Source: Fimbriimonadia bacterium (GTDB lineage Bacteria > Armatimonadota > Fimbriimonadia > Fimbriimonadales > JABRVX01). From it: DNA of 64,000 nt. The notes under the pieces were generated by a model, which was not told where the DNA came from, searched no databases, and worked only from the letters and a program-made list of their open reading frames with translations. Shown here one piece after another: positions 1 through 64,000 of the stretch; positions within the stretch are counted from its first letter, which is position 1; every line of letters begins with the position of its first letter. Location: positions 1-64,000 of the forward strand of contig JABRVX010000059.1 of assembly GCA_039961735.1 (NCBI GenBank). Direction: 5' to 3'. A program made the translations under genes and the position numbers.

Positions 1-100
1 GGACCGCGCCGGGGCTCCGAAACCCATGCCCCGGCCCGCGTCCGCCGCTATGCAACCACCGCCCGTACCCCGCGAACCCAAGGACCGCGCCGGGGCTCCG
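1..100. repeat. Two direct copies of REP-like motif ggaccgcgccggggctccg (1-19 and 82-100) plus the motif cccatgccccggcccgcgtcc (24-44), upstream of the RAYT gene
   Basis: Exact 19-bp duplicate seen directly. The reverse complement recurs at 704-718 on the other side of the transposase gene. Confidence 0.6.
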
Positions 101-135
101 GGCCACATCCTCTCCGTGCTACGATCCACTCAACG

Positions 136-681
136 ATGCGCTACCGACACTGGCTCAACGTCGGCCAAGGCGACGAGACGGTCTTCGTTACTACGGGCGT
201 CCTGGGGTTCACGCCCGTGTTCCGTCGCTCAGAGCTCGCGGATGCAATGCTCAACTCGCTGGCGGACGACTGCCTGCACCTCGGGGTGACGCTGCACGCC
301 TATGTTGTGATGCCTGAGCATCTCCATCTGCTCGCTCGCCTGCCACCCGGCAGAACTGCAGCGTCAGTCATGCGGAGCATGAAGTCCAGGTCAGCTGCAA
401 TTCTGCTGCCAATGTGTCGCCAGGAGATGGACAGCCTCCAACCTTCGGTCCATGGACGACGTGCCTTCTGGCAAGAGGGCTTCCGCAGTGTTCCCGTGTA
501 CAGTGAGGACGACGCCATTGTGAAGGTCGCCTACATCCACAACAACCCGGTGAAGCGAGGGCTGGTGCGGTCTGCGGAGGAGTATCGGTGGTCCAGCGCC
601 TGGCTGTTCGAGCAGGGCTCGTGGTGCGAGGAGACCGGCCTGCCGCTCGACCAGGTGCTCGCTAGGCACCAACGGTGCTAG
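136..681 (+). CDS. REP-associated tyrosine transposase (RAYT, IS200/IS605-like TnpA_REP)
   Basis: 181-aa ORF with HuH motif (MPEHLHLLARL) and downstream catalytic Tyr region (YIHNNPVKRG...YRWSS) typical of IS200-like/RAYT transposases. Flanked by inverted REP-like sequences. Confidence 0.8.
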   Translation: MRYRHWLNVGQGDETVFVTTGVLGFTPVFRRSELADAMLNSLADDCLHLGVTLHAYVVMPEHLHLLARLPPGRTAASVMRSMKSRSAAILLPMCRQEMDSLQPSVHGRRAFWQEGFRSVPVYSEDDAIVKVAYIHNNPVKRGLVRSAEEYRWSSAWLFEQGSWCEETGLPLDQVLARHQRC

Positions 682-703
682 AGCGGCGCGTCGGCGGCCC
701 GAT

Positions 704-718
704 GCCCCGGCGCGGTCC
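704..718. repeat. Inverted copy (gccccggcgcggtcc) of the REP-like motif found at 1-19, downstream of the RAYT
   Basis: Exact reverse complement of 1-15 seen in sequence. Confidence 0.6.
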
Positions 719-751
719 CTGGGCCGGCGGCTGCCGGGAGGTTGGAGGCGG

Positions 752-936
752 CCGACCGGGACGCGGGCCAGGGCATGGATCGCGGCGACAGCCGACCGGG
801 ACGCGGGACGGGGCATGGATCGCGGCGACAGCCGACCGGGACGCGGGCCAGGGCATGGATCGCGGCGACAGCCGACCGGGACGCGGGCCAGGGCATGGAT
901 CGCGGCGACAGCCGACCGGGACGCGGGACGGGGCAT
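752..936. repeat. Tandem array of a 40-bp unit (ccgaccgggacgcgggccagggcatggatcgcggcgacag), about 4.6 copies. The unit contains the reverse complement of the REP-like motif at 24-44.
   Basis: Units at 752-791, 792-831, 832-871, 872-911 and a partial unit 912-936. Minor variants (gggacgg vs gggccag). Six-frame ORFs through it are repeat-translation artefacts. Confidence 0.85.
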
Positions 937-949
937 CGTGATCTTGCGT

Positions 950-1861
950 CTACTCCACGGTGTCCCAGAGGAAGCGGTCGTAGTCGATTACGTTGTCGTA
1001 GTTCGCGTTCATCCCGTCCACCAGAGTTGCCACTCGGACACTCTTGACGTGCCCGTCCAAGAACGCAACGGTGAACCCTTCTCCGTAGGGATGGAACGGG
1101 AACGCCTTGCCGAAGGCGATTGCCGAGGTTGCGCAAGCAGCATTGTTCGGGTCGCCGCGAGCCACGGAGTAGCACACCCAGCCGAGCTGAGTGGTCGAGA
1201 ACGGCGGGATCATGCCGACGGGCTTTCGGATGGTGGTGGGAGCGAAGGGCGAGTCCACAACGAAACATCCTCCGCCGGCCGGGGAGCCGTCACTGGTTCG
1301 ACCATAGATGCTGTCTACGAAGACGAGCGTGGTTGCGGGCGCGGCCACCCCCGAGACCGACGCCAGCCAGGTCGTCGGGCTCTGCGCCGTGCCGGTCTGA
1401 TACGCCAGCCAGTTGTAGTTGTAGCCTAGATTGGTGTGAAACCCTTCGCAATAGCGGCGCAGATAGGGGCGATTCGCCGGAATACTGACCTCGTTGACGT
1501 TGCGTGGGTTGCGAACGTGGTTATCATCCGGGTCTCCGGGGCAGATCAGAATCTCGTAGCTCCGCATATAGCTCTGTAGGAGGGTCGGCCATGCGACGTC
1601 TTCATCGCCCACAGGGATCGTGAGGCCCCAGGTGGTGTCGAAGAAGCCTTTCTTATTGGGCGGGAACAGGTAGTCGTCGTAGTCGTTCGCGTACATGATC
1701 GCGGCCTTGACACCTTGGTTGTGGTACGACTGGCAGGCTGCCTGATGTGCCTTGAGCCGTGCTTGCGAGAACACCGGGAACAGGATGCCGGCCAAGATCG
1801 CGATGATCGCGATGACCACCAACAGTTCGATGAGCGTAAAGCCTCGCTTCGGGTCTGTCAT
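950..1861 (-). CDS. Prepilin-type N-terminal cleavage/methylation domain protein with DUF1559-like C-terminal region (type IV pilin-like/pseudopilin)
   Basis: Start at MTDPKRGFTLIELLVVIAIIAILAGILFPVF, the class III signal/N-methylation motif. C-terminal FLDGHV motif is typical of the DUF1559 pilin-like family. ATG chosen at 1861, the first Met before GFTLIELL. Confidence 0.75.
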   Translation of the reverse strand: MTDPKRGFTLIELLVVIAIIAILAGILFPVFSQARLKAHQAACQSYHNQGVKAAIMYANDYDDYLFPPNKKGFFDTTWGLTIPVGDEDVAWPTLLQSYMRSYEILICPGDPDDNHVRNPRNVNEVSIPANRPYLRRYCEGFHTNLGYNYNWLAYQTGTAQSPTTWLASVSGVAAPATTLVFVDSIYGRTSDGSPAGGGCFVVDSPFAPTTIRKPVGMIPPFSTTQLGWVCYSVARGDPNNAACATSAIAFGKAFPFHPYGEGFTVAFLDGHVKSVRVATLVDGMNANYDNVIDYDRFLWDTVE

Positions 1862-2216
1862 TTCGGAACACCTCTTGGAGCCGAATCGCCACGGTCGATT
1901 GGGGCCGGACGCTACAGGATCTCCACCATACGGACGGGTGGAGGCTCTCAAATCGTTCTAAGTAAAGTAATTCCCGCAGTTTCGCGGATGCTGGGGGCGA
2001 CGCGAGCCAGCACTTGCCTATTACTGCGGGAACGGCTAGAATAGGCAACGCAAAGCGTAACGAATGGGTACGCCCAGCCGTACAGGATCGCGTGTCACCT
2101 GCGCCTAAGACGCCGAGTTCCCGAAAATCGAACCGGATAGCGTCTCGTGGGCGCAGCATGAGGCGCCGGCTTGCCGTCGCCAGGACCCGGTACAGGGCGC
2201 ACGGATGGAGGTTTTG

Positions 2217-3155
2217 ATGCGTTGGTTGGCTGCAGTTTTGGTTTGCGCAGGGCTTGTGACGGCAGGTCACTCGCAGCAACCCGGTACAGATTACAGGTTC
2301 CAGGACTATGACCAGCTCTTCGTGTCGTTGGCTCAGGAGCCGGAGCGAAACATCCGGGCCACCGTAGGGGGGGACGGTTACATCGATTACCCATACATCG
2401 GCCGGGTGCTGGTGCGCGGGCGAACCGTGGCCGAGGTCCAAGAGGAGATCGTCAGCAGGCTGAAGGCCGGCGGGTATTTCGTGGCTCCCGACGTCAGCAT
2501 CACGATAGAGGTGTTCCGCAAACCGCTGGCTACGGTGGTCGGGCAGGACACTGTGCAGCGACCGAACGCGTACGAATTCCGGCCTGGTCAGCGTCTGCGC
2601 GACCTCATCGGAATGGCCGGCGGCCCCATCTATGGCGCAGCGGACACCAGGCGAGCCGTTCTTCAGCGTAAGGACAGCAACGAGCGTATTCCTGTGAACC
2701 TGCGGTTCCTTCTGCAGGACGTTCGTGACGACCAGAACTACGAGTTGAAGGACGGTGACGTTCTCACAGTTCCGCGCGACGAGCAGAACTTCATCACCGT
2801 CATCGGCGAAGTGAACAACCCAGGACCCCAGGTGTACCGCGAAGGGATGAGAGTGACCGACGCGATTGCCGCAGCACGGGGCGGCATTCCCGAACGAGGC
2901 CGGCTCAGCGCGATAACCCTGCTTAGGAAAGACCCGTACGACCCCGCCAAGGTCACTCAGATACCCGTGAACCTGTTCGAGGCGATCAAGGATATCAACA
3001 AGGACCTCGTGTTGCAGAAGACGGACACGCTGGTCGTGCCGCGAACGAACAACATAGACTTGCGCAACGTTCGGGACCTCGCGAATGCGATTTATATCAT
3101 CACCATCACGCTTCGGAATCGGCCATTCGACGCCGTGACCGACGCTCTGCGATAG
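2217..3155 (+). CDS. Polysaccharide export protein, Wza-like (SLBB domains)
   Basis: Signal peptide MRWLAAVLVCAGLVTAGHS. Repeated soluble-ligand-binding beta-grasp-like segments (GDVLTVP, FITVIGEVNNPG). GGAGG 5 nt upstream of ATG 2217; alternative in-frame ATG at 2205. Confidence 0.7.
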   Translation: MRWLAAVLVCAGLVTAGHSQQPGTDYRFQDYDQLFVSLAQEPERNIRATVGGDGYIDYPYIGRVLVRGRTVAEVQEEIVSRLKAGGYFVAPDVSITIEVFRKPLATVVGQDTVQRPNAYEFRPGQRLRDLIGMAGGPIYGAADTRRAVLQRKDSNERIPVNLRFLLQDVRDDQNYELKDGDVLTVPRDEQNFITVIGEVNNPGPQVYREGMRVTDAIAAARGGIPERGRLSAITLLRKDPYDPAKVTQIPVNLFEAIKDINKDLVLQKTDTLVVPRTNNIDLRNVRDLANAIYIITITLRNRPFDAVTDALR

Positions 3156-3175
3156 GTTAGGTAGGGGGCGGCTCA

Positions 3176-5413
3176 GTGCAAAGCGGAATTCTTCAGTTCC
3201 TGGCGCCGGTTCGGCGCCGATGGTGGCTAGTGGCCATTATCGTCATCCCCATCTGCTTGATCACAGCGGCAATCTCCATTTTCTCGCCCACGATGTACGA
3301 CGGTTTCGTGACGATCACCGAGAAGCGCGTGGACCCACGCACGAACGTCGAGATCTATCCCACCATGGGCATCCAGACTGTGGACGTGGAGACGAGGCTG
3401 AACAACCTCATCAACACGATCACGAGCTGGACGGTGTTGCAAAAGACGTTCCTGGACCTTGTACAAACTGGCGAGTGGAAGCCCAAAGCCAATCCTTCAG
3501 CTGGAACGAAACAGTTCAACGACGCGATCACGGAGTTCACCTCTTCAGTGGACATCGAGCCAGTCCGCGGCTCCGAGTTGATCCGAATCCACTTCAAGGC
3601 TGATTCGCAGGAGGCCGCAATGGCGGGGATCAGCCGGCTCTACACGAACTTCCGTGACCACTACATCGAGCTGAACAGTGCCGCGGGCCTGAGAGAGCGC
3701 GAGTTTATCGAGGCGATGCTCGCCAAGGCGAGACAGGACTTTGCCGACGTCGTGGAGCGGAGGAAGAAGTACATCGCGGAGAATGAAGCTGTTGCACTCC
3801 AGGCTTCGACCTCCAGCCTGGTGAACCTTCGCGGGGAGACGCTTTCACAGATGAATCAGGCGGAGCGGGACCTCGCGATGTCCCAACGCTCGCAGGCCGT
3901 CTACCAGGCCGTGAAGGCCGAAAACCAGAAGCAGCCCCTCATCCCGACCGCCACGGCCCAGGCGATGAACCCGGTGTACGACCAGATCAAGCGCCAACTT
4001 GCGTCCGTTGAGGCAGAGTTATCGTCGCGCCTCCAGACGTATGGTCCCAACCACCCCCGCATGCGCGAGTTGGCACAGCAGAAGCAGGCTCTTATGGAAA
4101 AGGAAGCGGAGCTACTTCGAGCGAAGGAGGCTTACCTTCTGTCCGGCAAGTCCGAGACTCGTAGCTCCGAGTTGACGGAGGCGGAGCGAAACGTCAACCT
4201 GACCGAAGCGAACATAGTTGCCGCGAGGGCTAGGAAGGCGGTCCTCAACGTGCAGCTGGAGGACATCGAGCAGAAGCTGCAGCAGGTGCCTGAGAAGGAG
4301 CGGGGTCTGGCCCTGATCGAGGCGGAGTACGTCTCGCGACAGCGCGACCTCGATTTGCTTCAGACACGACTTACCGAAGCGAAGATCAAAGAAGAGGATG
4401 CGAAGAACGTACGCCTTACGATGGTGGACGACGCGTTCGTCCGGGTTATCCCGAAAAAGACCCTAATCAAGCTCGCGATCGCCTTCGGCCTCAGCTTCGC
4501 GCTCTCCGTGGGTTTGGTGCTGGTTCTCGGCCAGTTCGATGCCGGAGCGTACAGTCCGATGCAGGCGGAGAACGCGCTGGGCTACCCGGTCATCGGGTCG
4601 CTTCCGCGTACTCGCCAGGCTCAGCTTCCGAAGACGACCGAGACGGCGTCACCGCTCGCCTCTTCGTTCCAGGTGCTTTCCACCAACATCGTGGAGATGC
4701 GGAACCGGTTGCAGGGTCCGGCCATCGTGGTAGCGAGTGCCGAGCCGAACGTCGGGCGCAGTTCGGTGGCTGCCAACCTGGCGGTGAGCCTGGCCAGGGA
4801 CGGCTCACGCGTCGTGCTGGTGGATGGAGACATGCGAGAGCCGTCACTTCACCGCCACTTCGACGTCGAGAACCGCAGTGGGTTGGCGGAGATTCTGGCC
4901 GGCACGGCGGCCATAGAGGATGTGTGCATGCCGACACCGGTGGACGGGTTGTTGCTGATCACTGCTGGCAAGCCGCCTGCTAACCCGGTCCGACTGCTGC
5001 GTGACGTGGGGTTGGAACGGTTCATCGAGCAGGTATCGAAGGCTGCGGACTTCGTGATATTCGACAGCCCGGCTGGCTCTGCGTTTGCGGATGCTGACGT
5101 GCTTGCCGGAACGCTTCAGAACGTGCTGCTCATCCACGAGGCCGGGTCACCGGCAACGATCAGCGAGGCGGAGTTCCACAAGCGGCTCGAGCGTCTGGGC
5201 ATCAACATTATCGGCGTTGCGTTGAACAAGGTCCGACCCGAGGACTGCTCTGGCTACATCACCTTCCGGCGAGCTTACGAGGCCTCGCTGATGGCGCGCG
5301 AGGTGCCCAGCATACCCACCGAGCGACCCGCACTCGACAAGCCCAAACGGGAGAAAGCCGAGGCACCACGTCGGCCGGATGTCGAGGCGGATGACGAGGA
5401 CGACGAGGTCTAG
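3176..5413 (+). CDS. Wzc/GumC-like polysaccharide co-polymerase with C-terminal BY-kinase-like ATPase domain. Atypical: Walker A Lys is Arg and there is no C-terminal Tyr cluster.
   Basis: N-terminal TM, long coiled-coil periplasmic region, second TM, then VVASAEPNVGRSSVAANLA (Walker A-like with GRS instead of GKS), VLVDGDMREPS (Walker A prime) and VIFDSPAG (Walker B). Acidic C-terminal tail DVEADDEDDEV. GTG start with AGGGGG RBS. Confidence 0.75.
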   Translation: MQSGILQFLAPVRRRWWLVAIIVIPICLITAAISIFSPTMYDGFVTITEKRVDPRTNVEIYPTMGIQTVDVETRLNNLINTITSWTVLQKTFLDLVQTGEWKPKANPSAGTKQFNDAITEFTSSVDIEPVRGSELIRIHFKADSQEAAMAGISRLYTNFRDHYIELNSAAGLREREFIEAMLAKARQDFADVVERRKKYIAENEAVALQASTSSLVNLRGETLSQMNQAERDLAMSQRSQAVYQAVKAENQKQPLIPTATAQAMNPVYDQIKRQLASVEAELSSRLQTYGPNHPRMRELAQQKQALMEKEAELLRAKEAYLLSGKSETRSSELTEAERNVNLTEANIVAARARKAVLNVQLEDIEQKLQQVPEKERGLALIEAEYVSRQRDLDLLQTRLTEAKIKEEDAKNVRLTMVDDAFVRVIPKKTLIKLAIAFGLSFALSVGLVLVLGQFDAGAYSPMQAENALGYPVIGSLPRTRQAQLPKTTETASPLASSFQVLSTNIVEMRNRLQGPAIVVASAEPNVGRSSVAANLAVSLARDGSRVVLVDGDMREPSLHRHFDVENRSGLAEILAGTAAIEDVCMPTPVDGLLLITAGKPPANPVRLLRDVGLERFIEQVSKAADFVIFDSPAGSAFADADVLAGTLQNVLLIHEAGSPATISEAEFHKRLERLGINIIGVALNKVRPEDCSGYITFRRAYEASLMAREVPSIPTERPALDKPKREKAEAPRRPDVEADDEDDEV

Positions 5414-5457
5414 TTGGTTGGGTGGCGCCGCGACCGACGCGGCGCCACCCCTTATGC

Positions 5458-6138
5458 ATGAATATGAGACTGGCAAAGAGAGCGACACAGGCACAGACGG
5501 TCTCCGTTTTCGAGGGCCGGATACCCTATCGCCATGTGCAATACCGGGTGTTCAAACGCGTGCTGGACGTGACGGGTTCTGCCGCCATGCTGCTGCTGCT
5601 GTTCCCACTCATGGCTGCCATTGCGCTAGCCGTCAAGCTGACTTCCCCTGGCCCGGTGATCTTCATGCAGCCGCGGGTGGGGCTCCGCGGGCGAACGTTT
5701 ATGTTCCTGAAGTTCCGCTCCATGTACATGGATGCCGAGCAGCGGCTCCGAGAAGTGGGCGGGCTGAACGAGAAGGATGGACCGATCTTCAAGATCAAGA
5801 ACGACCCCAGGGTCACGCCGATCGGCCGGACGCTGCGCAAGTTCAGCCTCGACGAGCTGCCGCAGCTCATCAACGTGCTGCGCGGGGACATGAGCCTGGT
5901 GGGACCACGTCCGCCATTGCCCCGCGAGGTGGAGAAGTATGATGAAGAGAGCTATGTACGGCTCTGCGTGACTCCGGGCATTACTTGCCTTTGGCAAATC
6001 TGCGGCCGCAGCGATCTATCCTTTGTGGATTGGGTCCGACTAGACAGGTTCTACATCGAGCACATGTCGTTCTGGCTCGATCTGAAGATTCTGCTCTTGA
6101 CCATTCCTGCAGTGCTGAAAGGACAAGGAGCATACTAG
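5458..6138 (+). CDS. Polyprenyl-phosphate sugar phosphotransferase (bacterial sugar transferase family, WbaP/WcaJ C-terminal-domain type)
   Basis: Single N-terminal TM, then the conserved core PGPVIFMQPRVG...FLKFRSM...DELPQL...GDMSLVGPRP. Start uncertain: in-frame GTG at 5422, ATG at 5458 or 5464. Confidence 0.8.
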   Translation: MNMRLAKRATQAQTVSVFEGRIPYRHVQYRVFKRVLDVTGSAAMLLLLFPLMAAIALAVKLTSPGPVIFMQPRVGLRGRTFMFLKFRSMYMDAEQRLREVGGLNEKDGPIFKIKNDPRVTPIGRTLRKFSLDELPQLINVLRGDMSLVGPRPPLPREVEKYDEESYVRLCVTPGITCLWQICGRSDLSFVDWVRLDRFYIEHMSFWLDLKILLLTIPAVLKGQGAY

Positions 6139-6217
6139 CCGGGTGGGATAGAGGCGCGCGCAAGGCGGGCATGTCGGCACGTGGCGACCACCATCGGCAA
6201 CGACATAGGGGTATCGG

Positions 6218-7168
6218 TTGAATCGGATACTGGTAACGGGCGGGGCCGGCTTCATCGGAGGCTTCGTCGTCGAACAACTGCTGAGCGCGGGGAAGGCCGT
6301 TCGGGTGCTAGACGACCTGTCCACTGGCTCGATGGACACGCTGGACGGTCTGGTTGGCAATCTGGAGTTTCAGCGTGGGGACATCCGCGACGAGAAGGCG
6401 GTTCGCGCCGCGGTTGCCGACGTTTCCGGCATCATTCACCTGGCTGCCGACATCTCGGTCCCCGATTCGCTGAACAATCCACTTCACACCTACTCGGTCA
6501 ACGTGATGGGTACGTTGACGGTGCTGGAAGAGGCGCGTCGTGCGGGGGTGGAGAGCTGCGTGATAGCCAGCTCGGCCGCCGTGTACGGAGAGCCTGTTGG
6601 GAGCAAGCAATCCGAGGACTCGCCTACGCTGCCCCTGTCGCCCTACGGGGCGAGCAAGCTGGAGTGCGAGCAACTTGCCTCGCTTTACAGTCGCGCATTT
6701 GCGGTGCCGACGCTTTGCCTACGGTTGTTCAATGTTTACGGGCCCCGGCAGAGGCATGATTCGCCCTATGCCGCCGTGATCCCCATTTTTCTCTCGCGCA
6801 TGATGCAGGGGCTGCCACCGCAGGTTTTCGGTGACGGTCAGCAGCGACGTGACTTCGTGTTCGTCGGCGACGTGGCGCGGGCCCTGATTGGAGCGCTGGG
6901 GCACCCCGAGCTTGCTCCAGGCGTGTACAACGTGGCATCTGGCACGAGCTGCAACCTGCTGGACCTTATCGCAGAGATCAACCGGAGCCTGGGCACGGCG
7001 CTGCAACCCGAGTTCTTGCCGGAGCGGAAGGGAGACATCCGTGAGAGCGTCGCCGACATCTCGCGGGCTCGTCACGAGCTGGGCTTCTCGCCTGCCGTGT
7101 CACTGGCGGAAGGAATCTCCCGAATCGTCCACGAGCGCGTTGTCCCGACGGAGGCGGTCGGTGGCTGA
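6218..7168 (+). CDS. NAD-dependent epimerase/dehydratase (extended SDR, GalE-like)
   Basis: TGGAGFIGG Rossmann motif, catalytic YxxxK (PYGASK), overall GalE/UDP-sugar epimerase architecture. TTG start. Confidence 0.8.
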   Translation: MNRILVTGGAGFIGGFVVEQLLSAGKAVRVLDDLSTGSMDTLDGLVGNLEFQRGDIRDEKAVRAAVADVSGIIHLAADISVPDSLNNPLHTYSVNVMGTLTVLEEARRAGVESCVIASSAAVYGEPVGSKQSEDSPTLPLSPYGASKLECEQLASLYSRAFAVPTLCLRLFNVYGPRQRHDSPYAAVIPIFLSRMMQGLPPQVFGDGQQRRDFVFVGDVARALIGALGHPELAPGVYNVASGTSCNLLDLIAEINRSLGTALQPEFLPERKGDIRESVADISRARHELGFSPAVSLAEGISRIVHERVVPTEAVGG

Positions 7169-8093
7169 TGCTGCGCAGGCTGCAGAACAGGTTGCCGTTG
7201 ACGCCAAGCCTCTGCCTCTTAGCTTGCTCGTGGCGATGCGCCCGAGGCAGTGGGCGAAGAATTTCCTGCTGTTCGGCGGGCTCATCTTTAGCGGGAGCTT
7301 TGCGAAGCCCGAGCTGGTACTTCGTTCGTTCGCAGCCTTCGCCCTGTTCTGCGCGCTGTCGAGTGGGGTGTACCTTCTGAACGATGTGCGCGACCGAGAG
7401 CGGGACGCGCTGCACCCTGAGAAGAGGAGACGGCCCATCGCTTCCGGCCGTGTCTCGGTCGGTCTCGCCGTGGGGACGGCAGTGGTGCTGCTGGTAGCCG
7501 GGATCGGATTGGGCTTCGCTCTGGACCTTGGCTTCGGTGGTGTCGGGACTCTCTACCTTGTCTTACAGGGCGCGTACACCTATGCGCTGAAACAGGTCGT
7601 GATTCTCGACGTCTTTCTGGTTGCTGCCGGCTTCGTGCTTCGGGCTCTTGCCGGCGCGGTTGTTCTGGACGTGCGGTTTTCGCCCTGGCTGTTCCTGTGC
7701 ACGATGATGCTCGCGCTTTTCCTAGGTTTCGGCAAGCGGAGGCACGAGTTGTTGTCGCTGGGTGCCGAAAGCGGCATGCACCGGAACGCGCTGAGGGAGT
7801 ACACGCCCAACCTGCTGGACCACGCGGTCGTGGTGAGCGCAGCATGCACCGTAATGTCCTATGCGCTCTACACGATCCAGTCGACGACGGGTCAGTCCAA
7901 TCCGTATCTGATGCTGACCATCCCGTTCGTGCTCTATGGGGTGCTCAGGTACCTATACCACCTGTACACGCAGCGCGAGGGAGGGAGCCCGGACAAGCTG
8001 CTCTTTCAGGACCCTCACCTCTTGCTGACTGTAGGGTTATGGGTCTTAGTCGCCATCCTCGCGATGGTGCTGGGCAAGACTGGAGTGGAATGA
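7161..8093 (+). CDS. UbiA-family prenyltransferase resembling decaprenyl-phosphate 5-phosphoribosyltransferase (DPPR synthase)
   Basis: N-terminal RPRQWAKNFLLF motif, Asp-rich NDVRDRERD motif, multiple TM helices. Putative GTG start overlaps the epimerase stop (GTGGCTGA); ATG 7233 is the alternative. Confidence 0.7.
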   Translation: MADAAQAAEQVAVDAKPLPLSLLVAMRPRQWAKNFLLFGGLIFSGSFAKPELVLRSFAAFALFCALSSGVYLLNDVRDRERDALHPEKRRRPIASGRVSVGLAVGTAVVLLVAGIGLGFALDLGFGGVGTLYLVLQGAYTYALKQVVILDVFLVAAGFVLRALAGAVVLDVRFSPWLFLCTMMLALFLGFGKRRHELLSLGAESGMHRNALREYTPNLLDHAVVVSAACTVMSYALYTIQSTTGQSNPYLMLTIPFVLYGVLRYLYHLYTQREGGSPDKLLFQDPHLLLTVGLWVLVAILAMVLGKTGVE

Positions 8094-8121
8094 CGTGGTC
8101 AATGGTAGTCTACCGCCCAGC

Positions 8122-8646
8122 ATGACGGAGATGACCGGAGTTCGAGCTTGGGTACAGCGGCAGCCGGAGGCTCGTCGCCAGTTCGTGAAGTTCGCAGTGG
8201 TCGGGGCCTCGAGTACGGTGCTCGACCTGCTGACGTATAAGCTGTTGTGGTTCGTGCTGCCGGTCATTCCCTACGCTATGGCTCGGGGAGTGTTCCTGCT
8301 GACCGATCCGCTGGGCATCGCGCTGGACCTACAGAGAACTGCCGCTGCGATGGCCAGCGTGATCTCCAGTGGAGTGGTGGGCACTGCCAACAGCTTCTAT
8401 TGGAATCGAAAGTGGACGTTCCGCGCAAGCGGACACGACTTGGCAATCCGACAGATACGTCGGTTTCTCTTCGTCTCGTATACCGGCATGGCCCTGAGGG
8501 CGATTATCGTGTATGGGTTGATGCCTCCGACAGGCGTCCGGCCGTCAGCTATTCAGGTGCTGATTTATCAGCTCATAGCCATCGTGATCGTGATGTTCTG
8601 GAACTTTTTCATGAACCGCCTATGGACATTTCGCAAGAACCGATAA
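8122..8646 (+). CDS. GtrA family membrane protein (polyprenyl-phosphate sugar translocation-associated)
   Basis: RRQFVKFAVVGASSTVLDLLTY N-terminus and four TM segments, typical of GtrA (PF04138-like). Start ambiguous: GTG 8095, ATG 8122 or 8131. Confidence 0.65.
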   Translation: MTEMTGVRAWVQRQPEARRQFVKFAVVGASSTVLDLLTYKLLWFVLPVIPYAMARGVFLLTDPLGIALDLQRTAAAMASVISSGVVGTANSFYWNRKWTFRASGHDLAIRQIRRFLFVSYTGMALRAIIVYGLMPPTGVRPSAIQVLIYQLIAIVIVMFWNFFMNRLWTFRKNR

Positions 8647-9533
8647 CGCAAGAGAGCTCAGCCGAGGAGACCAAGCCAGAGAAGCGCAAGTTTCAGCTCA
8701 AGATTCCGGAGCTGGAGACGCGCGATTGGGTTTTGATCGCGCTGCTCGTGTTCGCCGCCGTGGCGCCTTTCTGGAGAATGTGGGAATATGCCTGGGACCA
8801 GTGGTTCAAGGATACCGGCTACTATCAGCACGGTATCTTCGTGCCGTTGCTCATCGGCTACATGCTGTGGCGGCGATGGGAGGACCTCCGGCAGATAAGT
8901 GTGAACCCAGCCACATGGGCGATTGCCGTGGTAGTGCTTGGGGCGCTGGTCGGATGGTGGGGCAGCCGTGTTGATAGCCAGGTGGTTAGGCAGTTCGGGT
9001 TCATGGTATTCCTGTTCGGCTCTTGCCTGTATGTGCTGGGGACTAAGATGACCCGTGCCCTGCTCATGCCAATCATCCTCGTCGGCTTCATGCTTCCTTT
9101 GCCAGACCTCGTCTTCAGCCAGATGACGAACTCCGGTCAGGTGTACTCTACCAAGCTGGCGGTCAAGATGCTCGACTTCTTGGGCTATGAGCCGCACATG
9201 GTAAACAACTCCACAATCACACTGGACAACTACCAGATGGAAGTCGGGGTGCCCTGCAGCGGCTTCAAGCTGACGATGGCGCTACTGATGTTCGGGTTAT
9301 TCTTCTGTTCGATAGCCAAGTTCAACTGGTGGCGGTCGATCATCATGTTCTTGGTGTTGGTGCCCGTCGCGCTCATCGTGAACAGCTGGCGTGTGGGGAT
9401 GATCGGCATCTTTGGAGAACACTTCGGTGACGCTGCGGGCAAGCTGTTTCACGATTGGGGAAGCTACTTGGAGCTAGTGTTGGCATACGGTGCACTGTTC
9501 GGACTTGCGAGGTTGCTAGGATGGAAAGAGTGA
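8622..9533 (+). CDS. Exosortase (EpsH/XrtA-like)
   Basis: Polytopic membrane protein with conserved exosortase motifs VGVPCSGFKL (catalytic Cys), NSWRVG (Asn/Arg) and multiple TM helices. Overlaps the GtrA 3' end. Confidence 0.75.
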   Translation: MDISQEPITQESSAEETKPEKRKFQLKIPELETRDWVLIALLVFAAVAPFWRMWEYAWDQWFKDTGYYQHGIFVPLLIGYMLWRRWEDLRQISVNPATWAIAVVVLGALVGWWGSRVDSQVVRQFGFMVFLFGSCLYVLGTKMTRALLMPIILVGFMLPLPDLVFSQMTNSGQVYSTKLAVKMLDFLGYEPHMVNNSTITLDNYQMEVGVPCSGFKLTMALLMFGLFFCSIAKFNWWRSIIMFLVLVPVALIVNSWRVGMIGIFGEHFGDAAGKLFHDWGSYLELVLAYGALFGLARLLGWKE

Positions 9534-10177
9534 GAAAGCACGCGATAAACATCTTCATCATCATGCTGCTGTGTACGATCGCCATCGCCGTGACGCCAGT
9601 TCGTCGGTATCAGGTACCGAATCAGGAGTATTACGTCGAGCGGGTCCCCAAGAACATCGGCAACTTCTCCGCTCGCCACACCAGCGACATGAGGGAGGTA
9701 TGGGAAGCCCTTAGTCCGGACGGAATCGTGTGGTCGGTTTACGAGGGGCCGGGGGTTCAGTGGATTGATTTCGTGTTTCTTTCCGGGCGTTCATCGGACG
9801 CCTTTCACGACCCACAGCTCTGCTTCCGCAACCAGGGCTGGAATTTGGAGCCGCCCGTGGTGAAGCACATGCGGATCGACTCGCTCAGCCAGGACATACC
9901 GGTCAACGTGCTATCCATGACCAACACGAGCGGGGTCAAGGCGACGGCGATCTACTTCTTCATCGGCCCGTTCGGCTATACGGCCAATCCCTTCGTGATC
10001 AAGATGTCGCTGTTCGCCGCGAAGAGTCTCGGGATATCGGCGGGCCAGGGCTACTTCATCCGGTTCATCGTGCCCACTGAGACCTCGCAGGAAGACGATT
10101 TGGAGAAGATCCGACGCTTTGCCTCCGACATATTTGCTGTGCTGAAAACCACTTTGCCGGAGGCGATCAAGAGCTAA
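9521..10177 (+). CDS. EpsI family protein (exosortase-associated)
   Basis: Single N-terminal TM then a periplasmic domain. Position immediately after, and overlapping, the exosortase is the classic EpsH-EpsI arrangement. Confidence 0.6.
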   Translation: MERVRKHAINIFIIMLLCTIAIAVTPVRRYQVPNQEYYVERVPKNIGNFSARHTSDMREVWEALSPDGIVWSVYEGPGVQWIDFVFLSGRSSDAFHDPQLCFRNQGWNLEPPVVKHMRIDSLSQDIPVNVLSMTNTSGVKATAIYFFIGPFGYTANPFVIKMSLFAAKSLGISAGQGYFIRFIVPTETSQEDDLEKIRRFASDIFAVLKTTLPEAIKS

Positions 10178-10186
10178 GGGCTGCCC

Positions 10187-11752
10187 ATGTCGATTCATCA
10201 CCAGCTAGCCGAGATAACTCACAACATGCGACTGTCGGTCGCGAAGCAGCGGCGCGGCTGGTTCAATGCGGTCAGCCGTGAAGCGCGGTTCAACATCATC
10301 CTAGCGGTTCTGTGCCTGATAGCCGCAGCCGTCCTGCTGTATCTGATGGGGGACTTGGAAGGCAGGCCTCTGCGCATGGCGATCGGTTTCGTGGCCGGCC
10401 TGCTCGCGTTCGTATTGGTGGCGCGGGCGCCAGACTCGCTGATCGGTGTTGTTCTGATCCTCAACGCTACCATCTTCGGCTTTGGCGCGTTCAGCTCGAT
10501 GATGTTGAAGTTCAACGTCTTCGAGACGCAGGAGGTGGTACTCGGAGCACTGCTGGTCTTCGCGTTTTGGGAGCACTTGCGGCAGGGGAAGCAGGAACGT
10601 GCATCCGTGGATACGGTGTTTGTCTCGCTGCTGATCTTCTATGCGATCGTGCTCTTCCAGATACTGCGTGCCCAGTTCCTTCAGGGACGCGAGTGGGTAT
10701 ACATCTGGGACCAATACGGCAAGATGTGCCACTACCTCTTGCTTCTGCCGATGATCATCTATTTGCGCGACCCGGAACGTCTTCGGGTGTTCCTGTGGGT
10801 GCTGTTCATCGGTACTGGCGTCGCTGCTTGCCAGACCTACTACTTCTTCTTCTTCGGTGCCGGTGGTTGGGGGCACCTGTTCGGGTTGGTAGACGTCAGC
10901 GCCCGCGGAGTAGGATTGGCTGTTCGCCTGCCCAGTTCCATGTTGATGATGGGCATGACAATCGTCTGCTTCGCACTCTATCTGCACGTGGATGACGAGA
11001 AGAAACGGAAGTTCTATCTCTTCGCCATGCTGGCTTTCATGATCGCCGTGGGCATGAACAAGGGCAGGAACGCCTACGTCGGAGTGCTAATCGGTACCGC
11101 CACTTTGTGGGTCTTTTCGAGCCGTCAGGCCCGATGGCGGGCATTTAAGGATGCATTCTGGCTATCGGCGATCTTCTTTGCCGCTGCGGTGGCAATCCCG
11201 CCACTGGGAGCGAAGGTCATGAACGTAGCCGAGCAGATCGGGATTCGGTTCATGCAGACCTTCGACCCTGTCGAGTATGAGGCTGGTGGCTATCGCGACC
11301 GAATGCGTGAGGTGGAACAGGCGCTGCCGAGATTCTACGAACACCCCATCCTGGGTCAGGGGCCGGGGGAGTATCTGCGCAGAACGTACGAGGTGACACG
11401 ACTTGGCGCGCACAAGATCGTCTACCAGCCCTATGTGCACAACTCCTACGTGTATATTCTGGCGACTGGGGGAGTGCTTACGTCCGGGGCAATCCTCGGA
11501 ATGTTCGGGGTCTGGATCGTGACGAACCTAAGACGGGTGCGTAGGCTTCGCAACCCCTATGCGCGCGCTTTCGCGTGGGGGGGCGTGGCCTACATGCTGG
11601 CGATGTTAGCGAGTTCCTGGGTGCAGCCCAACTTCTTTCTGAACGCGCCTATCACTACCACAGTAGTAATCGTCGGATTAGCTGAAGCCGCCGCCAGACG
11701 TGATCTGGAGGAACAATCACGTCTCAAGACTGAAACCTTCAAAGCGGCGTGA
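10187..11752 (+). CDS. O-antigen ligase/polymerase family membrane protein (Wzy/WaaL-like)
   Basis: About 12 TM helices with a large loop containing HNSYVYILATGG, the O-antigen ligase-like His/Arg loop motif. Confidence 0.7.
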   Translation: MSIHHQLAEITHNMRLSVAKQRRGWFNAVSREARFNIILAVLCLIAAAVLLYLMGDLEGRPLRMAIGFVAGLLAFVLVARAPDSLIGVVLILNATIFGFGAFSSMMLKFNVFETQEVVLGALLVFAFWEHLRQGKQERASVDTVFVSLLIFYAIVLFQILRAQFLQGREWVYIWDQYGKMCHYLLLLPMIIYLRDPERLRVFLWVLFIGTGVAACQTYYFFFFGAGGWGHLFGLVDVSARGVGLAVRLPSSMLMMGMTIVCFALYLHVDDEKKRKFYLFAMLAFMIAVGMNKGRNAYVGVLIGTATLWVFSSRQARWRAFKDAFWLSAIFFAAAVAIPPLGAKVMNVAEQIGIRFMQTFDPVEYEAGGYRDRMREVEQALPRFYEHPILGQGPGEYLRRTYEVTRLGAHKIVYQPYVHNSYVYILATGGVLTSGAILGMFGVWIVTNLRRVRRLRNPYARAFAWGGVAYMLAMLASSWVQPNFFLNAPITTTVVIVGLAEAAARRDLEEQSRLKTETFKAA

Positions 11753-12957
11753 CACCCGCTACATTGCCTCCACTTCGTCTGGTTCTCGTTACTCGTGCTT
11801 ATGCCACTCATCGAATTGGTGGGTTGGAGAGGCACGCGAGGGACGTGGCAGAGGGGCTGGTAGCACGCGGTCACTCGGTGACGGTGTGGACAACCGCCCA
11901 CCCTGCCGAGTCCGGATGCCATTCGAATGAGAGTGTGTTCATTCGCTACTTCCCGGACACCGCACCGGGCCTCCACTCTCGGGAGTTCAACCAAGCGGTG
12001 GTACAGGCGCTTGCCGAGGATCACTCTTTCGACTTGATGCTGGTGGAGTCACGCTCGGCTGAGGCGGCTCTCGACAGGCTGCGTCCCCCGCAGCGCCCAC
12101 CGGCTATCATGTTCATCCACGGCACCGAGGTGTCCGAGGAGCTCTCGATCATCGCTTTCGACCGTGGCCCGGGGCGGTATCTTCGGTTGCTCACGCAGCG
12201 CCTGCCTGCAATGCTCCGCTCGCTCGCGCGCCCTCGGGCGCACTTCGCCGCCGAGAGAGTGGTGTGCGTGAGTCAATACGTGGCCGATCACCTTGCCTCG
12301 GTTTATCTGGCACCGCCCGAGGTGCTCCGCGTGGTCCGGAACGGCATACCGCTTCCCCCGATGCCTACCCAAGCCGATTGTAGGGCGGCACGAGAGCATC
12401 TCGGCTTGCCACAGGACGCGACAATCATCCTGTGCATCGGTCGTCTCGCTCCGGACAAAGGCTTTGACAATGCGATATGGGCTTTTGGTCGCGTGCAGCG
12501 AGACTATCCGTGCCTGCTGTTGATAGTTGGCGGAGGACCGGACGAGGAGCGGTTGCGGTCGCTAGTTGCATCGCTCGGACTCGGCAAGGTCGTGAGGTTC
12601 GCCGGCGAGGTGCCTCAGGCCGCGACGCCACCGTACTACGCTGCTTCGGACATTCTGCTGCTACCCGGTGTGCGGTACGAGGGTCATCCCTATGTACTCG
12701 TGGAGGGGGCAGCGATGGGGCTTGCCGTGATCGCCTCGGATCGCGCGGGCCTGGGTTCCGAGCTGGCCGGCGAAAAGATCGCACTCACCATCCGTCCCGG
12801 CAGTGTGGACGATCTCGCCGACGCGTTGAGAACACTACTCGGCTCCGCTGAACTTCGCCGGAGGATGGGAGGCGCCCTGCGCCGGCACGCAGAGCGCCAC
12901 TACACACTCGACGCAATGTTGGACGGCATCGAGGCCGTCATGTCCGAGTTGCTCTAG
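11749..12957 (+). CDS. Glycosyltransferase family 4 (GT-B, group 1)
   Basis: C-terminal EX7E-like region GEVPQAATPPYYAASDILLLPGVRYEGHPYVLVEGAAMGLAVIAS. GTG start overlaps the upstream stop. Confidence 0.8.
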   Translation: MTPATLPPLRLVLVTRAYATHRIGGLERHARDVAEGLVARGHSVTVWTTAHPAESGCHSNESVFIRYFPDTAPGLHSREFNQAVVQALAEDHSFDLMLVESRSAEAALDRLRPPQRPPAIMFIHGTEVSEELSIIAFDRGPGRYLRLLTQRLPAMLRSLARPRAHFAAERVVCVSQYVADHLASVYLAPPEVLRVVRNGIPLPPMPTQADCRAAREHLGLPQDATIILCIGRLAPDKGFDNAIWAFGRVQRDYPCLLLIVGGGPDEERLRSLVASLGLGKVVRFAGEVPQAATPPYYAASDILLLPGVRYEGHPYVLVEGAAMGLAVIASDRAGLGSELAGEKIALTIRPGSVDDLADALRTLLGSAELRRRMGGALRRHAERHYTLDAMLDGIEAVMSELL

Positions 12958-14426
12958 AAACCGTCGGGGCCACCAGGGACCGGAGGGCCACCGATCTTGG
13001 CCACTGCGGTATAGGTTTCGTAGTCGTACTCGAGGACCAGCGTGCCCTCAGCAGGCACCACGGCTTGCCATTCGACCTTGTACACCGCGTTCGGGTCGCC
13101 TGTGAACACTTGCGTATCCTTGACGACGCCCCCGCCTCCGACCTTCGTGAGTTTCCCGCGCACGGTTCGGGTGATCTTGATCGGGGCATCCGCTTTTCGG
13201 AAGTTGGTTACCTTCAGTGTGCCCTTCATGATGACGGGCAAGAACTGAGTCTGTCCGATGGTCACGACCTTGCCTCGCTCGACCTCGACATCGGTGCGCT
13301 CGGTGCGCAGTCCGATGCCACGGGCGAGTCGCAACTCCGCGAAGGAGCCGCTCGGGGTGTACTTGATGGTCTCCTGGCCGACTGGTTTGCCGTCCTCGAT
13401 TACGAACACGGGGCCGTTGGTGAAGGGCTGCCCTGAACGGTTCTCGATTTTCAGGATGTAGCTCAACTCGTCGCCATCGGCCAACCATTCGAACTGTGGG
13501 GTGACCGGCGTAGTGTGCTGGAAGATGGTGACCATCGCGATGTCGCCCTTCTCGAGCGAGAGGCTGGGCTTAGTGTAGTAGAACAGCTCGCCTGCCCCCT
13601 CGCCGGCCAACGAGACGAACGGGGGCGGGGGCATTGCCGTCATCCCGGGGGCCTTAGCGACAAAGCCTGCGTCACCCTTCTCGGCCTCCTTCGCCTCGGC
13701 CGGCTCCGTTCCGGCGACAAAGGTCTCGCCTTGGCCACGATTGGACAAATGCGGCGAGCCGACCACGAACAGCACGTCCGTGGAGTTGAGAGCTTCTGGT
13801 AGGTTCAGGATGTTGCCACGGAGGGTCAGCATGCCCATCCCCTTCCCTTTCATCTCCAAAACGTAACTCGGCTCCCAGCGAACACCTTCCTGGACGTAGC
13901 TCATGCCAATGGTGGTCACCTTCTCCTTGTCCTCGGTGGCCATCTTGATGCGCAACGGGTATCCGACCAACATGATCTTCTGGATCGAATCGTAACGGAT
14001 GGCGGTGAAAGCGCCGCCGATGTCCAGCAGGATCATATCGTCCAGCAGCTTGGAGAGCTTGCCGGAGAAGTTCTTGCCCGAGGCGTCGATCGAGAGCTGA
14101 AGGCCTATCTTGTTCTCCAGAGCTTTCTTGATTGCTTCCGCGCCCTTGGCATCTATCACGTTGCTCTTGACGGACTGAAGCAACTCGATGGAGTCTGCAG
14201 GGTCACCCGGATAGACCCAGATCGTTCCGCGCACTGCGGTCGGCACGGACTTTGCGGTGGCCCAGCCGTCCTCCAGCTTCACCCTTCCCTCTCGCACGTA
14301 GTAGCCGAAACCGTCCTGGAAGATGGCCACCGTCTTGAGAGAGGGCTCGAAGGCCATGTTTTTGGGATCATCGGCAATAGCCGAGCCTGCGATCAACAGC
14401 AGCCCGGCGAACATCGTCACACGCAT
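12954..14426 (-). CDS. Secreted hypothetical protein (DUF4139/mucoidy-inhibitor-like fold suspected)
   Basis: Signal peptide MRVTMFAGLLLIAGSAIA. GGAGGAG RBS 5 nt upstream. No recognisable catalytic motif; family assignment is from memory and weak. Confidence 0.5.
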   Translation of the reverse strand: MRVTMFAGLLLIAGSAIADDPKNMAFEPSLKTVAIFQDGFGYYVREGRVKLEDGWATAKSVPTAVRGTIWVYPGDPADSIELLQSVKSNVIDAKGAEAIKKALENKIGLQLSIDASGKNFSGKLSKLLDDMILLDIGGAFTAIRYDSIQKIMLVGYPLRIKMATEDKEKVTTIGMSYVQEGVRWEPSYVLEMKGKGMGMLTLRGNILNLPEALNSTDVLFVVGSPHLSNRGQGETFVAGTEPAEAKEAEKGDAGFVAKAPGMTAMPPPPFVSLAGEGAGELFYYTKPSLSLEKGDIAMVTIFQHTTPVTPQFEWLADGDELSYILKIENRSGQPFTNGPVFVIEDGKPVGQETIKYTPSGSFAELRLARGIGLRTERTDVEVERGKVVTIGQTQFLPVIMKGTLKVTNFRKADAPIKITRTVRGKLTKVGGGGVVKDTQVFTGDPNAVYKVEWQAVVPAEGTLVLEYDYETYTAVAKIGGPPVPGGPDGF

Positions 14427-14527
14427 ATGCTCCTCCGCTTCCTCACTTGAGGAAGGCTGCGGTCCATGTCGGCCGCACTCCCCCGCTTCTGCAGGATCGC
14501 CATCGCTTCCTGCAGAAGCTGCGAGAG

Positions 14528-15859
14528 ATGTTTCGTCGGTCCCCTTGGGTTTGGCCGATGGTCCTTCTGAGCGTGGTGTTCCTGGGACTGTGCACTGCGT
14601 ACAACTGGCGGACGCCGTATCGGACGGCCGGAACTTACGTGCCCAGCGGGCTCGAGATGCCCATCCGCGGCGACGTGGAGGCGATGGCAGCCGAGGTCAT
14701 ACCCGATATCGGCGCTCCGGACGAGCGGGCGCACGTCAACTACATCCGTCACCTGTTGAGCGAGCGCAGATTCCCCGTCTTTCGGGTGGGGGACGGAGAG
14801 GGCTACGAGAACCACCAACCGCCGCTTTACTACTTGTTGATGTTGCCAGTGGGGGCGGTCGCTGGCGACGACACGAAGGCGGAAGGGTTTCTGCTGCGGT
14901 TGGCCACCAGTCTGATCGCGCTGGGGGCGGTCTGGCTATGTTACTTCACGATGCGGCGCCTGGTCGCCTCGGATGTCTGGGCCGTGGCGGCCACCGCCTG
15001 TGCCGCACTTCTGCCGAGCTACATGGCGCTCAGCTCGTCGGTAAGCAACGATGCGTTGCTGATCCTACTCTTCTGCGCCGTGCTGCTGGTGTGCATCCAG
15101 GGCGGGCAGGACGGATGGACCTATCGGAAGGCTCTCGGTTGCGCGGTACTTTGCGGTCTGGCACTCCTCACCAAGACTTCCGGCGTAGTGCTGGTGGCGT
15201 TCGCGGTGCTGGCGGTGTTGCTCACGACATCGGGGGAGCGGGCGGGGAAGCGACTGGGGCTGGCGGTGATCGTTGGGTTGGTGGCCACCGTTATTGCAGC
15301 ACCTTGGCTGGCGCGGAACGCGTCGTTGTACAGCGACCCGCTAGGGTTGAAGATCTTCGAGGAGGGGTTCGCTGGCTCGCCGCGGGCGGAGACGTTCATC
15401 CAAGCGTTCGGGGGCGGGGCCTACTTGGTGCAGTGGGTCGGGTGGTGGACGCTCCGGTCATTGTTCGGCGTGTTCGGCTACGCGATGCTGCTTCTGCCGA
15501 GATGGGTCTACGTGTGCGGCGGCTTGTTGTTGCTGGTGTGCGCATGCGGGATGGTACGGGCTCGCGTTCGGGAATGCGACGCGAAGTTGAGGCGAGGCTG
15601 GGCTCTTTGTGGACTTCTCTTCGCCCTGGTGTTCCTGGGGTTCCTCAGGTTCAACATGACGTATTTCCAGGCGCAGGCGCGGTATCTGCTGCCGGCGCTG
15701 AGTGCTATGGCGCTGTTTCTCGGGGTGGGCTGGTTCACGTGGCTGCCGGAACGGCGCGTCGCTTTTGCGTTCGTGCTGCCGATGCTGATGCTGATGCTGA
15801 ACGTGTACGCGCTGGTTCTCCTCGGGCCGGCCTTCGACCAGATCGTCGTCCTGCGGTGA
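14528..15859 (+). CDS. GT-C glycosyltransferase, family 39/ArnT/PMT-like (polyprenyl-phosphate-sugar dependent)
   Basis: Multi-TM protein with the first-loop DE motif (IGAPDERAHVNYIRHL). ATG 14528 is the first ATG after an in-frame TTG at 14447. Confidence 0.7.
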   Translation: MFRRSPWVWPMVLLSVVFLGLCTAYNWRTPYRTAGTYVPSGLEMPIRGDVEAMAAEVIPDIGAPDERAHVNYIRHLLSERRFPVFRVGDGEGYENHQPPLYYLLMLPVGAVAGDDTKAEGFLLRLATSLIALGAVWLCYFTMRRLVASDVWAVAATACAALLPSYMALSSSVSNDALLILLFCAVLLVCIQGGQDGWTYRKALGCAVLCGLALLTKTSGVVLVAFAVLAVLLTTSGERAGKRLGLAVIVGLVATVIAAPWLARNASLYSDPLGLKIFEEGFAGSPRAETFIQAFGGGAYLVQWVGWWTLRSLFGVFGYAMLLLPRWVYVCGGLLLLVCACGMVRARVRECDAKLRRGWALCGLLFALVFLGFLRFNMTYFQAQARYLLPALSAMALFLGVGWFTWLPERRVAFAFVLPMLMLMLNVYALVLLGPAFDQIVVLR

Positions 15860-15917
15860 AGGGCGTCGGATGCTCGCACAGAGGCGTTGAGATTGCCCAG
15901 AGATCGCCATGGTAGCG

Positions 15918-15955
15918 TGGTCACGCCGTGCCTCCGCTGCTCCTGCAGCGGAGGC
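15918..15955 (+). terminator. Perfect 16-bp-stem hairpin (gccgtgcctccgctgc/tcc/tgcagcggaggcacggc) followed by a T-containing tract, downstream of the GT39 gene
   Basis: Inverted repeat read directly from sequence. Confidence 0.6.
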
Positions 15956-16124
15956 ACGGCTATTCGTTCTTGCCCCAGGAAGAGGAATCCCGTTCGAGGC
16001 GTATCGTAGGAGCACAGTGCAGTAGGCTGGGCGCAAGAACTTAGCGAATCGCAGCAAACTTTCGCCCGTAATCTTGCGGTGAAGGCTCGGATGTGATAGT
16101 ATTTGTCTACTGTTGAGGATACTG

Positions 16125-16841
16125 GTGAATGAGAAACAGATGGCGACCGTCTGGACCGCCTCACAACTAGAGACGGCTCTCGCCCAGCTAAGGAGCATTG
16201 TTTCCGCGCGCGTGATCATGGATGCACAAAACGGCGTGCGGGAGATTCACGCCCTCACGGAAGGGGACCGCACGCCCAAGCAGGTCGTGAGAGACATCGA
16301 GTCCGCGCTTCAGGCCAGGTTTGGGCTGCAGGTGGACCACAAGACGATCAGTATCGCCCAGGTGGAGGATCGTTCCTACCTGCGGGGCCGACTTCGCCTT
16401 GTCGAGGTCAGCCACTGGCTGGAGGGCCGCAGGGCTCGCGCCTCGGTGCAGGTGGAGCGGCACGGCAGACTGATCACCGGTAAGGCCGAGGGACAGCGTT
16501 CCAGTTTCAACCTGTTGCGCCTCCTCAGCGAAGCCACGATCGACGTGGTGGAGCGCGCGTGTGGTTTGTCCGACCGGTTCGCTCTACAGGACTTGACGAC
16601 GAACGTGTCGCTGGGCGGGCGGCAGGTCGTGGTGGTTGCGCTTAGCTTGGTGAGTAGCGGGCCGGAGGAAGTTCTCACAGGATCGGCGTTAGTTCAGGAC
16701 GGCGACGTTCATCGAGCCGTTGTACATGCTACACTGGATGCGCTGAACCGGCGGCTGGAGCGGCTTCCTACCGAAGCGACCGAGGAAGCAGACGAAGCCG
16801 CGGAGGCGAGCCTCCCGAGCGGGTCACGATTTGACAATTGA
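16125..16841 (+). CDS. Hypothetical protein with two internal alpha/beta repeats and an acidic C-terminal tail
   Basis: ORF 16113-16841. GTG 16125 has a GAGGA RBS 5 nt upstream; ATG 16140 is the alternative. No family recognised with confidence (faint Asp23-like pattern). Confidence 0.45.
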   Translation: MNEKQMATVWTASQLETALAQLRSIVSARVIMDAQNGVREIHALTEGDRTPKQVVRDIESALQARFGLQVDHKTISIAQVEDRSYLRGRLRLVEVSHWLEGRRARASVQVERHGRLITGKAEGQRSSFNLLRLLSEATIDVVERACGLSDRFALQDLTTNVSLGGRQVVVVALSLVSSGPEEVLTGSALVQDGDVHRAVVHATLDALNRRLERLPTEATEEADEAAEASLPSGSRFDN

Positions 16842-16934
16842 TATCCGGTAATCGAATTCGCGGGGTGACGGGCGCGAAGCGAAGCGGAAACAGAGCGGAG
16901 ACCTGACCACCTATTCCACAAGGGGGTACCGCTT

Positions 16935-17060
16935 ATGTTCTGGGCTCAGATCCTAGCGCTCCTCGCAGCGCTGTCTGCCCTACTGGGGGCTAAGTTCACT
17001 ATCTATCCCCCGGATGACGTTGAAGTGTCCGCTCCGCCCGTGATGGGTGGACACCCGTAG
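16935..17060 (+). CDS. Putative small membrane protein (41 aa: MFWAQILALLAALSALLGAKFTIYPPDDVEVSAPPVMGGHP)
   Basis: ATG preceded by AGGGGG, 8 nt upstream. Single hydrophobic helix. Lies just upstream of the HD-GYP gene. Below the 60-aa cutoff of the ORF track. Confidence 0.3.
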   Translation: MFWAQILALLAALSALLGAKFTIYPPDDVEVSAPPVMGGHP

Positions 17061-17129
17061 CGGCAGGAAGCACCTGCCTCCCTGCGCCCCCCCCGCGAAT
17101 GCCCAATCTGTGGAACTCGGAGCCCTGCA

Positions 17130-18416
17130 TTGTCATCGGGAAGCCTCTCGGCCGCCTCACAACGTCTCATCTGGACATCCGGCTTGCTCGGCGCGGTCTT
17201 GTTCACGGCGAGCTGGGTTCTCGTGCCTCCGCAGAGCATCGAATGGGGACCGCTACTCGTGTTCGCCACGATGTTCGTTCTGTCGGAGTGGCTGACGATC
17301 CCCATTGGCGAGCGTGGCGTGCAGGTGAGCGTTTCACTGCCCGTAGTGGCGGCTGTCGCCGTTCTGTACGGTCCTGCGGTCGCCGGACTGATGGACGTGT
17401 GTGGCACGGTTGTTGCGGGCGCATCGCGAACCCTCCGGTCGCGGTCGCGCCGCCGGCGCTGGATGTGGCTGCTGTTTAACTGCTCCCAGGCCGCGATGTG
17501 CGCATGTGCAGCGGGATTGGCTGCGTACTCGATCCGATCCATGCTCTCCGACGGGCTTGCGCTGGTGATCGCGGCACTGGTCGCGACTCTCGTCTACATC
17601 GTTCTCAACTCACTCATCGTCGCTTCGATGGAGGCCGCGCTGTCCGGCTCGACCGTGACTGCGAAGCTGGACGAGAAGCGACGAGTCATCGGCTACCAGT
17701 ATCTGCTCTACGCTCTGTTAGCTATCCTCGTGATGCATCTTGCAGCCACGGAGCGCGTATGGGTATCTGCTCTCTTCCTGCTCCCGATGTGGGCGGCATG
17801 GCAGTGTTTCCAGCTACGCGCTCTCTATGAGCGAGACTATCGGGAGACCATACGTGCACTCGGCCTCATGATCCAGAGAGCCCACCCTTACACGGGTGGG
17901 CACCTAGACCGAGTAGCCCTCCGCGCGGCGAGGACTGCGGAGCGTCTGGGCCTGCCACCCACCGACGTTGACCTGATGCAAGACGCTGCACTGTTGCACG
18001 ACGTGGGAAAGATCGCGGTGGACGAGGCGATTCTGAACTTCCCCGGGCCTCTCAACGAAGAGCAGTGGCGCGTTGTCCGGAAGCACACCGAGGTGGGTGC
18101 AGAGATCCTCGGTCGGATCCAACTGCTGGAGCCAATCGTGCCCTGGATTCGTGCGCACCACGAACGTCCGGACGGCAAAGGCTATCCGAACGGGTTGTCC
18201 GACGCGGAGATCCCCGTTCAGGCGAAAATCATCGCGGTGGTGGATGCCTACGACGCGATGGTAGGAGGTGACAGACCGGGGGAGCAGCGACCCTATCGCA
18301 AGCCTGTGAGCCCCGAGGAGGCTTTGGAAGAGCTACGCCGCTGCGCGGGTACCCAGTTCGACGCGCGAGTGGTGGAAGAGTTCGCGGCCACCCTGCGAGA
18401 AGAAGGCGTAGCATGA
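17130..18416 (+). CDS. Membrane-anchored HD-GYP domain c-di-GMP phosphodiesterase
   Basis: N-terminal region of about 240 aa with multiple TM helices, then an HD-GYP core (LLHDVGK ... HHERPDGKGYP). Start is TTG 17130 (putative; no in-frame ATG until 17268, which would begin inside a TM helix). Confidence 0.75.
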   Translation: MSSGSLSAASQRLIWTSGLLGAVLFTASWVLVPPQSIEWGPLLVFATMFVLSEWLTIPIGERGVQVSVSLPVVAAVAVLYGPAVAGLMDVCGTVVAGASRTLRSRSRRRRWMWLLFNCSQAAMCACAAGLAAYSIRSMLSDGLALVIAALVATLVYIVLNSLIVASMEAALSGSTVTAKLDEKRRVIGYQYLLYALLAILVMHLAATERVWVSALFLLPMWAAWQCFQLRALYERDYRETIRALGLMIQRAHPYTGGHLDRVALRAARTAERLGLPPTDVDLMQDAALLHDVGKIAVDEAILNFPGPLNEEQWRVVRKHTEVGAEILGRIQLLEPIVPWIRAHHERPDGKGYPNGLSDAEIPVQAKIIAVVDAYDAMVGGDRPGEQRPYRKPVSPEEALEELRRCAGTQFDARVVEEFAATLREEGVA

Positions 18417-19099
18417 CGTGGCCTGTTTACCTCAGCCTGCTGGTCTCGATCTTGGTGACGGCGTGGCTGTGTTACAGCGCCTTTTGGAGCCTCCCACGAG
18501 AAGCGCGACGCAGGGTGCGAGACAGTCTTCGTGCCGTCTCGCACGCCGTGGAGTGCCGAGCGAATCACCGCCTGGGCCGTTCCGAGGACATTGCGGCGCT
18601 GGCGCTGGCGATCGGCCACCGACTTAAGTTGTCACGTCGCAAGCTGTTACGTATCGAGATGGCGGCGTACCTTCGCGACTTCGGCCTTACCGCGATCCCA
18701 TACGCAATCATCAACACGCCACCCGAGAAACGGACGCCTGCAGAGCAGGCCACCTATGACACGCACACCGAGCGCGGCAGCGGCATGGTAGCACTGATCC
18801 CTTCTCTGCGATCAGTGTCAACGCTGGTGCGGGACCTCGATGCATGGTGGGATGGTAGCAAGTCCCCGCAATTGCCTAAGGCGATTGCGATACCGATCGA
18901 GGCTAGGATACTCGCTGCGGCCGCTGAATTCGGGGAGACTGCAGCGCAGTACGGGCAAGAAAGAGCGATCGAGCGTCTCGCCGAGAGGCGAGGGACGCAG
19001 TTCGATCCGCTGGTGGTAGACGTACTACTGGAGCTGGAGGGGCCGTTCCGTCTGGAAGAAACACCAGCGCGGACCGGGACGCATGCCGGGCGATACTGA
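18413..19099 (+). CDS. Degenerate HD-GYP-like protein lacking the HD and GYP catalytic motifs, with N-terminal TM
   Basis: Aligns by eye with the C-terminal domain of the upstream gene, but has YLRDFGL in place of LLHDVGK and WWDGSKSPQLP in place of HHERPDGKGYP. ATGA overlap with the upstream stop. Confidence 0.6.
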   Translation: MTWPVYLSLLVSILVTAWLCYSAFWSLPREARRRVRDSLRAVSHAVECRANHRLGRSEDIAALALAIGHRLKLSRRKLLRIEMAAYLRDFGLTAIPYAIINTPPEKRTPAEQATYDTHTERGSGMVALIPSLRSVSTLVRDLDAWWDGSKSPQLPKAIAIPIEARILAAAAEFGETAAQYGQERAIERLAERRGTQFDPLVVDVLLELEGPFRLEETPARTGTHAGRY

Positions 19100-20708
19100 A
19101 CCAAGACATCTCCCGCTATGGCTGCTAGCAGTCGGGGCCGGAGTACTCGCGTTTGGGCTACGGTTGCTAGGCATCGGTTGGGGGCTACCGAACGAGCTGC
19201 ACCATCAGCCTTACCACCCGGACGAGTACTTGCTGTACGTGTATGCGGTCGGCAATCTGGACCTTCCACATGGAGTGTGGAATCCGGGCTTCTACAACTA
19301 CGGATCATTGTGGTTGTACGTAATGCACCTCGTGTCGATTTTTCTGACCGGCTGGGGGCTTGCACCGGAGGGATCGGTAGCCGTCATACAGCTCGGGTGT
19401 CGTGTGGTTTCAGCCGGATTGGGTGCTGCCACGGTATCGCTGTGTTACCTAATCGGCGCGAGGGTATGGCGGCCGGCGGCGGGCATAACCGCAGCACTGC
19501 TTCTCTTGGTTGCACCAGGGCACGTGGTGCACTCTCGGTTTCACACGGTGGACGTACCGGCCACGTTCTTCGTTGCATGCGCTATGCTGCTGGCGGTGAA
19601 AGCACTGCAGGAAGAGGAGCTTCGGCGGGCAGTCCGCTTTGCGCTGTGGGGGTGCGCGATGTCGGGACTTGCGGCGGCGGTGAAGTACAACATGGCACTC
19701 GTGCTGGTGTGCCCCCTGCTCGCGCTGATGCTGCGCTCCATGCCTGGTAGGGCCAGGGCGACGTACGCCGCTTTGGGGGTGCTCTCCTGTGTGGTGGCGT
19801 TCTTGGTGACCACACCAGGCGCGATCTTCGCATCCGAGCAGTTTCTGCGTGATACGCTATTCGAGATGCGTCACGTGCAAGAGGGGCATGGGCTCGTCTT
19901 CGCCTCTACGGCGCCGGGATGGGTGTACCACCTCGGCAACATGGTCGAGGCGTTCGGGCTGGTGGTGCCCGCCATGGCATTGGTAGGGTTGGTCTTGGCA
20001 ATCAGGCTGAAGCGCTCGGCAGTCTGGTTGCTTTTAGCGTTTGCTCTTCCCTACTATGTGCTGATTGGTTCTGTCGAGGTGAAATTCTTGCGCTACGTGC
20101 TGCCGTTGGGGCCCGCGGTCTGCGTGTTCGCAGGGTGCGCGGTGGCGGCGGGCATGAGGGAGACCCTACTGGCGAGTCGTCCCGCAGTAGTAGCCGGCGC
20201 GATACTCGCTTTCGGTGCCACTTTCGGCAACAACGCCGCCGTGGTGACCGAGTTGATGCTCCGCGAGGACCCGAGGGATGCCGCGGCACGTTGGCTAGCA
20301 GTCAATGCCCAGGGAGCCTCGATCGGATTCCCCAATCCTCCATGGTACTACACCCCTCCACTCTTTCCCGAGACCGGAGCGGGTTTCGGAGAAGCCGGTG
20401 CGAGGTATCGTCTGCAGCGGATGGCCGAAGTCTCGCAATACCAGTTGCGATACTATCTGCGGGCAGATGGCGCACTGACGGAATGGGACCCACGACTGAT
20501 CACCGCGCTGCGCCCCGACTATGTGGTGTACTCGTCGTTCGAGTACGTGGACGCAGAGCGAGTGCGGCTTCCAGGTTATATGGACACACTCTCGCTGCTC
20601 AAAGAAAGGTACGAGTTGGTCGAGAGTTTCGGTTTTCGCGGGCAGATGTCGCATGACATGCAATACATTTCACCGCACATCGTGATATGGAAGCGGAAGA
20701 CACCCTAG
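19083..20708 (+). CDS. GT-C glycosyltransferase, family 39/ArnT-like, second copy
   Basis: About 11 TM helices, first-loop DE motif (YHPDEYLLYVYAVG), large C-terminal soluble domain. Confidence 0.7.
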   Translation: MPGDTEPRHLPLWLLAVGAGVLAFGLRLLGIGWGLPNELHHQPYHPDEYLLYVYAVGNLDLPHGVWNPGFYNYGSLWLYVMHLVSIFLTGWGLAPEGSVAVIQLGCRVVSAGLGAATVSLCYLIGARVWRPAAGITAALLLLVAPGHVVHSRFHTVDVPATFFVACAMLLAVKALQEEELRRAVRFALWGCAMSGLAAAVKYNMALVLVCPLLALMLRSMPGRARATYAALGVLSCVVAFLVTTPGAIFASEQFLRDTLFEMRHVQEGHGLVFASTAPGWVYHLGNMVEAFGLVVPAMALVGLVLAIRLKRSAVWLLLAFALPYYVLIGSVEVKFLRYVLPLGPAVCVFAGCAVAAGMRETLLASRPAVVAGAILAFGATFGNNAAVVTELMLREDPRDAAARWLAVNAQGASIGFPNPPWYYTPPLFPETGAGFGEAGARYRLQRMAEVSQYQLRYYLRADGALTEWDPRLITALRPDYVVYSSFEYVDAERVRLPGYMDTLSLLKERYELVESFGFRGQMSHDMQYISPHIVIWKRKTP

Positions 20709-21592
20709 AAGTTTTGAGAGACCGTTTCCTGGTGCACCTAGAACGCGAACGTAGGGCCAGCCCTCATACAGTCGCGGCCTATGCACGAGACACCCAGCGG
20801 TTCCTGTCACTGTGTCGCTCGGCGCAGATTCGGTTCGAGCGCCTGCATCATGCCGAGACGATCGAGCGGTTCTCGCATGCGCTTCGGAAAGAGAGGCTCG
20901 GGGAGGCCTCCATCGCGCGAAAGGTGTGTGCGGTTCGTGCCTTTCTGCGATTCCTCTATCGTCATGGCGACTTGGACGAGCCTCCCATGAAGAATGAGGG
21001 CGGTCGTCGGATGCACCGCCGGCTACCATCCTACCTATCGCTCGACGAGATGCGAGAGTTGCTAGCGCAACCGGACACTTCCACGCCGGTCGGCCTGCGA
21101 GACCGGTGCATGCTCGAGTTGCTGTTTGCGACCGGGCTCCGAGTCAGTGAGTTGCTAGGTCTCACGGTCGAGGACGTGACGCAGCCCGATCCGCTAATAC
21201 GTGTCACTGGTAAGAGAGGCAAGGAGCGGATCGTGCCATACGGTCGGGCTGCCGAAGCATGGCTGCAACGCTACCTGTCGGAAGGGCGTCCTCAGCTCGT
21301 CGGAAAGCGCACCATTGCGGCGTTGTTTCTCAACACGCGGGGTGCACCATTGAGCCGCTCCGGGTTGTGGCGTTTGTTGCGCGAGTATGCTCGTGCTGCG
21401 GGCATTGCCAAGCCGCTGGGACCACACTCCATGCGCCACTCGTTCGCCGTGCACTTGCTGTCCGGCGGCGCCGACCTGCGTGTGGTACAAGAGCTGCTCG
21501 GACACGCGGACATATCTACCACTCAGATCTACACCCACGTGACCAACGAGCGTCTGCGCGAAATACACCGTCGTTGTCACCCGCGAGGGTGA
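20687..21592 (+). CDS. xerD: Tyrosine recombinase XerC/XerD
   Basis: Core-binding N-terminus and catalytic R...HxxR...Y region (HSMRHSFAVHLL...LLGHADISTTQIYTHV). Confidence 0.85.
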   Translation: MEAEDTLEVLRDRFLVHLERERRASPHTVAAYARDTQRFLSLCRSAQIRFERLHHAETIERFSHALRKERLGEASIARKVCAVRAFLRFLYRHGDLDEPPMKNEGGRRMHRRLPSYLSLDEMRELLAQPDTSTPVGLRDRCMLELLFATGLRVSELLGLTVEDVTQPDPLIRVTGKRGKERIVPYGRAAEAWLQRYLSEGRPQLVGKRTIAALFLNTRGAPLSRSGLWRLLREYARAAGIAKPLGPHSMRHSFAVHLLSGGADLRVVQELLGHADISTTQIYTHVTNERLREIHRRCHPRG

Positions 21593-21770
21593 CAGTGTTC
21601 GGCTGTTTGTCACATGTGGGTCCAGGGCACCGTGGTGCATGGGACACTGCTTGAGCCGTGGCAGTATGCTGTAAGCGGTGCGTCACACTCCCGAGATGCC
21701 GACTCTGTCGAGGCGTGGGGCCGACTATCGCTCGTTCCCATGTGCAGCTGGTGCGGTCGCGGCAGGCGAG

Positions 21771-21797
21771 GTCATGCTTCGACGGGCTCAGCATAAC
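21771..21797. repeat. Copy of the dispersed palindromic element gtcatgcttcgacGggctcagcatAac, same family as the tandem array at 38855-38984
   Basis: 24/27 identity to the 38.8-kb unit. Lies in a non-coding gap between xerD and the large secreted protein gene. Confidence 0.6.
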
Positions 21798-21893
21798 GGG
21801 TGCTTCCACGGGCTCAGGAACAAGCACTACCTGTGGGCGCACGCTCCGGCGGTCTGTAGCAACACCCGGCGGGAGGCCGGAGTTATGCGTATT

Positions 21894-24458
21894 CTAGTTA
21901 GGTGGACGGCTGCGATAACGGATCTCGTAGACCACCTGTTCGCCGCCGTAGCCGCCAATTACGGCTAGGCGGTCCACCACAACCTTGGGGTCGGGGTCGG
22001 GAGCCCACACAATTGGACTGCCATCCACCAGCAGCCAAACGCCGTTGGCACGCCTGCTCAATTGTATGGACTGTGGCGAGCCCGACATGACGACCGGCTC
22101 GTCCCCTGCCTCTTGACCGAACAGCCGCATCCGCGTCACGGTGTTGGCGTATCCACCTACGAAACCGATATAGTCGTTCCCAGCGCTCATGTTCTTCGTG
22201 GTGGGAAGAAATGCACCCAATATCCCATCGCTTTTTGCCGAGATCCGGACCCAGAGATCGAACTCGACGGCTGCTAGGTCGGCGATGTAGATCGACTGCT
22301 CCTCATCACCGGAATATCGGTAGGTTCCATCCACCAACTTCCACCCATCACCGCTAAGGCGCAGCCCGGGGTCGCCGGGTCTCAGCACGGTGCAGTCCGA
22401 TACACTGGATAGGTCCTCTGGCGCACCAGTGGGCAGGGGGTCTTTGCCAGTCGGCTCGATCATCCGTGCGTAAAACACACGATAGGTCTCGTAGAGCGGA
22501 TAGCCGGTGCCACGTGACGAGAAGAAGTGAATAGAGGTACCGATCTCACGCCCACCGCGGTTCCAATACCATAGTCCCTCCCCGCGGTTCGGATAGCTGA
22601 ACTCCACCACCGTCGTGCCGTCCGGCTTCTGAGCGGCCTTCCAAGCGAGGCCTTTCGCCTCGCCCCACGTGGCACGCACGCTCACGGGGTCGCCGCGTGT
22701 TATGTTGAAACCCACGACACCGTCGCGCGAAAATACACCCAGTCCCTCGCCGTCCTGTACCACCTCCACACGCTGCCACGGGCCACGGATGGTGATCACA
22801 CCGTAGTAGGCGGATGCCGTGTGTGACTGCCTGAGATCAATTTTCATCCCACCCTTCTCGGCACTGCCGGCGAGTGGTATGTGCGCCCACTCGGAGTCGT
22901 CACCGTCCACGGTGGCCGTATAGGGATAGATGAAGGGCGCATAGGGGTAGAGCGGATAGGGATCAACGCCATCGCGCAGGCCGTCACCGTCGGTATCGGT
23001 GTTGCGTGGATTTGGAACGATATGTTGGGGCTCCGGCTTGACGAACGAGAACTGCAAGGGACAAGGCACCCACGTGCTGAGCATCACCTTGTGAAGGTCG
23101 GACATCACCCCGTCGGTCGAGACCTTGCGGGGGTCGCTGCCGAACCGCTTCTCGTCCAGCGGTAGTCTCGGATCGTTGTCGGGGATGCCGTCCATGTCCG
23201 AATCCGCCACCGTGATGGCCTCTCCGAAGTAGAAGCGAAGCCACTGCGCATCGGTAAGCGTACGGTCCCAGAAGGCAATGCCATCATAGTGCTCTCCGTG
23301 TCTGCCACTGGTGGTCCAGGTCATTTCTTGATACCTGCCATCCGGCTGCAGCTTCCTCGCGCGAGGCTCGAAGTGGTCGAAAACGATCCTGTCGTCCTCT
23401 CGGTTAGCCAGACCGAAGGAACCCATCGACTCCAATGAGTGGTGAAACTCGTGGGTGGTGAGCCAAGCGGTGTCGCCTCCGCCCAGATACTGACACCGTG
23501 AGGGGATGCCGCGTGGAAAACTGTCAATCCCCAGAGTACCACCGCCGCTGCCACGGAACTCCCACTTCTTTTCGTTCGCGTTCCAACGGCGAAGGAATGC
23601 CACTTCGATTTGACCGGCATAGGGGACTTCCTCGTAGACGGGCTGTTTGGTGTGACGATGTATGTCCGAGGTATCCACAATGTTGAACTCCCCGCCGCCG
23701 GGCGCGCGGAAGTCCTCGCCTGGATACGCTCGGCTGACAGGCCAGCCCTTATAGAAGGCATCCACGTTGTCGGGTTCGTCACCCCAACGCTGCCACCGAT
23801 CGTCCACGAAGATATGGAAATCCACCCACAGCCGCATGCCGTTGTTCACCCAGAAGAAGCGCGACGCGTGAAAGAACTCCCTGCGGATGATCTCCAGCTG
23901 CTCGTCGGTGAAGCGTGGGGGCGGCGTGGCGATCGCACCGTCCGGGCCGTGAGCGGTATCCACGGCGATCACGTTGGTCATTAGCAGAACTTTGACGGGA
24001 AGGTGAATGATGGTCTTGCGCCCCTTTGGCGCCTGCGTGGCAACAGCGAATTCCCTACGCCACGGAGGGATCGCACCCCATGCGGCTTCCTGCCCCGTGG
24101 GACGTGCTGCCGGATCGTAGATGCGATAGAAGTAGCGCGTGCCTGGTTTCAGGCCCTCGACCCTGATCTCGTGCATGGTGCGGCGTCCGGGTGCGCCTTG
24201 CACGGTGCGCACGTCCTTACTCGCCCACAGGTCCACGCGCTTGTCTGCGGGCCGCCATGCGACCGCGGAGAGGTTGCCCTCGCGAATCTGCACCCGGGTC
24301 TCGGTCGGCTGCTGTGTGAAGTACTGCAGGGTGAAGGAGTTGCGGGTGATCTCTTTGACGGGCCGCATTACGTCCAGCAGCGGCGACCCGTCGCCGACGT
24401 GCGAAATCGCTCCGGGGTCGAGCGACAACATGAGTGCTACGATGGCGAAAAGGTTCAT
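21894..24458 (-). CDS. Large secreted protein with N-terminal Fn3/purple-acid-phosphatase-N-like beta domain and an internal HEFHH (HEXXH) motif. Putative metallohydrolase.
   Basis: Signal peptide MNLFAIVALMLSL, Fn3-like segment (FTLQYFTQQPTETRVQIREG...LKPGTRYFYRI), HEFHHSLESMG motif, Asp-rich calcium-binding-like stretch DSDMDGIPDNDPR...DTDGDGLRDGVDP. Confidence 0.5.
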   Translation of the reverse strand: MNLFAIVALMLSLDPGAISHVGDGSPLLDVMRPVKEITRNSFTLQYFTQQPTETRVQIREGNLSAVAWRPADKRVDLWASKDVRTVQGAPGRRTMHEIRVEGLKPGTRYFYRIYDPAARPTGQEAAWGAIPPWRREFAVATQAPKGRKTIIHLPVKVLLMTNVIAVDTAHGPDGAIATPPPRFTDEQLEIIRREFFHASRFFWVNNGMRLWVDFHIFVDDRWQRWGDEPDNVDAFYKGWPVSRAYPGEDFRAPGGGEFNIVDTSDIHRHTKQPVYEEVPYAGQIEVAFLRRWNANEKKWEFRGSGGGTLGIDSFPRGIPSRCQYLGGGDTAWLTTHEFHHSLESMGSFGLANREDDRIVFDHFEPRARKLQPDGRYQEMTWTTSGRHGEHYDGIAFWDRTLTDAQWLRFYFGEAITVADSDMDGIPDNDPRLPLDEKRFGSDPRKVSTDGVMSDLHKVMLSTWVPCPLQFSFVKPEPQHIVPNPRNTDTDGDGLRDGVDPYPLYPYAPFIYPYTATVDGDDSEWAHIPLAGSAEKGGMKIDLRQSHTASAYYGVITIRGPWQRVEVVQDGEGLGVFSRDGVVGFNITRGDPVSVRATWGEAKGLAWKAAQKPDGTTVVEFSYPNRGEGLWYWNRGGREIGTSIHFFSSRGTGYPLYETYRVFYARMIEPTGKDPLPTGAPEDLSSVSDCTVLRPGDPGLRLSGDGWKLVDGTYRYSGDEEQSIYIADLAAVEFDLWVRISAKSDGILGAFLPTTKNMSAGNDYIGFVGGYANTVTRMRLFGQEAGDEPVVMSGSPQSIQLSRRANGVWLLVDGSPIVWAPDPDPKVVVDRLAVIGGYGGEQVVYEIRYRSRPPN

Positions 24459-24871
24459 GGTAGAACCCAGTTTCCGCGCGACATGCGACAGCCCTGCATC
24501 ACGGTCTTATCCAACTGCCCGTCGAGTGAGACTGGTCATGGGCTGGCGGACACGCCGCCCGATGGACGGGCACCCTCGCGGCGGCACTTGATCTCGTGGC
24601 TTGCGGTGACGAGTGGGGGGGCCAAACGACATGGTACGGGGCCCCGGCTTCGATTCGGCCGAGCCGGTCATTCTGGAGCGCTCGGTGGGAGGGTTCGTAC
24701 CAATCCCAAAAAGGGCGGCCCCGCATCACCAGCGGATCCTCGTCGGTGGTCCTGGCGTTGCGACACTCGACTAGGGCACGGGCCAGGGTATGGAGAACGC
24801 CTCATCCTGCACACGCGAGCCGTCCACCATCCTCTTAGGCAAACTTTTCTTGCCCTAGTCCGATTCGCTCC

Positions 24872-24900
24872 TGGCAATCAGAGCAGGTCCGTGTTATAAT
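24872..24900 (+). promoter_or_regulatory. Sigma70-like promoter TGGCAA-17bp-TATAAT
   Basis: Read directly. Lies about 230 bp upstream of nfeD in a 670-bp intergenic region. Confidence 0.5.
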
Positions 24901-24913
24901 GCCCACACGCAGC

Positions 24914-24947
24914 ACACGACGGCTGGGTAGTCGTCGTGTTTTGTTTC
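24914..24947 (+). terminator. Hairpin (acacgacgg/ctgggtag/tcgtcgtgt) followed by tttgtttc. An intrinsic-terminator-like element immediately downstream of the predicted promoter. Candidate attenuator or very short sRNA.
   Basis: 9-bp stem with one G-U pair, 8-nt loop, U-rich tail. Confidence 0.4.
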
Positions 24948-25130
24948 TGGTGTGCCGCCGCCGGACATGGTGGTGAAGTCATTTTTACCCACGTACTCTC
25001 GGTGGCCCCAGGGGAGAACCCTCTCCTTCCTAGCACAGCAGGCCCGGCCCGTGCCGGGCCGCTCTACTTTGCAACCTCGCATCCCTATCTGATGTATGAT
25101 CTTCGACGGTTTTCGACGAAGGAGCCGCAG

Positions 25131-25844
25131 ATGACGCCGATCGATCAAGTATTCGTGGCCGCCCTGATCGTCGGATCAGGGGTCCTGACGATTGCCGCGC
25201 TCGTGGGAGCGCTCGGCCACGCGATACTGGATGTGACCGGTGGTGGGCACCACGGCGACGCGGGCGCCGACGTCGGGCCCGACATGGGAGCGGCGGATGC
25301 GGGAAGCATGCACGCGGACGCCGGCACACACACCGGCGATGCGGGTGGAACCGACACTAGCGACACTGGCTACTCGCACTGGAACGGCGGGATCTCGCAG
25401 TTCGGGCTGGCGGGAGTGGCGTTGAGCTATCTCAGTCCGGTCGCACTGGCTATGAGCTTCGCGTACTTCGGACTGTTCGGTCTGGGCCTTCGCGCCATCG
25501 GGGTGTTCCCGGTGCTAGCGGTGATTCTGGCGATTCCAGCCGGATTCGCCCTCAGCCGAGGAACCGCCAAGCTGGTCGGGAAGTGCCTAGCCGCGGGCTC
25601 ACACTCGAGCCACGAACTAGTCAGCAGGCTGGTCGGTCGAATCGCCGACGTCACCACAGCCATCCCGGAGCGAGGCTTCGGCCAAGTGACCGTGTACGCG
25701 GCGGGCTCGCGAATGCAGTATCCGGCGCGGGCCGAAACGGCACTGCGCACCGGCGCAAGGGTGATGATCGAGCGGATCGAGGACGGCGTAGCGTTCGTGA
25801 CGCTCTTTGACGAAAGTTCCGAGCCGAGCCTCCTCGATGATTAG
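25131..25844 (+). CDS. NfeD-like membrane protein (YqiJ-like, OB-fold C-terminus)
   Basis: N-terminal TM, Gly/Asp/His-rich linker, two further TM helices, C-terminal beta-rich domain (QVTVYAAGSRMQYPARAE...ARVMIERIEDGVAFV). Immediately upstream of the flotillin gene, the canonical pairing. Confidence 0.65.
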   Translation: MTPIDQVFVAALIVGSGVLTIAALVGALGHAILDVTGGGHHGDAGADVGPDMGAADAGSMHADAGTHTGDAGGTDTSDTGYSHWNGGISQFGLAGVALSYLSPVALAMSFAYFGLFGLGLRAIGVFPVLAVILAIPAGFALSRGTAKLVGKCLAAGSHSSHELVSRLVGRIADVTTAIPERGFGQVTVYAAGSRMQYPARAETALRTGARVMIERIEDGVAFVTLFDESSEPSLLDD

Positions 25845-25919
25845 GCTGACGAGCCGTAAGTAGTAGACGTCGTTTTGCACGGGTTCGCCGCAGAGAGGCG
25901 GCGGAAGGAGGAAACAGAA

Positions 25920-27500
25920 GTGGAGTGGTTCGCATCGTTGCCGGTTCTGATGAAGTGGGTGGTGGGTGGCGGAGTCGCTTTCGTCTTCCTGTTCGTCACC
26001 TACTTCGTCGCAAACATCATGCTGTGGCGGAAGGTCGGTCCGAACGAGGTGCTGATCATCTCCGGATTCCGAGGCGAGTTCGCCCAAGACCCTCGAACGG
26101 GTGAGCGGAGACGGCTGGGTTACAAGATCGTACGCGGCGGCGGCAAGATGGTGTTGCCGATACTGGAACGCGCCGACATCATGTCGCTCGAGCTGATGAC
26201 CCTCGACGTGGAATCCAGCGAATTCTACACCAAGCAGGGAGTGCCGATTCAGGTGGACGGCGTGGCGCAGATCAAGGTACGCGGCGACGACGTGTCCATC
26301 CGCACCGCTGCCGAACAGTTCCTGTCGAAGAACCAGAGCGACATACGGTTCATCGCCCACCAGACAGTGGCCGGCCACTTGCGGGCGATTCTGTCCACCA
26401 TGTCGGTGGAGGAGATATACACGGAGCACGAGGCCTTCGCGCAGAAGGTACAAGAGGTTGCCGCACGCGACCTGCAACATATGGGCATGGAGGTTATCAG
26501 CTTCACGATTCGCTCCATCCGCGACTCGCAAGGCTACCTCGATGCACTTGGTAAGCCTCGCATCGCTGCCGTGAAGCGTGACGCAGCCATAGCAGAAGCT
26601 GAAGCGAGCAGAGATGCCGCCATCCGTTCCGCACAGGCGCGACAGGAAGCCGAGACCGCTCGTCTCGCTGCCGAGACCAAGGTGGCGGAATCCGAGCGTG
26701 ACTTTAAGGTGAAGCAGCAGGAGTTCGCACGTGCCGTCAACCTGGAGAAGGCGAATGCTGACCTCGCCTACGACCTGCAGCGGTTCAAGACCGCGCAGCA
26801 GGTGAAGCAGGAGGAAGTGCAGGTCAGCATCGTGGAGAAGCAGAAGCAAGTCGAGCTTCAGCAGGAGGAGATCCGGCGCAAGGAACTGGAGCTGGAGGCG
26901 CTGGTCGAGAAGCCTGCGATTGCAGAGCGCCAGCGCATCGAGCAGCTTGCAAGCGCCGAGCAGTACCGGCTGAAGACTACCGCGGAAGGCCAAGCGGAGG
27001 CGACGAAGCTGGCCGGAACGGCCGAGGCCGAGGCCAACCGTCAGCGCGGCCTCGCCCAGGCCGACGTCGTGAAGGCTCAGGGACTTGCCGAGGCGGAGAT
27101 GATCCGCGCCAAGGGCCTTGCCGAAGCGGACGCGGTGAAGGCCAAGGGAATCGCGGAAGCCGAGGCGATGGATCGCCAAGCGGCAGCATTCCGCCAGTAC
27201 AACGAGGCCGCAGTCGCCAGCATGTTCATCGAAAAGCTGCCGGAGATCGCACAAGCGGTCGCCGCGCCGCTGAGCAAGGTGGACAAGATCGTGCTGGTGG
27301 GAGGTGGAAGCGATGGCGTGGGCGCCAGCCGAATCACCTCCGAGGTGACACAAATAATGGCGCAGGTGCCGCCTGTGCTAGAAGCCATGACAGGAGTGAA
27401 GCTGGGTGAGCTGATCCAGAAGGCACCTAAACTGGGCGAGAGCGCGAATACCACTCGGCATGCATCACCACAGCAGACGGATGCGTCGCCAGCGGAGTAG
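25920..27500 (+). CDS. Flotillin/SPFH (band 7) family protein, YqiK/FloT-like
   Basis: N-terminal TM, SPFH domain, long Ala/Glu-rich coiled-coil repeats (EAEA...), C-terminal flotillin-like tail. GTG start 25920 with AAGGAGG 9 nt upstream. Confidence 0.85.
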   Translation: MEWFASLPVLMKWVVGGGVAFVFLFVTYFVANIMLWRKVGPNEVLIISGFRGEFAQDPRTGERRRLGYKIVRGGGKMVLPILERADIMSLELMTLDVESSEFYTKQGVPIQVDGVAQIKVRGDDVSIRTAAEQFLSKNQSDIRFIAHQTVAGHLRAILSTMSVEEIYTEHEAFAQKVQEVAARDLQHMGMEVISFTIRSIRDSQGYLDALGKPRIAAVKRDAAIAEAEASRDAAIRSAQARQEAETARLAAETKVAESERDFKVKQQEFARAVNLEKANADLAYDLQRFKTAQQVKQEEVQVSIVEKQKQVELQQEEIRRKELELEALVEKPAIAERQRIEQLASAEQYRLKTTAEGQAEATKLAGTAEAEANRQRGLAQADVVKAQGLAEAEMIRAKGLAEADAVKAKGIAEAEAMDRQAAAFRQYNEAAVASMFIEKLPEIAQAVAAPLSKVDKIVLVGGGSDGVGASRITSEVTQIMAQVPPVLEAMTGVKLGELIQKAPKLGESANTTRHASPQQTDASPAE

Positions 27501-28081
27501 CTTGTTCCGACCTACTAGTGCGGCCTGCAACTGCAGCAGCCTGCCCTCGGCACGCGCATGCCCGAACAGCGCTGGCAAGGGAAGCCACACGTCGATACGG
27601 GAGAAGACGGTCCCGCGACGGATGCCCGAGGTCACTGGCCAATCCACCTCCGCGCCCTCACGGCGTCGGGGGAGAGATCCTCGGACCTGAAGTGCGGGGT
27701 CCCATAGTCGGCAACCCGCCGCGAGGCACGACCGTACTAGTCGGGGGAGTCTAAGTGCAGCCCAGATTCGGCCGTTTTGGGCCGCTCGGGCGGGCGATTG
27801 TCGTTGCGGGACTCTCGAGGCCGATCCGTCTTAGGTTCAAACCGCAGTGAGAGTCCCGCAAAATCGGCCGAAAAACATTATTTTTGTTGCAATGCGACTG
27901 CCCGATTGGGACCCTTCTCGGTGGAGACGAGGTCCGCAGGGGGAGGAGCTAGGGGTGCTGAGGGTGCCGAAACGTAAGCGTCGAACCGTTTTTTGCCTGA
28001 GTGTGCTTAGTGATTTAGACACCTTTGCGCGACTCTCCCCCTTTTTGAGGCCTTCCAGAGAGTCCCGCATAGGTTCAAAGG

Positions 28082-28111
28082 TTGACAGATCGCCAAATCG
28101 GGTGATAGAAT
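28082..28111 (+). promoter_or_regulatory. Leader promoter TTGACA-18bp-TAGAAT about 26 bp upstream of the first CRISPR repeat
   Basis: Read directly. Sits in an AT-richer leader (27860-28137) that also carries internal repeats (gagagtcccgca and taggttcaaa, each twice). Confidence 0.5.
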
Positions 28112-28137
28112 TGAACCTGGAGAGGGCCGAGGGAAGG

Positions 28138-28406
28138 GTCGCAGTGACCGCCCCGCTAACAAGGGGACTGAAACCTATTACCGGCTCTGTTACGGCGGCT
28201 CTTTTTTTATCGGTCGCAGTGACCGCCCCGCTAACAAGGGGACTGAAACCCGGAGGCGGGGCGTGGCGAAGCTACGCAGCTGGGGACCTCAGCGTCGCAG
28301 TGACCGCCCCGCTAACAAGGGGACTGAAACGATGACTGGTACCAGTTACCAGTCAACCCGCAAGTCCGCGTCGCAGTGACCGCCCCGCTAACAAGGGGAC
28401 TGAAAC
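28138..28406 (+). CRISPR. CRISPR-like array of 4 identical 37-bp repeats (GTCGCAGTGACCGCCCCGCTAACAAGGGGACTGAAAC) with 3 unique spacers of 38, 44 and 39 bp
   Basis: Repeats at 28138-28174, 28213-28249, 28294-28330 and 28370-28406. The repeat has an internal stem (CCCCG...GGGG) and a 3' GAAAC. No cas gene recognisable anywhere in the window. Confidence 0.85.
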
Positions 28407-28483
28407 GACTTCGGCGGCGGGGGCGAGCGCCGAGGAATGTACGGCCCGTTCCGATCGCTCGCCCCCGCCGCCGAAGTCGTTTC
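28402..28483. terminator. Perfect 28-bp-stem palindrome (gaaacgacttcggcggcgggggcgagcg ... cgctcgcccccgccgccgaagtcgtttc) with a 26-nt loop. Begins inside the last CRISPR repeat.
   Basis: Inverted repeat read directly. The 3' GAAAC of repeat 4 forms the base of the stem. Could be an array terminator, a palindromic spacer, or a remnant. Confidence 0.6.
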
Positions 28484-28696
28484 AACACACAGTTCCCGAC
28501 GCACACGCCGCCTTCCGTACCGAGCCGGTGTCGGCCGAAAAGTACGCAGTGGTGGCAAGTCAGCGTGACGTGCTGGGCCCAGAAGTAACAGACCCCGCGA
28601 TGGGTTCGAGCAATGGGTGATTAGCTGGTGCTCGAACGCCGCTCGAGCACAGTGCACAAAGCAACAGCACGACCAGGGACCCCGGCCGATACGGCG

Positions 28697-30733
28697 CTAC
28701 ACGCGCTCTGGTGCAACATGCATACGGAAGTCGAGGTGGGGCGGGGGCGGGTGATCGCGTCGAACCTGAGCCCGTTCCTTCTCGGATAGCGGTCGTCCGA
28801 CGAGGCTCCCCGCGCGGCGCTCCTGAAGCTCGAACCAGAGGTCGGTAAGGATCGAGTCGCCCTCTCTCAGGTCCCCGAGATCCATCTCGCCAGCCAGCGC
28901 TTCCTCCGCTGCGTCGAGGTTGCCCAGTGCGAGAGCAGCCTTCGCCTCGCTCACTCGAATCCGTCCGTGGCTGCGCATCGGCAACTCCAAAGACGTTGCA
29001 AATCGCAGTGCGTCCTTCGGCCTGTCCGCCACTAACAGTGCGTCGCAGCACTCGATGGCTAGCGGAGTTAAGTTAGGTAACAACTCCACGGCCTGCAGCA
29101 TCATATCCGCGCCCTTATCGAGTTCGCCGCGACGTAGTAACAGCTTCGCCAGACACCTCAGTGCCCACCCGTTGGGGTGACGCGCAGCAGATGTTTGCCA
29201 TTCTCGTTCTGCATCGCCCATTTGCCCTGCATGATAGTGCATGAGCCCGAGGTGCCAGCGTGACGCCCAGTGATCACCACACCCTCTACCGAGCGATTGC
29301 GCCAGTAGCTGCATCCACTCCTCTTGCACCATAAATGCGCCGGGGCCATCGCTCGGGTCTGGTTCGGCAAGTGCGCCTTCCTGCAGCAGTCGCACCCACG
29401 GCTGTTGCTCATCCGTAAGCGACGACTGAGGGAACGGGAGAGCGTTCACTTGGGAGTGCGCGAGTCTGCTGGCACTCTCTCCAGCAGCCCTCATCTCCTC
29501 CAGTGCACCCCACCCGGACCCCAGATGGAGCAGATCGTGCGGAGCCGCATCCGAGGCCACCAGCGCTTTGTCGTACGCCTGCTGCAAGTAGCTGGCAGGT
29601 GCCAGTGTATCAATCCGGTTCGCCACCTCACGGCGCGCCTGTTGCCAATCCGGGCCATGCGTGGCCTTCGTGTCGCATTGCAGGGGACCGTACACCTCCA
29701 GCCACGACCAATCGGCCGAAGCAGGCATCGGGATACACTCGTACTGCGTGCGTGCGAGCCCGGCCTGGATCTCCACATATGCTTGTCCCGGTTGCGACAG
29801 GAACTCTTGCCACCGCCTACCTCCCGCACCCATACCCCATACGAACAGCTTGCGGCCCTTCAGACGAGGCGTCGAGGCCTGGAACGTAGCGCTCCCATCT
29901 TCATAGACGGCGGCCACGAACGGTCTCGTCGGCTCGTCCACCACGAAGAAAGCGTCGCTGGCCGAGGGTGCTCGTGTCGGTCGTGTGATGTCGTAGCCGC
30001 CCCACTCCGGCAAGGTCGCCCGCGCCATACGTCCATCGTAGGCCATCTTGTATGCGTAGTTTGCCGGGGTGATGATACGTAGGTCCTGCGTTTCGGTCAC
30101 GGCTGCATTGGACCACCAGTACATCGGTATCTGGATTTCACGCGGGTTGCGAATGCGTACGAACACGTGTAGCAGTGGAGAGGCCGGAGGTAGGCATGTG
30201 TCCAACTGGTAGTACACGCGCCGTATACGGTCCCATTCGTAAAGGCGCAGGATCGGGTAACCCTCTCCTTGTACTCGCGCTGCGAAGAGGGGAGAACACG
30301 TATAAGGGGTATGACCGCGTATGCCGACATTCCACTCGACTCCTCCGCTGAACCATGCGTTGCGTACTGCTAGGTTGGCGGGCTGGAAGACTGGGTTGAC
30401 GTATAGTAGCTCGCGTGCCAGCTGCTTATCGTATAGGGACCAGAGGCGCCCTCCCAGGGTTGGCAGGAACGTTGCGTGCAGCCGCTCGTTTTCCAGCACG
30501 ATGGTGGGTAGCTGCATCGGTCGGCGCTTGCGCGTGTAGCCGTCTTGCAAGCGATGTGGGAGGATGCTCACCTCGACTTCCCATCCCAGGTACCTGCAGT
30601 CTTCCTCGGGAACATCGGGTTCTGCCTCTACCTTCCCGCCGACAGGGTTCACCGTGCCGAGGTCGGGAAGTGGGTTTTCGGGGCCGAGATCGGCACCCAT
30701 TAGCGCCAGCGTGCCTGTGCGCAGTTCAGTCAT
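28697..30733 (-). CDS. Hypothetical large protein with C-terminal TPR-like helical repeats (DUF5107-like)
   Basis: 678 aa. N-terminal beta-rich region and C-terminal TPR-like repeats (LLRRGELDKGADMMLQAVELLPN...). Family call is from memory. Confidence 0.5.
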   Translation of the reverse strand: MTELRTGTLALMGADLGPENPLPDLGTVNPVGGKVEAEPDVPEEDCRYLGWEVEVSILPHRLQDGYTRKRRPMQLPTIVLENERLHATFLPTLGGRLWSLYDKQLARELLYVNPVFQPANLAVRNAWFSGGVEWNVGIRGHTPYTCSPLFAARVQGEGYPILRLYEWDRIRRVYYQLDTCLPPASPLLHVFVRIRNPREIQIPMYWWSNAAVTETQDLRIITPANYAYKMAYDGRMARATLPEWGGYDITRPTRAPSASDAFFVVDEPTRPFVAAVYEDGSATFQASTPRLKGRKLFVWGMGAGGRRWQEFLSQPGQAYVEIQAGLARTQYECIPMPASADWSWLEVYGPLQCDTKATHGPDWQQARREVANRIDTLAPASYLQQAYDKALVASDAAPHDLLHLGSGWGALEEMRAAGESASRLAHSQVNALPFPQSSLTDEQQPWVRLLQEGALAEPDPSDGPGAFMVQEEWMQLLAQSLGRGCGDHWASRWHLGLMHYHAGQMGDAEREWQTSAARHPNGWALRCLAKLLLRRGELDKGADMMLQAVELLPNLTPLAIECCDALLVADRPKDALRFATSLELPMRSHGRIRVSEAKAALALGNLDAAEEALAGEMDLGDLREGDSILTDLWFELQERRAGSLVGRPLSEKERAQVRRDHPPPPHLDFRMHVAPERV

Positions 30734-30843
30734 AGCCGTTGGCTTCTTCCCCGCCCGTCCTGTTCCTGTCGCACATCTGGGGAACGCAGAAGCGCCGGGG
30801 GTCTGCCGCCTCCCGGCGCTAAGCTAGTTGCAAGGGTCGCGGC

Positions 30844-31062
30844 CTACTTTTGGCCGCCCCGCCTGCCGATGTTCGCCATGTGCTCGCGGTCGGCAGATAC
30901 CTTCTGCCCGCCACGACGGCCGATCTCGGCCATATGTTCGCGGTTCCGGGAGACCTTTTCGCCTCCCTTTTTGCCGGCACGGCGATGACCGTCCGGGTCA
31001 CCATGCCAGCCTCGACCCTTGGATGCGCGGTCCTTCGCTGCCTTTCCTTTCTCCTCAGGCAC
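30844..31062 (-). CDS. General stress protein with KGG-type repeats (YciG/Con-10-like)
   Basis: Repeated (H)MAEIGRRGGQKVS / MANIGRRGGQK motifs. Confidence 0.7.
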   Translation of the reverse strand: MPEEKGKAAKDRASKGRGWHGDPDGHRRAGKKGGEKVSRNREHMAEIGRRGGQKVSADREHMANIGRRGGQK

Positions 31063-31234
31063 AAAGCACCTCCTAAGCTTCCCTTGTACGTGGCGTCGTG
31101 TTAGGAGGAGAGTCCGGAGCCGCCGAAGACTGGGCTTCGGTCGGAGGGATTACACCACAGCCAGAGGGCCACAGGCATCGTAACACGGAACGCAAAGTGC
31201 CGCGCCGGTGAAACACCCTGCTTCCGCTTCAAAG

Positions 31235-31846
31235 CTAGTCGAGTAGCCTGCGCGAGGCTGCCCGAACGGGGCGCCACTGCGGGTCTTGGCGCGCCAGGGT
31301 CTCGACCATGCGATCCAGGCAAATTCCGGTTGCCACGGCCACGTTGAGCGACTGCATCAGTCCGTAGAGCGGGATGGCAACCAACTCGTCACAGGCGCTG
31401 CGGTGCTCGTCTGCTAAGCCGTGGAGCTCTTCGCCAACCACCAGCGCCGCCGGAAATCGCCACTCGACGCTGTGGAGGTTACGGGCCCTCTCGTGCAGGT
31501 CCAGGCCGTAGATGCGGTAGCCATCGGTCTTAGCTTGGGCGATTGCCTCGGCGCCTGGCTTGCGCTCGAACGGTTGCCAGACCGTCGCCCCCATGGCGCC
31601 TGAGAGGTCCCAGGGCCGGTCATCCGGGGCAAAGACGACCATCTCCAGGCGAAAGGCCTCAGCGATTCGAAGTAGGTTGCCGTGATTGATCTCTTTGTCT
31701 AGGCGTGGGCAGATGAGACGAATGGGAAGCCTCGGAATGTCAGGGTAGGCGTCGCGTAGTCCCGGGTCAGCGGGCGCATTCCTGCTTGCACGCCACATCT
31801 CTAGTTGGTGCTCGATGGTTTCTTCGACACGCCGCTTCTTGGCCAT
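31235..31846 (-). CDS. SpoU/TrmH-family RNA 2'-O-methyltransferase
   Basis: SPOUT motifs (RIYGLDL...LVVGEELHGL...AIPLYGLMQSLNVAVATGICL). Start ATG at 31846 (MAKKRRVEE). Confidence 0.75.
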   Translation of the reverse strand: MAKKRRVEETIEHQLEMWRASRNAPADPGLRDAYPDIPRLPIRLICPRLDKEINHGNLLRIAEAFRLEMVVFAPDDRPWDLSGAMGATVWQPFERKPGAEAIAQAKTDGYRIYGLDLHERARNLHSVEWRFPAALVVGEELHGLADEHRSACDELVAIPLYGLMQSLNVAVATGICLDRMVETLARQDPQWRPVRAASRRLLD

Positions 31847-31905
31847 GGGTTGGCATTCTCGGTATCGGGCAGGGGGTCCTACGGGTTGACACGGTTGTGA
31901 ATTTA

Positions 31906-31928
31906 TGATATTGTTGACAACAATATCA
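31906..31928. promoter_or_regulatory. Perfect 23-bp palindrome tgatattgttgAcaacaatatca in the divergent trmH/rrf2 intergenic region. Candidate Rrf2-family operator.
   Basis: Palindrome read directly. Overlaps a TTGACA hexamer and lies 4 bp upstream of the rrf2 ATG. Confidence 0.55.
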
Positions 31929-31931
31929 ACT

Positions 31932-32366
31932 ATGCCTCGCCTGATAAGCCTGCAGACGGAACACGCGCTGTGCGTCCTGGTGGAACTCGCCATTCAGCCC
32001 GAGGGCAAACCCTTGCAGGCCGGCGAATTGAGCCGCAGGGCAGGCATAGCCGTCGCTTCGGCACATCAAGTGCTGGTGCGGCTGCGCCGCCAGGGCTTCG
32101 TGCATAGCGAGCGGGGTCCTTCTGGCGGCTATGCGCTGGCGCGCGACGGTGACGAGATCGAGGTCGGAGAGGTAGTCGCAGCGTTCGAGGGTGGCGGTGC
32201 CGCGGCTCGTGGCGCCGCAGAGCAGCTGTCGAGAGTGGCGGTTCGCCAGTGGGCAGTGGGAGCCGAGAAGGCGCTCGACACTTTGCTTGCCTCCGAAACG
32301 ATAGGCGGGCTGGCTGAACGCGCGCGCAGACTGAGCGAGGCCATGGCCTTGATGCCAGGCCTATAG
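31932..32366 (+). CDS. Rrf2 family transcriptional regulator (CymR/IscR-like)
   Basis: N-terminal winged-helix region ([20 protein letters not shown]...[28 protein letters not shown]...[10 protein letters not shown]). Sits upstream of cysK, as for CymR. Confidence 0.75.
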
Positions 32367-32392
32367 ATCGAGACGAGAGTAGGAGAACGACG

Positions 32393-33334
32393 ATGCGAAT
32401 TGCAGAGGACATAACGAAGCTCATCGGGGGAACGCCGCTCGTCCGGATGCAGAGGCTGAGTAAGGGTCTGCCGGGGGACATCGTGCTGAAGCTGGAGTTC
32501 TACAACCCTCTCTCCAGCGTGAAGGATCGGATCGGCGTGAGCATGATCGAGGCCGCCGAGCGCGAGGGCAAGATCGGGCCGGACACGGTGCTCGTCGAGC
32601 CTACGAGCGGCAACACCGGGATCGCGCTAGCATTCGTGTGTGCAGCGCGGGGCTATCGGCTGATCCTCACGATGCCGGAGACGATGTCGGTGGAGCGGCG
32701 GAATTTGCTGAAGGCGTTGGGAGCCAAGCTCGTTCTGACGCCGGGTCCGGAGGGCATGGGTGGAGCGATTGCCAAAGCGAAGGAGATCGTAGCCTCGGAC
32801 CCCTCTCGCTACCTGATGCCCCAGCAATTCGAGAACCCTGCGAATCCGGACGTTCATCGCCGCACCACCGCAGAGGAGATATGGAAGGACACCGACGGCA
32901 AGGCGGACGTTCTGGTAGCGGGGGTGGGTACGGGCGGCACCATCACAGGCGTCGGGCAGGTGATCAAATCGCGGAAGCCCGAGTTTCGCTGTGTGGCCGT
33001 AGAGCCTGCCGCCAGTGCGGTGCTATCCGGCGAGCCGAAGGGCCCACATCCGATTCAGGGCATCGGTGCAGGCTTTGTCCCGCCGATTCTCGATCGCAGC
33101 GTTATTGACGAGATCGTGAAGGTACCGACCGAAGCCGCCATCGAGACCGCGCGAAGGCTAGCGCGGGAGGAGGGGATCCTGGCAGGCATCTCCAGTGGCG
33201 CAGCGGTATGGGCAGCCCTCCAGGTCGCAGGGCGTGAAGAGAGCCGAGACAAGATGATCGTGACGATCATCCCCAGCAGTGGAGAGCGATATCTCTCGAC
33301 ACCGACCTACTCCGAGCTTCCGGACGCTTGGTAG
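32393..33334 (+). CDS. cysK: Cysteine synthase A (O-acetylserine sulfhydrylase)
   Basis: PLP lysine motif (SSVKDR), GNTG, and a GTGGT glycine loop. Confidence 0.9.
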
Positions 33335-33888
33335 CGGCATCGAAAGAACCACAGCACGCAGAGGCCGGTGAGGGCTCCGAGGAGCGCACCGCCCAGCACG
33401 TCCGATGGGTAGTGTACGCCGCGGTACACACGGGAGTAGCCAACTAGCAGCGCGAGCGCAACTGCGACCCAGCCGATCCAGGCTCTGCGGGTGCCGTGAG
33501 TGATGCTGATTGCCACCACGGCGAGCGCAAAGGAAGTGGTGGCATGGCCGGAGGGGAACGAGTATGCGTGGATGTACTCGTCGAGGGCCTTTGCGCCCAG
33601 GTCGGGCGGTCGGGGACGCTCGATCAACCTCTTCAGCCCTTGGCTCAGCAGCCCGCTCAGAGCGAAGGACCATAGCCCAGGCCACAGCAGCCGCCTAGCG
33701 GCCTCCGAAGCGAAAAATCGCTCGCGCCCTCGCCACCAAAGAAGGCTTATGGCCACCACTCCGCCTGCCTGAGCCCACCCCAGCCCCAGAGACGTGACGA
33801 CCCAGAAGAAGGCGTTCAGCCACTCGGGGTGCGGAACGCCGTTCAGGATCTCGAATAGGCGAAGGTCCAGGTTCTGGAAGTCGCTCAC
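33307..33888 (-). CDS. PAP2 family phosphatase (undecaprenyl/polyprenyl-diphosphatase-like)
   Basis: PAP2 motifs KRLIERPRP ... SFPSGHA ... [13 protein letters not shown]. Confidence 0.8.
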
Positions 33889-33960
33889 GCCGAAAGTTTA
33901 CAGGAGGGCACGGATTCCTCGCCTGCGCTGAGGTGCTTGGAATATAATCCGAGTAGAACG

Positions 33961-34296
33961 ATGACCAAGCTGCTTTGTGATTGTGGTCAACCGCTGGTGC
34001 GCAGGGATTTGGTGCTGCAGGAGTACTATATCCGGCAGTTCGGTCCGAGCTTCGTGTACATCAAGTTCCGCTGCCGCCGCTGCAACCGTTTGGGCGAGAG
34101 GTTTATTCGCCAGGAGGAGTGGTGGCCCGGGGTGTTCACCCCGAGATCGCGTGAAGAGCTTCATTCTAGCGAGCGCGAGGTGTTCGACGCGCTGGGACCC
34201 ATCACGGAGTCCGAACACCGAATGGCGCGAAGGCAGCTGCACAGCTCGAACCCTCTGATCGCGCTGCGCGCTTGGGTAGAAAGTTCGGGCGAGTAG
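33961..34296 (+). CDS. Hypothetical small protein with CxC...CxxC zinc-ribbon-like cysteines
   Basis: MTKLLCDCGQPLV...FRCRRCNRLG. Start ATG 33961; ORF extends to 33937. Confidence 0.4.
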   Translation: MTKLLCDCGQPLVRRDLVLQEYYIRQFGPSFVYIKFRCRRCNRLGERFIRQEEWWPGVFTPRSREELHSSEREVFDALGPITESEHRMARRQLHSSNPLIALRAWVESSGE

Positions 34297-34302
34297 GCGA
34301 AA

Positions 34303-34629
34303 CTAGCTTACGTGGCGTCGGAGGGCGTCGGCGATCTCGTCCTTGCCCCTAGCACCGACCATCTGCTCTACTACCTGTCCCCCCTTGAAAATCAGCAGCG
34401 CAGGAATGCCCATGATGCCGTACCGCATGGCCAAGCTCTGGTTGCTATCCACGTCCACCTTGGCTACCTTTGCCTTGCCTGCGAACTCCTCGGCAACGGC
34501 TTCCACGAACGGGGCAATCATACGACACGGACCGCACCAGGCGGCCCAGAAGTCCACGAGTACCGGGATTGAGGACTGGAGAACTTCAGAATCGAAAGTG
34601 TCGGCAGTAACAGCAATCGCATTTCCCAT
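34303..34629 (-). CDS. trxA: Thioredoxin
   Basis: WCGPC active site. 108 aa. GGAGG 7 nt upstream of the ATG at 34629. Confidence 0.9.
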   Translation of the reverse strand: MGNAIAVTADTFDSEVLQSSIPVLVDFWAAWCGPCRMIAPFVEAVAEEFAGKAKVAKVDVDSNQSLAMRYGIMGIPALLIFKGGQVVEQMVGARGKDEIADALRRHVS

Positions 34630-34864
34630 GAGCATTCCTCCGGTTTCGCCCTGGTGGCGGCAATCAGTGGGAATTGTAACCCGTGAGAGTCGAACGTGTC
34701 GAGTCGTTTGCCCCTTTCGTTCTTCGCCGATAATTGGGATAATGGAACCGGTCGCCAAGGACTCCGTCATTGGAAGGTGAACCCCTACCGGGACAGCCCG
34801 CTGCCATTGAGAAGTGCGGGGCGTGCCGAATAGGATATCGCACGGCTGGAGGGAGATCTCGCAG

Positions 34865-35614
34865 ATGAAGAGCAAGCACGTATTGTTCGCAGTCACGGCG
34901 CTGGCCGGCGCGTTGTGCGTGACCGGTGCCGGATGGGCCCAGGCCGGTCAGAAGACCACCACGAAGCATGTGGTGAACACCGGCCTTTTGGGCATCAAGT
35001 TGCTCGACCCGCACACCCGCGTGCTGCAGGTGTGGGGCAACCCTACTCGCATTGAGCCGCTCCAGGTGAAGCAGGACCAGGGCACTCCGTCCGGCGGTGA
35101 GATGACCGAGAACCCCTTTGGCATGGTCGGACCGGCCGGTCCTGCACCTGCTGGCCCTGTAGCGATGGGTCCTGCCGGCGTGGGTGGCCCCACAAAGGGT
35201 GGCCCTCCCGGAATGGTCGGGCCGACGATGGGGCCTGGCGGCATTCCCGTTGCCGGAGCAGGCGGGCCTGCGGGTGGCATCGGCGGCGGCTTCGAGGGCG
35301 AGATGACCACGACGGTCACGCGCTGGGTGTACAAGCGCGGAGGCACGGAGTACGCCTTCGTGATTGATGATGACAACCGCGTGATCCAGATTGACGCCAA
35401 GGGCTTCTCCGGCGCCGCGGTCGCCGCGGGCGGGATTCGACTGGGCTCGACGTTCCAGCAGGTGATGAGCGTCTACAAAAACCCGGACCGATACGACTTC
35501 AAGGGTCAGACGATGCAGTTGCGGTTCCTCAACAACAGCCACGTCGTGTTCCAGTTCGTCACTTTGAACGGCGTGCAGCGAGTGGTGTACATCAGCGTCG
35601 CCGCCGGCAAGTAG
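34865..35614 (+). CDS. Secreted hypothetical protein with Gly/Pro-rich low-complexity core
   Basis: Signal peptide MKSKHVLFAVTALAGALCVTGAGWA. PAGP/GGP repeat region. GGAGGGA RBS. Confidence 0.55.
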   Translation: MKSKHVLFAVTALAGALCVTGAGWAQAGQKTTTKHVVNTGLLGIKLLDPHTRVLQVWGNPTRIEPLQVKQDQGTPSGGEMTENPFGMVGPAGPAPAGPVAMGPAGVGGPTKGGPPGMVGPTMGPGGIPVAGAGGPAGGIGGGFEGEMTTTVTRWVYKRGGTEYAFVIDDDNRVIQIDAKGFSGAAVAAGGIRLGSTFQQVMSVYKNPDRYDFKGQTMQLRFLNNSHVVFQFVTLNGVQRVVYISVAAGK

Positions 35615-35627
35615 CCGTGCACGTGCG

Positions 35628-37379
35628 ATGGCCGGGGATCCGCAGGTCGAAGAGGTCCGCGCACGGACCGACATTCTCGAAGTCGTAGGCAACTACGTCC
35701 GTCTCCGGCGATCGGGAAAGAGTTTTCAGGGGCTCTGTCCGTTTCACAACGAGAAGAGCCCCTCGTTCTATGTGAACCCCGACCTGAAGACGTTCCGCTG
35801 CTTCGGATGCGGCAAGTTCGGCGACGTTTTCACGTTTCTCCAAGAGATCGAGCACATCACTTTCGTCGAAGCCCTCGAACGCCTTGCCGAACGTGTCGGC
35901 GTGCGACTGGTCAAGCGGTCGCCGGAGGCAAAGGGGGAAGCAGATGCGATGCGCGCCGCCCTGGATGCTGCACAAGCCTTTTTCCGCGAGCAACTGCTCA
36001 GGTCCCAGTCGGCGCAGGAGTTCGTGCGGGCCAGGGGCATACCCGACGGTCTCGCAGAACGCTTCGGGCTCGGGTTTGCGCCTGGCTTCGGGGACGCACT
36101 GGCGACAACTCTGCAGAAGCAAGGCCACCGGCTAGCGGACGCCGCGAAGGCGGGGCTGGTGGACCAAGGGCCGGACGGCGGTTACTACGACAAGTTCCGC
36201 GGCCGCCTGATGTTCCCAGTGTTCGATCCGCAGGGGCGCATTATCGCCTTCGGTGGCCGTGTGCTCGGGGTGGGCGAGCCGAAGTACCTGAACTCACCCG
36301 ACACTCCGCTCTTCAGCAAGCGCAACGTGCTGTATGCGTTTCACCTGGCCAAGTCAAACATCGCCGAGCGTGGCTTTGCGCTCATAGTGGAAGGTTATCT
36401 GGACGTGATCGCATGCCACGGTGCGGGGCTGGAGTACGCGGTCGCGGGCCTAGGCACCGCATTCGGCGAGGAGCATGCGAGTCTGTTGAAACGCTGGACC
36501 GAGAAGCTGGTGGTCATGTTCGACGCGGACGAGGCAGGACGTAAGGCAGCGCTCAGAGCCGCGCAGATCGCGGTAGCTGCTGGACTTCGCACGCGCATCG
36601 CCCGACTTCCAGATGGCGAAGACCCCGACTCGCTGCTCAAGAAACAGGGAACGGGGGCGTTGTCTGCTGTGGTGGCACGAGCTAGCACACCCACGGACTT
36701 CGAACTGGACCTTCTGGAAGCACGGCACGATCTGTCTTCCTCTGAGGGTGCTGCGGAGTTCGTTGCTGCTGCCGTGCGTGTGTTGGCCGCGATACCCAGC
36801 CAAGTGGAGCGCGACCGGTACATCGAGCGTGTCGCTCGCCACCTACCCAGTTTTCTGACCGACCGCGTACGCGCCGAGCGCTTGGTGCATCAGGAGGTAG
36901 CGGCGTTAGCCCGTGGTAAGGCGGTGGTGCGTACGGAGACCCGTCCATCCGCCTTGCGAACACGGTCCGCAGTAGAAAAGGCGCAGAGAGGCCTCCTGCG
37001 GGCTGCGTGCGACCCCGAATGGCGCGGACTGGGATGGCCCGCGCTGAGGCCGGAGCAGTTCCCATCGCCGGAGTATAGGGAGATCGTGCACGCACTGCTC
37101 GCCGCATACCCCGACATGCCGCCCCAAGGCTCTGCTGCGGAGGTGCTCGCCTCCGTGTCACCAGCGGAAACCCAGCGCGCTCTCCACGACATCCTGATTA
37201 CCGACAGCGAGCCGCTCGGAGAGCAGATCCTGAAAGACTACCTGCAGTGCCTCACCGTTGCGCTCCAGAAGGCGTCGAGGAGACGCCTGCAGGCCGACAT
37301 CAGCGACGCGACCACGAAAACCGATGCGGTATGGCAGGAATATTGCAGGCTTCTTGGCGAACAGAGCAGAGGGGACTAA
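35628..37379 (+). CDS. dnaG: DNA primase
   Basis: Zinc-binding CPFHNEKSPSF...CFGCG, then TOPRIM (EGYLDVIA...VMFDADEAGRKAA). Confidence 0.9.
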   Translation: MAGDPQVEEVRARTDILEVVGNYVRLRRSGKSFQGLCPFHNEKSPSFYVNPDLKTFRCFGCGKFGDVFTFLQEIEHITFVEALERLAERVGVRLVKRSPEAKGEADAMRAALDAAQAFFREQLLRSQSAQEFVRARGIPDGLAERFGLGFAPGFGDALATTLQKQGHRLADAAKAGLVDQGPDGGYYDKFRGRLMFPVFDPQGRIIAFGGRVLGVGEPKYLNSPDTPLFSKRNVLYAFHLAKSNIAERGFALIVEGYLDVIACHGAGLEYAVAGLGTAFGEEHASLLKRWTEKLVVMFDADEAGRKAALRAAQIAVAAGLRTRIARLPDGEDPDSLLKKQGTGALSAVVARASTPTDFELDLLEARHDLSSSEGAAEFVAAAVRVLAAIPSQVERDRYIERVARHLPSFLTDRVRAERLVHQEVAALARGKAVVRTETRPSALRTRSAVEKAQRGLLRAACDPEWRGLGWPALRPEQFPSPEYREIVHALLAAYPDMPPQGSAAEVLASVSPAETQRALHDILITDSEPLGEQILKDYLQCLTVALQKASRRRLQADISDATTKTDAVWQEYCRLLGEQSRGD

Positions 37380-37429
37380 GGCTCCGCTCCTGCCGTTAAC
37401 CTGTATGACCCTTTTGCTAGGACTCAATC

Positions 37430-38533
37430 GTGGCTGACACATCGTACGAGTGGCCTCCGGATATCCTCGAACTGGTGGAGCAATCCAAGTCAACCGGCTG
37501 GGTTACGCTCGATCAGATCAACGCGTGTCTCTCCGAGGACGACTTGGAGCGATTGGACGATCTGTTCGCCATGCTGGAGCGCTCGGGCATCAAGGTCGCC
37601 GAAGTGGCCGTCGTTCACATGCGCAAGCCCGAGACCGAGGAGCCCGAGATCCCGAAGGAGGCGGACCTTACCGGAGAAGACCTCGCAGCGCTCGAAGGGC
37701 CTGCGGTGGAGGACGCGGTAAAGGTCTGGCTGCGGCTCATCGGTCGGGTCCCCCTACTGCATGCGGACCAAGAGTTGAAACTGGCCAAGCTGGCTTCGGA
37801 GGGTCACGAGTGGGCTAAGCTCGCGCTGGTCGAGGCGAACCTTCGCCTGGTCGTCTCCATTGCTAAGCGCTTCACAGGGCGGGGGCTGCCCCTGGCAGAC
37901 CTGATCCAAGACGGGAACGTGGGTCTCATCCGCGCGGTGGACAAGTTCGATTACACCAAGGGGTTTCGGTTCAGCACCTACGCGAGCTGGTGGATTCGCC
38001 AATCCATTACGCGTGGGCTGGCCGATCATGGGCGCACGATCCGCATCCCCGTGCACATGGTGGAGACGATCAATCGCCTGGTGAAAGCCACCAGCCGGTT
38101 GGTGCAGCGATTGGGCCGCGAGCCGACGCTGGAAGAGATCGGCGTGGAGTTGGGAGTCCCTGTCGAGCGGGTGACGGAGCTGATGCGGATCGCGCCGCAC
38201 CCGGTTTCGCTGGAGACGCCCGTCGGCGAAGACGAAGGCTCGGTGCTTGCCGACTTCTTGGAAGACAGCCGGACCGCATCGCTGGATATCGCCTCGCGAC
38301 TCGCGCTGCGAGACCGCATCGAGGATGCACTCTCCGTGCTGTCGGAGCGTGAGCGCACTGTCATCATGCTTCGCTTCGGTCTTCACGACGGCAACATGTA
38401 CACGCTGGAAGACGTGGGCCGGGCACTGAACGTGACGCGGGAGCGGGTACGGCAGATCGAACAGCGGGCGTTTCGCAAGCTGCGCCGCCCTAAACAGGCC
38501 CGGAAGCTGAAGGACGTCAGCGAGGAGAGCTAA
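37430..38533 (+). CDS. rpoD: RNA polymerase sigma factor, sigma-70 family primary-like (short RpoD/SigA)
   Basis: Regions 1.2 to 4: [39 protein letters not shown] (region 2) and the region 4 HTH ([19 protein letters not shown]). GTG start. Confidence 0.85.
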
Positions 38534-38774
38534 CTACCACGTTGCACGTGGCTGCCTCCCGGCTGTTGTCACCTCACTCGCCGTTCGCAGTATTGCATTA
38601 GGTAGCAGCGCTCTATGCACCATGCTGAGCCTCCTCCCCCGTGTTAGATATCATCTCGGTAGCGATCATTCAGCACAGCAACTCGAATAAGCACATGAAC
38701 ACCCAAACCGTCATGCTGAGCCCCCGACCCCGTGTATTAGCCAACACACCAGCAAAGTTCCGTCATAAAGTTCC

Positions 38775-38984
38775 GTCATGCTGAGCCTGTCGAAGCATGA
38801 CCGCGCCTGATGCGAACGTCGCGGTTTCATGTGGTAGCGAGTGGCTGACGGATGCATGCTTCGACAGGCTCAGCATGACGTTAGCTTCGACAGGCTCAGC
38901 ATGACGTTAGCTTCGACAGGCTCAGCATGACGTTAGCTTCGACAAGCTCAGCATGACGTTAGCTTCGACAGGCTCAGCATGACG
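38775..38984. repeat. Palindromic repeat cluster: one inverted copy gtcatgctgagcctgtcgaagcatgac (38775-38801) followed by about 5 tandem copies of the 26-bp unit ttagcttcgacaggctcagcatgacg (38855-38984). Additional half-site copies gtcatgctgagcc at 38621-38631 and 38710-38722.
   Basis: Read directly. The unit is itself a hairpin (gtcatgct...agcatgac). The region downstream of rpoD is non-coding and lower in GC. Confidence 0.8.
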
Positions 38985-39079
38985 ACATAGTGGCATAGCA
39001 CATGTGATAGCAGCTAACAGGAGATGCAGTGACGGTGAGCGATAGGACGTGGAGAGAACTCGAGCCGTGGCAGCAGGTA

Positions 39080-40948
39080 TCAATCGTCCATAATCAGCCA
39101 CTCCACCCCGAATGCAGGCAATCTGCGTTCTAGGCGCCCAGCCTTCGTGTGGATGACCGAACGCGTGAAAGCCTCGGTGCACTCGCGAAGGGCACCTAGC
39201 GACAGGGACGCGGTCACCGGCGAAGACGTCGGGTTCACGAGCAAGAAGTGCTCCTGGCCGCGCAAGCGCCACGTCGCTGCGAACGCCCCGGCACAAGCAA
39301 CCGTTTGCCACTCGCTCTCGGAAACCACCTCTCCGAAACGCCGAAGCATTCGGTTCACGGCTCCGATCTCTGCCCAGCGCTGCTCAAAGTCGGCTTCTCT
39401 GCGAAGGTCGTGGTAGGAGTAAGCTAGGAGCCCCCCTGCTCCGGAGGCGAGAGCCAGGAACGCCATCGCTCGGTACTCGGCGACGGTCGGCGCCCTGAAA
39501 CCCGGGCCTGGAGAATAGTTGGCCTTGTTAAAGGCCTGCACTACTGCCCACACGGGCCGACCGGTATCTACACCCGCCTGAACCCAATCGCGAACCAGGG
39601 TCAGAGGCGAACCGGGCACCGGATAGGGGTCCACGCCGATGATGTCAGTGGTGTCCCAGAACTCGTAGGCGGACTCCGGTTGATTGGTGACCGCGAGGCA
39701 CGGATGCTCTGGATCCAAGGTGACAACCATCTCGTAGAGCCAACGCAGTTCCTCGGCGTGTTCCGGGCCGCTCTCATCGTTCACGTACCAGGCGAGAAGG
39801 GCGGGGTGGTCCTTGAGTGTTGTGACCACCGTGCGGAGCACGTTCTCGCGGCCTTCGATGCCCGGCATTCGCCGGAGCGGATAGCGCACGTGCTCATAGA
39901 GATCCTTCAGCGAGACAAGAACACGCAGTCCCAGACGACCAGCAGCGTCCAAGTATTTGCGACAATCTTCTACAGAACCGCTCAATAGACCGTAAGGCAA
40001 AACGCAGTTGAAACCTGCATCGGCTATCTGCTGCAACCTCGCAGGAGTCGTCTCGGACTTCCAGCCCTCGCTGTCGTACACGCCGAGGGGGAAGAAGGGT
40101 CTCCCGTGGATACGCAGCCTGACCCCGTCGAAGGCCACACGCTTGGGGGCCGACATCCCCTTCGTCAGCTCTCGCACGTACCGGCGCTTGGTATCGCCTT
40201 GCGGGCCCAGCCAATCGACGACAAGGTGATGACGGCCCGGGGACAGATCGGACGCATCCAGACACAACGTTGTCGGTTCAGCGGCCGTGACGGTGGAACT
40301 CGAGCCACCCGGTGATGCCCAGAACGCACGAACCGCATGACCCTCCGAGACCGCTTCCGGCGGAAGCCGGACCTCGACCCGCACCGTGTCGCACCCGTCC
40401 AGGCGGCCTCGGAACCACGGCTCGAGGATGGTGACGTGCCAGTCATCGCGACCGATTGCGAACAATTCCAGGTCGTCGAACCAAGCCGTGCCGGTTGAGC
40501 CCTTCGCGACGTAGCATACGAATCGTACGCCGCGGGCCGCAGTCGGCGCAACGGCGGTAACCGCCTCGACGCGGGTCCAGCCCGACGTGCCCGTGACCCC
40601 TCTCGGATAGCAGCCGCCTAGGAACTCGCCTGCCGTACCGATCCACTCCAGCGCGATGGTCGCCCCGACTTCGGTCCCGACGACATCTTCCGTGCGAATC
40701 CAAGCGCAGATTTTGTATCTGGCCCCTGGCTTCACTGGAACGACCTGAGAGGCTATTCTGTACAAGTCTACATGAATATTCTTGTACTTTGTGGACGCCG
40801 AACCCGAACGGTGGACCGAGCGGTCTATGCCCCACACAGGACCAGGCATGTTCCAACCACCCGCCTCCTCGAACCCCGCGTTGCGGAGGAGGTTGGATGT
40901 CAACGTTTGCGTAAGGCAGCACACCAAGACCGCGACAAGAGATTGCAT
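39080..40948 (-). CDS. Secreted glycoside-hydrolase-like protein (N-terminal carbohydrate-binding beta-sandwich plus TIM-barrel-like domain)
   Basis: Signal peptide. N-terminal GFEE...W...AWFDDLELF, a CBM4/9-like signature. Downstream alternating beta/alpha region. Family not pinned. Confidence 0.5.
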   Translation of the reverse strand: MQSLVAVLVCCLTQTLTSNLLRNAGFEEAGGWNMPGPVWGIDRSVHRSGSASTKYKNIHVDLYRIASQVVPVKPGARYKICAWIRTEDVVGTEVGATIALEWIGTAGEFLGGCYPRGVTGTSGWTRVEAVTAVAPTAARGVRFVCYVAKGSTGTAWFDDLELFAIGRDDWHVTILEPWFRGRLDGCDTVRVEVRLPPEAVSEGHAVRAFWASPGGSSSTVTAAEPTTLCLDASDLSPGRHHLVVDWLGPQGDTKRRYVRELTKGMSAPKRVAFDGVRLRIHGRPFFPLGVYDSEGWKSETTPARLQQIADAGFNCVLPYGLLSGSVEDCRKYLDAAGRLGLRVLVSLKDLYEHVRYPLRRMPGIEGRENVLRTVVTTLKDHPALLAWYVNDESGPEHAEELRWLYEMVVTLDPEHPCLAVTNQPESAYEFWDTTDIIGVDPYPVPGSPLTLVRDWVQAGVDTGRPVWAVVQAFNKANYSPGPGFRAPTVAEYRAMAFLALASGAGGLLAYSYHDLRREADFEQRWAEIGAVNRMLRRFGEVVSESEWQTVACAGAFAATWRLRGQEHFLLVNPTSSPVTASLSLGALRECTEAFTRSVIHTKAGRLERRLPAFGVEWLIMDD

Positions 40949-41059
40949 TCGACTTCCCGATACACCTGCTCCCCCATTGACCGCGGGCTCGTCACGGCCC
41001 TTCGGCGGGGGCGCCTAGTATACTAATCGGTCGCGCCGCGCTCGGCGCCGGGAGGAACC

Positions 41060-42058
41060 ATGACGCACAACATCACGCTCATCCCAGGAGATGGCATCGG
41101 GCCAGAAGTGGTGGAGGCCGCCGTTCGTGTCGTCGAGGCCACCGGGGTACGAGTGGACTGGGACCGGCACGACGCCGGTGCCGAGGTGTACACCCGGTAC
41201 GGCACTACGGTGCCCGACGAGGTGTTCACGTCTCTGCTCCGCAACCGGGTGGGCATCAAGGGCCCCATCACCACACCCGTCGGGACCGGCTTTGCCAGCG
41301 CGAACGTGCTGATGCGTCAACGGCTGCAACTCTACGCCAACGTGCGGCCGGTGAAGACCCTGCCCGGCATCCAAACGCCCTTTCCGAACGTGGACCTGAT
41401 CGTGGTGCGAGAGAACAGCGAAGGCATGTACTCGGGGCTGGAGCACCAGGTGGTGCCTGGCGTTGTCGAGAGCCTGAAGGTGGTCACCGAGAAGGGTAGC
41501 ACGCGCATCGCGCAGTATGCCTTCGAACTGGCGCGCAGGCTCGGCAGGCAGCGGGTCACCGCGGTGCACAAAGCGAACATCATGAAGCTCTCCGACGGAC
41601 TCTTCCTCGACTGCTTTCGCAAGGTCGCCAGGCAGTACAGCGACATTCAGGCCGACGAACTGATCATAGATAACACCTGCATGCAACTGGTGATGCGCCC
41701 AGAGCGATTCGATGTGATGGTGATGGAGAATCTGTACGGTGACATCGTGTCCGACTTATGCGCGGGGTTGATAGGCGGTCTGGGGCTTACTGCCAGTGTC
41801 AACGTGGGGGAGAGCTGCTCGCTCTACGAGGCCGTTCATGGCAGTGCTCCGGACATCGCGGGGCAGAACAAGGCGAATCCCATCGCGTTGATTCAGTGTG
41901 CCGCCATGATGCTGCGCGACCTGAGAGAAACCGATGCGGCGGACCGCGTCGAAAAGGCGGTGCACACCGTGCTGCGTGAGGGCAAGACGCTTACGCCCGA
42001 CCTCGGAGGCAGCGCCACCACCTCCGAGATCACCGACGCGATCATTGCGGCCATGTAG
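41060..42058 (+). CDS. Isocitrate/isopropylmalate dehydrogenase family protein (NAD-IDH/homoisocitrate dehydrogenase-like, 332 aa)
   Basis: [12 protein letters not shown]-terminus, [20 protein letters not shown] and GSAPDIAG motifs. Confidence 0.8.
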
Positions 42059-42193
42059 CGCACGACGCTAGGGCTCGCAAAAAACTCGCACTACCTTACC
42101 GAACCGAACGGCACGAGCCACGTCTAATCCTGCCGGCTAGCGAGTATGCATACGACGCAGGTATCTGACCAACCCATAGGAGGAGTATCACCA

Positions 42194-42664
42194 GTGAAGC
42201 GACTCATGGCATTTGCAGCTTGCCTGCTGTTGGCGTCGGCATTCGCGATGGCGCAGGAGCAGGAAAACGTTAGGATCGGCGGCAAGGGTGTCTTGCTCGC
42301 CCGTGGCGAAGGACAGGTGAGACTAGCAGGCTCCGGTATCGTACACCTCAAGGGCACGGGGTTGCTCGTTATTGCCGGGGTCACCGAGGATCAGTTCCGC
42401 GTAGAGGGCTTCACCCTCAAGTCCCGGGAGGGTGACCGTTGGACCTTCGAAGGAGAGGGACACGCTACCATCAGGGCTACCAGGTTCGGAATGGAGTTCG
42501 ATGGCAAGGTCGCACTGGCAGCGGCCGGAAAGGGCGTCGCGAACCTTCGCGGCAAAGGCGTATACAAGGTTCGCCACCCCTTCGGCCACTGGATCCGAGG
42601 CGAGTGGTCGGACGACGGAGTGCGCCTCAGCTACGAAAGCCCCCCGCCTCCCCGCGGACGTTAG
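42194..42664 (+). CDS. Secreted hypothetical protein
   Basis: GTG start 7 nt after GGAGGAG. Signal peptide VKRLMAFAACLLLASAFAMA. Repeated G(K/E)G beta-strand-like segments. Confidence 0.5.
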   Translation: MKRLMAFAACLLLASAFAMAQEQENVRIGGKGVLLARGEGQVRLAGSGIVHLKGTGLLVIAGVTEDQFRVEGFTLKSREGDRWTFEGEGHATIRATRFGMEFDGKVALAAAGKGVANLRGKGVYKVRHPFGHWIRGEWSDDGVRLSYESPPPPRGR

Positions 42665-42742
42665 TCACTTCCCTGCCCCCATACGGCCCTCCCGGGTGCG
42701 GGAGGGCCGTCGTCTTAAACCCAAAGGTACACTTCCGCCGCG

Positions 42743-43216
42743 ATGGCCAAGAGAGACAAGCGGAGCAAGGAACAAAGCGGCCCCGCCACGATCCAGAACC
42801 GCAAGGCAAGGCACGACTACGAGATATTCGACACCTTCGAAGCGGGCATCGTGCTTATCGGCCCGGAGGTCAAGTCGGTGTACCTGGGCAACGTGCAGCT
42901 CGCCGACGGCTACTGTCAGGTGGAGGACGGCGAGCTGTGGCTGAAGGGCGTGTATATCGCACCCTACGAGCAGGCGGGGCGCTGGAACTTAGAGGAGCGG
43001 CGCCCGCGCAAGCTGCTGATGCACAAGAGCGAGATCATGCGCCTGAAGGCCAAGTCGCAGGAAAAGGGTCTCACCATCGTCCCGCTCAAAGTGTATTTCG
43101 CGCACGGCAAGGCCAAGGTACAGATTGGCCTAGCGCGGGGCAAGCGGATGTATGACAAGCGCGAGGCCATTGCCAAGAAGGACGAGCGCCGCGCCCGCGA
43201 GCGAGGCCAAGACTAG
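42743..43216 (+). CDS. smpB: SsrA-binding protein
   Basis: Characteristic N-terminus (IQNRKARHDYEI...) and basic C-terminal tail. Confidence 0.9.
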   Translation: MAKRDKRSKEQSGPATIQNRKARHDYEIFDTFEAGIVLIGPEVKSVYLGNVQLADGYCQVEDGELWLKGVYIAPYEQAGRWNLEERRPRKLLMHKSEIMRLKAKSQEKGLTIVPLKVYFAHGKAKVQIGLARGKRMYDKREAIAKKDERRARERGQD

Positions 43217-43234
43217 GCCGGGGGAGGCAGCCCG

Positions 43235-44980
43235 TTACTGCCCCGCCGTGATCACCGTCTCGTCAATCTTCAGGTGCTTCCACATCTGTATCGTCGAGCG
43301 CTTCCCGTTCTCGTCGTACGGGTCCAAGACGATCGGTGCGTGGAGGAAGCGTGAATGGGGTGTTGTATGGCAGTCTTTGCACCCCTGGGCGCCAAGTGCA
43401 CGAGATGCCGCCGCTACGTTGTGGCTGAAGGTCCACCTCAGAGGCTGTGCCTGGCGATGTTCGCTCTTGGTCACCTTTCCGGCAGTCTCGGCATAGACCG
43501 TGTGACCCTTTACATACACAGGGTTGGGCCGCGAAAAACGCCCGCCGGAGAGCGTGGAGCGCAGGGCCTCCAGCATCGCCAGGATTTCCGACTCGGTGTT
43601 AGCCTCGGGCTTGCCGTCACCATTGTCGTCCTTGATCGCCGCCTGTGCTCGGAGATAGGCTGCCTTCGTCTCGGCGAGCGTGAGTGGGTAGATGATATCG
43701 CCATCACGGTGGCCCCACCAGACCGGGAGCAGGGCGTTGCCAGCATAGATGCGGCCGTCTGCGAGTCGAAATAGAGACATGCTCCACTCGAAGCTCTCTC
43801 CGTATTTCTTCGCCTCCGGATGCGTCGGTACACCGATGGCCGCCCCGGTGGTAGTATCCACTGCCAGCACAGCGGTCACGTTCTGATCACGCACATGGCA
43901 CGTTACGCAGGCAATGCTCTTCAGGTGGCTCGGTGGGGTCGAGGGGTGCTGCGGCTTCTTGGCTCCGAGCTCGCCCCGAGCGTGGCAGGATTCGCATGAT
44001 AGCGTAGGATCGTCTAAGTCGTCGCGCAAGGTCACTTCGTTCGAGCGCCCCTTACGGATCTGGTGGTCGGCCCCTGTGACATGACAAGAGGTGCACTTCA
44101 TTCCTCTCGACGAGTGAATATCTTCGTTCCGGCCATCCCAAACATGCCCGCGCTTCTTCACCTCCGCCTCACCGTGGCACAGTAGGCAGTTCGCGTCCGT
44201 GACCCGCCCGATTTGCAATCGCACGGTCCCGTCCTTCGCTACTCCCTGATAGCGCAGCTTGGGCGTTTGGCCAGCGAGCACCGAGCCTTCCACGGTGGCC
44301 AACCTGGCCCCAACGGACGCGGCCCACCGGAAGTTACCCTGGGATAGCTGCTGCCATCGGCCCGCAAAGTCGTACTTCGGCTGGTGGCAGATAAGGCAGT
44401 CTGCTTCCACCACTCCGGACTTCACCCACTCGGCCGCGAAGTAATCACCGTCGAAGGATGCGGCAATTCCGGGATTGGCGGCCTGATGCTTGTCCATGCG
44501 GTTGCCGTTCCTGTCCAGTTCCGCCAAGCCACCGCCGGGGTGGCACTTCCCGCACGACAGCTCGAACTGATACGCAGATAGCCCCACTTCCGCGGCAGAG
44601 CCGTTTTTCTTCTTACCTAGCCACTCGTAAGACATGTGGAACTGGCGGCCGAACTGCCCATCCGAGCTAACCCAAGGCCTGCCTTGCTTCGTACCATAAT
44701 CGTCCGAGATTCGGTCTGCTCCCATCTGAAAGTGGTAGGCCGCGGTAATCGCGTCGTAGTCGTGGCACTGTCCGCAGGTCTGCTTGGGACTGTAGGGAGC
44801 CGGGCTGGGAGCCGTAGGGTCTACGGGATTGCCAGCCTCATCGAGAAGAGTGACGTCCGGATGGCCGTCCCAATCGGACGAGGTCGGATCTTGCGCCTGA
44901 TTGCTGGCCGAGGAGAAGAGAAAGCAGATGCCCAGGAGCGAGACGCCCCACACAAAGGGAAGGAGCCGAATACTTGCCAT
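43235..44980 (-). CDS. Secreted multihaem c-type cytochrome (8 CxxCH motifs)
   Basis: Signal peptide MASIRLLPFVWGVSLLGICFLFSSASNQA. Motifs: CGQCH, CGKCH, CLICH, CLLCH, CTSCH, CESCH, CVTCH, CKDCH. Confidence 0.8.
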   Translation of the reverse strand: MASIRLLPFVWGVSLLGICFLFSSASNQAQDPTSSDWDGHPDVTLLDEAGNPVDPTAPSPAPYSPKQTCGQCHDYDAITAAYHFQMGADRISDDYGTKQGRPWVSSDGQFGRQFHMSYEWLGKKKNGSAAEVGLSAYQFELSCGKCHPGGGLAELDRNGNRMDKHQAANPGIAASFDGDYFAAEWVKSGVVEADCLICHQPKYDFAGRWQQLSQGNFRWAASVGARLATVEGSVLAGQTPKLRYQGVAKDGTVRLQIGRVTDANCLLCHGEAEVKKRGHVWDGRNEDIHSSRGMKCTSCHVTGADHQIRKGRSNEVTLRDDLDDPTLSCESCHARGELGAKKPQHPSTPPSHLKSIACVTCHVRDQNVTAVLAVDTTTGAAIGVPTHPEAKKYGESFEWSMSLFRLADGRIYAGNALLPVWWGHRDGDIIYPLTLAETKAAYLRAQAAIKDDNGDGKPEANTESEILAMLEALRSTLSGGRFSRPNPVYVKGHTVYAETAGKVTKSEHRQAQPLRWTFSHNVAAASRALGAQGCKDCHTTPHSRFLHAPIVLDPYDENGKRSTIQMWKHLKIDETVITAGQ

Positions 44981-45286
44981 GGCGTAATCAACCTCCACAA
45001 GCTGATCCCAGCCGCGCCCAGGCCACCCGGGGTTCTCCTGCTTCAAGGCAAGTTGACGAAAGACCTCGTAAAACCGAGGTCCTCTTTGCCACCCCGCGGA
45101 CAGCGAGCCCACTCGACTCCCTGCCTCACACGACGGCTCTTTGACTATTTTACCATATAGCCAAGAATAGCGCTCGCCCAAGAGGCCCAAGTAGCTGCCC
45201 TCTTGAACCGGGTGCTTGCCAGGCGTCGGTCTGACCCGGTAATCTTGGCCCTTGTTGGGTCAACGCGGACCGCATCAAGCTGCAAA

Positions 45287-45330
45287 GACGCCGGCGAGCG
45301 ACGGGATCGCTTCGGCGTCTTCGTCATTTG
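45287..45330 (+). terminator. GC-rich hairpin (gacgccggcgagcgacgggatcgcttcggcgtc) followed by ttcgtcatttgtg, about 70 nt upstream of glnA. Candidate attenuator or leader element.
   Basis: Inverted repeat read directly. Lies in the divergent region between the cytochrome gene and glnA. Confidence 0.35.
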
Positions 45331-45397
45331 TGCACCGCGCAGCCCCGCCGCAGCCATCCTCGCCCGCGTGGGGAAGGCACACCATGAAGGAGGAGCA

Positions 45398-46813
45398 ATG
45401 AGCCCGCGAGAGGTCGTTCAGTACGCGCGCGACAACGACATTGAGATCGTAGACTACCGTTACACGGACCCCATCGGCTCCTGGCATCACTATTCGATGC
45501 CGGTCAACATGTTTTCGGAAGCCTCGTTCGAGGAGGGCATCGGCTTCGATGGTTCGTCCATTCGCTGTTTCAAGACCATCGAGCAGTCGGACATGTTGCT
45601 GATACCCGACCCGGACGTCCACTTCATCGACCCGTTCAGCAAGTACAAGACGCTGGTAATCGTGTGCGACATCATTGACCCAGAGACACGCCGACCCTAC
45701 GACCGGAGCCCGAGGTTGGTAGCACGAAACGCCGTCGAATACATGCGGCAGACGGGCATCGCGGACACCGTGTTCTTCGGACCGGAGCTGGAGTTTCACG
45801 TTTTCGACGAGGTGCGGTTCGACCAGAACAACCACTCCTCCATGCACTTCGTGGACTGTGCGGAGGGAATATGGAATAGCGGACGAGTGGATAAGCCCGC
45901 ACCCGGCCACAAGATGCAGGTTCGCGGCGGATACACGCCGGTCCCACCCAACGACACGCTGCAGGACCTGCGCGGCGAGATGATTGCCACTTTGCGCGAT
46001 GTCGGGGTGGAGATGGAGTCGCACCACCACGAGGTAGGCGCTGCCGGCCAGTGCGAGCTCGGCCTTCGGTTCGCTCAGATGCTGCGCCAGGCCGACCAGG
46101 TGATGATCTATAAGTACGTGATCAAGAACGTGGCTTTCCGCAACGGCTTCACGGCCACGTTTATGCCCAAGCCCATCTACGGCGACAATGGGAGCGGCAT
46201 GCACTGCCACCAGAGCTTGTGGAAGAACGAACAGAACCTGATGTACGATGAGCACGGGTACGCTGGGCTCTCAAAGCTCGCGCTCCACTACATCGGCGGC
46301 CTGTTAGAACACGCACCTTCGATCCTTGCGTTTGCGGCACCTACCACCAACTCGTATCGCAGGTTGGTGCCGGGATACGAGGCTCCGATCAACCTGGTGT
46401 ATAGCAAGCGCAATCGCAGCGCGTGCATCCGCATCCCGACATTCAACCCAGCGCCACACGCCAAGCGACTGGAGTTCCGCGCTCCCGACCCGAGCTGCAA
46501 CCCCTACTTGGCATTCGCGGCGCAGCTGATGGCGGGCCTCGACGGCATCCGAAGGGAAATCGTTCCTCCGGATCCCATCGAGAAGGACGTGTACCACCTC
46601 TCGCCCGAAGAGGACGCAAAGGTCCGCAAGACTCCGGGAAGTCTGGCGGATGCGCTGACGGCACTCGAGCGGGACAATGAGTATCTAACAACGGGCGGTG
46701 TGTTCAGCACCGACCTGCTGCAGGAGTACATCCGGTACAAGCGTGAGGAAGAGGTCCTTCAACTGAGTCTTCGGCCGCATCCGTACGAGTTCATGATGTA
46801 CTACGGTGTATAG
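45398..46813 (+). CDS. glnA: Glutamine synthetase type I
   Basis: GS-I signatures (FDGSSIR, HxHxE region MESHHHEVGAAGQCE, KPIYGDNGSGMHCHQSLW, Tyr adenylylation-loop region). GGAGGAG RBS before the ATG at 45398. Confidence 0.9.
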   Translation: MSPREVVQYARDNDIEIVDYRYTDPIGSWHHYSMPVNMFSEASFEEGIGFDGSSIRCFKTIEQSDMLLIPDPDVHFIDPFSKYKTLVIVCDIIDPETRRPYDRSPRLVARNAVEYMRQTGIADTVFFGPELEFHVFDEVRFDQNNHSSMHFVDCAEGIWNSGRVDKPAPGHKMQVRGGYTPVPPNDTLQDLRGEMIATLRDVGVEMESHHHEVGAAGQCELGLRFAQMLRQADQVMIYKYVIKNVAFRNGFTATFMPKPIYGDNGSGMHCHQSLWKNEQNLMYDEHGYAGLSKLALHYIGGLLEHAPSILAFAAPTTNSYRRLVPGYEAPINLVYSKRNRSACIRIPTFNPAPHAKRLEFRAPDPSCNPYLAFAAQLMAGLDGIRREIVPPDPIEKDVYHLSPEEDAKVRKTPGSLADALTALERDNEYLTTGGVFSTDLLQEYIRYKREEEVLQLSLRPHPYEFMMYYGV

Positions 46814-46834
46814 CGGGTAACCACCCTCGACCGC

Positions 46835-46867
46835 GTTGCCCTGGAGCAGCCTCTGCTCCAGGGCAAC
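46835..46867. terminator. Bidirectional terminator hairpin (gttgccctggagcag/cct/ctgctccagggcaac) between convergent glnA and the metalloprotease gene
   Basis: Perfect 15-bp stem read directly. Confidence 0.65.
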
Positions 46868-46892
46868 GTCATACGTACGGCACTTGGAGGCT

Positions 46893-48560
46893 CTAGGTAT
46901 CACCCACCAGGCCGAAGTTGATAAGCATCACCGACAGGTCGGCGACGTCCACCACGCCGTTATAGTTCACATCGCCCTGGCCGGTCAGTCCGAATCTGGA
47001 CAGCACGATGTTGATGTCGCGAATGTCCACTACGTTGTCGTTGTTCGCGTCGCCGTTCAGCATCGCGAAGTTCAGGATGGTCTCCGGCGGCAGGATCATC
47101 ACCGACGGGATAGTCTTGCGCAGGAAAGTCGGGAACTTGACGGAGAAGTCGTGCTCGCACAGCATGCTCGTGTTCAGTCCGAAAGTGCCGTTCTGGTACA
47201 CCACAGACCGAAGGGATTCCAGCTCCCCGGTGCCAGGCTTGCGGAACTCCACGTATCCCATCAGTGGTGCCGTGCCCTGATACTCCTGAAGGGCAACATT
47301 GCAGGTGAGCACCGCTGAGCTCAGACAGCTTATGCCCCTGAGATAGTTCTGTACGACCTCGATGGTTCGAGGATGGAACTCCAGGTGAATGTTAGACATT
47401 CCGCCCGGGCAGATGTGGCAGTAGCTCATGATGGTCCCAACGAATGGCGGATCGTTACAGCCGAGGCCACAGGTGTCGACGGGTGGGAACATCTCATGCG
47501 TATGAGGGGCACCGAAGTTGTGACCGATCTCGTGAGTTACGACGAACGGATCCCAGTTGTTAGGTCCGGGCTCAAGGCCCGGAGGGAAGGAGCCTGCCAG
47601 ATTGGCACTTAGCCCGTATCCATAGCCGTAGTCGCAAAGAACTCCCAACCATGCAACGCCGCCGCCTAGCGCTCTTCCGGAGAGGAAGTGCGCGATGTTG
47701 CGATAGATTTGCTGCATGTTTTGGGTCCAGTATGTTCGAAACTGATTGAGCTGGTTGGAAGTATTGTTCTGGTTCCATGGATCGTTGGAGTTGCTCCACA
47801 GCCGCATGTATGGAACGTTAACTGCGACTCCGAAGTCGCGCCGATAGATGAAGTCTACGGCGCCAAACAGCGTAGTGACATATGCACCGGACGCGTTGGT
47901 ATTGCCACCGAACAGGCTGCCTGTGAACTCCCAGTCGGTCTCCACAGCAATCGAGCACAACTTCCCTCCGCAGTCGTCGGCGATCACTACGTCATTCGTC
48001 TGGTCACTCAACCCGCGAGGCAGCAAACTATCTGCATCGCAGAACCAGTCCGATTGGAACCAGTAGCCCGGCATGTCCTTGACACGGTAGATGTGCAGAG
48101 ACTTGTTGTTCGTCCTCGATCCGGCCGACAGGAAGTACATGTCGTCTTCTATCATCAGCCAACCGTTACAGCCCCAGGGGGAGAGGCCGAGGTACACGGA
48201 AGACTTTGCCAGTCCATCAATCGTTCCACGCAACAGCACCACGTCCGGGCGTTCGGTCGGGATGTCACCCAACTCCGAACCGATAACCACCGCGGCGTTC
48301 GAGGGCAAGACCTCGAAGCGCTCGAGCAATAGGTCGGCCGACACGGTCCTGCTAATGGGGAAGTCGCGAAGCGTGACGTTCCCCCGTGCTTCCTTCAGCA
48401 CCGCGTACCGCTCGGCATCGAAGGTCAGCGGGGTGAGGAGATCGTGCGCCTCGCGGGTGTCGAGTTTGATTGGCGAGGGCAGTACTGCAGAGCGCGAGGT
48501 GCCGCTCCCGCACACCGAGATAGCCAACACCACCGACAGGAGCAACATCCACAGTTTCAT
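46893..48560 (-). CDS. Secreted zinc metalloprotease, reprolysin/M12B-like (HEIGHNFGAPH), with C-terminal dockerin-like duplicated calcium-binding repeats
   Basis: Signal peptide MKLWMLLLSVVLAISVCG. Zincin motif HEIGHNFGAPHTH. C-terminal DANNDNVVDIRDINIVLSRFG...GDVNYNGVVDVADLSVMLINFG resembles a type I dockerin. Confidence 0.7.
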   Translation of the reverse strand: MKLWMLLLSVVLAISVCGSGTSRSAVLPSPIKLDTREAHDLLTPLTFDAERYAVLKEARGNVTLRDFPISRTVSADLLLERFEVLPSNAAVVIGSELGDIPTERPDVVLLRGTIDGLAKSSVYLGLSPWGCNGWLMIEDDMYFLSAGSRTNNKSLHIYRVKDMPGYWFQSDWFCDADSLLPRGLSDQTNDVVIADDCGGKLCSIAVETDWEFTGSLFGGNTNASGAYVTTLFGAVDFIYRRDFGVAVNVPYMRLWSNSNDPWNQNNTSNQLNQFRTYWTQNMQQIYRNIAHFLSGRALGGGVAWLGVLCDYGYGYGLSANLAGSFPPGLEPGPNNWDPFVVTHEIGHNFGAPHTHEMFPPVDTCGLGCNDPPFVGTIMSYCHICPGGMSNIHLEFHPRTIEVVQNYLRGISCLSSAVLTCNVALQEYQGTAPLMGYVEFRKPGTGELESLRSVVYQNGTFGLNTSMLCEHDFSVKFPTFLRKTIPSVMILPPETILNFAMLNGDANNDNVVDIRDINIVLSRFGLTGQGDVNYNGVVDVADLSVMLINFGLVGDT

Positions 48561-48675
48561 GCAGAGTTCACCACCGTTTAGAGTCAGTCCTTAAGATATC
48601 AGGACAGGAAGTGCGCGGCAGACGTTCCCGGAACATACACTTCACTTCGGGCTCAGTCGGCGGGTAGGTAACGCT

Positions 48676-50592
48676 TCAGGGTCCACCACTTACCAACGTT
48701 CTCCTGGGCCATTCGACCGACTTCCCTTCTCCGAGGTGGAGGCTTGCCACAGGTATCGCGCCACGTACGGAGTTGCCAATGAGCACCCGATCTGCCCGGA
48801 CTAGGTCAGCGAGAGTGAGCACGCGCTCGGCAACTTGACCTCGCTTCAGAAGGTCCTCACGCCAAAGGCCCGGCAGTAGGCCGCAGTCAAGGGGCGGAGT
48901 CACCCACTCACCGTCTAGCCGGACGACGATGTTCGCTCTGGAACACTCCGTCACTTCACCCCTCGTGTTGAGGTAGAGGATATCGAAGTGGCCCAGCTTC
49001 CGTGCTTCACACAGTCCGCGTTCATACGCTTCGCGGTGAGTGGTCTTGTGGTACACGAACACCTCTGCCGGGTCGGTTCGCTCCTTCGCGAGCATCAGGG
49101 TCACGGGGCCGATTGGGCCGCCTACCAACGCGGCCCACTCCACCCTCGGCTCTCCATCCGAGCCGACCAACAGCCGGACGCGTGCCGCCGTCGCACCAGT
49201 TACCGACAGGTCGGCCTCGATGCCGGGGACAGCAGCCTCCAGCGCCTCCCGCACCCGACTGTCATCCCACTGCCGTCCGAAGTACGCAGCCGAATCGGAC
49301 ATCCGCGCCAGGTGGTCCTCCATCCATTGGTAGCCCTCGCCGCGTTCGTAGCGCAAGGTCTCCAGTAGATCGAACACCACATGTTTGCTGAACAGAAACC
49401 GGCTTTTGCAGACAGCCTCCTCACGTTCGGAATCAGCCGAGGAGTCCGCCACGATTGCACCTCCCACACCCAGCTCGCAGTGTGGGCCATGCTTCATAAC
49501 GGTGCGAATGGCCACGTTCAGCAGGCAATCGCCGTTCGGCCGGAAGATGCCGATGCAGCCGCAATAGGGGCCACGCGCTTCCGCCTCCAGTTCGCCGATG
49601 ATCTCGCACGCCCTCAACTTCGGCGTCCCCGTCACCGAGCCGGGCGGCAAGATGGCGCGGAGCAGGTCCGAGACGCGGACGCCCTCGCGCAACAGTCCTT
49701 CCACGTCGCTCGTCATTTGCCATACCGTGGGATAGCGCTCGACACGGAACATGGCAGGGACAGTGACGCTGCCGTACTCGCACACGCGCCCCAGGTCGTT
49801 CCGCATCAGGTCAAGGATCATCAGGTTCTCCGCGCGGTTCTTGTCGTCGCGCGACAGCGCGTCCGCAACGAGCCGATCTTCTTCGCTCCAGCGGCCTCGT
49901 TTGGCGGTGCCCTTCATCGGTCGGGTGAGCACGCGCCTACCCTCGCGTCGGAGGAGCAGTTCGGGGGAAAGGGAGAGCACCTGCGCATCACCCAGGTTCA
50001 GGAACGCCGAGTAGCCGACGGGGTGATCTCTGCGCAGTTCTAGAAACAGGTCGGCGGGCGGGCCGTCGTGTTCGAAGCGCAACTTGCAGGTGTAGTTGAC
50101 CTGGTACACATCGCCATCCTCGATGTAGGCTTTGATCCGGTCTACCGCACGGCCGTAGTCTCTAGCCCCGATACACAGCCGCGGGTTCTCTATGCCTCCC
50201 ATCCCTCCACCACAAGCGGCGGAGGGATCGAACTCGAAGCACTCGGAGTCGGCCTCCTCCACCCCCTCGTACAGCCCGAGCCACACGAGCGGCAGGTAGT
50301 GCATGTGACGGATCGCGTTGGGCCGGTTGAGCGCGACGCCTGCCTCGTAGGAGAGGTACCCGGCGGCTACCAGCCCGCCAGCCAAAGCAGCGTCCAACTC
50401 GGCCAGCGCCTTCCCCACCTCCAACGGAGTGTGGGCAGTTATATGGCCGACGGGATCACGCAACACCGAGGTGCGGCCGTACTGACGGTCGTCGAGTAGC
50501 ATGGCACCGGGCTCGGCGAGAAGGTCCTGAAGTCGGGCGGGGGCAAGCGCAGGGATCATCCGCCTCTCATTATGCACGTCCTTCCCGCCCAC
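48676..50592 (-). CDS. Aminodeoxychorismate synthase component I fused to aminodeoxychorismate lyase (PabB-PabC fusion)
   Basis: Chorismate-binding domain (NLMILDLMRNDLG...GSVTGTPKLRACEIIGELE...RGPYCGCIG), then a class IV aminotransferase-fold C-terminal region. Start GTG 50592 or ATG 50559. Confidence 0.7.
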   Translation of the reverse strand: MGGKDVHNERRMIPALAPARLQDLLAEPGAMLLDDRQYGRTSVLRDPVGHITAHTPLEVGKALAELDAALAGGLVAAGYLSYEAGVALNRPNAIRHMHYLPLVWLGLYEGVEEADSECFEFDPSAACGGGMGGIENPRLCIGARDYGRAVDRIKAYIEDGDVYQVNYTCKLRFEHDGPPADLFLELRRDHPVGYSAFLNLGDAQVLSLSPELLLRREGRRVLTRPMKGTAKRGRWSEEDRLVADALSRDDKNRAENLMILDLMRNDLGRVCEYGSVTVPAMFRVERYPTVWQMTSDVEGLLREGVRVSDLLRAILPPGSVTGTPKLRACEIIGELEAEARGPYCGCIGIFRPNGDCLLNVAIRTVMKHGPHCELGVGGAIVADSSADSEREEAVCKSRFLFSKHVVFDLLETLRYERGEGYQWMEDHLARMSDSAAYFGRQWDDSRVREALEAAVPGIEADLSVTGATAARVRLLVGSDGEPRVEWAALVGGPIGPVTLMLAKERTDPAEVFVYHKTTHREAYERGLCEARKLGHFDILYLNTRGEVTECSRANIVVRLDGEWVTPPLDCGLLPGLWREDLLKRGQVAERVLTLADLVRADRVLIGNSVRGAIPVASLHLGEGKSVEWPRRTLVSGGP

Positions 50593-50670
50593 GGTCCCTC
50601 AGTCTTGCTTCCCTTCGACCCAGGGGAATACGGCTCGAGCGTGGTCATCGCTTGCCGCCTGACAAGGGCA

Positions 50671-51537
50671 TCAGACCTCCGGCGCGGCCTCCGACTGCGC
50701 GGCATCCCACTGGGCCGCGTACTCGGGGTCGCGTTTACACAACGGCACGAAGTCGCACCCCAAACACACCGCTTTGAACGCCGGCTTTAGTGCCGCGAAG
50801 TCTGTCTCCAGGATCTCCTCTCCCAACAAACGCAGGCTCTCCTCGAACTGCGCTAACTCCTCATCGGTCAGCCCAACGGTGGCAGATTGGTTGGCCCGCA
50901 GTGCGTGAATCGTCGCGCGCACCGAACGCTCCGGATGAAGCCTGCGCAGAAGCAACTGATAGGCGCACATGGCGAGGTCGTTGCGCACGTCCTCCTCGGT
51001 GACGCTGTCCCGACCGCTTTTGTAGTCCACCACCTCGAGAGCGCCGTCGGGATGCTCGTCCACGCGGTCCACGCGGCCCTGCAGCAGGAAGGGGCCAAGG
51101 TCGAAGCGCAGCATCCGTTCGACGTACACGGGCTTGGCGAGCGTCGGCGCTGCAGCCTGCTTCTCGTAGTAGGCGACAAGCAGTTCGCGACCCATCTCCA
51201 GCCGCCTTGCCGACTCCTCGGGGCTGTCGTATCCCGCTTCGATCCAGCTTTCTTCATAGTCGGCCAGCAGGGTTTCTTTGGGCACCTCGCCAACGCCGCC
51301 CTGTTCGTGAAAGCGCTGCAGCACTTTGTGCAGGGTGGCGCCGAAGCTGAAATAGGGTTTGGCAGTTCGGTACCAACGTCCTCGCGGGTCCACGAAGCTC
51401 CAGCGATACATCACCGGGCAGGCGAGGTAGGTCACGAACTTGGACGGGCTAAGGGTGGGTTTGTCCTTCACGGCGACCTCCGTGATCTCGCCCCGCAGTG
51501 GGCGGTCCAAAAGCATAGGCGAGAGGCCCGACGCCAC
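50671..51537 (-). CDS. PD-(D/E)XK nuclease, Cas4/RecB-like, with a 4-Cys Fe-S cluster signature
   Basis: N-terminal YLACPVMYRW (Cas4-like CP motif), VDYKSG (D-x-K), C-terminal CLGCDFVPLC (Cx2Cx5C). Confidence 0.65.
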   Translation of the reverse strand: MASGLSPMLLDRPLRGEITEVAVKDKPTLSPSKFVTYLACPVMYRWSFVDPRGRWYRTAKPYFSFGATLHKVLQRFHEQGGVGEVPKETLLADYEESWIEAGYDSPEESARRLEMGRELLVAYYEKQAAAPTLAKPVYVERMLRFDLGPFLLQGRVDRVDEHPDGALEVVDYKSGRDSVTEEDVRNDLAMCAYQLLLRRLHPERSVRATIHALRANQSATVGLTDEELAQFEESLRLLGEEILETDFAALKPAFKAVCLGCDFVPLCKRDPEYAAQWDAAQSEAAPEV

Positions 51538-51577
51538 TGTGTCGGGCCTCTCAGTGTGAACGATCCCTACCCCTCTG

Positions 51578-52681
51578 TCAAGTCGAAACTTTGCTCTTAC
51601 TCGCGGACTTAGTTTCCCCGTTGCCTGGCGAAGCGGGCTGAGCAGCCTCTACGAGTTTCGGCTCGATGGGCTCCTCTCGGAGGATGCGCGCGGCATCCTC
51701 GGGGCGCACGGTGTTGATGTAGATGCCGGTACCCATTTCGAAGCCTGCTGCGATGGTGAGCCGAGGCAGCACGCTGAGGTGCCAGTGGAAGAGCGGGTCC
51801 TTCTCGACATTCACCGGCGCGGAGTGGAAGGTGAAGTTGAACGGCGGGCTGTTCAGTGCGCTATCGAGGCGCTGCATCACCTCGCGGACGATGCGGGCCA
51901 TCGGTTCGATGGTGTGTCGGGTCTCTTCGACAAAGGACCTGCGGTGACCGCGCGGCATGATCACGATCTCGTAGGGGTACTTCGGGGCGTACGGGCAGAA
52001 CGCGATGAACTCCTCGTTGCCACAGATGAGGCGCTCGCCGAAATTGGTTTCCTGGCGGATCATGTCGCAGTACAGGCATCGCTCGTGGAAGTCGTAGTAT
52101 GCTGCGACGCCCGCAATCTTCTGCTTGAGGTCGTGCGGGATCATCGGCAGCGCGACGAGCTGGGAGTGAGGGTGTGCTAGCGTTGCTCCCGCGATTTGAC
52201 CGCGGTTGCGGAACAGCATTGTGTAGCGCACGCGCGTATCCTGCGATAGGTCGAGACATCGGTCACGGAAGGCCCAAAGCACTTCGGCCAACTGCTGCAG
52301 GGGCATGGTCGCAATCTGCAAGTTGTGCTTCGGCGTTTCGATCATCACCTCGTGGGCGCCCACGCCGTGCATCAGGTCGTACATGCCGAAGCCCTTGGTG
52401 TCCAGGTCTCCATCGGGCGAGATGACCGGGAACTTGTTGGGGACGACTCGCACCCACCAGCCGGGCGAGTCGGGCTGGGAATCGGAACTCCGATAGGCCA
52501 GCACTTCGGGCGGGGTCATTGTCTCGTTGCCGGGGCAGAACGGGCACTCGGGGTCGAACTCTTCGAGCGGTTCGTCACCGTCCGGTATCCGAAACCCCTT
52601 CGGACGACCCTCTCTCTTCGGCGAAATGATGACCCATTCTCGGGTCGCCGGGTCCCTTCTCAACTCAGGCAAATCAGCCAT
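51578..52681 (-). CDS. galT: Galactose-1-phosphate uridylyltransferase (HIT family)
   Basis: Zinc-binding CPFCPGNE, HIT-like HPHSQ active-site motif, two half-domains. Confidence 0.8.
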   Translation of the reverse strand: MADLPELRRDPATREWVIISPKREGRPKGFRIPDGDEPLEEFDPECPFCPGNETMTPPEVLAYRSSDSQPDSPGWWVRVVPNKFPVISPDGDLDTKGFGMYDLMHGVGAHEVMIETPKHNLQIATMPLQQLAEVLWAFRDRCLDLSQDTRVRYTMLFRNRGQIAGATLAHPHSQLVALPMIPHDLKQKIAGVAAYYDFHERCLYCDMIRQETNFGERLICGNEEFIAFCPYAPKYPYEIVIMPRGHRRSFVEETRHTIEPMARIVREVMQRLDSALNSPPFNFTFHSAPVNVEKDPLFHWHLSVLPRLTIAAGFEMGTGIYINTVRPEDAARILREEPIEPKLVEAAQPASPGNGETKSASKSKVST

Positions 52682-52966
52682 GCTCCCACCTTATCGTCGC
52701 AGCCTAAGCCGCAGAATCAACAGCGCAACGCGGACGCGAGCGCGGCACTCACCGTTTCTATTCCCCAAATCCGCGCCGGGCTCCAACAACATCTTTCTGG
52801 GGGATGAACCGTAGAGCACAGGCCCTCGCGCGCGAAAGTATAGCCTAATCGGACTAAGCGGCACGCAGAGGCCTGGACCAGGCGCCTGCGAGGTCAATAG
52901 GCTGATCCGTAGGCTGCGACACTCACTCCAGGTATATTGACGGTACCCTGACTGCCGAGGTTCGCC

Positions 52967-53800
52967 GTGTACCCCATTCTATTCGAAGTGTTCGGCGTGC
53001 CCGTACGCTCCTACGGGCTGATGCTGGTCCTCGGGTTCATTCTGGCAATCGTACTGGCATGGCGTCGCGGCCCCAAGTACGGCGCCGATCTGGACACTAT
53101 CCTGGACATCGGCGTGGTGTTGCTGGTCTCCGGGGTTATCGGGGCGCGAATCGGGTGGGTAGTTCAGGAGTGGTCCAGTTACCGAGATAACCCCATCTCG
53201 GTGCTGTACATCTGGCAGGGCGGGCTGACCTACTTCGGGGGCTTGGCCGCGGGCGTGTTGGCGGGACTTTGGTACTCGCGTCGCCGAAAGATCTCGTTTT
53301 GGCGCTGGGCCGACCTGTGTGCGCCCTCGATCGCCCTCGGTTACGCCATCGCGCGGATCGGCTGCTTCCTGAACGGCTGCTGCTACGGGTCACCCACTAA
53401 CCTACCCTGGGCCTGCACGTTTCGCACGCCGGACGGTGTCACGCCGCCCAGCCACCCTTCACAGCTTTACGCGACGGTGGCAAACCTGATCATCGCGGGA
53501 GTGCTGCTGTGGTGGGATCGGAGGGACGGAAAGCAAGGCCAGATCTTCTGGGGATTCCTGCTGCTACACGGGCTGTATCGGTTCCTCTACGAATTCACGC
53601 GCGCCGGGGCGACCTCTACGTATCTGATTCCGGGGCTGCTGACGGATGCCCAAGCGGTGGCTCTGTTGGTGGTTGCCATCGGCGTGCTCGGCCTGCTGTG
53701 GGCTCAGCGGCACGGCACAGCGAGGTGGGCACCGCCCGAAGAAAGAGCGCCACGTGCTGGGCGTCCTCGACCCGAGCCGAGCTCTCAACCTGGTTCGTAG
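52967..53800 (+). CDS. lgt: Prolipoprotein diacylglyceryl transferase
   Basis: Lgt signature (GLTYFGGLAAG...RIGCFLNGCCYG). GTG start. Confidence 0.85.
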   Translation: MYPILFEVFGVPVRSYGLMLVLGFILAIVLAWRRGPKYGADLDTILDIGVVLLVSGVIGARIGWVVQEWSSYRDNPISVLYIWQGGLTYFGGLAAGVLAGLWYSRRRKISFWRWADLCAPSIALGYAIARIGCFLNGCCYGSPTNLPWACTFRTPDGVTPPSHPSQLYATVANLIIAGVLLWWDRRDGKQGQIFWGFLLLHGLYRFLYEFTRAGATSTYLIPGLLTDAQAVALLVVAIGVLGLLWAQRHGTARWAPPEERAPRAGRPRPEPSSQPGS

Positions 53801-53903
53801 CCTACCGGCTCGGGCACCTGGTCCTGATGAGTTGACAAACGTCAACACGAATCAGCTTGATCCGCTAGACACCCGGTACGGCGAGCGGGTAGGCTGAAGG
53901 GCG

Positions 53904-56093
53904 GTGAGCAAGCTCGATCTCTCCTCTCTCAACCCCAAGCAACTGGAGGCAGTCATGCATCCCGGCGGGCCGCTCTTGGTGTTTGCCGGTGCAGGGAGCG
54001 GCAAGACTCGGGTGATTACCTATCGAATCGCGCGCCTCATCTCGGACGGCCTGCGCCCCTGGAACGTGCTCGCCGTCACATTCACCAACAAAGCCGCGAA
54101 CGAGATGAAAGAGCGTGTCGCTGCACTGCTGGGCGAGGACCTGCAGCCGCGGTGGGTGGGCACCTTCCACTCGATGTGCAGCCGCATCCTGCGCGAGTGT
54201 GGAGAGCGCATCGGTATAGACCGCAACTTCGTCGTTTATGATGATGACGACCAGACATCTGTGGTGCGAGACTGCCTCAGGGAACTGAACCTGGACGAGA
54301 AGCAGTTCACCCCCCGCTCGGTACTGACCACCATCAGTCGGGCCAAGGAGAAGCTGATCTCCGCAGAGCAATTCCCCGACGTTGTGCACGGATTCTTCGA
54401 GCGGATCGTCGCCGAGGTGTACCCGAAGTATCAGGCCCGCCTACGCGAGTACAACGCTTTAGACTTCAACGATCTGATCTTTTTCGCAGTGCGGCTGCTG
54501 CGGGAAGACCGAACGGTGCTCGAGCGCTACCGAGACCAGTTCCGCCATGTGCTGGTGGACGAGTATCAGGACGTCAATCAGTCGCAGTACACACTGATTC
54601 AGCTACTCGGCGGGGAACACGAGAACATCACGGTGGTCGGCGACGACGACCAGTCCATCTATGGGTGGCGCGGAGCCGACGTGAAGCTGATCCTGCGTTT
54701 CACCAGCGACTACCCGGACGCGAAGGTGGTGACGCTGGACCAGAACTACCGTTCGACTCAGAGCATCCTGGACGCCGCGCATCGCGTCATCCGTCGCAAC
54801 CGCAACCGCGCAGAAAAGAAGCTGTGGACCGAGAATGCTGGCGGCTCGCCAGTGACCCTGACGATGTGTGGCACGGAGACCGACGAGGCGCAAGTGATTG
54901 CCGAGACCATTCAGCGCGAGGTGCGAGCCGGCCACAGGCGCTACGGCGACTTCGCGATCCTGTATCGCACGAACGCTCAGTCGCGAGCCTTCGAGGAAAC
55001 GTTTCTCGGCCTCCGCATCCCCCACATAATCATCGGGGGCACGCGGTTTTACGAGCGGAAGGAGATCAAGGACGTCGTCGCCTACCTACGCGTCATCCAC
55101 AACCCGTATGACCTCAAGGCGCTCGAGCGCATCGTCAACGTGCCCGCCCGAGGCATCGGCCCTACGACGCTGCAGGTATTACGGGACCATGCAGACAACG
55201 CAGAGCGTCTGTGGGACGCAATGCGGTCCGATGCCGCGATAGAGGCGCTCGGCACGGCGGCACGCAAGCGGGTCGCGGCGTTCGTTCAGCTCATCGAGGA
55301 CTTGCGGCAGATGCCACTGGAAGGACCGGTGTTGCCGGTAGTCGAGGCAACCATCCGCCAAAGCGGCTATCTCGATGCGCTCGCGGCAGACAGAACTGAA
55401 GAGGGCCGGGATCGGGTCGAGAATGTTCGCGAGTTCTTGACCGTTGCGGGCAACTACGACAGCCGCGCCGAGGAGCCCACGCTGGCCGAGTTTCTGCAGA
55501 ACATCGCTTTGGTATCGGACGCCGACTTCGTGGGCGAACGGGCGGATTCCGTACAGCTTCTCACCCTGCACACCGCGAAGGGCTTGGAATTCCCGGTGGT
55601 GTTCCTCGCGGGCCTCGAAGAAGGCGTGTTTCCGCATCAACGTTGCCTCGACTCGGAGTCCCAACTCGAGGAAGAGCGCAGACTCTGCTACGTCGGGATG
55701 ACTCGGGCACAGGAGGAGCTGAATCTGACCTACGCGACGAGGCGAGCCTTTCGCGGTCAGACATCGTTCAACCGCCCCTCGCGCTTTCTGCAGGACCTGG
55801 ATCCCGACGTGGTCACTTCGCTCGGGGCACCGATCCCACCTGCCGCGTCGGGGTTGAGACCTGGAACGGAGCGGCATCCGGCGCGTCCCCCGGTCGTTCA
55901 GCAGCAGACAGAGGCTGCCCGCGAGCCCGCCTTTGCGGTGGGGCAGAAGGTGCGGCACAAGAAGTTCGGCTTAGGGGTCGTGGTGGCTTGCGTTCCGGTG
56001 GGTGAGGACAGCGAAGTCACCGTAGCGTTTCCGGGTATTGTCGGCATCAAGAAGCTGCTACAGCGCTTCGCCGATCTCGAAGCCCTAGGGTAG
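53904..56093 (+). CDS. pcrA: ATP-dependent DNA helicase, UvrD/PcrA (SF1A)
   Basis: Motifs I (AGAGSGKT), II (VLVDEYQDVNQ), the remaining SF1 helicase motifs, and a C-terminal Tudor-like tail. GTG start. Confidence 0.85.
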   Translation: MSKLDLSSLNPKQLEAVMHPGGPLLVFAGAGSGKTRVITYRIARLISDGLRPWNVLAVTFTNKAANEMKERVAALLGEDLQPRWVGTFHSMCSRILRECGERIGIDRNFVVYDDDDQTSVVRDCLRELNLDEKQFTPRSVLTTISRAKEKLISAEQFPDVVHGFFERIVAEVYPKYQARLREYNALDFNDLIFFAVRLLREDRTVLERYRDQFRHVLVDEYQDVNQSQYTLIQLLGGEHENITVVGDDDQSIYGWRGADVKLILRFTSDYPDAKVVTLDQNYRSTQSILDAAHRVIRRNRNRAEKKLWTENAGGSPVTLTMCGTETDEAQVIAETIQREVRAGHRRYGDFAILYRTNAQSRAFEETFLGLRIPHIIIGGTRFYERKEIKDVVAYLRVIHNPYDLKALERIVNVPARGIGPTTLQVLRDHADNAERLWDAMRSDAAIEALGTAARKRVAAFVQLIEDLRQMPLEGPVLPVVEATIRQSGYLDALAADRTEEGRDRVENVREFLTVAGNYDSRAEEPTLAEFLQNIALVSDADFVGERADSVQLLTLHTAKGLEFPVVFLAGLEEGVFPHQRCLDSESQLEEERRLCYVGMTRAQEELNLTYATRRAFRGQTSFNRPSRFLQDLDPDVVTSLGAPIPPAASGLRPGTERHPARPPVVQQQTEAAREPAFAVGQKVRHKKFGLGVVVACVPVGEDSEVTVAFPGIVGIKKLLQRFADLEALG

Positions 56094-56110
56094 GAGGTTG
56101 AAGTATTCCA

Positions 56111-56884
56111 GTGAAGACCAATAGGTTGATGTTGCCGTTCGCCGCTGGGCTGTTCGCCCTGCTCCCGTTGCTGGTACTTCTTAGCTCGGGCTGCGGCGAG
56201 GCGCCCCAAAGCACGAAGTCCACCACCGAGACGACGACGAAGCCCGAGCACCTCGCGGAACCGACGCTGGACCCTTCGAAGGTCCCCTTCACCTCCTTCT
56301 TCCCGATGAAAGGCCCCGAGAAACGCGAATATATGGCATCGCGCGATCTGAAGACGGCGAGAGTCGACTACTCGTTTCAGTCACCCGGCTCCAGCGGTTC
56401 CATTCGCTATCAGCACGTTACGGGCACCAGTCACGAGTTCGACAAGCCTTCGAAAGAAGGCGAGCCGGCACCACCACCGAAGGCAACGGGCACCGTCAAG
56501 GAGACGTACTTTTGGCACCCCGACAAGGGACTGCTCCTTCAGCCTGGAACCGTCACCTCACCGGCACCCTACGCATTACGAATCCTTCCCAACAAGTGGA
56601 GCGAGGAGGCCCGCTGGGAAGACACCTTCACGCTGAAAGACAACCAAGGTCGCACCGCGCCTGGCAAGGCCATCGGCAAGATCGTGGGCACCGAGCGTGT
56701 GGCGACTCCGGCCGGTGATTTCGACGCCATTCATACGGAGATCACCCGCGTGGTCGGCTCGGGAACCGGTGCCTTGGCCGAGCAGTTCGACTTCTGGTTC
56801 GCGAAGGACATCGGGATCGTGAAAGCCGTCTTCGTCAGCCGGGCAGGCAAGATGTCCATGCTGTTGTCCAAGAGGGGTTCGTGA
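56111..56884 (+). CDS. Lipoprotein, hypothetical (paralogue family A)
   Basis: Lipobox LLSSGC. Shares the motif (V/I)(A/E)TP(A/S)G.FD with the ORFs at 56881 and 60359. Confidence 0.55.
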   Translation: MKTNRLMLPFAAGLFALLPLLVLLSSGCGEAPQSTKSTTETTTKPEHLAEPTLDPSKVPFTSFFPMKGPEKREYMASRDLKTARVDYSFQSPGSSGSIRYQHVTGTSHEFDKPSKEGEPAPPPKATGTVKETYFWHPDKGLLLQPGTVTSPAPYALRILPNKWSEEARWEDTFTLKDNQGRTAPGKAIGKIVGTERVATPAGDFDAIHTEITRVVGSGTGALAEQFDFWFAKDIGIVKAVFVSRAGKMSMLLSKRGS

Positions 56885-57474
56885 TCGTAGTCGCGTTGCT
56901 GATTGCTCCTTTGCTCCTTGCGGCAGGCCCATCCGATTACCTTCCGCTCAAGGTGGGCAACCGCTGGACCTATCGTCAGACGGCGGGCGACGGGAAGGAG
57001 ACCGTCGTGAACCGGGTAACCAAGGTGCGCAAGAAGGGAGATCAGCAGGCGTTCGTGCTCGAGGTGCGTGGGGAGAAGGGCGACAAGACGACGAGCGTTC
57101 TGTACTGGACGGCCGATGGTTTGGTCCAGGAGGACAGCACGGCGGCCAAGTTCTCGCCGCCCATGGTGGAACTGAAGCTACCTGCAAAGCCGGGCACTGT
57201 CTGGGAGTGGTCAGGGACCGTGACCATCGGCGGAGGGACGTACAAGGCCTCTGCGAAGTGTCAGCACACGGCCATTGGCAAGCTCACGGTACCTGCAGGC
57301 ACGTTCGATGTTCTGGTCGTGTCCAAAACCGTGACGGTGGAAGCAGGCAGCAGCCCGATCCGCATTACCACCACGGACAGCTATGCCCTGGGGGTCGGTT
57401 GGGTAAAGGGTGTGTTGGACGCGAACGGAAAGAGGACGGTTACCGAGCTCGTGTCGTACGAACTGGCAAAGTGA
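56881..57474 (+). CDS. Secreted hypothetical protein (paralogue family A)
   Basis: Signal peptide. LPLKVGNRWTY and TVPAGTFDV motifs, shared with the 60359 ORF (YPLGQGNKWVY; IETPSGKHMAIRVD). Confidence 0.5.
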   Translation: MIVVALLIAPLLLAAGPSDYLPLKVGNRWTYRQTAGDGKETVVNRVTKVRKKGDQQAFVLEVRGEKGDKTTSVLYWTADGLVQEDSTAAKFSPPMVELKLPAKPGTVWEWSGTVTIGGGTYKASAKCQHTAIGKLTVPAGTFDVLVVSKTVTVEAGSSPIRITTTDSYALGVGWVKGVLDANGKRTVTELVSYELAK

Positions 57475-58241
57475 GGGGGGACTTGCTGCTCGAGGGAAAA
57501 GCCGGGGTCGTTTTTGGCGTGGCCAACAAGTTCTCGATAGCGTGGGCTGTGGCGGAGGCAGCCGCTCGACACGGTGCCAAAGTGGCCATTGGCTACCAGG
57601 ACGAGCGGATGCTCGATTCGGTCCTCGGGCTGACGGAAGGCAACGACAGCTTTCGCGTATACGAGTGCGACCTCAACCGCGACGAGCAGCTCGCCCAGCT
57701 CTCCGACAGCCTTCAGCGAGACTACGGAGGACTGGACTTCATCGTACATAGCGTGGCCTATGCTCGTCGGGAGGACATGGCTGGGCGATTCTTGGATTGT
57801 TCCCGCGATGGGTTCAAGGTGGCGCTGGAAACTAGTTGCTTCACATTCGTCGCCTGCTGCCGCGCGTTGGAGGGATTGCTACGCGACGGGGGCAGTTGCC
57901 TGACCATGAGCTACCTCGGTAGTTCTCGGGTCGTTCCCATCTACGGCATCATGGGCATCGCGAAGGCGGCACTCGAGAGCTCTACGCGGTACTTGGCGTA
58001 TGACTTCGGCCCGAGGGGCATCCGCGTCAACGCGCTCTCGCCCGGGCCGATCAGCACGGTGGCAGCGCGTAGCATCCCGGGCTTCAGCAAGATGACCTCG
58101 GAGGCGAAGGAGCGCGTGCCGCTGAGCACGCCGGTAGCGCAGCCGGAGGTCGCCGACGCAGCCCTCTTCTTACTAAGCGACCTCTCGCGTGGGATCACCG
58201 GGGAGGTGATCTTCGTGGACGGCGGGTATCACATGGTGTGA
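57471..58241 (+). CDS. fabI: Enoyl-[acyl-carrier-protein] reductase (NADH), FabI
   Basis: LLEGKAGVVFGVANKFSIAW N-terminus, catalytic Y...K (VPIYGIMGIAKAALE). Start GTG 57471 (overlaps the upstream stop) or TTG 57483. Confidence 0.85.
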   Translation: MRGDLLLEGKAGVVFGVANKFSIAWAVAEAAARHGAKVAIGYQDERMLDSVLGLTEGNDSFRVYECDLNRDEQLAQLSDSLQRDYGGLDFIVHSVAYARREDMAGRFLDCSRDGFKVALETSCFTFVACCRALEGLLRDGGSCLTMSYLGSSRVVPIYGIMGIAKAALESSTRYLAYDFGPRGIRVNALSPGPISTVAARSIPGFSKMTSEAKERVPLSTPVAQPEVADAALFLLSDLSRGITGEVIFVDGGYHMV

Positions 58242-59131
58242 AACCTGGGCCAATCCTGTCCATTCCCAACTTCTCCGAGGGACGCGACTACCACTTCGTC
58301 AGGGCTTTGCAAGAAAGCGCGGCGGCACCCGGCGTCACCCTCCACACGCTTAGCTGGGACGTTGACCACAACCGAACGGTTACCGGGCTGTCCGGCGAGC
58401 CCGATGCTCTGCGCGCCGCTCTTCTCGCAATGGCTCGCATAGCCTTCGAGCGGATCGACCTGCGGAAACATCGAGGCGTGCATCCCCGAATCGGCGCGCT
58501 GGACGTGCTGCCTTTGGTAGCGACGGCGCCCGAGCACAAAGATGCCGCGCACTGGCTAGCGGCGGAACTGGGGCGTGGGATCGCAGAGCTCGGACAGGTA
58601 CCGGTGTTCCTCTACGGCGACTCGGCCCGACCCGACAAGCCGCGGGAGCTGGCCGCTCTCCGAAAGGGTCAGTACGAGGGGTGGGTCGGGAAAGAACTGC
58701 TGGGTGAGCACGCGCCGGACTTCGGGCCTGCTCGGTTACATGAGGCTCGCGGTGCGGTCATTCTGGGCGTTCGTGGTCCGCTGACAGCGTTCAACGTGAA
58801 CCTGTCGCTGCCGGAGCCGGGCCTTGCTCGAGGCATCGCGAAGGAGCTTCGCGAGGTCAGGGGCACCGATGAGGTCCTGCACGGAGTGATGGCTATGGGT
58901 GTTGCACTGGAGTCGCGCGGCATGTCGCAGGTCTCTACCAACATCACGGAGCCGGATCGGACAGGAATGGCCGATGTGTTCTCGTTCGTGGCCTCGCGTG
59001 CCGGCGGTGCAGTGGCGTGGTGTGAAGTCGTGGGGGTGGTGCGGGATTCGGACGTTGCCAGAGCCCGGGCTTCAGCGGAGTGGGAACGCATGCACCTGCG
59101 CCTATGGCCGGAGCAAGTGGTAGCTTATTAG
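58238..59131 (+). CDS. Glutamate formimidoyltransferase-like (FtcD N-terminal formiminotransferase domain only)
   Basis: Hallmark N-terminus ILSIPNFSEGRD. About 297 aa with no cyclodeaminase domain. GTG start overlapping the fabI stop (ATGGTGTGA). Confidence 0.65.
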   Translation: MKPGPILSIPNFSEGRDYHFVRALQESAAAPGVTLHTLSWDVDHNRTVTGLSGEPDALRAALLAMARIAFERIDLRKHRGVHPRIGALDVLPLVATAPEHKDAAHWLAAELGRGIAELGQVPVFLYGDSARPDKPRELAALRKGQYEGWVGKELLGEHAPDFGPARLHEARGAVILGVRGPLTAFNVNLSLPEPGLARGIAKELREVRGTDEVLHGVMAMGVALESRGMSQVSTNITEPDRTGMADVFSFVASRAGGAVAWCEVVGVVRDSDVARARASAEWERMHLRLWPEQVVAY

Positions 59132-59154
59132 GCTAGCCGCAACCGCCTCACGAT

Positions 59155-60144
59155 TCACTCTCCGCACAGGCGGCGGTAGAGAGAGAGCACCTTCGTGACG
59201 TAGCCCCGAGTCTCGGCGTAGGGGGGAATCCCGCCGTGCTTGCGGACCGCCCCGGAGCCTGCGTTGTACGCCGCAAGCGCCGTCGCCAGCGTCTTCATGT
59301 CCACGTACTCCTTGTCCGCAGGTTTATACTTCAGCATGTGCCCGCGAAGGAGCCGCACCGTGGCTTCCAGGTTCTCGTTGGTGTCGTACGCGTTCTGAAC
59401 ACCCATTCCCCTCGCGGTGGAGGGCATCAGTTGGCCCAGCCCTGCAGCCCCCTTGGCAGATGTGGCCGCCGGACGGAACCCCGACTCGCACACCACCACG
59501 GCGGTCACGAGGCGAGGGTCTACACCGTGCTTGGCGCTGAAGACCAGCATGCTGCGGGCGATCTGCTCCGCCTCCCAGTCGGTCAGCTTGCCATTCACCG
59601 ACTTCACGTAGGCCTTGTAGCCCGGCAGGACCTGTTCCAGCGAGGCGAGCAGCGTTTTGGGTAGGTCCTCCTTCGGTGCAGGCGCCGCAACAGGGCTTTT
59701 TGCGGCAGAAGCGGCCGCTCGCGCTCGCCGGGCCTCCTCGGCTCGACGCTGCTTCTCTTCGTGCGCCGCAATCTCCCCTTCCCCGATGGCCGCAATCAGG
59801 TGCAGGTTGGGCATCCCTAACCGGCCCTCGGCATCCACGCGGATCAGCAGTCGCACGCCGACCTGTCCGCGGCCGAACCACTCCGGCAACGGCGATCCCC
59901 GAACGATGAGGGCCTGCTCCTCGGCGGCGAGAATGCACATCTCGCTGTCGCCACTCTTAGACGTACCCTGGATGCGACCGGAGACTTCCAAGACCGAGCC
60001 GTGGGGCTGGGTGCCGACGAGGTGGGGAGCGCAAGGGGCCTTTACCCCGAACTTAGCGCGCAGGGCCAGGTAGTCGCTCAGTCCGTCGCCTAAGGCGGCG
60101 ACGCCGAGGCCGAGAAGCAGGGCTGCGATGGTTCCGCGCATCAT
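59155..60144 (-). CDS. Lytic transglycosylase domain protein (SLT/GEWL-like) with N-terminal signal peptide and coiled-coil linker
   Basis: SLT catalytic region CESGFRPAATSAKGAAGLGQLMPSTA...AYNAGSGAV. Confidence 0.75.
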   Translation of the reverse strand: MMRGTIAALLLGLGVAALGDGLSDYLALRAKFGVKAPCAPHLVGTQPHGSVLEVSGRIQGTSKSGDSEMCILAAEEQALIVRGSPLPEWFGRGQVGVRLLIRVDAEGRLGMPNLHLIAAIGEGEIAAHEEKQRRAEEARRARAAASAAKSPVAAPAPKEDLPKTLLASLEQVLPGYKAYVKSVNGKLTDWEAEQIARSMLVFSAKHGVDPRLVTAVVVCESGFRPAATSAKGAAGLGQLMPSTARGMGVQNAYDTNENLEATVRLLRGHMLKYKPADKEYVDMKTLATALAAYNAGSGAVRKHGGIPPYAETRGYVTKVLSLYRRLCGE

Positions 60145-60157
60145 CCCTTAAATGGTC

Positions 60158-60249
60158 TGGCGGAGAGGCCGGGATTCGAACCCGGGAACAAGGTTTCCCC
60201 CGTTACCCACTTAGCAGGCGGGCGCTTTCGACCACTCAGCCACCTCTCC
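60158..60249 (-). tRNA. tRNA-Ser (anticodon GCU), class II with long variable arm, CCA encoded
   Basis: Reverse complement reads GGAGAGGTGGCTGAGTGGTCGAAAGCGCCCGCCTGCTAAGTGGG...CCCGGGTTCGAATCCCGGCCTCTCCGCCA. Acceptor GGAGAGG/CCTCTCC, anticodon loop CTGCTAA, T-loop GTTCGAATC. Confidence 0.85.
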
Positions 60250-60358
60250 GCAGCCCGACATTATACCAAACGTCCCGGCTGGAGATGCGGATGCGCACAC
60301 CCTCTCTGGGCTTGGAAAACCCGCGCTCTTACCTGGTCGGGGTACCCTGGATTCCTCT

Positions 60359-61030
60359 ATGGAGAGAACAGAACTCAGCTTGGCCAAGCTCCTCGTGGCG
60401 TGCCTCGCGGCGGCGGCCGCGGCAGGCTGCCGCGACGCGAGCAAGCCCCAGATCATCGGAAGCCTCTCGGACGACCTGTACCCGCTCGGTCAGGGCAACA
60501 AGTGGGTGTACAGCGACCGCTCGCGGTCCGGCGAGATCATGCCTGACAGGATTCGCACGGTCGTGGGCAGGGTCGAGTACGGGGGGAAGATGGTGTGGAA
60601 GCTGGAAGACGTCGGCGAGGACGGCCGCGCGCCATCCGAGTTCGTTGCCTGGACGGACCAAGAGGGACTGTATATCCATCAGTTCGACGGCGTGACCCAC
60701 CGGGACGCTGTGCTACCCGAGCTCCAGTTCCCGCTGTTCAAGGGCAAGAAGTGGGAAACCATGATCAAGACCTACGATGGCGGGCATGTCCGCGATGAGA
60801 AGTGGGTGTACGAAGTGAAGGGCCTCGAGTCCATCGAGACGCCGTCCGGCAAGCACATGGCGATTCGAGTGGACGCGTTCAACTACTATGGCGACAATCT
60901 GGAGAACGCTTTCTACCGCCGCACCTGGTATGCCCCAGGTTTTGGCGTGGTTCGCTATCAGACCGGCATGGGGCCCGAGGCGGACCAGCGGGTGCTGATG
61001 CTGAAGGAGTTTAAGCGCGCGAAGCTATAG
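60359..61030 (+). CDS. Lipoprotein, hypothetical (paralogue family A)
   Basis: Lipobox AAAAAGC. Motifs YPLGQGNKWVY and IETPSGKHMAIRVD. Confidence 0.55.
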   Translation: MERTELSLAKLLVACLAAAAAAGCRDASKPQIIGSLSDDLYPLGQGNKWVYSDRSRSGEIMPDRIRTVVGRVEYGGKMVWKLEDVGEDGRAPSEFVAWTDQEGLYIHQFDGVTHRDAVLPELQFPLFKGKKWETMIKTYDGGHVRDEKWVYEVKGLESIETPSGKHMAIRVDAFNYYGDNLENAFYRRTWYAPGFGVVRYQTGMGPEADQRVLMLKEFKRAKL

Positions 61031-62011
61031 CGGAAGCCTCACCGGCTTTCCAGTCGCTGCCGACTCGTATCCAGCGATGGCCACCTCGGCTGCCTTAAAG
61101 CCGTCATGGCCCGAGATAGGCACCGGCTCACCGGTCTCGATGGCCCGCAGGAACTCCTCGATAAGCGGCTCGTCTATATTGCCACCGTAGCTCTGCTGGC
61201 GCGCCCTCATGTCCTTCATGCTGTAAGCCATCACGCCCTGGGCGAACATGTCCATTTCGATGACGCCTTCGCTGCCGACCACGTTCATCGTTACGTCGCC
61301 CCATATCTTGTAGCAAAGCGGGCGTGACCAGCTAGAGTCGACCGTTGCGAACACGCCGTTCTCGAACTCGACGGTCAACATGGCGATGTCCTCGTAGTCT
61401 CCGTGGTACATGTTGTTGCCGGTCTCGGCGTACACGGTGACCACTTCGGACTGCAGCAGCACGCGCAACAGGTCTGCGACGTGGACGGTGTGGTCCATCA
61501 TCGAGCCTCCGCCCGACAGCGATATCACGTTGAACCAGGAGTCGTGTGGCATCATGCCATGGTTGGTAGCGGCGACGGCGTAGACCTGACCGATCTCGCC
61601 GTCTCTCACCCGAGTCAGGGTCCGTTCGAACGAGGGGGTGTATCGGCAAGGGAAGCATGTCATGAGCTGCACTCCCGCCTTCTCGCACGCTTCGATCATG
61701 CGGTGCCCGTCCTCGAGGGTGGTACAGAGGGGTTTCTCGCACGCGACGTGGCAGCCGTGCTGTGCGGCAAGCTCTACGATCTCGCGGTGCTTCACATTCT
61801 CCGCCGCGACGACCACTGCGTCCGCCTCTGAGGCGAGCTTCTCGTAGCTCTCATAGAACGGCACGCCGAACTTGCTGGCGAACCACCTACCGCGTTCTGG
61901 GTCCTCGTCTGCGACTCCCAAGAACTCGGAGCGGGGGTTCTTCAGCAGCGCATCCGCATATCCCATCGAGTGTAGGTGTGCCGTGCTCAGGATTCCCGTT
62001 TTCAGGCTCAT
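61025..62011 (-). CDS. Gfo/Idh/MocA family oxidoreductase
   Basis: N-terminal Rossmann region (GILSTAHLHS...) and the EKP motif (ACEKPLCTT). Confidence 0.75.
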   Translation of the reverse strand: MSLKTGILSTAHLHSMGYADALLKNPRSEFLGVADEDPERGRWFASKFGVPFYESYEKLASEADAVVVAAENVKHREIVELAAQHGCHVACEKPLCTTLEDGHRMIEACEKAGVQLMTCFPCRYTPSFERTLTRVRDGEIGQVYAVAATNHGMMPHDSWFNVISLSGGGSMMDHTVHVADLLRVLLQSEVVTVYAETGNNMYHGDYEDIAMLTVEFENGVFATVDSSWSRPLCYKIWGDVTMNVVGSEGVIEMDMFAQGVMAYSMKDMRARQQSYGGNIDEPLIEEFLRAIETGEPVPISGHDGFKAAEVAIAGYESAATGKPVRLPL

Positions 62012-63003
62012 CGTCCGCCTCCCAGGCTTACCGGCTGGCCGGTGCGGGCGCTGTCGAGCGCCGCCCGAGATATCTCCACTGCTCGCAACCCGTCTTCAGC
62101 CGTGATGTCGGGCTGTTTGCCCGTGGTCACACACTCGACGAAGTGTGCGAGCTCTCGACGGTAGGGGTCGTCGTTGGGCATCAGCGGGCTTTCGCGATGC
62201 GGGGCTACCGGCGCGTCACCTGTCGAACGCTTTGCTACGCTGAAAGTCGGGTTGTTACGCGAGTCGTACTCCAAGAAGCCACCGTCACCCGCAATCTCGA
62301 ACCAGACGCGGAAGCCGCCGGGATCCGCCCAGGTACCTTCCACGTGTGCGATCGCCCCGGAGCGCAACTTCAGCGTTGCCAGGGCGTAATCGCACTGCGG
62401 GATGTTGCGGTGCACCAGAGCCTTTGCGAACACGCGCTCCACCTCACCGAATGTCCAACGCAACCAGTCGAAATCGTGGATTACCAGGTCCAGCAGCACG
62501 CCGCCGCTCTGGCTGTAGTCGCCGAACCAACCGCTGCTCCACTTGGGGAACGGTCCGCCTCGATGAGTGCGGATGGCCGCCGGCGTGCCGACCTCTCCGT
62601 CCCTTACTAGGCGGTGGGCCAACGCGAACTCCGGGAAGAAGCGGAGCACGTGGGCGGGCATGAACACGCGCCCCGCGCGCTCGGCAGCAGCGACAACCTC
62701 CCGACATTCCTCCACCGTGAGGCACATCGGCTTCTCGCAGATGACATGCTTGCCGGCATCCAGCGCCTGAACGGCCAGTTGCCTGTGTGTCGGCGTGGGG
62801 GTGCAGATGTCCACCGCCTGGCAACGCTGGAGCAGTTCTTCGAACGAGCCGACCGGCTCACCGCCATACTCGCTGGAAAAGGGTTGGAGGCGTTCGGGCT
62901 TCAGGTCGTATACTGCTGCCAGTGCAGCACCGGGAACGTTTCGGTAATGGCGAGCGTGGACACGGCCCATGTTGCCGAGGCCCACGATGCCGATGTTCAA
63001 CAT
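62008..63003 (-). CDS. Gfo/Idh/MocA family oxidoreductase
   Basis: MLNIGIVGLGNMG and ICEKPMC motifs. Start ATG 63003, 6 nt after GGAGG. Overlaps the downstream paralogue's start by 4 bp. Confidence 0.75.
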   Translation of the reverse strand: MLNIGIVGLGNMGRVHARHYRNVPGAALAAVYDLKPERLQPFSSEYGGEPVGSFEELLQRCQAVDICTPTPTHRQLAVQALDAGKHVICEKPMCLTVEECREVVAAAERAGRVFMPAHVLRFFPEFALAHRLVRDGEVGTPAAIRTHRGGPFPKWSSGWFGDYSQSGGVLLDLVIHDFDWLRWTFGEVERVFAKALVHRNIPQCDYALATLKLRSGAIAHVEGTWADPGGFRVWFEIAGDGGFLEYDSRNNPTFSVAKRSTGDAPVAPHRESPLMPNDDPYRRELAHFVECVTTGKQPDITAEDGLRAVEISRAALDSARTGQPVSLGGGR

Positions 63004-63066
63004 GGGCATCCTCCGGGTTCGTAGAGGGTCTTGCGGCACGCCGCGGACCCGGAGAGGGGATACGAC

Positions 63067-63837
63067 CTAGGTGCGCGACCTCCTGCGGGGTCCTTCTCGT
63101 CCGGCAGACCGCCAAGCGTAGCGGACCGCGAAGTACACCATCGCGGCGCTGAATGCGCACCACAAGGAGGCCCACAGCTCTGCGGGTAAGCCAGTCGTCT
63201 GTGCCATGCGCATCGCGTCGCTCGGCATCCCGTGACCCTCCGTGGCCTTGAAGAGCCAGTAGAACGCCTGGAACGCCGCCGCACACTGCTGGATGGCGAC
63301 GAACTGCGCGAGGAAGACAACTCCCCCGGTTGGCAGCCACTTCGCGCCGGCGAAAATGGCGACCACACTGGTGATCCCCACGGCAACCGCAAGCGCCTCA
63401 CCCCGGACCAACGCGATCATTCCCAAAGCCACCGAAGCCGCGAAGAAGCCCAGGAGCCACCGCACGAGCCGCTCGCGATGGGATAGCACGAGCAGCACTG
63501 CCCCCATCACGGCAGAGCCTACGTAACCCGCAGGGGCGATGAGCCATATCTGGCCGCCGGTGATGTGCGTGACACCACTCGCGTTGGGATACACGATAAT
63601 GTGGGACACAGACCCGTCGGAGGCCCACGCAGCAAGCGCATGCATGTATTCGTGGATGAAGGTGTTGAGGATGGTGACGGGGCTGATGAGCATCCTGCCG
63701 ATGGGCCAGTACCAGAGAAACATAGCGGCGAGCGAGGCGACGACGAGGGTGGTGCGGTAGTTGACCCCCGTTCTGCCCGTCTGGTGCGGCCTGTCGCCGA
63801 GATCGAGATAGTCAGTCGGACTCGTTGGAATGCCCAC
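63067..63837 (-). CDS. Membrane metalloprotease, M50/site-2-protease-like (HEXXH within a TM helix)
   Basis: FIHEYMHALAAW motif plus multiple TM helices. Confidence 0.55.
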   Translation of the reverse strand: MGIPTSPTDYLDLGDRPHQTGRTGVNYRTTLVVASLAAMFLWYWPIGRMLISPVTILNTFIHEYMHALAAWASDGSVSHIIVYPNASGVTHITGGQIWLIAPAGYVGSAVMGAVLLVLSHRERLVRWLLGFFAASVALGMIALVRGEALAVAVGITSVVAIFAGAKWLPTGGVVFLAQFVAIQQCAAAFQAFYWLFKATEGHGMPSDAMRMAQTTGLPAELWASLWCAFSAAMVYFAVRYAWRSAGREGPRRRSRT

Positions 63838-63900
63838 GTCTCCAGTACGTTCTATGATTTCGGAGGGTTGCCCTCCGGCTCTGTGTCCCGGTGCATTGGG

Positions 63901-64000
63901 CTACTTGCCCACGCAGAAGTCGGCGAAGATTCGCTCCACGAGGTCTGCGGTAACGGTCTCTCCCGTAATGAGACCGAGCGCATCGAGGGCCTCGCGCAGG
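63901..64000 (-). CDS. mnmE: 3' end of tRNA modification GTPase MnmE (partial; continues beyond the window)
   Basis: C-terminal ...[15 protein letters not shown]. The FC(I/V)GK terminus is the MnmE signature. Confidence 0.6.

Follow-up and report, generated by a model that had tools for sequence, protein, structure and literature searches.

A UbiA–GtrA gene pair in an exosortase exopolysaccharide operon of a Fimbriimonadia bacterium probably begins a lipid-linked ribofuranose pathway

We analysed a 64-kb stretch of DNA (hereafter the window; contig JABRVX010000059.1, positions 1 to 64,000) from an uncultured Fimbriimonadia bacterium, and find that an exopolysaccharide (EPS) operon within it probably carries the two opening genes of a side-chain pathway that works through lipid-linked ribofuranose. 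The UbiA and GtrA products would thereby form part of a three-component pentofuranose system, apart from the SDR encoded beside them. Judging from their families and retained residues, it is very probable that these two proteins synthesise a pentofuranose linked to polyprenyl phosphate, starting from PRPP, and flip it, as happens early in the mycobacterial DPA pathway. The product is most likely polyprenyl-P-ribofuranose for the periplasmic decoration of EPS or exosortase cargo.

The UbiA–GtrA pair is embedded in a conserved EPS operon

The operon Wza-Wzc-PGT-SDR-UbiA-GtrA-exosortase-EpsI-Wzy_C-GT4 at 2205-12957 (Table 1) forms the conserved functional unit, and its gene order is retained in relatives with UbiA proteins 67% and 62% identical to that of the window. 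The SDR, UbiA and GtrA genes are tightly packed within it, and the UbiA, GtrA and exosortase genes follow each other closely: the GtrA gene begins 1 nt past the UbiA stop, and its end shares 25 nt with the exosortase gene. The priming phosphoglycosyltransferase (226 aa in the NCBI gene call) exceeds the TIGR03025 cut-off (311.3 versus 295.55). The exosortase lies above the TIGR02602 cut-off and below that of the XrtA model (134.8 versus 208). The Wzy_C protein, whose gene keeps its position after EpsI in relatives, could be a polymerase or a glycan ligase associated with the exosortase. Among the genes of the 64-kb window, none for PEP-CTERM cargo was seen.

Table 1. Features of the EPS operon and of the block that follows it
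Feature	Position	Strand	Evidence and remarks
Wza-like polysaccharide export protein (Poly_export + SLBB)	2205..3155	+	Pfam; opens EPS operon, also in relatives
Wzc-like chain-length determinant / tyrosine autokinase, C-terminal P-loop ATPase	3176..5413	+	Pfam ParA/CbiA/AAA_31; kept in relatives
Small monotopic priming phosphoglycosyltransferase (PGT; Bac_transf; EPS_sugtrans subfamily)	5458..6138	+	Pfam 226.3 bits
Extended SDR, PelX/WbpP/GalE-like	6218..7168	+	Pfam Epimerase 206.6 bits
Polyprenyl-phosphate 5-phosphoribosyltransferase (PPPRS/DPPRS, Rv3806c family; UbiA)	7161..8093	+	NCBIfam NF008977, NF008978 above cut-off
GtrA-family small membrane protein, candidate flippase for lipid-linked pentose	8095..8646	+	Pfam GtrA_DPMS_TM 69.2 bits vs 26.1
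Exosortase (EpsH family), not XrtA proper	8622..9533	+	Pfam Exosortase_EpsH 165.8 bits
EpsI-like exosortase-associated protein (DUF3485)	9521..10177	+	Pfam 53 bits; NCBI gene call
Wzy_C / O-antigen-ligase-like polytopic membrane protein	10187..11752	+	Pfam Wzy_C 36.3 vs 31.7
GT4 cytoplasmic glycosyltransferase, closes operon	11749..12957	+	Pfam Glycos_transf_1, Glyco_transf_4
Conserved secreted protein, divergent partner of GT-C1, marks EPS operon end	12954..14426	-	No Pfam or NCBIfam match
GT-C1, minimal GT-C glycosyltransferase (PMT_2/DUF2142), invariant PDE motif in loop 1	14558..15859	+	Pfam
Membrane-anchored HD-GYP protein	17130-18416	+	Pfam; conserved operon with GT-C2
HD_5 protein	18413-19099	+	Pfam; conserved operon with GT-C2
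GT-C2	19083..20708	+	Pfam; overlaps HD_5 gene and XerD-like gene

The cluster resembles the XrtA/PEP-CTERM exopolysaccharide loci (Haft et al. 2006, PMC1569441) in uniting exosortase, EpsI and Wza/Wzc-type genes with those for an O-antigen-ligase-like protein and a small priming transferase. It differs in having an exosortase below the XrtA cut-off and a PPPRS–GtrA pair directly upstream of the exosortase gene. An analogous PPPRS insertion occurs on Vibrio alfacsensis pYa108, where genes for a HAD-length UbiA, an EamA protein and a 486-aa polytopic protein lie inside an XrtA/PEP-CTERM EPS locus. A Lactococcus plasmid is annotated with a polytopic protein, DPPRS, HAD and GtrA within a Wzx/Wzy cluster.

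The UbiA and GtrA products

The UbiA protein passes the cut-offs of both NCBIfam 'decaprenyl-phosphate phosphoribosyltransferase' equivalogs (268.9 against 234 and 236.6 against 207), and the next-best prenyltransferase model reaches only 37 bits. Its closest PDB match is Rv3806c (E=2.8e-36; 32% identity), with chlorophyll synthase far weaker (1e-6). Twelve of the 14 functional, substrate-binding residues of Rv3806c, whose roles are described in PMC10994848, are identical in the window protein (R22, K28, Y70, N73, D77, D81, K87, R90, Q135, Y138, K143 and K191). These results uphold the sequence-only reading of the protein as DPPR-synthase-like. That reading's assignment of the next gene to the GtrA family likewise agrees with Pfam.

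A GTG start for UbiA lies at 7161, which is also the start in the NCBI gene call on the identical MAG contig, and the SDR stop codon occupies 7166-7168. The translational coupling proposed earlier for the two genes is consistent with this 8-nt overlap in the window. The overlap is not conserved: in relatives, 26 and 47 nt lie between the two genes.

The UbiA–GtrA pair was found again in four other loci (L004, L005, L007 and L084). A scan of ORFs across the 64-kb window found no GtrB-type GT2, which leaves UbiA as the sole lipid-P-sugar synthase with which GtrA could be paired. Direct flippase activity has never been demonstrated for any GtrA protein (PMC11127046).

The UbiA clade as a whole is not confined to such settings. 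The flanking genes in 80 species-representative loci are mostly housekeeping (FtsJ/S4 18, GHMP kinase 10 and DUF362 9 among 130 neighbours), and GtrA adjoins UbiA in only one of these loci. Given these contexts, many clade members lie outside recognisable three-component clusters. One might suppose that UbiA–GtrA contributes to a general envelope glycan unrelated to EPS or exosortase cargo, such as a decoration of the cell wall or a lipoglycan, and that its place beside EPS and exosortase genes is incidental. Solitary clade members in housekeeping contexts, which are the majority, favour such a role, as does another Fimbriimonadales genome in which a HAD phosphatase-UbiA-GtrA module sits between YceG/MltG and shikimate dehydrogenase without EPS genes. 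However, in the lineage of the window the pair is wedged among EPS genes at 1-nt spacing or with overlaps, this order persists down to 62% UbiA identity, and PPPRS modules recur in EPS or XrtA loci of Vibrio, Jannaschia and Lactococcus. We consider an incidental placement unlikely.

The SDR is most probably a nucleotide-sugar epimerase

The call of a GalE-like NAD-dependent epimerase gene next to UbiA holds, with its product falling among extended SDRs. The motifs GxxGxxG, S-x23-Y-x3-K, FNVYGPRQ, RDF and GD(I)R are readable in the protein, with the nucleotide-binding motifs of GalE-type enzymes retained. Its top PDB match is PelX (6WJB; E=6e-65), with 43.7% identity over 302 residues. PelX is a biochemically proven UDP-GlcNAc C4-epimerase (bioRxiv 10.1101/2020.05.26.111013). 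Like the PelX/WbpP group 3 UDP-N-acetylhexosamine C4-epimerases, the SDR has the catalytic S...YxxxK triad and is encoded in an exopolysaccharide cluster. It differs in that its gene, unlike that of PelX, overlaps UbiA and in that it misses the GalE equivalog cut-off (190 versus 262.3), its substrate being putative. The SDR gene also adjoins that of the priming phosphoglycosyltransferase, and an SDR next to a WecA-like PGT is present in two further loci (L006 and L071). From these comparisons, the SDR is most probably a PelX-like UDP-GlcNAc/UDP-HexNAc or UDP-hexose C4-epimerase that would feed the adjacent priming transferase.

The alternative, raised in the sequence-only reading as a non-canonical single-enzyme epimerisation, is that the SDR acts on polyprenyl-P-ribofuranose in the manner of ORF13 of Citrobacter youngae O2, so that the donor would be polyprenyl-P-xylofuranose (by C3 epimerisation) or, non-canonically, polyprenyl-P-arabinofuranose (C2). 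There is published precedent: ORF13, a GalE-like SDR that shares the motifs of the window protein, alone decides between Xylf and Ribf (PMC11127046). The 8-nt overlap with UbiA fits this idea. Moreover, in 6 of the 80 representative loci, and also in L006, an SDR gene lies no more than ~1 kb from UbiA, and the Epimerase family supplies 4 of the 130 immediate UbiA neighbours; by impression rather than against a computed background rate, both look commoner than chance.

Several comparisons nevertheless argue against an epimerase of lipid-linked pentose. The SDRs beside the nearest outside UbiA proteins, which are 52-55% identical to the window UbiA, share only 35-38% identity with the window SDR; the SDR–UbiA pair has thus not been co-inherited. 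The best UbiA-linked SDR outside the close relatives of the window reaches 43.0% identity, so such proteins of other lineages are no closer than PelX, which matches over the full length and with nucleotide-binding motifs retained. The best contextual candidate found for a lipid-pentose epimerase is a 356-aa oxidoreductase of S. fredii, encoded between a HAD-fused UbiA gene and the gene of a polytopic protein. It shares just 28% identity with the window SDR and stands far from the nucleotide-sugar epimerases (PelX E=1.6e-9). Finally, the overlap with UbiA is lost in relatives, and the SDR abuts the priming transferase equally. We therefore regard a lipid-pentose epimerase as rather improbable, and it follows that the donor sugar is most likely ribofuranose, the other option of the sequence-only reading and the one we favour.

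As a counterpoint to our assignment of the SDR, its gene both abuts and overlaps UbiA, and the GalE-like ORF13 epimerises undP-Ribf.

The GT-C genes form a separate block

Two GT-C proteins with a DE motif in the first loop had been recognised, and this description is confirmed. Both match PMT_2/DUF2142/PMT above the Pfam cut-off, and their AlphaFold models are confident (pLDDT 95.5 for GT-C1 and 93.6 for GT-C2), with GT-C enzymes as the only confident PDB matches. Foldseek ranks ArnT, Pmt4 and AglB highest for GT-C1 and AglB/STT3, ArnT and ALG9/12 for GT-C2. All 54 homologues of each protein keep the motif in the first extracytoplasmic loop (D55/E56 in GT-C1, D47/E48 in GT-C2).

Their membership in the exosortase locus is another matter. 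That placement is correct for SDR, UbiA and GtrA but not for the GT-C genes, since the operon ends with GT4 at 12957 and is met by the convergent gene at 12954-14426. The product of this gene has no Pfam or NCBIfam match, and its homologues adjoin GT-C1 in two other loci (L092 and L095). Synteny across relatives also speaks against a single locus: GT-C1 and GT-C2 belong to a separately conserved and separately inherited block, which in relatives lies on contigs other than that of the EPS operon. The GT-C1 orthologue in GCA_041483895.1 is unlinked from the EPS operon, the HD-GYP-HD_5-GT-C2-Xer order is kept on a separate contig, and the HD-GYP/HD_5/GT-C2 order is common to L094 and L095. No GT-C gene occurs in the conserved operon or within 10 kb of it in relatives. 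The linkage seen in the window is recent, and GT-C1 is a candidate third component of the pentofuranose system.

These results bear on the suggestion of DPA itself, that is, a complete arabinofuranose pathway with DprE1/DprE2 and the phosphatase encoded elsewhere and with GT-C1 and GT-C2 as arabinofuranosyltransferases. Mycobacterial ubiA and dprE1/E2 genes lie tens of kb apart, our view of the genome spans 64 kb, and some Proteobacteria have Araf-type systems in which an FAD oxidoreductase and an SDR adjoin UbiA–GtrA (a Cereibacter plasmid, by annotation, and Rhizobium tumorigenes hit H28). Such a pathway is very unlikely, however: as the sequence-only reading had noted of DprE1/DprE2, neither FAD_binding_4 (DprE1-type) nor DprE2-type genes are present among ORFs scanned across the 64-kb window, nor in the 10-kb operon flanks of relatives, nor among the commonest families of the 130 UbiA neighbours; for both GT-C proteins, Foldseek gives ArnT, PMT and OST much higher ranks than Emb/Aft; and in the survey by Kelly et al. 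(PMC11127046), epimerase genes belong to the candidate modification system.

A proposed route and its known counterparts

In the ribofuranose pathway that we favour, UbiA would first transfer 5-phosphoribose to polyprenyl phosphate, as its family and conserved substrate-binding residues suggest. A 5-phosphatase encoded elsewhere would then remove the phosphate; the scan of ORFs in the 64-kb window gave no HAD/PRP or PAP2 candidate, and the UbiA protein lacks a fused phosphatase domain. Family membership and the 1-nt distance to the UbiA gene suggest that GtrA flips polyprenyl-P-ribofuranose to the periplasmic face. There, a GT-C enzyme, with GT-C1 and GT-C2 as the closest candidates, would move the pentofuranose as a side-chain onto its acceptor, which may be the exported polysaccharide or exosortase-sorted surface proteins; we offer both only as proposals.

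Compared with the mycobacterial DPA pathway (Rv3806c UbiA, Rv3807c, DprE1/DprE2, Rv3789 GtrA-like, Emb/Aft GT-C), the window has a homologous UbiA, a GtrA-family protein and GT-C enzymes as presumed donor users. It differs in that the window yielded neither DprE1/DprE2 nor a PAP2 phosphatase, the GT-C proteins are not Emb/Aft-like, and the context is a diderm exopolysaccharide/protein-sorting operon rather than an essential cell-wall core.

A closer parallel is the ORF15-ORF14-ORF12 system of C. youngae O1/O2. Both place an Rv3806c-type polyprenyl-phosphoribose synthase by a small flippase in a polysaccharide cluster, with a GalE-like SDR adjoining and GT-C genes nearby, and both share the predicted logic of PRPP to lipid-P-Ribf, flipping and periplasmic transfer. 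In contrast, the window has neither a fused nor a neighbouring HAD 'PRP' phosphatase, and its flippase is GtrA-type rather than a small EamA/ArnEF-like transporter. Its GT-C proteins are PMT_2/DUF2142/PMT-type rather than the EpsG-like GT136 founder and are encoded outside the conserved operon. Its host cluster is a Wza/Wzc/exosortase EPS operon rather than an ABC-transporter O-antigen cluster, and its phylum is Armatimonadota.

A pathway of this kind outside Actinobacteria is not novel. Kelly et al. (PNAS 2024, PMC11127046) described widespread three-component pentofuranose systems, also outside Actinobacteria, that consist of a polyprenyl-phosphoribose synthase, a MATE or SMR/GtrA-type flippase and a GT-C, with a separate or fused phosphatase. 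Their model was shown in Citrobacter and predicted in many phyla, and it already includes a single GalE-like epimerase yielding xylofuranose. Thus, the Fimbriimonadia (Armatimonadota) operon adds an example to a system known since 2024 and does not represent a new pathway.

Gene organization of the exosortase locus

An ORF listing combined with Pfam and NCBIfam scans of the window reveals one plus-strand run of ten exopolysaccharide (EPS) genes and, beyond a convergent gene, a second plus-strand series that carries two GT-C glycosyltransferases. The first genes of the EPS operon, from Wza to the extended short-chain dehydrogenase/reductase (SDR), are separated by gaps of 20-79 nt, and between the SDR and GT4 neighbouring genes overlap or lie no more than 9 nt apart. 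The window derives from a metagenome-assembled genome of Fimbriimonadia (Armatimonadota), and an identical copy of the locus is present on contig CAZYQH010000022.1 of GCA_964650095.1. The exosortase passes the general model TIGR02602 and misses the XrtA model (134.8 versus a cut-off of 208), and a regular-expression scan of the window ORFs found no PEP-CTERM-like tail. By these models the locus is an exosortase system, although not demonstrably one of type A.

Coordinates and strands of features in the window
Feature	Position	Strand	Context
IS200-like Y1 transposase	136-681		
40-bp tandem repeat	751-936		
Prepilin-type N-terminal methylation-motif protein	950-1951	-	directly upstream of EPS operon
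Wza	2205-3155	+	EPS operon
Wzc	3176-5413	+	EPS operon
Small Bac_transf priming transferase	5458-6138	+	EPS operon
Extended SDR (Epimerase)	6218-7168	+	EPS operon
UbiA	7161-8093	+	EPS operon
GtrA	8095-8646	+	EPS operon
Exosortase	8622-9533	+	EPS operon
EpsI	9521-10177	+	EPS operon
Wzy_C / O-antigen-ligase-like	10187-11752	+	EPS operon
GT4	11749-12957	+	EPS operon
490-aa secreted protein, family unassigned	12954-14426	-	convergent; closes EPS operon
GT-C1	14558-15859	+	second plus-strand series
Unassigned protein	16113-16841	+	second plus-strand series
HD-GYP, membrane-anchored	17130-18416	+	second plus-strand series
HD_5	18413-19099	+	second plus-strand series
GT-C2	19083-20708	+	second plus-strand series
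XerD-like recombinase	20687-21592	+	second plus-strand series
854-aa secreted protein	21894-24458	-	
FabI-like enoyl-ACP reductase	57207-58241		sole classical SDR in window

The remainder of the window is mainly housekeeping (DnaG, sigma-70, GlnA, IDH, Lgt, UvrD, the FabI-like reductase and others). At its start, the Y1 transposase gene and the tandem repeat downstream of it (4.7 copies, 95% matches) resemble a REP-associated (RAYT-like) arrangement. Where the window has the prepilin-type protein, a 303-aa N_methyl protein is called in the identical contig (L001 78-989). The sole recognizable part of the 854-aa secreted protein is a purple-acid-phosphatase N-terminal domain.

A predicted phosphoribosyltransferase and a candidate flippase

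The addition of side-chain alpha-pentofuranoses to bacterial glycans takes place outside the cytoplasm and relies on three components: an Rv3806c homologue that serves as polyprenyl phosphoribose synthase and in Citrobacter is fused to a HAD phosphatase; a MATE-like or SMR/GtrA-like flippase; and a GT-C glycosyltransferase (Kelly et al., PNAS 2024, PMC11127046). The sequence-only reading had assigned the UbiA protein to this family of polyprenyl-phosphate phosphoribosyltransferases (PPPRS), and our analysis agrees. The protein scores 88.7 bits against PF01040 and exceeds the cut-offs of two NCBIfam equivalogs named decaprenyl-phosphate phosphoribosyltransferase (NF008977, 268.9 versus 234; NF008978, 236.6 versus 207). 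All other NCBIfam prenyltransferase models score 37 bits or below, and on these scores a quinone, haem or chlorophyll prenyltransferase is rejected. The closest solved relative is Rv3806c (E=2.8e-36), compared with 1e-6 for chlorophyll synthase.

We checked 14 functional residues of Rv3806c, namely 13 with a role in binding PRPP, Mg2+ or decaprenyl-phosphate suggested by cryo-EM (PMC10994848) and D81 of the NDxxDxxxD motif, and found 12 of them identical in the window protein. The exceptions are K208, replaced by N, and Y157, replaced by F, which is a natural variant in mycobacteria (PMC10994848). Given the cut-offs passed, the proximity to Rv3806c and the residues retained, clustering with quinone or chlorophyll enzymes is not borne out. 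The NCBI annotation of this same 310-aa protein, which has no extra domain, is also decaprenyl-phosphate phosphoribosyltransferase.

The next gene, which starts 1 nt past UbiA, encodes a GtrA protein well over the Pfam threshold (GtrA_DPMS_TM, 69.2 bits), so that a dedicated candidate flippase gene adjoins the PPPRS gene as in the three-component systems. The UbiA-GtrA pair is kept in four compared loci (L004, L005, L007 and L084), and no GtrB-type GT2 was found within the 64-kb window. A PPPRS whose active site is intact, as judged by alignment, is shown by the sequence to be co-encoded with GtrA in an exosortase EPS operon.

Among the scanned ORFs of the 64-kb window, there was no HAD or PAP2 match that could represent the 5-phosphoribose phosphatase, whether as a fused PRP/HAD domain, a separate HAD protein or a PAP2 protein. 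This gene may reside elsewhere in the genome; one relative has a HAD gene directly upstream of UbiA. The HD-domain proteins encoded between the GT-C genes are unsupported as the missing phosphatase, given that they are of HD-GYP and HD_5 type and travel with GT-C2 and XerD rather than with UbiA.

Two GT-C proteins in a separately conserved block

Sequence searches with GT-C1 and GT-C2 against the PDB gave no matches, and structural relatives were therefore sought by structure prediction and Foldseek. The AlphaFold models are confident (pLDDT 95.5 and 93.6, respectively), and their sole confident PDB matches are GT-C enzymes. For both proteins, ArnT, PMT, AglB/STT3 and ALG enzymes outrank the Emb/Aft arabinofuranosyltransferases, which take ranks 22 (EmbC) and 28 (AftA) for GT-C1 and ranks 28 (AftA) and 30 (AftB) for GT-C2. 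Neither protein matches an Emb/Aft Pfam family. Their Pfam matches are PMT_2, DUF2142 and PMT instead of EpsG and, in this comparison by Pfam family only, they differ from the founding three-component enzyme of CAZy family GT136 (C. youngae ORF12, EpsG-like). The predicted first-loop DE motif is indeed found between TM1 and the following helix, and for each protein all 54 homologues compared retain it. A role as lipid A L-Ara4N transferases is rejected, since no ArnA, ArnB, ArnC or ArnD gene was found within the 64-kb window and neither protein matches an ArnT model; NCBIfam gives only weak sub-threshold matches, to other GT-C families.

All members of the gene set described in the sequence-only reading are present, but the GT-C genes stand beside the EPS operon rather than inside it, 5.9 and 10.4 kb downstream of GtrA. 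Two relatives with UbiA proteins 67% and 62% identical to that of the window keep the entire operon from Wza to GT4, including UbiA-GtrA; the genes beyond it are unrelated, and none within 10 kb encodes a GT-C. Relatives carry the GT-C block on contigs separate from that of the operon. In GCA_041483895.1, contig 3 contains the EPS operon, contig 6 the minus-strand secreted-protein gene and GT-C1, and contig 13 HD-GYP, HD_5, GT-C2 and Xer. A 7.8-kb contig from the same metagenome as one close relative carries exactly the minus-strand gene, GT-C1, the unassigned gene, HD-GYP, HD_5 and GT-C2. Because the block is conserved on its own, its closeness to UbiA in the window is a lineage-specific juxtaposition and is weak evidence of shared function.

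The run of HD-GYP, HD_5, GT-C2 and XerD-like genes, with overlapping stops and starts, is kept in three lineages (window 17130-21592, L094 1219-5801 and L095 4072-7844), and one 894-aa database protein (P0318) unites GT-C (PMT/PMT_2) and XerD (Phage_integrase) domains in a single chain. In this run a GT-C enzyme keeps company with phosphodiesterases of c-di-GMP type and with a recombinase. The 490-aa secreted protein is likewise a conserved, divergent neighbour of GT-C1, with homologues at L092 8397-9863 and L095 58-1524 (712-757 bits). It has no Pfam or NCBIfam match and is a possible partner of GT-C1 or acceptor for its sugar.

The SDR resembles UDP-sugar C4-epimerases

A single GalE-like SDR (ORF13) converts a ribofuranose system into a xylofuranose system, according to genetic evidence, whereas arabinofuranose systems are accompanied by DprE1/E2 homologues (PMC11127046). 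No DprE1/DprE2 pair was visible to the sequence-only reading, and our scans of the 64-kb window likewise found no FAD_binding_4 protein. That reading saw a hint of either a non-canonical single-enzyme epimerization by the SDR, whose gene overlaps UbiA by 8 nt, or a ribofuranose donor. The protein is an extended SDR with TGxxGxxG (VTGGAGFIGG) and YxxxK (YGASK) motifs encoded beside a PPPRS, as an ORF13-type enzyme should be. However, its closest solved relatives are UDP-sugar C4-epimerases: PelX (223 bits), T. maritima GalE (182) and WbpP (169). The best match, PelX of P. protegens (E=6e-65, 43.7% identity over 302 residues), is a UDP-GlcNAc C4-epimerase by NMR and crystallography (bioRxiv 10.1101/2020.05.26.111013). 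The similarity is full-length, and the catalytic S121/Y146/K150 of PelX line up with Ser/Tyr/Lys of the SDR. With 190 bits against a cut-off of 262.3, the SDR falls below the NCBIfam GalE equivalog TIGR01179 and so is not GalE in the strict sense. It does keep the FNxxGPRQ, RDF and GD(I)R motifs, which in GalE contact the nucleotide.

Outside the close relatives of the window, the SDRs that directly adjoin the closest UbiA proteins (52-55% identical) share only 35-38% identity with the window SDR, which indicates that the pair is not co-inherited. A priming transferase next to the SDR recurs in L006 and L071, an arrangement that is classical for 4-epimerases providing the sugar for initiation. 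These loci represent a second architecture, with the SDR between the priming transferase and the PPPRS: a 587-aa WecA-like transferase (Glycos_transf_4 + CoA_binding_3), the SDR, UbiA and then DUF362 (L006 3849-8876, with a UDP-glucose dehydrogenase gene between transferase and SDR; L071 7109-10983). The priming enzyme there is polytopic, whereas that of the window is a monotopic Bac_transf protein. In L010 (414-4186) a 587-aa ORF precedes SDR-UbiA; all three loci are of Rokubacteria/Methylomirabilota type. Genes of L006 and L010 were taken from phmmer matches and precomputed calls, and the ORF caller gave spurious antisense ORFs at high GC.

On one reading of the recurrence of a PelX-like SDR between priming transferase and PPPRS in two unrelated architectures, this single enzyme would act on lipid-linked pentose to make xylo- or arabinofuranose, which would be attached to exosortase-sorted surface proteins as part of sorting-coupled glycosylation in Armatimonadota. 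We regard this scenario as very improbable. The PelX similarity lowers the standing of an ORF13-type (xylofuranose) assignment for the SDR, and neither a novel epimerization route nor arabinofuranose is supported. Judged by gene context, the strongest lipid-pentose epimerase candidate found elsewhere is an S. fredii protein, a divergent SDR far from PelX and only 28% identical to the window SDR. Proteins of 312 aa in Vibrio and 359 aa in a sphingomonad, encoded upstream of HAD-fused UbiAs, were considered as ORF13-like and rejected; they have no Pfam match and are not SDRs.

Distribution of PPPRS modules

The PPPRS family is very large. Among 8,000 scored candidate proteins, 7,774 reach E<=1e-10, and at least 593 UbiA relatives are present among the 600 pattern matches listed for GTDB species representatives. 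Plasmid-borne homologues are found in haloarchaea, cyanobacteria, Bacteroidota, Lactococcus and many Proteobacteria. We compared 80 species-representative loci (L010-L089; UbiA 42-54% identical), mostly from Chloroflexota, whose flanks are mainly housekeeping. An aggregated Pfam scan of the plus/minus-1 genes, used because single-sequence phmmer is insensitive for GtrA and GT-C, gave FtsJ/S4 (18/130), GHMP kinase (10/130), DUF362 (9/130) and, in only 4/130, Epimerase-family neighbours. Most of these homologues are solitary, often beside a TlyA-like FtsJ+S4 methyltransferase, GHMP kinase or DUF362.

Matches to an iterated GtrA HMM are limited to Fimbriimonadia loci and L007, and GtrA adjoins UbiA in just one of the 80 loci. 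That Fimbriimonadales locus (L084 8421-11391) has the order YceG/MltG, HAD phosphatase, UbiA, GtrA in a housekeeping context, so within this class PPPRS modules are not confined to EPS loci; unlike the window module, it carries a phosphatase.

Complete systems on annotated plasmids span the range that would be expected, with unnamed proteins that proved polytopic. A Lactococcus plasmid encodes a polytopic protein, DPPRS, HAD and GtrA in a Wzx/Wzy cluster; a Cereibacter plasmid UbiA(HAD), GtrA, an FAD oxidoreductase, an SDR and a polytopic protein; and an S. fredii plasmid UbiA(HAD), an NAD(P) oxidoreductase and a polytopic protein. Independently, a PPPRS module also stands in an exosortase locus on Vibrio alfacsensis pYa108 (L090 7441-18422), where an annotated XrtA/PEP-CTERM EPS locus includes genes for a UbiA of HAD length (474 aa), for a small EamA transporter and for a polytopic protein of 486 aa.

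Proposed pathway and its significance

We consider a pathway for a lipid-linked pentofuranose donor likely. On this model, UbiA would convert PRPP and polyprenyl-phosphate to polyprenyl-P-ribose-5-P, a phosphatase encoded away from the operon would remove the 5-phosphate, and GtrA would flip the product to the periplasmic face. A GT-C enzyme, for which GT-C1 and GT-C2 are candidates only, would then pass the pentofuranose to EPS or to exosortase cargo. The SDR would supply the priming transferase with UDP-GalNAc or a related 4-epimer. As no lipid-pentose epimerase has been identified, ribofuranose is the default sugar.

The suggestion of a decaprenyl-phosphoarabinose-like pathway outside Actinobacteria is thus supported for the likely pentofuranose donor but not for arabinofuranose, given the lack of DprE1/DprE2 in the window and of Emb/Aft-like GT-Cs. 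Both this route and single-enzyme epimerization are known concepts, having been published (PMC11127046). The system is a further example, in a poorly studied phylum, of the kind described in 2024; it opens no new pathway and overturns nothing known. It does extend lipid-linked pentofuranose side-chain biosynthesis to Armatimonadota, where glycans have received essentially no study, and sets the donor module (PPPRS and GtrA) directly upstream of an exosortase, with a parallel in the Vibrio XrtA locus. From this placement we predict that exosortase-associated exopolysaccharides, or their cargo proteins, bear ribofuranose side chains.

Follow-up and report, generated by a model that had tools for sequence, protein, structure and literature searches.

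The 64-kb window (i.e., the whole stretch of DNA that was analysed) carries at positions 27742-28484 of the + strand what reads as a complete CRISPR array, made up of a leader with a promoter, four repeats, three spacers and a structured trailer. The 37-nt repeat GTCGCAGTGACCGCCCCGCTAACAAGGGGACTGAAAC is present in four exact copies, all on the + strand: repeat 1 (28138..28174), repeat 2 (28213..28249), repeat 3 (28294..28330) and repeat 4 (28370..28406), the latter terminal and intact. They are separated by spacer 1 (28175..28212, 38 nt), spacer 2 (28250..28293, 44 nt) and spacer 3 (28331..28369, 39 nt), each unique in sequence, the third containing an internal 8-bp palindrome. The locus has the anatomy of a CRISPR array, i.e., at least three direct repeats of 23-50 nt and unique spacers of similar length. 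A search of the window with up to 3 mismatches gave no further copy of the repeat, and one with up to 11 mismatches no degenerate copy; the number of copies expected by chance is 0 (100 shuffles). The exact-copy search agrees with the first-pass annotation of this DNA, which had described four identical 37-bp repeats with spacers of 38, 44 and 39 and had called the non-degenerate fourth repeat unusual, an apt remark; the copy at 28370-28406 is exact.

The outer ends of the repeat are GTCGCAG...GGGGACTGAAAC. It folds into a CCCC/GGGG stem with a loop of 8 nt, followed by ACTGAAAC; the 8-nt 3' handle ACUGAAAC follows this stem-loop, as expected of type III Cas6-processed crRNA arrays. The internal stem and the 3' GAAAC tail that had been noticed beforehand are thus both present, the repeat ending in TGAAAC. 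All four copies match Rfam family RF01323 (CRISPR-DR10) on the + strand, with 36.2 bits (E = 3e-7) over model positions 1-37, i.e., 2.8 bits under the gathering score of 39: the look-up of the repeat family that had been advised gives a full-length match, but with a score under the threshold. The family and the repeat have in common the length of 37 nt, the position of a (G)CCCCGC...GGGG stem-loop and the 3' end A(U/C)UGAAAC, whereas the 5' third of the window repeat departs from the family consensus. Across lineages, the repeat varies in its 5' part and in the loop only, with no change in the stem or in the 8-nt tag.

The leader (27742..28137, + strand, ~395 nt) is homologous over its full length to the cas2-adjacent leaders of two other lineages and to the leader of a mini-array in the metagenome-assembled genome (MAG) AMX-MBFR-61, described below. 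The alignment of these four leaders is characterized by the conserved blocks GGGGGAGTCTA, two GCGGGACTCT...AGAGTCCCGC hairpin motifs, GTTCAAAGGTTGAC and ATTGAACCTG. Two inverted repeats on the + strand keep their stems in all four leaders. The first (27804..27861) consists of TTGCGGGACTCTC, 32 nt and GAGAGTCCCGCAA, with 13-nt arms that are 100% complementary and a loop that holds AGGTTCAA. The second (28027..28068), recognized in the sequence itself, consists of GCGCGACTCTC, 20 nt and GAGAGTCCCGC, with 10 of 11 positions paired, and lies just upstream of a -35 element. The latter belongs to a sigma-70-type promoter-like site, TTGACA-18-TAGAAT (28082..28111, + strand), with 11 of 12 consensus positions and a TG before the -10. 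This site ends 26 nt before repeat 1 and is the sole match in the region, where shuffles yield 0.1. It is bracketed by an inverted motif, AGGTTCAA at 28071-28078 and TTGAACCT at 28111-28118. The -35 bases TTGAC are invariant in the four leaders, the sixth base being A in three and T in one, and the -10 region is partly conserved. The GC content is 0.568 for the leader (27742-28137) and 0.522 for its last 138 nt, as against 0.619 for the whole window; together with the motif scan, these values bear out the earlier description of an AT-richer leader with a near-consensus promoter 26 bp before repeat 1. According to the alignment, the cas2-adjacent leaders start immediately behind the stop codon of cas2. 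Of the four, the leaders of the two mini-arrays (window and AMX-MBFR-61) resemble each other most (75% in the proximal 150 nt), and both have a middle block that is missing from the main-array leaders.

Among species-representative genomes, the 3' 24 nt of the repeat match only BTVI01000009.1, a contig of the Fimbriimonadales MAG AMX-MBFR-61; JGI metagenomes scanned with this 24-mer and a conserved leader motif gave no match. On BTVI01000009.1 an array of 40 repeats, with spacers of 37-52 nt, directly follows cas2, and Cas10/Csm1, Csm3, Csm4, Cas1 and Cas2 are recognized by NCBIfam. The gene order cmr2-cmr3-RAMP-cmr5-RAMP-cas6-cas10-csm2-csm3-csm4-cas1-cas2 is found on a Logan contig with a 99%-identical Cas1, which on this sequence likeness is taken to belong to the AMX-MBFR-61 lineage. 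In that lineage (L005, L010), cas10, csm, cmr and cas6 adjoin the homologous arrays. The repeats that follow cas2 in AMX-MBFR-61 and in a further lineage (L006, L007) match the window repeat at 34 of 37 positions. In L006 and L007, csm-cas1-cas2 is followed by the leader and then by this repeat, which is 3 nt different. Thus, in AMX-MBFR-61 as in L006, a near-identical repeat adjoins cas1-cas2 behind a homologous leader.

Besides its main array, AMX-MBFR-61 has a four-repeat mini-array at ~97,982-98,252 of BTVI01000009.1, on the opposite strand and ~40 kb from the cas locus. This mini-array is the counterpart of the window array in most respects: it has a homologous ~395-nt leader, four repeats that are 1 nt different, spacers of 38-44 nt, an intact terminal repeat and a homologous trailer hairpin. 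On the contrary, all three spacers differ, and the mini-array is flanked by a phosphoribosyltransferase-like ORF (read from its translation) instead of a flotillin gene and a DUF5107 gene. A further difference is that the cas locus is on the same contig as the mini-array in AMX-MBFR-61, whereas none is seen in the window genome.

The trailer hairpin of the window (28401..28484, + strand) has a perfect 29-bp stem and a 26-nt loop, longer than any other inverted repeat of the window, and a folding energy of -83.2 kcal/mol (z = -9.3). Its 5' arm begins at TGAAAC, i.e., inside repeat 4 from position 32 onward, within the last 6 nt and hence within the 8-nt tag. In the last repeat, 6 of the 8 nucleotides of the tag are thus paired, together with the first 23 nt of the would-be guide. 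AMX-MBFR-61 has two homologous hairpins in the same register, one behind its mini-array and one behind a solitary repeat ~250 nt upstream of csm6. In the three copies of the helix, compensatory changes are found at 11 of 33 pairs, and 89.9% of the alignment cells are paired, as against 34-46% in slid controls; these pairing and compensatory values were reached in none of 500 shuffles, the count being based on three sequences, two of them from one genome, whose arms were excised and joined by hand. There are three G-U pairs and three A-C mismatches, so that the hairpin gives no strand signal, and upkeep of a palindrome at the DNA level, without any function of the RNA, can give the same conservation.

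A 162-aa reading frame spans the array (27847-28335), and the terminal palindrome superficially resembles the ends of mobile elements; both would suit a non-CRISPR dispersed or mobile repeat (REP, MITE-like) or a tandem repeat inside a gene. However, this frame is not credible, having no Pfam match and a low third-position GC (0.56). Moreover, the repeat is confined to the array cluster in the window, where neither the hairpin nor spacers 1-3 have other copies, it resembles a CRISPR repeat family and it follows cas2 in other genomes. Such an origin is scarcely conceivable and effectively refuted. A mobile element was also considered and rejected: no flanking direct repeats were seen, and the homologues have neither conserved sequence beyond the hairpin nor flanking genes in common. 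Judged on its sequence, the locus is a real CRISPR array, and the earlier reading as a CRISPR array with its own promoter is upheld by the repeats, the Rfam similarity, the promoter-like site and the cas2-adjacent homologues.

The genes on both sides of the array are not cas genes. Upstream, the first-pass annotation had placed an NfeD-flotillin operon: the flotillin is confirmed by its Band_7 and Flot domains, but the NfeD label has no Pfam match. Downstream, where a DUF5107/TPR gene had been proposed, DUF5107 is found by Pfam but no TPR family is reported; the DUF5107 transcript is convergent with the array. Pfam scans of the 53 candidate ORFs revealed no cas gene in the 64-kb window, and the best tblastn hit, with 13 Cas proteins of the AMX-MBFR-61 relative as queries, has E = 0.028. 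Likewise, tblastn detected no remnant of cas1 or cas2 upstream of the leader. It must be noted that a PADLOC scan of the 53 ORFs was dominated by UvrD/GajB models, so the verdict on cas genes is that of Pfam and tblastn, which agree with the earlier statement that there are none over ~27 kb upstream or 35 kb downstream.

A cas locus of the same genome was also sought outside the window. The MAG GCA_964650095.1 carries DNA 99.99% identical to the window. With Cas1, Cas6 and Csm3 of AMX-MBFR-61 as queries against ~5.8 billion proteins, no own-genome cas locus was found among the matches with at least 45% identity. These came from other lineages, including L006/L007, GCA_013328875.1 and P0122, and none could be traced to GCA_964650095.1 or to the sequencing runs that carry the window contigs. 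Several NCBI matches of Csm3 at 46-49% identity have no traceable source. Contigs of the source organism are interrupted within the leader (27834) and again within the array (28354), which is consistent with further copies of the sequence as well as with strain variation.

Altogether, 27742-28484 is quite probably a complete satellite CRISPR locus, belonging to a Cas6-dependent type III (Csm/Cmr) system that is encoded outside the window. Service by a distant cas locus is the best reading because the AMX-MBFR-61 mini-array, which has a homologous leader, lies ~40 kb from its own cas locus. Genomes with several arrays served by one cas locus are commonplace. The homologous leader and the near-identical repeat tie the window array to a type III system that is 40 kb away in the nearest sequenced relative; for annotation, this means that an array without cas genes within tens of kb need not be an orphan.

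A true orphan, i.e., an array whose cas genes have been lost and whose leader, repeats and trailer are a recent relic, no longer processed or updated, appears improbable. It would account for the lack of any cas gene or remnant in 64 kb and for the lineages of the Cas1, Cas6 and Csm3 matches, the more so as the source organism assembles well (189-kb contig). But there is no sign of decay, since the four repeats are identical, the promoter agrees with the consensus at 11 of 12 positions and all 29 bp of the hairpin are paired, and the closest known homologue has an intact type III locus 40 kb away. That no such protein turned up in the collection says little: it also lacks the Cas6 of the L006 lineage, in which cas genes are clearly present, and the Csm3 matches without traceable source likewise weaken the argument. 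MAG bins often miss CRISPR-cas islands. Of the three options left by the first-pass annotation, a distant cas locus is thus the best supported, through the relative and not through the genome itself; the orphan remains as the lesser one, and a non-canonical partner has nothing in its favour.

If the locus is such a type III satellite, transcription would start a few nt after 28111. Cas6 would bind the CCCC/GGGG stem-loop and cut each repeat 8 nt from its end, a position expected from what is known of Cas6 systems. Csm and/or Cmr complexes, supplied in trans, would then take up three crRNAs with the 5' tag ACUGAAAC. The addition of spacers by Cas1-Cas2 via the conserved leader would account for spacers that have turned over while leader, repeat and trailer were kept.

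None of the three spacers matched a phage collection (50,697 records) or plasmids by BLAST, so the protospacer search that had been advised for phages and plasmids came back empty. In IMG/VR, exact 24-30-mers of the spacers had no match either, nor had the repeat. Spacers without database match are common for environmental lineages and are no argument against the CRISPR nature of the array. Within the window, no partial spacer target of at least 15 nt with a credible score was found.

This last result also concerns a regulatory mini-array (CreA, CreR or crRNA-like RNA), whose guides would repress host or cas genes by partial complementarity instead of conferring immunity. Mini-arrays are found near 10-16% of type III loci (PMC10120712), the size of four repeats is the same in two diverged genomes, and the solitary repeat upstream of csm6 in AMX-MBFR-61 has the same hairpin. 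Nevertheless, the window array has repeats without degeneration, full-length spacers that fit the range of the main array of the relative, and a full adaptation-type leader; moreover, one would expect a regulatory guide to be conserved, but the two genomes have none of the three spacers in common. A regulatory role is thus very unlikely. CreA/CreTA, CreR and crRNA-like RNAs are, like the window array, small repeat-spacer units apart from the main array, but their repeats are degenerate, the spacer is usually single, short and conserved, and there is a partial target in the vicinity of cas or toxin genes (PMC10120712, PMC8501985). In contrast, the window array has perfect repeats and full-length, non-conserved spacers for which no target was found.

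The satellite array of a type III system, as preferred here, is ordinary apart from the conserved long hairpin at its intact last repeat, which is its one modestly novel feature. Two roles may be proposed for this hairpin. In the first, it would end and stabilise the transcript and shield the array from the convergent DUF5107 transcript. As an intrinsic terminator it has the stem, but the U residues behind it amount only to UUU, which pairs with AAA of the tag, and the trailer hairpin was not among the sites called by the terminator scan. Two other gene-end hairpins of the window have 16-bp stems without a U tract. In the second role, it would keep the extraneous, spacer-less crRNA derived from repeat 4 out of the effector complexes. 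Since the Cas6 stem-loop is not involved in the pairing, the last repeat can probably still be cleaved, and only the use of the product would be blocked.

In most arrays, the blocking proposed for the hairpin is achieved by mutation of the terminal repeat. The 40-repeat main array of AMX-MBFR-61 is of this kind: it has no such hairpin and its final repeat is mutated (GACTAGAAC). Two further type III-A loci of Armatimonadota (L029, L032), with 29-nt I-E-like repeats and a Cas6e-type gene, have no such hairpin either, and the terminal repeat is degenerate in L032 at least; as far as seen, the trailer hairpin is thus specific to the repeat family of the window. The conserved hairpin that starts inside repeat 4 is likely to be the reason why the terminal repeat is intact, a reason that the first-pass annotation had overlooked. 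We suggest tentatively, with the balance somewhat against it, that the trailer hairpin is a dedicated RNA device of the type III repeat family of the window, in which tag/anti-tag and guide pairing neutralises the extraneous crRNA without mutation of the repeat. The copy upstream of csm6 might similarly prevent type III complexes that bind or cut the leader of a cas gene in cis from signalling through Cas10.

Suppression of extraneous crRNA by mutation of the terminal repeat or by hairpins has been described (PMC13187072, PMC12080349). The extraneous-crRNA problem has so far been studied only in Cas9, Cas12a and Cas13 systems, and in the literature searched blocking structures were found only for types II and VI, with no description of a class 1 trailer hairpin of this kind. 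If the hairpin does silence the spacer-less crRNA, a structural solution to the problem exists in class 1 too, which would also account for some terminal repeats being non-degenerate. In type II-A and several type VI subtypes, a leader-repeat hairpin suppresses the extraneous crRNA, and in type II-C this is done by a guide-sequestering hairpin or a terminator (PMC13187072, PMC12080349); the window hairpin likewise pairs the would-be guide. The alternative described in the same papers is mutation of the repeat, as in the main array of the relative. Types II and VI and the window thus have in common a hairpin that joins flanking sequence to the one repeat without a spacer of its own. They differ in that the type II and VI cases belong to class 2 and are on the leader side, whereas the window hairpin belongs to a class 1 type III array, is on the trailer side, pairs the tag and has a function that we infer; if this function is true, it is a new, class 1 trailer-side counterpart of the leader-repeat hairpins of type II-A and type VI.

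The window carries four mismatch-free copies of the repeat GTCGCAGTGACCGCCCCGCTAACAAGGGGACTGAAAC on the + strand (28138-28174, 28213-28249, 28294-28330 and, for terminal repeat 4, 28370-28406). They are separated by three spacers, all unique, of 38, 44 and 39 nt, as the first-pass annotation had stated. A palindrome (GACTGGTA...TACCAGTC) is found inside spacer 3 (28331-28369). The near-consensus promoter motif claimed 26 bp ahead of repeat 1 is confirmed: TTGACA-18-TAGAAT at 28082-28111 matches the consensus at 11 of 12 positions, with TG preceding the -10 (26 nt from its end to repeat 1), and the region holds no second promoter-like site. The leader is AT-richer, as claimed: its GC content is 0.568 (0.522 for the final 138 nt) vs. 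0.619 for the window. The proposed repeat-family look-up leads to Rfam CRISPR-DR10 (RF01323) with 36.2 bits, i.e., 2.8 below the gathering score of 39, and E = 3e-7. The entire model is matched on the + strand, and the window repeat has both the family stem-loop and the 3' ...GGGGA(U/C)UGAAAC end. No further copy with ≤3 mismatches exists in the window, the shuffle expectation being also none, and the window scan yielded no degenerate copy at ≤11 mismatches. The window array is a genuine CRISPR array; a dispersed repeat was considered and rejected.

By Pfam, the flotillin gene upstream of the array has Band_7 and Flot domains and the convergent gene downstream has DUF5107. These two labels of the first-pass annotation stand; the ORF labelled NfeD has no Pfam match and no TPR family was reported by the Pfam scan in the DUF5107 protein. 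The claimed absence of cas genes around the array holds within the 64-kb window: Pfam detected none among 53 candidate ORFs, with the sole exception of a weak Cas4 score, and 13 Cas proteins of the nearest relative, used as tblastn queries on the window, gave at best E = 0.028. No cas2 remnant was found by tblastn ahead of the window leader. The Cas4 score (only 25.6 bits) comes from a PD-(D/E)XK nuclease (50671-51537, - strand; PDDEXK_1, 121 bits) located 22 kb from the array with metabolic genes on either side; this is probably a housekeeping gene and not a cas gene. The helicase gene nearest to it, 2.4 kb off, is of the UvrD type. A polysaccharide export and exosortase cluster (2205-12957: Poly_export/SLBB, chain-length-regulator-like ATPase, sugar transferase, exosortase EpsH, Wzy-like ligase, GT4 glycosyltransferase) has no relation to the CRISPR array. 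A tandem repeat with a 40-nt unit (751-936; 4.7 copies, 95% matches, 68% GC) lies inside or overlaps a minus-strand ORF without Pfam match.

When the 3' 24 nt of the window repeat were scanned against one genome per species (GTDB), a single contig matched, BTVI01000009.1 (98.8 kb) of the Fimbriimonadales MAG AMX-MBFR-61. Its main array (~54,963-58,099; 40 repeats, spacers of 37-52 nt) begins directly after cas2 and is preceded by Cas10/Csm1, Csm3, Csm4, Cas1 and Cas2; its repeat, GTCGCAGCAACCTCCCCGCTAACAAGGGGACTGAAAC, is identical to that of the window at 34 of 37 positions. A Logan contig encoding a Cas1 99% identical to that of AMX-MBFR-61, and taken to be of the same lineage, has the order cmr2-cmr3-RAMP-cmr5-RAMP-cas6-cas10-csm2-csm3-csm4-cas1-cas2. 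In a third lineage (contigs L006 and L007; Cas1 76% identical), csm2-csm3-csm4-cas1-cas2 is followed by a leader and then by a repeat 3 nt off that of the window. AMX-MBFR-61 also has, ~40 kb from its main array and on the opposite strand, a mini-array (~97,982-98,252) of four repeats like the window array. Its repeat is one base off the window repeat, its spacers (40, 39 and 44 nt) include none of the three of the window, and its flanking genes are not the same. All repeat variants keep the CCCC/GGGG stem and the final 8 nt unchanged, their differences being confined to the loop or the 5' part. Just one further homologue of AMX-MBFR-61 Cas6 was found (41% identity; contig L021, 333-1229). It is encoded by a solitary gene next to a tRNA-like sequence; ~400 nt downstream stands a single repeat GTTGCAAACGCCCCGAGTAATAAAAGGGGATTGAAAC (~1626-1662), then a short hairpin, and the downstream 10 kb yielded no additional cas gene.

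The four leaders (alignment A2) can be aligned from the first base past the cas2 stop codon onward (GGGGGAGTCTA...). All share a pair of inverted-repeat motifs (GCGGGACTCT...AGAGTCCCGC) as well as ATTGAACCTG and the block GTTCAAAGGTTGAC, in which the -35 lies. The most similar pair is that of the two mini-arrays (75% over the proximal 150 nt vs. 63-71% for other pairs), which share a middle block lacking in the main leaders. Given the homology of leader and repeat to the cas2-adjacent arrays and to the mini-array, the window locus is a complete cas-type leader-and-array copy, and it belongs to a mini-array lineage present in at least two genomes. Each leader (in the window, 27804-28118; likewise the homologous leaders of A2) has three copies of an 8-nt motif (TTGAACCT, or its complement AGGTTCAA): one within the loop of inverted repeat 1, one immediately ahead of the -35 and one immediately behind the -10. 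The copy in the loop is oriented oppositely in mini-array and main-array leaders, as if a palindromic element had flipped.

The first-pass annotation left the choice between an orphan array, one served by a distant cas locus and one used by a non-canonical partner. That the array is a true orphan agrees with the lack of cas genes in the window, and searches for Cas1, Cas6 and Csm3 homologues (judged on matches of ≥45% identity) returned other lineages and no match traceable to the window organism, several NCBI Csm3 matches at 46-49% identity having no traceable source. This negative is weak, as the collection also lacks the Cas6 of lineage L006. However, orphaning by decay fits poorly with four identical repeats, a near-consensus promoter and a perfect hairpin, and in AMX-MBFR-61, the only relative with readable surroundings, the homologous mini-array and an intact type III locus stand on one contig. 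A true orphan is unlikely, and a distant cas locus, likely by analogy, is the most economical reading. The window organism is also represented by the MAG GCA_964650095.1 (99.99% identical over 10.5 kb) and several Logan assemblies, contigs of which end inside the array (28354) and inside the leader (27834). Such ends would fit sequences recurring elsewhere or strain variation, and are only suggestive.

The trailer hairpin is the only feature of the locus beyond routine. Directly after repeat 4, 28401-28429 pairs with 28456-28484 (29 perfect pairs, 26-nt loop), which is the longest inverted repeat in the whole window; its 5' arm starts with TGAAAC, i.e., the final six bases of repeat 4. The fourth repeat, which the first-pass annotation had rightly found non-degenerate, can be explained by this hairpin. 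The fold of repeat 4 plus trailer (-83.2 kcal/mol, z = -9.3) is predicted to leave the Cas6 stem-loop free, the long helix beginning two bases later. The AMX-MBFR-61 mini-array likewise ends in a hairpin (22 perfect pairs past the repeat end), the pairing extending into the repeat to GGGG with one mismatch. So does a solitary degenerate repeat of AMX-MBFR-61, in which the mutated 3' part GGTGCCTCAAAC stands opposite GTTTCAGGCACC. Anchored at the repeat end, the three stems (GACTTCGGCG, GGCTCCGTTG, GGCTTCGACG) are in register and visibly homologous. With loops removed and arms joined (three sequences, AMX-MBFR-61 supplying two), 89.9% of cells are paired and 11 of 33 pairs have changes on both sides, neither value being reached by any of 500 shuffles; sliding the partner by 1-3 columns lowers pairing to 34-46%. 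Wobble pairs give no strand signal. No comparable hairpin follows the AMX-MBFR-61 main array, the last repeat of which is mutated in the tag (GACTAGAAC), i.e., in the last 8 nt of the repeat. Perfect GC-rich 16-bp hairpins with 3-4-nt loops and much shorter stems occur at two window gene ends (15925-15960 and 46834-46868); as after the trailer hairpin, no U tract follows them.

The solitary repeat and its tag/anti-tag hairpin (5970-6090 of L003, a part of BTVI01000009.1; from ~61,970 of the contig) lie 3.9 kb beyond the main-array end; ~250 nt further downstream, on the same strand, a Csm6 gene follows (L003 6340-7641, to ~63,641; HEPN domain, weak sub-threshold CARF matches). The solitary repeat may be the former terminus of the array or a cis element of the csm6 leader. 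Two DDE transposase fragments (DDE_Tnp_1_4; L003 5367-5868, - strand) adjoin it. One of them, 5632-5868, has at its start a 26-27-nt sequence (L003 5641-5667) identical to the unit of a window tandem repeat (38858-38984; 26-nt unit GCTTCGACAGGCTCAGCATGACGTTA, 4.9 tandem copies), of which an inverted copy 55 nt upstream gives perfect 26-bp arms (38774-38984 in all). This looks like a dispersed element common to the window and AMX-MBFR-61. The MAG contig L001 stops within it, at position 38909; a second MAG contig, of 189 kb, seems to start just past it.

The anatomy of the locus, its homology and the conserved helix are observed; how the locus may work is proposed here on the basis of what is established for Cas6 and for type III systems. 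Transcription would begin just past 28111. Cas6 would bind the repeat stem-loop and cut 8 nt short of every repeat end, so that the crRNAs would carry the tag ACUGAAAC; after 3' trimming they would serve Csm and/or Cmr complexes produced elsewhere. Cas1-Cas2 presumably inserts spacers at the leader end, which would account for leader, repeat and trailer being kept although the spacers have turned over completely from one genome to the other. Two compatible roles may be considered for the hairpin: (i) it could end the array transcript, by halting or stabilising it, and, being a palindrome, could as an insulator also stop the convergent DUF5107 transcript, which would yield RNA antisense to the array; (ii) it could suppress the extraneous crRNA from the intact last repeat. 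In the predicted fold, the helix takes up six of the eight tag nt of repeat 4 and, beyond them, the initial 23 nt of what would be the guide. The tag is read in single-stranded form, therefore such locking should prevent loading.

The window locus is probably a secondary array belonging to a type III CRISPR system, a very well-known kind. A regulatory mini-array of the CreA/CreR kind was rejected: the repeats are perfect, the full-length spacers are unconserved and no target was found in the window. The extraneous crRNA is the product of the one spacer-less repeat; in class 1 systems it stems from the last repeat, usually inactivated by mutation, and in types II-A, II-C and VI hairpins or terminators take the place of repeat mutation (PMC13187072, PMC12080349). 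Our literature search found such suppressing structures for types II, V-A and VI only, and none for class 1. The AMX-MBFR-61 main array has a mutated last repeat and no hairpin, whereas the window array has an intact last repeat and a hairpin.

Follow-up and report, generated by a model that had tools for sequence, protein, structure and literature searches.

How does a CRISPR array end when its last repeat is intact and could give rise to one more guide RNA? The question is raised by an array in an uncultured Fimbriimonadia genome, within the window analysed here (the whole stretch of 64,000 nucleotides), in which the terminal repeat runs directly into a long perfect hairpin. Recent work argues that every CRISPR array must handle one extra repeat able to make a useless guide RNA. 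Repeat-then-guide arrays are the majority, and these are described in the literature as solving the problem by mutating the last repeat; here the last repeat is unmutated and the predicted tag and guide lie buried in an extreme hairpin instead. The reading preferred in this work, tentatively and with a probability of roughly 45%, is that the hairpin forms the 3′ end structure of the array transcript, combining a terminator or insulator with sequestering of the extraneous crRNA (ecrRNA), composed of a tag and a trailer-derived guide, that the unmutated repeat would otherwise yield.

The array consists of four identical 37-nt repeats (starting at 28138, 28213, 28294 and 28370) and three spacers, the make-up of a CRISPR array. 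The Rfam model CRISPR-DR10 matches the repeat over its full length on the + strand with 36.2 bits, just under the gathering score of 39 (E = 2.7e-6). The features of the locus, in window coordinates, are as follows.

28082-28111, + strand: candidate sigma-70-type promoter, TTGACA, 18 nt, TAGAAT, with TG before the -10 (extended -10) and 11 of 12 consensus matches.
28138-28174, + strand: repeat 1, GTCGCAGTGACCGCCCCGCTAACAAGGGGACTGAAAC, exact match, Rfam CRISPR-DR10.
28175-28212, + strand: spacer 1, 38 nt, unique in the window.
28213-28249, + strand: repeat 2, exact match, Rfam CRISPR-DR10.
28250-28293, + strand: spacer 2, 44 nt, unique in the window.
28294-28330, + strand: repeat 3, exact match, Rfam CRISPR-DR10.
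28331-28369, + strand: spacer 3, 39 nt, unique in the window, with the palindrome ACTGGTACCAGT at 28335-28346.
[quoted passage not shown]
28401-28429, + strand: left arm of the hairpin, TGAAACGACTTCGGCGGCGGGGGCGAGCG, made up of TGAAAC (the last 6 nt of repeat 4) and 23 nt of trailer, GACTTCGGCGGCGGGGGCGAGCG.
28430-28455, + strand: loop, 26 nt, with a predicted inner 6-bp helix (28434-28439 with 28447-28452).
28456-28484, + strand: right arm, the exact reverse complement of 28401-28429, ending in GTTTCA, the complement of the repeat end.
28697-30733, - strand: convergent DUF5107/TPR gene, expected to be transcribed in the direction of the array; the hairpin is found 212 nt beyond the stop codon of this gene.

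The candidate promoter is the only promoter-like site on either strand between 27400 and 28800, a region for which shuffled sequences average 0.2. It predicts a transcription start at about 28118-28120, some 20 nt ahead of repeat 1, the promoter itself ending about 26 nt ahead, and in this way supplies a putative leader recognised by consensus match alone. No repeat-like sequence was found upstream of repeat 1. As judged from these signals, the array is read left to right on the + strand from a near-consensus promoter, and repeat 4 is therefore its distal end. The sequence-only reading had also taken repeat 4, the fourth of the four identical 37-nt repeats, as the last of the array.

The 3′ end of the repeat, GGGGACTGAAAC, follows a short G:C stem-loop, as in the type III / I-D repeat class. 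Repeats with this end in Synechocystis CRISPR1/2 yield a measured 8-nt tag, ACUGAAAC, and the exact 3′ 12-mer is also found in Synechocystis CRISPR2 (PMC3575380). The likeness to these Cas6-processed repeats includes an identical CCCC/GGGG stem-loop, which in the fold of repeat 4 occupies 28383-28398; by analogy with the Synechocystis repeats sharing the same 3′ end, the predicted 8-nt tag of repeat 4 is ACTGAAAC at 28399-28406 (PMC3575380). A related repeat elsewhere (locus L004) adjoins a cas10-csm2-csm3-csm4 operon, its array lying downstream of the csm genes in the same orientation. The present repeat also resembles a Cas13a repeat ending in GGGGACTAAAAC; both likenesses share a repeat-then-guide configuration. 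Bearing on the Cas13a likeness, the 64-kb window contains no ORF of at least 900 aa.

The genes flanking the array encode a flotillin and the DUF5107/TPR protein. No cas genes came to light when the ORFs of 300 aa or longer in the 64-kb window (all except 61025-62011 and 62008-63039) were scanned against Pfam, and there were no cas domains among the Pfam hits stored with this locus (L001) for 30.7-38.5 kb. The array is therefore an orphan at this locus and, unlike the type III / I-D systems to which it is compared, has no adjoining cas genes and is likened to them by its repeat alone. [quoted passage not shown]

At the array's end lie two arms, 28401-28429 and 28456-28484, that are complementary at 29/29 positions and 26 nt apart. 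A perfect palindromic stem with a 26-nt loop had been recognised at this place by the sequence-only reading, and both its perfection and its location hold; the stem is one base pair longer than the 28 bp described, extending over 28401-28484 (84 nt in all) rather than 28402-28483 (82 bp), and it overlaps the end of repeat 4 by six bases, TGAAAC, rather than the five of gaaac. The 29-bp stem is 72% G+C and represents the longest inverted repeat of the 64-kb window (arms up to 80 nt apart). Another perfect inverted repeat, of 26 bp, occurs in a repeat-element cluster at 38774-38880; it shares no sequence with the arm at the CRISPR end.

Folding, proposed earlier as a check, bore the structure out: the RNA of 28370-28520 is predicted at -85.6 kcal/mol (z = -7.8), a stability reached by 0 of 200 shuffles, while the 84-nt hairpin folded alone gives -73.0 kcal/mol. 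In the fold of the whole pre-crRNA (z = -8.7 against shuffles) a competing outer helix is also predicted. On the minus strand the same helix of 29-30 bp is kept, with the repeat directly after it. Neither the loop nor the outer flanks display significant symmetry. An apparent extension of the palindrome into repeat 4, GGGGAC/GUUCCC across a 7-nt bulge in the full fold, was not significant (p = 0.22). The hairpin's Rfam hits were confined to generic miRNA-precursor models far under their thresholds and are meaningless, and an integron attC site was rejected since the stem is perfect, without extrahelical bases, and its arm ends misfit RYYYAAC/GTTRRRY.

One explanation offered from the letters was a long palindromic fourth spacer captured next to a decayed fifth repeat, of which the bases gtcgtttcaac after the stem would be the remnant. 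The bases concerned, GTCGTTTCA, are in fact the end of the 3′ arm. In favour of this explanation, that arm contains GTCG, the repeat's first four bases. Smith-Waterman alignment of the repeat with 28430-28560, with 28476-28560 and with the reverse complement of 28479-28560 scored no better than with shuffled sequences (p = 0.26-0.65), so that the suggested comparison of the post-stem sequence with the repeat uncovered no degenerate terminal repeat on either strand, and ungapped comparison found about 13/37 matches, the background at this G+C content. Such a spacer would also be 72 nt long, far beyond the array's 38-44 nt. This explanation is barely credible.

Insertion of a palindromic mobile element of the REPIN/MITE type, or an artefact of assembly, is likewise highly improbable. 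The window does hold another perfect inverted repeat in the repeat-element cluster at 38.8 kb, and fold-back chimeras occur in metagenome assemblies. Against an element, the arm has no sequence in common with that cluster, there is no third copy of it in the 64-kb window at up to 3 mismatches, and it is absent from the viral contigs searched; an independent insert would moreover match the six repeat nucleotides of the left arm with a probability of only about 1/4096. Against an artefact, the structure lies mid-contig, and the identical hairpin sequence was found in a second assembly (GCA_964650095.1, contig CAZYQH010000024.1), which makes this origin unlikely.

What, then, would a hairpin at this position do? 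As expected for a Rho-independent terminator, the stem is G+C-rich, lies where a transcription unit ends and faces a convergent gene. Typical terminators have a loop of 3-8 nt and a U tract; here the loop measures 26 nt, ACACACAG rather than a U tract comes after the stem, and a terminator scan did not call the hairpin. By its sequence it is thus not a canonical intrinsic terminator, and the earlier suggestion of a strong array terminator is nevertheless plausible and forms part of the preferred reading. Other gene ends in the window carry GC-rich hairpins of 12-16 bp, also without U tracts. Modelled on these shorter hairpins, which apparently act at the other gene ends of the genome, the helix may, in either direction, stop transcription or insulate the array from the convergent DUF5107 gene. 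Rho-independent terminators, including the U-tract-less type of G+C-rich bacteria, are among the nearest known structures, and the element shares with them a G+C-rich hairpin between convergent units; shorter hairpins are similarly placed by terminal repeats of other arrays (L026, L047 and L100) and at gene ends of the window, but the stem of 29 bp compares with 12-16 bp locally.

The second part of the proposal concerns the RNA that the last repeat could produce. In class 1 systems ecrRNA arises at the last repeat (PMC13187072), and ecrRNAs are selected against by mutation of the terminal repeat (PMC6610086). The hairpin lies at just this repeat, the repeat-guide configuration being deduced from the repeat class. 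Beginning at U28401, the helix covers 6 of the 8 nucleotides of the predicted tag (ACUGAAAC) and guide nucleotides 1-23 after the last repeat, which pair in the prediction with flanking non-array sequence, as in ecrRNA-suppressing hairpins. For the tag and 22 nt of guide taken together, the predicted pairing probability reaches 0.93 at the terminal repeat, as against 0.44-0.54 at the three internal ones. The idea that the structure defines the distal end of the array is compatible with this, since the stem spans both tag and guide of the would-be RNA.

With tag and guide held in a duplex of about -73 kcal/mol, the ecrRNA would not be bound through a single-stranded tag and could not pair with targets, and effector complexes would thereby be spared a non-immune guide. 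In a local fold of 151 nt both the CCCC/GGGG hairpin of repeat 4 and the nucleotides immediately ahead of the tag stay free, and therefore the Cas6-type cleavage that finishes the spacer-3 crRNA could proceed; folding the entire pre-crRNA predicts the competing outer helix instead. RNase III, too, could plausibly cut a perfect duplex that exceeds about 20 bp, in which case the ecrRNA would be destroyed and the 3′ end of the precursor set. A further-reaching claim is that the hairpin represents a selected 'trailer-repeat' lock, the distal mirror image of the leader-repeat hairpins of types II-A and VI-B: the last repeat would stay sequence-perfect for Cas6 while the ecrRNA tag and guide are buried, and the ecrRNA might also be passed to RNase III. 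This claim is unlikely as matters stand.

Alternatively, the array might be transcribed on the minus strand, starting from the DUF5107 side; the helix would then be a leader-repeat or guide-trapping hairpin belonging to the first repeat of a guide-repeat system, as in types II-A, II-C or VI-B. Hairpins of both kinds that block ecrRNAs are documented in such systems (PMC13187072, PMC12080349), and the minus-strand helix, followed directly by the repeat, would fit. The signals of orientation point the other way: between 27400 and 28800 the one promoter-like site precedes repeat 1 on the + strand, and the - strand has none; the + strand repeat ends in GAAAC, with the exact Synechocystis 12-mer that gives the ACUGAAAC 5′ tag; the Rfam DR10 match is on the + strand; and the related L004 array has the same orientation, downstream of its csm genes. 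Just 6 nt of the repeat are paired, unlike in the leader-repeat hairpins described. Reading from this side is accordingly given little probability.

Equally improbable is that repeat 4 and the trailer make up a crRNA-like regulatory unit comparable to CreA/CreR or scaRNA. Its guide would be directed at the complementary arm, either in cis or on the antisense read-through transcript from DUF5107, and the matching anti-tag would hold a type III effector silent. In its favour, the complement of the guide lies 26 nt downstream together with a 6-nt anti-tag (GUUUCA) and, by symmetry, on the antisense RNA, and regulatory co-option of ecrRNAs has been raised as a possibility (PMC13187072). Several points disagree with it: the guide is locked in cis by the intramolecular duplex of about -73 kcal/mol and would be unavailable to an effector, its target does not coincide with a candidate toxin or a regulated promoter, the flank has the sequence of the repeat, which DNA-targeting systems regard as self, and cas genes were not found nearby among the scanned ORFs.

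The comparison set comprised 76-77 termini of arrays whose repeats end in GGGGACTGAAAC, and a comparable helix was found at none of these (maximum 13 bp, maximum pairing 0.71), so that the recurrence across related systems expected of ecrRNA-suppressing hairpins is lacking in this set. Inverted repeats of at least 8 bp occurred at 6/76 terminal and 33/1935 internal junctions. The pairing of 0.93 is above that of every one of the 77 terminal junctions (at most 0.71) and of the 1905 internal junctions (at most 0.81) in the related arrays; in general these pair only slightly more at terminal than at internal junctions (0.51 vs 0.48, p = 0.026 uncorrected). Four other arrays (L026, L047, L100 and L062) have hairpins abutting or overlapping the terminal repeat, which are ordinary terminators. 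Searches with the repeat itself added little: its exact 24-nt core was absent from the metagenome and viral collections searched, and a loop-degenerate pattern matched, in 185,000 species genomes, just two Acidobacteriota arrays with ordinary ends. Orthologues of the flanking genes were traced as well; the 84% (L005) and 95% (L010) relatives lie on contigs ending before the array, and the relatives at 56-74% show no synteny. The hairpin is known from one locus of one species.

With nothing comparable at the 76-77 ends and no syntenic relative, a neutral template-switch copy becomes a strong rival, though on balance a somewhat unlikely one. It states that an intrastrand template switch overwrote 29 nt of trailer recently, and that the unselected product has not yet decayed. 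The right arm can be read as the derived copy because it holds the complement of conserved repeat sequence; it would be an inverted copy of the repeat 4/trailer junction, for which a single replication template switch could suffice, an origin that the preferred reading assumes as well. A stem that is perfect at 29/29 positions, between a loop and outer flanks without significant symmetry, has the look expected of a very recent neutral mutation, and the formation of perfect hairpins in one step by template switching is documented (PMC8794818, PMC10710096). As in those examples, a perfect inverted copy lies tens of nucleotides away and the direction of copying can be deduced; the likeness concerns mode of origin, not function, and the ancestral sequence is not at hand here. 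Conservation, too, is seen in no more than one species. On the other side, the stem starts within the last 8 nt of the window's sole terminal repeat, and its start coincides with the end of the transcription unit and with the ecrRNA tag and guide, both being post hoc observations. The element is also identical in two assemblies (possibly from the same sample) and so is no private variant of a single assembly, and some hairpin is expected here, as at the window's other gene ends.

The functional reading, in which the hairpin ends the transcript and sequesters the ecrRNA, has precedents in other CRISPR types. Leader-repeat hairpins belong to type II-A, VI-B and related subtypes, as far as Migur 2026 (PMC13187072) describes them, with Liao 2022 reported there; in type VI they act against ecrRNAs (PMC13187072), and in type II-C terminators and guide-sequestering hairpins do so (Feussner 2025, PMC12080349). 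In all of these, non-array flanking sequence pairs with the extra repeat and/or its non-immune guide, so that the RNA of the extra repeat cannot be made or used, as is also proposed here. In the C. jejuni II-C example terminator and guide trap are one structure, and the present hairpin could serve both purposes. The known hairpins sit at the promoter-proximal or first repeat of guide-repeat systems, whereas in the present repeat-guide array the distal repeat is the one involved; the stem has 29 perfect base pairs compared with the helices of about 8 bp tested in type II-C, just 6 nt of the repeat are covered in contrast to leader-repeat hairpins, and nothing similar recurs among the 76-77 related arrays. 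In class 1 and type V-A arrays, degenerate terminal repeats (PMC6610086; PMC12839519) answer the same problem, a functional yet useless crRNA from the last repeat, but here that repeat is 37/37 intact and silencing, if any, would be by structure rather than by mutation.

If functional, the element would extend structural silencing to the distal end of class 1-type arrays and provide a compact natural model for how arrays in multiplexed guide constructs might end. Should the 'trailer-repeat' lock be true, it would add a third route of ecrRNA control in repeat-guide arrays (class 1, V-A, VI-A) to the two others, repeat mutation and simple termination. Were it a mere fresh product of template switching, it would be a clean example of a long RNA hairpin arising in one step where it could be of immediate use. 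Its present weight is modest because it is a single case from one uncultured Fimbriimonadia genome.

The spacers were compared with mobile elements as well. Searches of the array region against phages and plasmids returned weak hits only (E = 0.1 or worse), and the 21-nt cores of spacers 1 and 2 had no match in the viral contigs of IMG/VR. The core of spacer 3 had one exact 21-nt match to an IMG/VR contig, probably by chance as the flanks are unmatched. The perfect 12-bp palindrome ACTGGTACCAGT that had been pointed out in spacer 3 is real but unremarkable, the window containing 11 perfect 12-nt palindromes where about 16 are expected.

The window harbors a small CRISPR array at 28138-28406, in which four identical 37-nt repeats enclose three unique spacers. 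Each repeat gives a full-length, + strand match to Rfam CRISPR-DR10 with 36.2 bits (E = 2.7e-6), slightly below the family's gathering score of 39. A single sigma-70-like site is found on the two strands of 27400-28800, and because it lies on the + strand 5′ of repeat 1, the array is read from left to right with repeat 4 at its distal end.

Features of the array and its flanks
25875-27500, + strand, flotillin gene on one flank of the array
27804-27816/27849-27861, leader module 1, 13-bp perfect inverted repeat
28027-28037/28058-28068, leader module 2, inverted repeat with one mismatch
27832-27841 and 28070-28079, TAGGTTCAAA, one copy beside each leader module
28082-28111, + strand, sigma-70-like promoter TTGACA-18-TAGAAT with a TG-extended -10, about 26 nt 5′ of repeat 1
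28138, 28213, 28294 and 28370 (starts), + strand, CRISPR repeat GTCGCAGTGACCGCCCCGCTAACAAGGGGACTGAAAC, 37 nt, identical copies
Between the repeats, + strand, spacers 1-3 of 38, 44 and 39 nt, each unique
28401-28429/28456-28484, arms of the terminal inverted repeat, 26 nt apart
28697-30733, - strand, DUF5107/TPR gene on the other flank, convergent with the array

The two leader modules are based on GAGAGTCCCGC, the second ending 13 nt 5′ of the -35 box, and look like an operator present in duplicate, through which a regulator could act on the array promoter. No cas domain was detected in scans covering the window ORFs of at least 300 aa other than 61025-62011 and 62008-63039 near the right end, and the array is therefore an orphan at this locus. 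No window ORF is long enough for Cas13, and the remaining genes look like housekeeping and envelope functions. At L001, the locus with the identical sequence in the independent assembly GCA_964650095.1, the Pfam hits spanning 30.7-38.5 kb likewise include no cas domain.

The 3′ 12-mer of the repeat, GGGGACTGAAAC, and the CCCC/GGGG stem-loop preceding it are exactly those of Synechocystis CRISPR2 (type III), while the end is close to, but not identical with, that of CRISPR1 (I-D). RNA sequencing in Synechocystis showed that one Cas6-type cut leaves the 8-nt 5′ tag ACUGAAAC (PMC3575380). Searching 185,000 species genomes with a loop-degenerate pattern returned two Acidobacteriota arrays, one of which (L004) lies directly 3′ of cas10/csm1, csm2, csm3, csm4, a CARF protein and csx3. 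The window repeat is likewise similar to a Cas13a repeat, which ends in GGGGACTAAAAC. All of these systems place the repeat handle before the guide, and the same configuration can reasonably be inferred for the window array, subtype aside. Reading the array on the minus strand, which would make the palindrome a leader-repeat hairpin, is contradicted by the promoter, by the GAAAC repeat end, by the strand of the Rfam match and by the way the csm-linked array is oriented. This latter array (L004 2700-3480; Terriglobia MAG JBEKLY010000203.1) combines at least two diverged repeat variants, ...TTCCCCGATGAAGAGGGGACC... and GGTTGAAG..CCGCCCCGACAAAGAGGGGACTGAAAC. A human gut metagenome contig (L051) carries a further orphan array of this repeat class at 12839-13068, whose repeat GTCGCAGTACCAAAATCCCCGTAAGGGGACTGAAAC has both ends in common with the window repeat; no cas gene occurs within about 8 kb, the neighbors being iron/B12 ABC transporter, TonB receptor and radical SAM genes.

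The perfect palindrome that the sequence-only reading placed at the last repeat is borne out, with a stem one pair longer than it had given: all 29 positions of the arms are complementary, the left arm consisting of the terminal six bases of repeat 4 (TGAAAC) and 23 nt of trailer. No other inverted repeat in the window with arms at most 80 nt apart is as long. Folding of 28370-28520 gave -85.6 kcal/mol (z = -7.8 against shuffles) and the isolated 84-mer -73.0 kcal/mol, with an inner 6-bp helix predicted to be added by the loop; the same helix is predicted to form equally on minus-strand RNA. An assembly artefact is unlikely, as L001 has the identical sequence. The suggestion that a decayed fifth repeat follows did not hold, since local alignment of the repeat with what follows the loop or the stem, on both strands, scored no better than with shuffles (p = 0.26-0.65). 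With up to 3 mismatches allowed, the arm has no second copy in the window; viral contigs contain none, and phage and plasmid collections gave chance-level matches only, so a mobile palindromic element is unlikely; moreover, the left arm includes repeat sequence, which is unexpected of an independent insert.

For comparison, 120 metagenomic loci, each with two or more neighboring repeats that end in GGGGACTGAAAC, were analyzed at their distal ends, scoring the longest perfect inverted repeat anchored between positions -8 and +5 relative to the repeat end. Among the 76 terminal junctions with sufficient trailer this measured 4-13 bp, versus 29 bp in the window. Inverted repeats of 8 bp or more occurred at 6 of these 76 versus 33 of 1935 internal junctions, and the best cases (L026, L047, L100 and L062) resemble ordinary short terminators abutting the last repeat, or overlapping it, by 3 nt, in the case of L026. 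For the tag and first 22 guide bases, the predicted pairing probability averaged 0.51 at 77 terminal versus 0.48 at 1905 internal junctions (p = 0.026, uncorrected). Array-end hairpins in general are therefore a known feature that is mildly enriched. The window terminal junction reaches 0.93, above every terminal (maximum 0.71) and internal (maximum 0.81) comparison junction, its own internal repeats giving 0.44-0.54. The window hairpin is a lone extreme: real and statistically extreme, in an otherwise ordinary though orphan CRISPR mini-array.

Judged by its sequence, the right arm is a derived copy of the repeat 4/trailer junction, because conserved repeat bases appear in it in complementary form. 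Such a perfect inverted copy can result from just one template switch during replication (PMC8794818, PMC10710096), and the main rival to a functional reading is a recent neutral event of this kind that left a hairpin without function. The perfection of the stem and the lack of recurrence at other array ends speak for it, and it is compatible with a hairpin known from this locus alone, without comparable relatives: the exact repeat was not found in metagenome and viral collections, the contigs of L005 (84% DUF5107 orthologue) and L010 (95% flotillin orthologue) end before reaching the array, and the remaining relatives found via the flanking genes are non-syntenic. Yet the position is very specific, admittedly a post hoc argument, and the hairpin is present in two assemblies, which may share one sample. 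We regard the neutral event as somewhat unlikely.

Elsewhere in the window, gene ends carry perfect, G+C-rich hairpins of 12-16 bp whose loops measure 3-8 nt and which lack a U tract; this suggests that the terminators of this organism are of the U-tract-less kind.

Gene-end hairpins
5420-5450, gene-end hairpin
15925-15960, gene-end hairpin
46834-46868, gene-end hairpin between convergent genes
51521-51552, gene-end hairpin

Of the RNA expected from the intact last repeat, the stem at the array end takes in guide positions 1-23 as well as 6 of the 8 nucleotides of the predicted tag, and burying tag and guide is beyond what a plain terminator requires. RNA generated by such an extra repeat is termed extraneous crRNA (ecrRNA). 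Cas12a terminal repeats produce active ecrRNA, native ones usually being mutated (PMC6610086); type II-C systems counter it with terminators placed upstream, hairpins that sequester the guide, and mutated repeats (PMC12080349), and leader-repeat hairpins do so in type II-A and in many subtypes of type VI (PMC13187072). Class 1 ecrRNA arises at the last repeat, where repeat mutation is the usual remedy (PMC13187072), whereas the last repeat of this array carries no mutation and the stem buries tag and guide instead.

From sequence, orientation evidence and predicted structure, we infer termination, processing and silencing, namely a hairpin with a dual role (probability roughly 0.45) that would terminate or insulate transcription at the array end and lock the ecrRNA by burying its tag and guide; the duplex, being longer than 20 bp, might further be cleaved by RNase III. 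The hairpin would work like known ecrRNA-suppressing and terminator hairpins, but lacks the recurrence of that class, and a trailer-repeat lock under selection in class 1-type arrays is rather doubtful. The local fold of 151 nt is predicted to leave the small Cas6-type hairpin of repeat 4 free, so cleavage at the 3′ end of the spacer-3 crRNA would still be possible. Unlike this, the full pre-crRNA fold extends the terminal helix by pairing GGGGAC (28395-28400) with GUUCCC (28492-28497) across a 7-nt bulge, an outer helix at repeat 4 that would compete with the Cas6-type hairpin. As an extension of the palindrome, this pairing is not significant (p = 0.22 by shuffling).

The 12-bp palindrome pointed out in spacer 3, ACTGGTACCAGT, does exist at 28335-28346 but is unremarkable, the window having 11 perfect palindromic 12-mers versus about 16 expected. 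A 21-nt core of this spacer (28342-28362) matches exactly 2222-2242 of viral contig L134 (IMGVR_UViG_3300023279_000731), within the ORF at 2126-2971, while the other 18 bases match at 5 positions; this is probably a chance match and not a protospacer. A second perfect inverted repeat of 26 bp (38774-38799/38855-38880) lies within a cluster (38700-38950) of three or more tandem copies of GTTAGCTTCGACAGGCTCAGCATGAC, apparently a family of repeat elements whose sequence is unrelated to that of the CRISPR hairpin.
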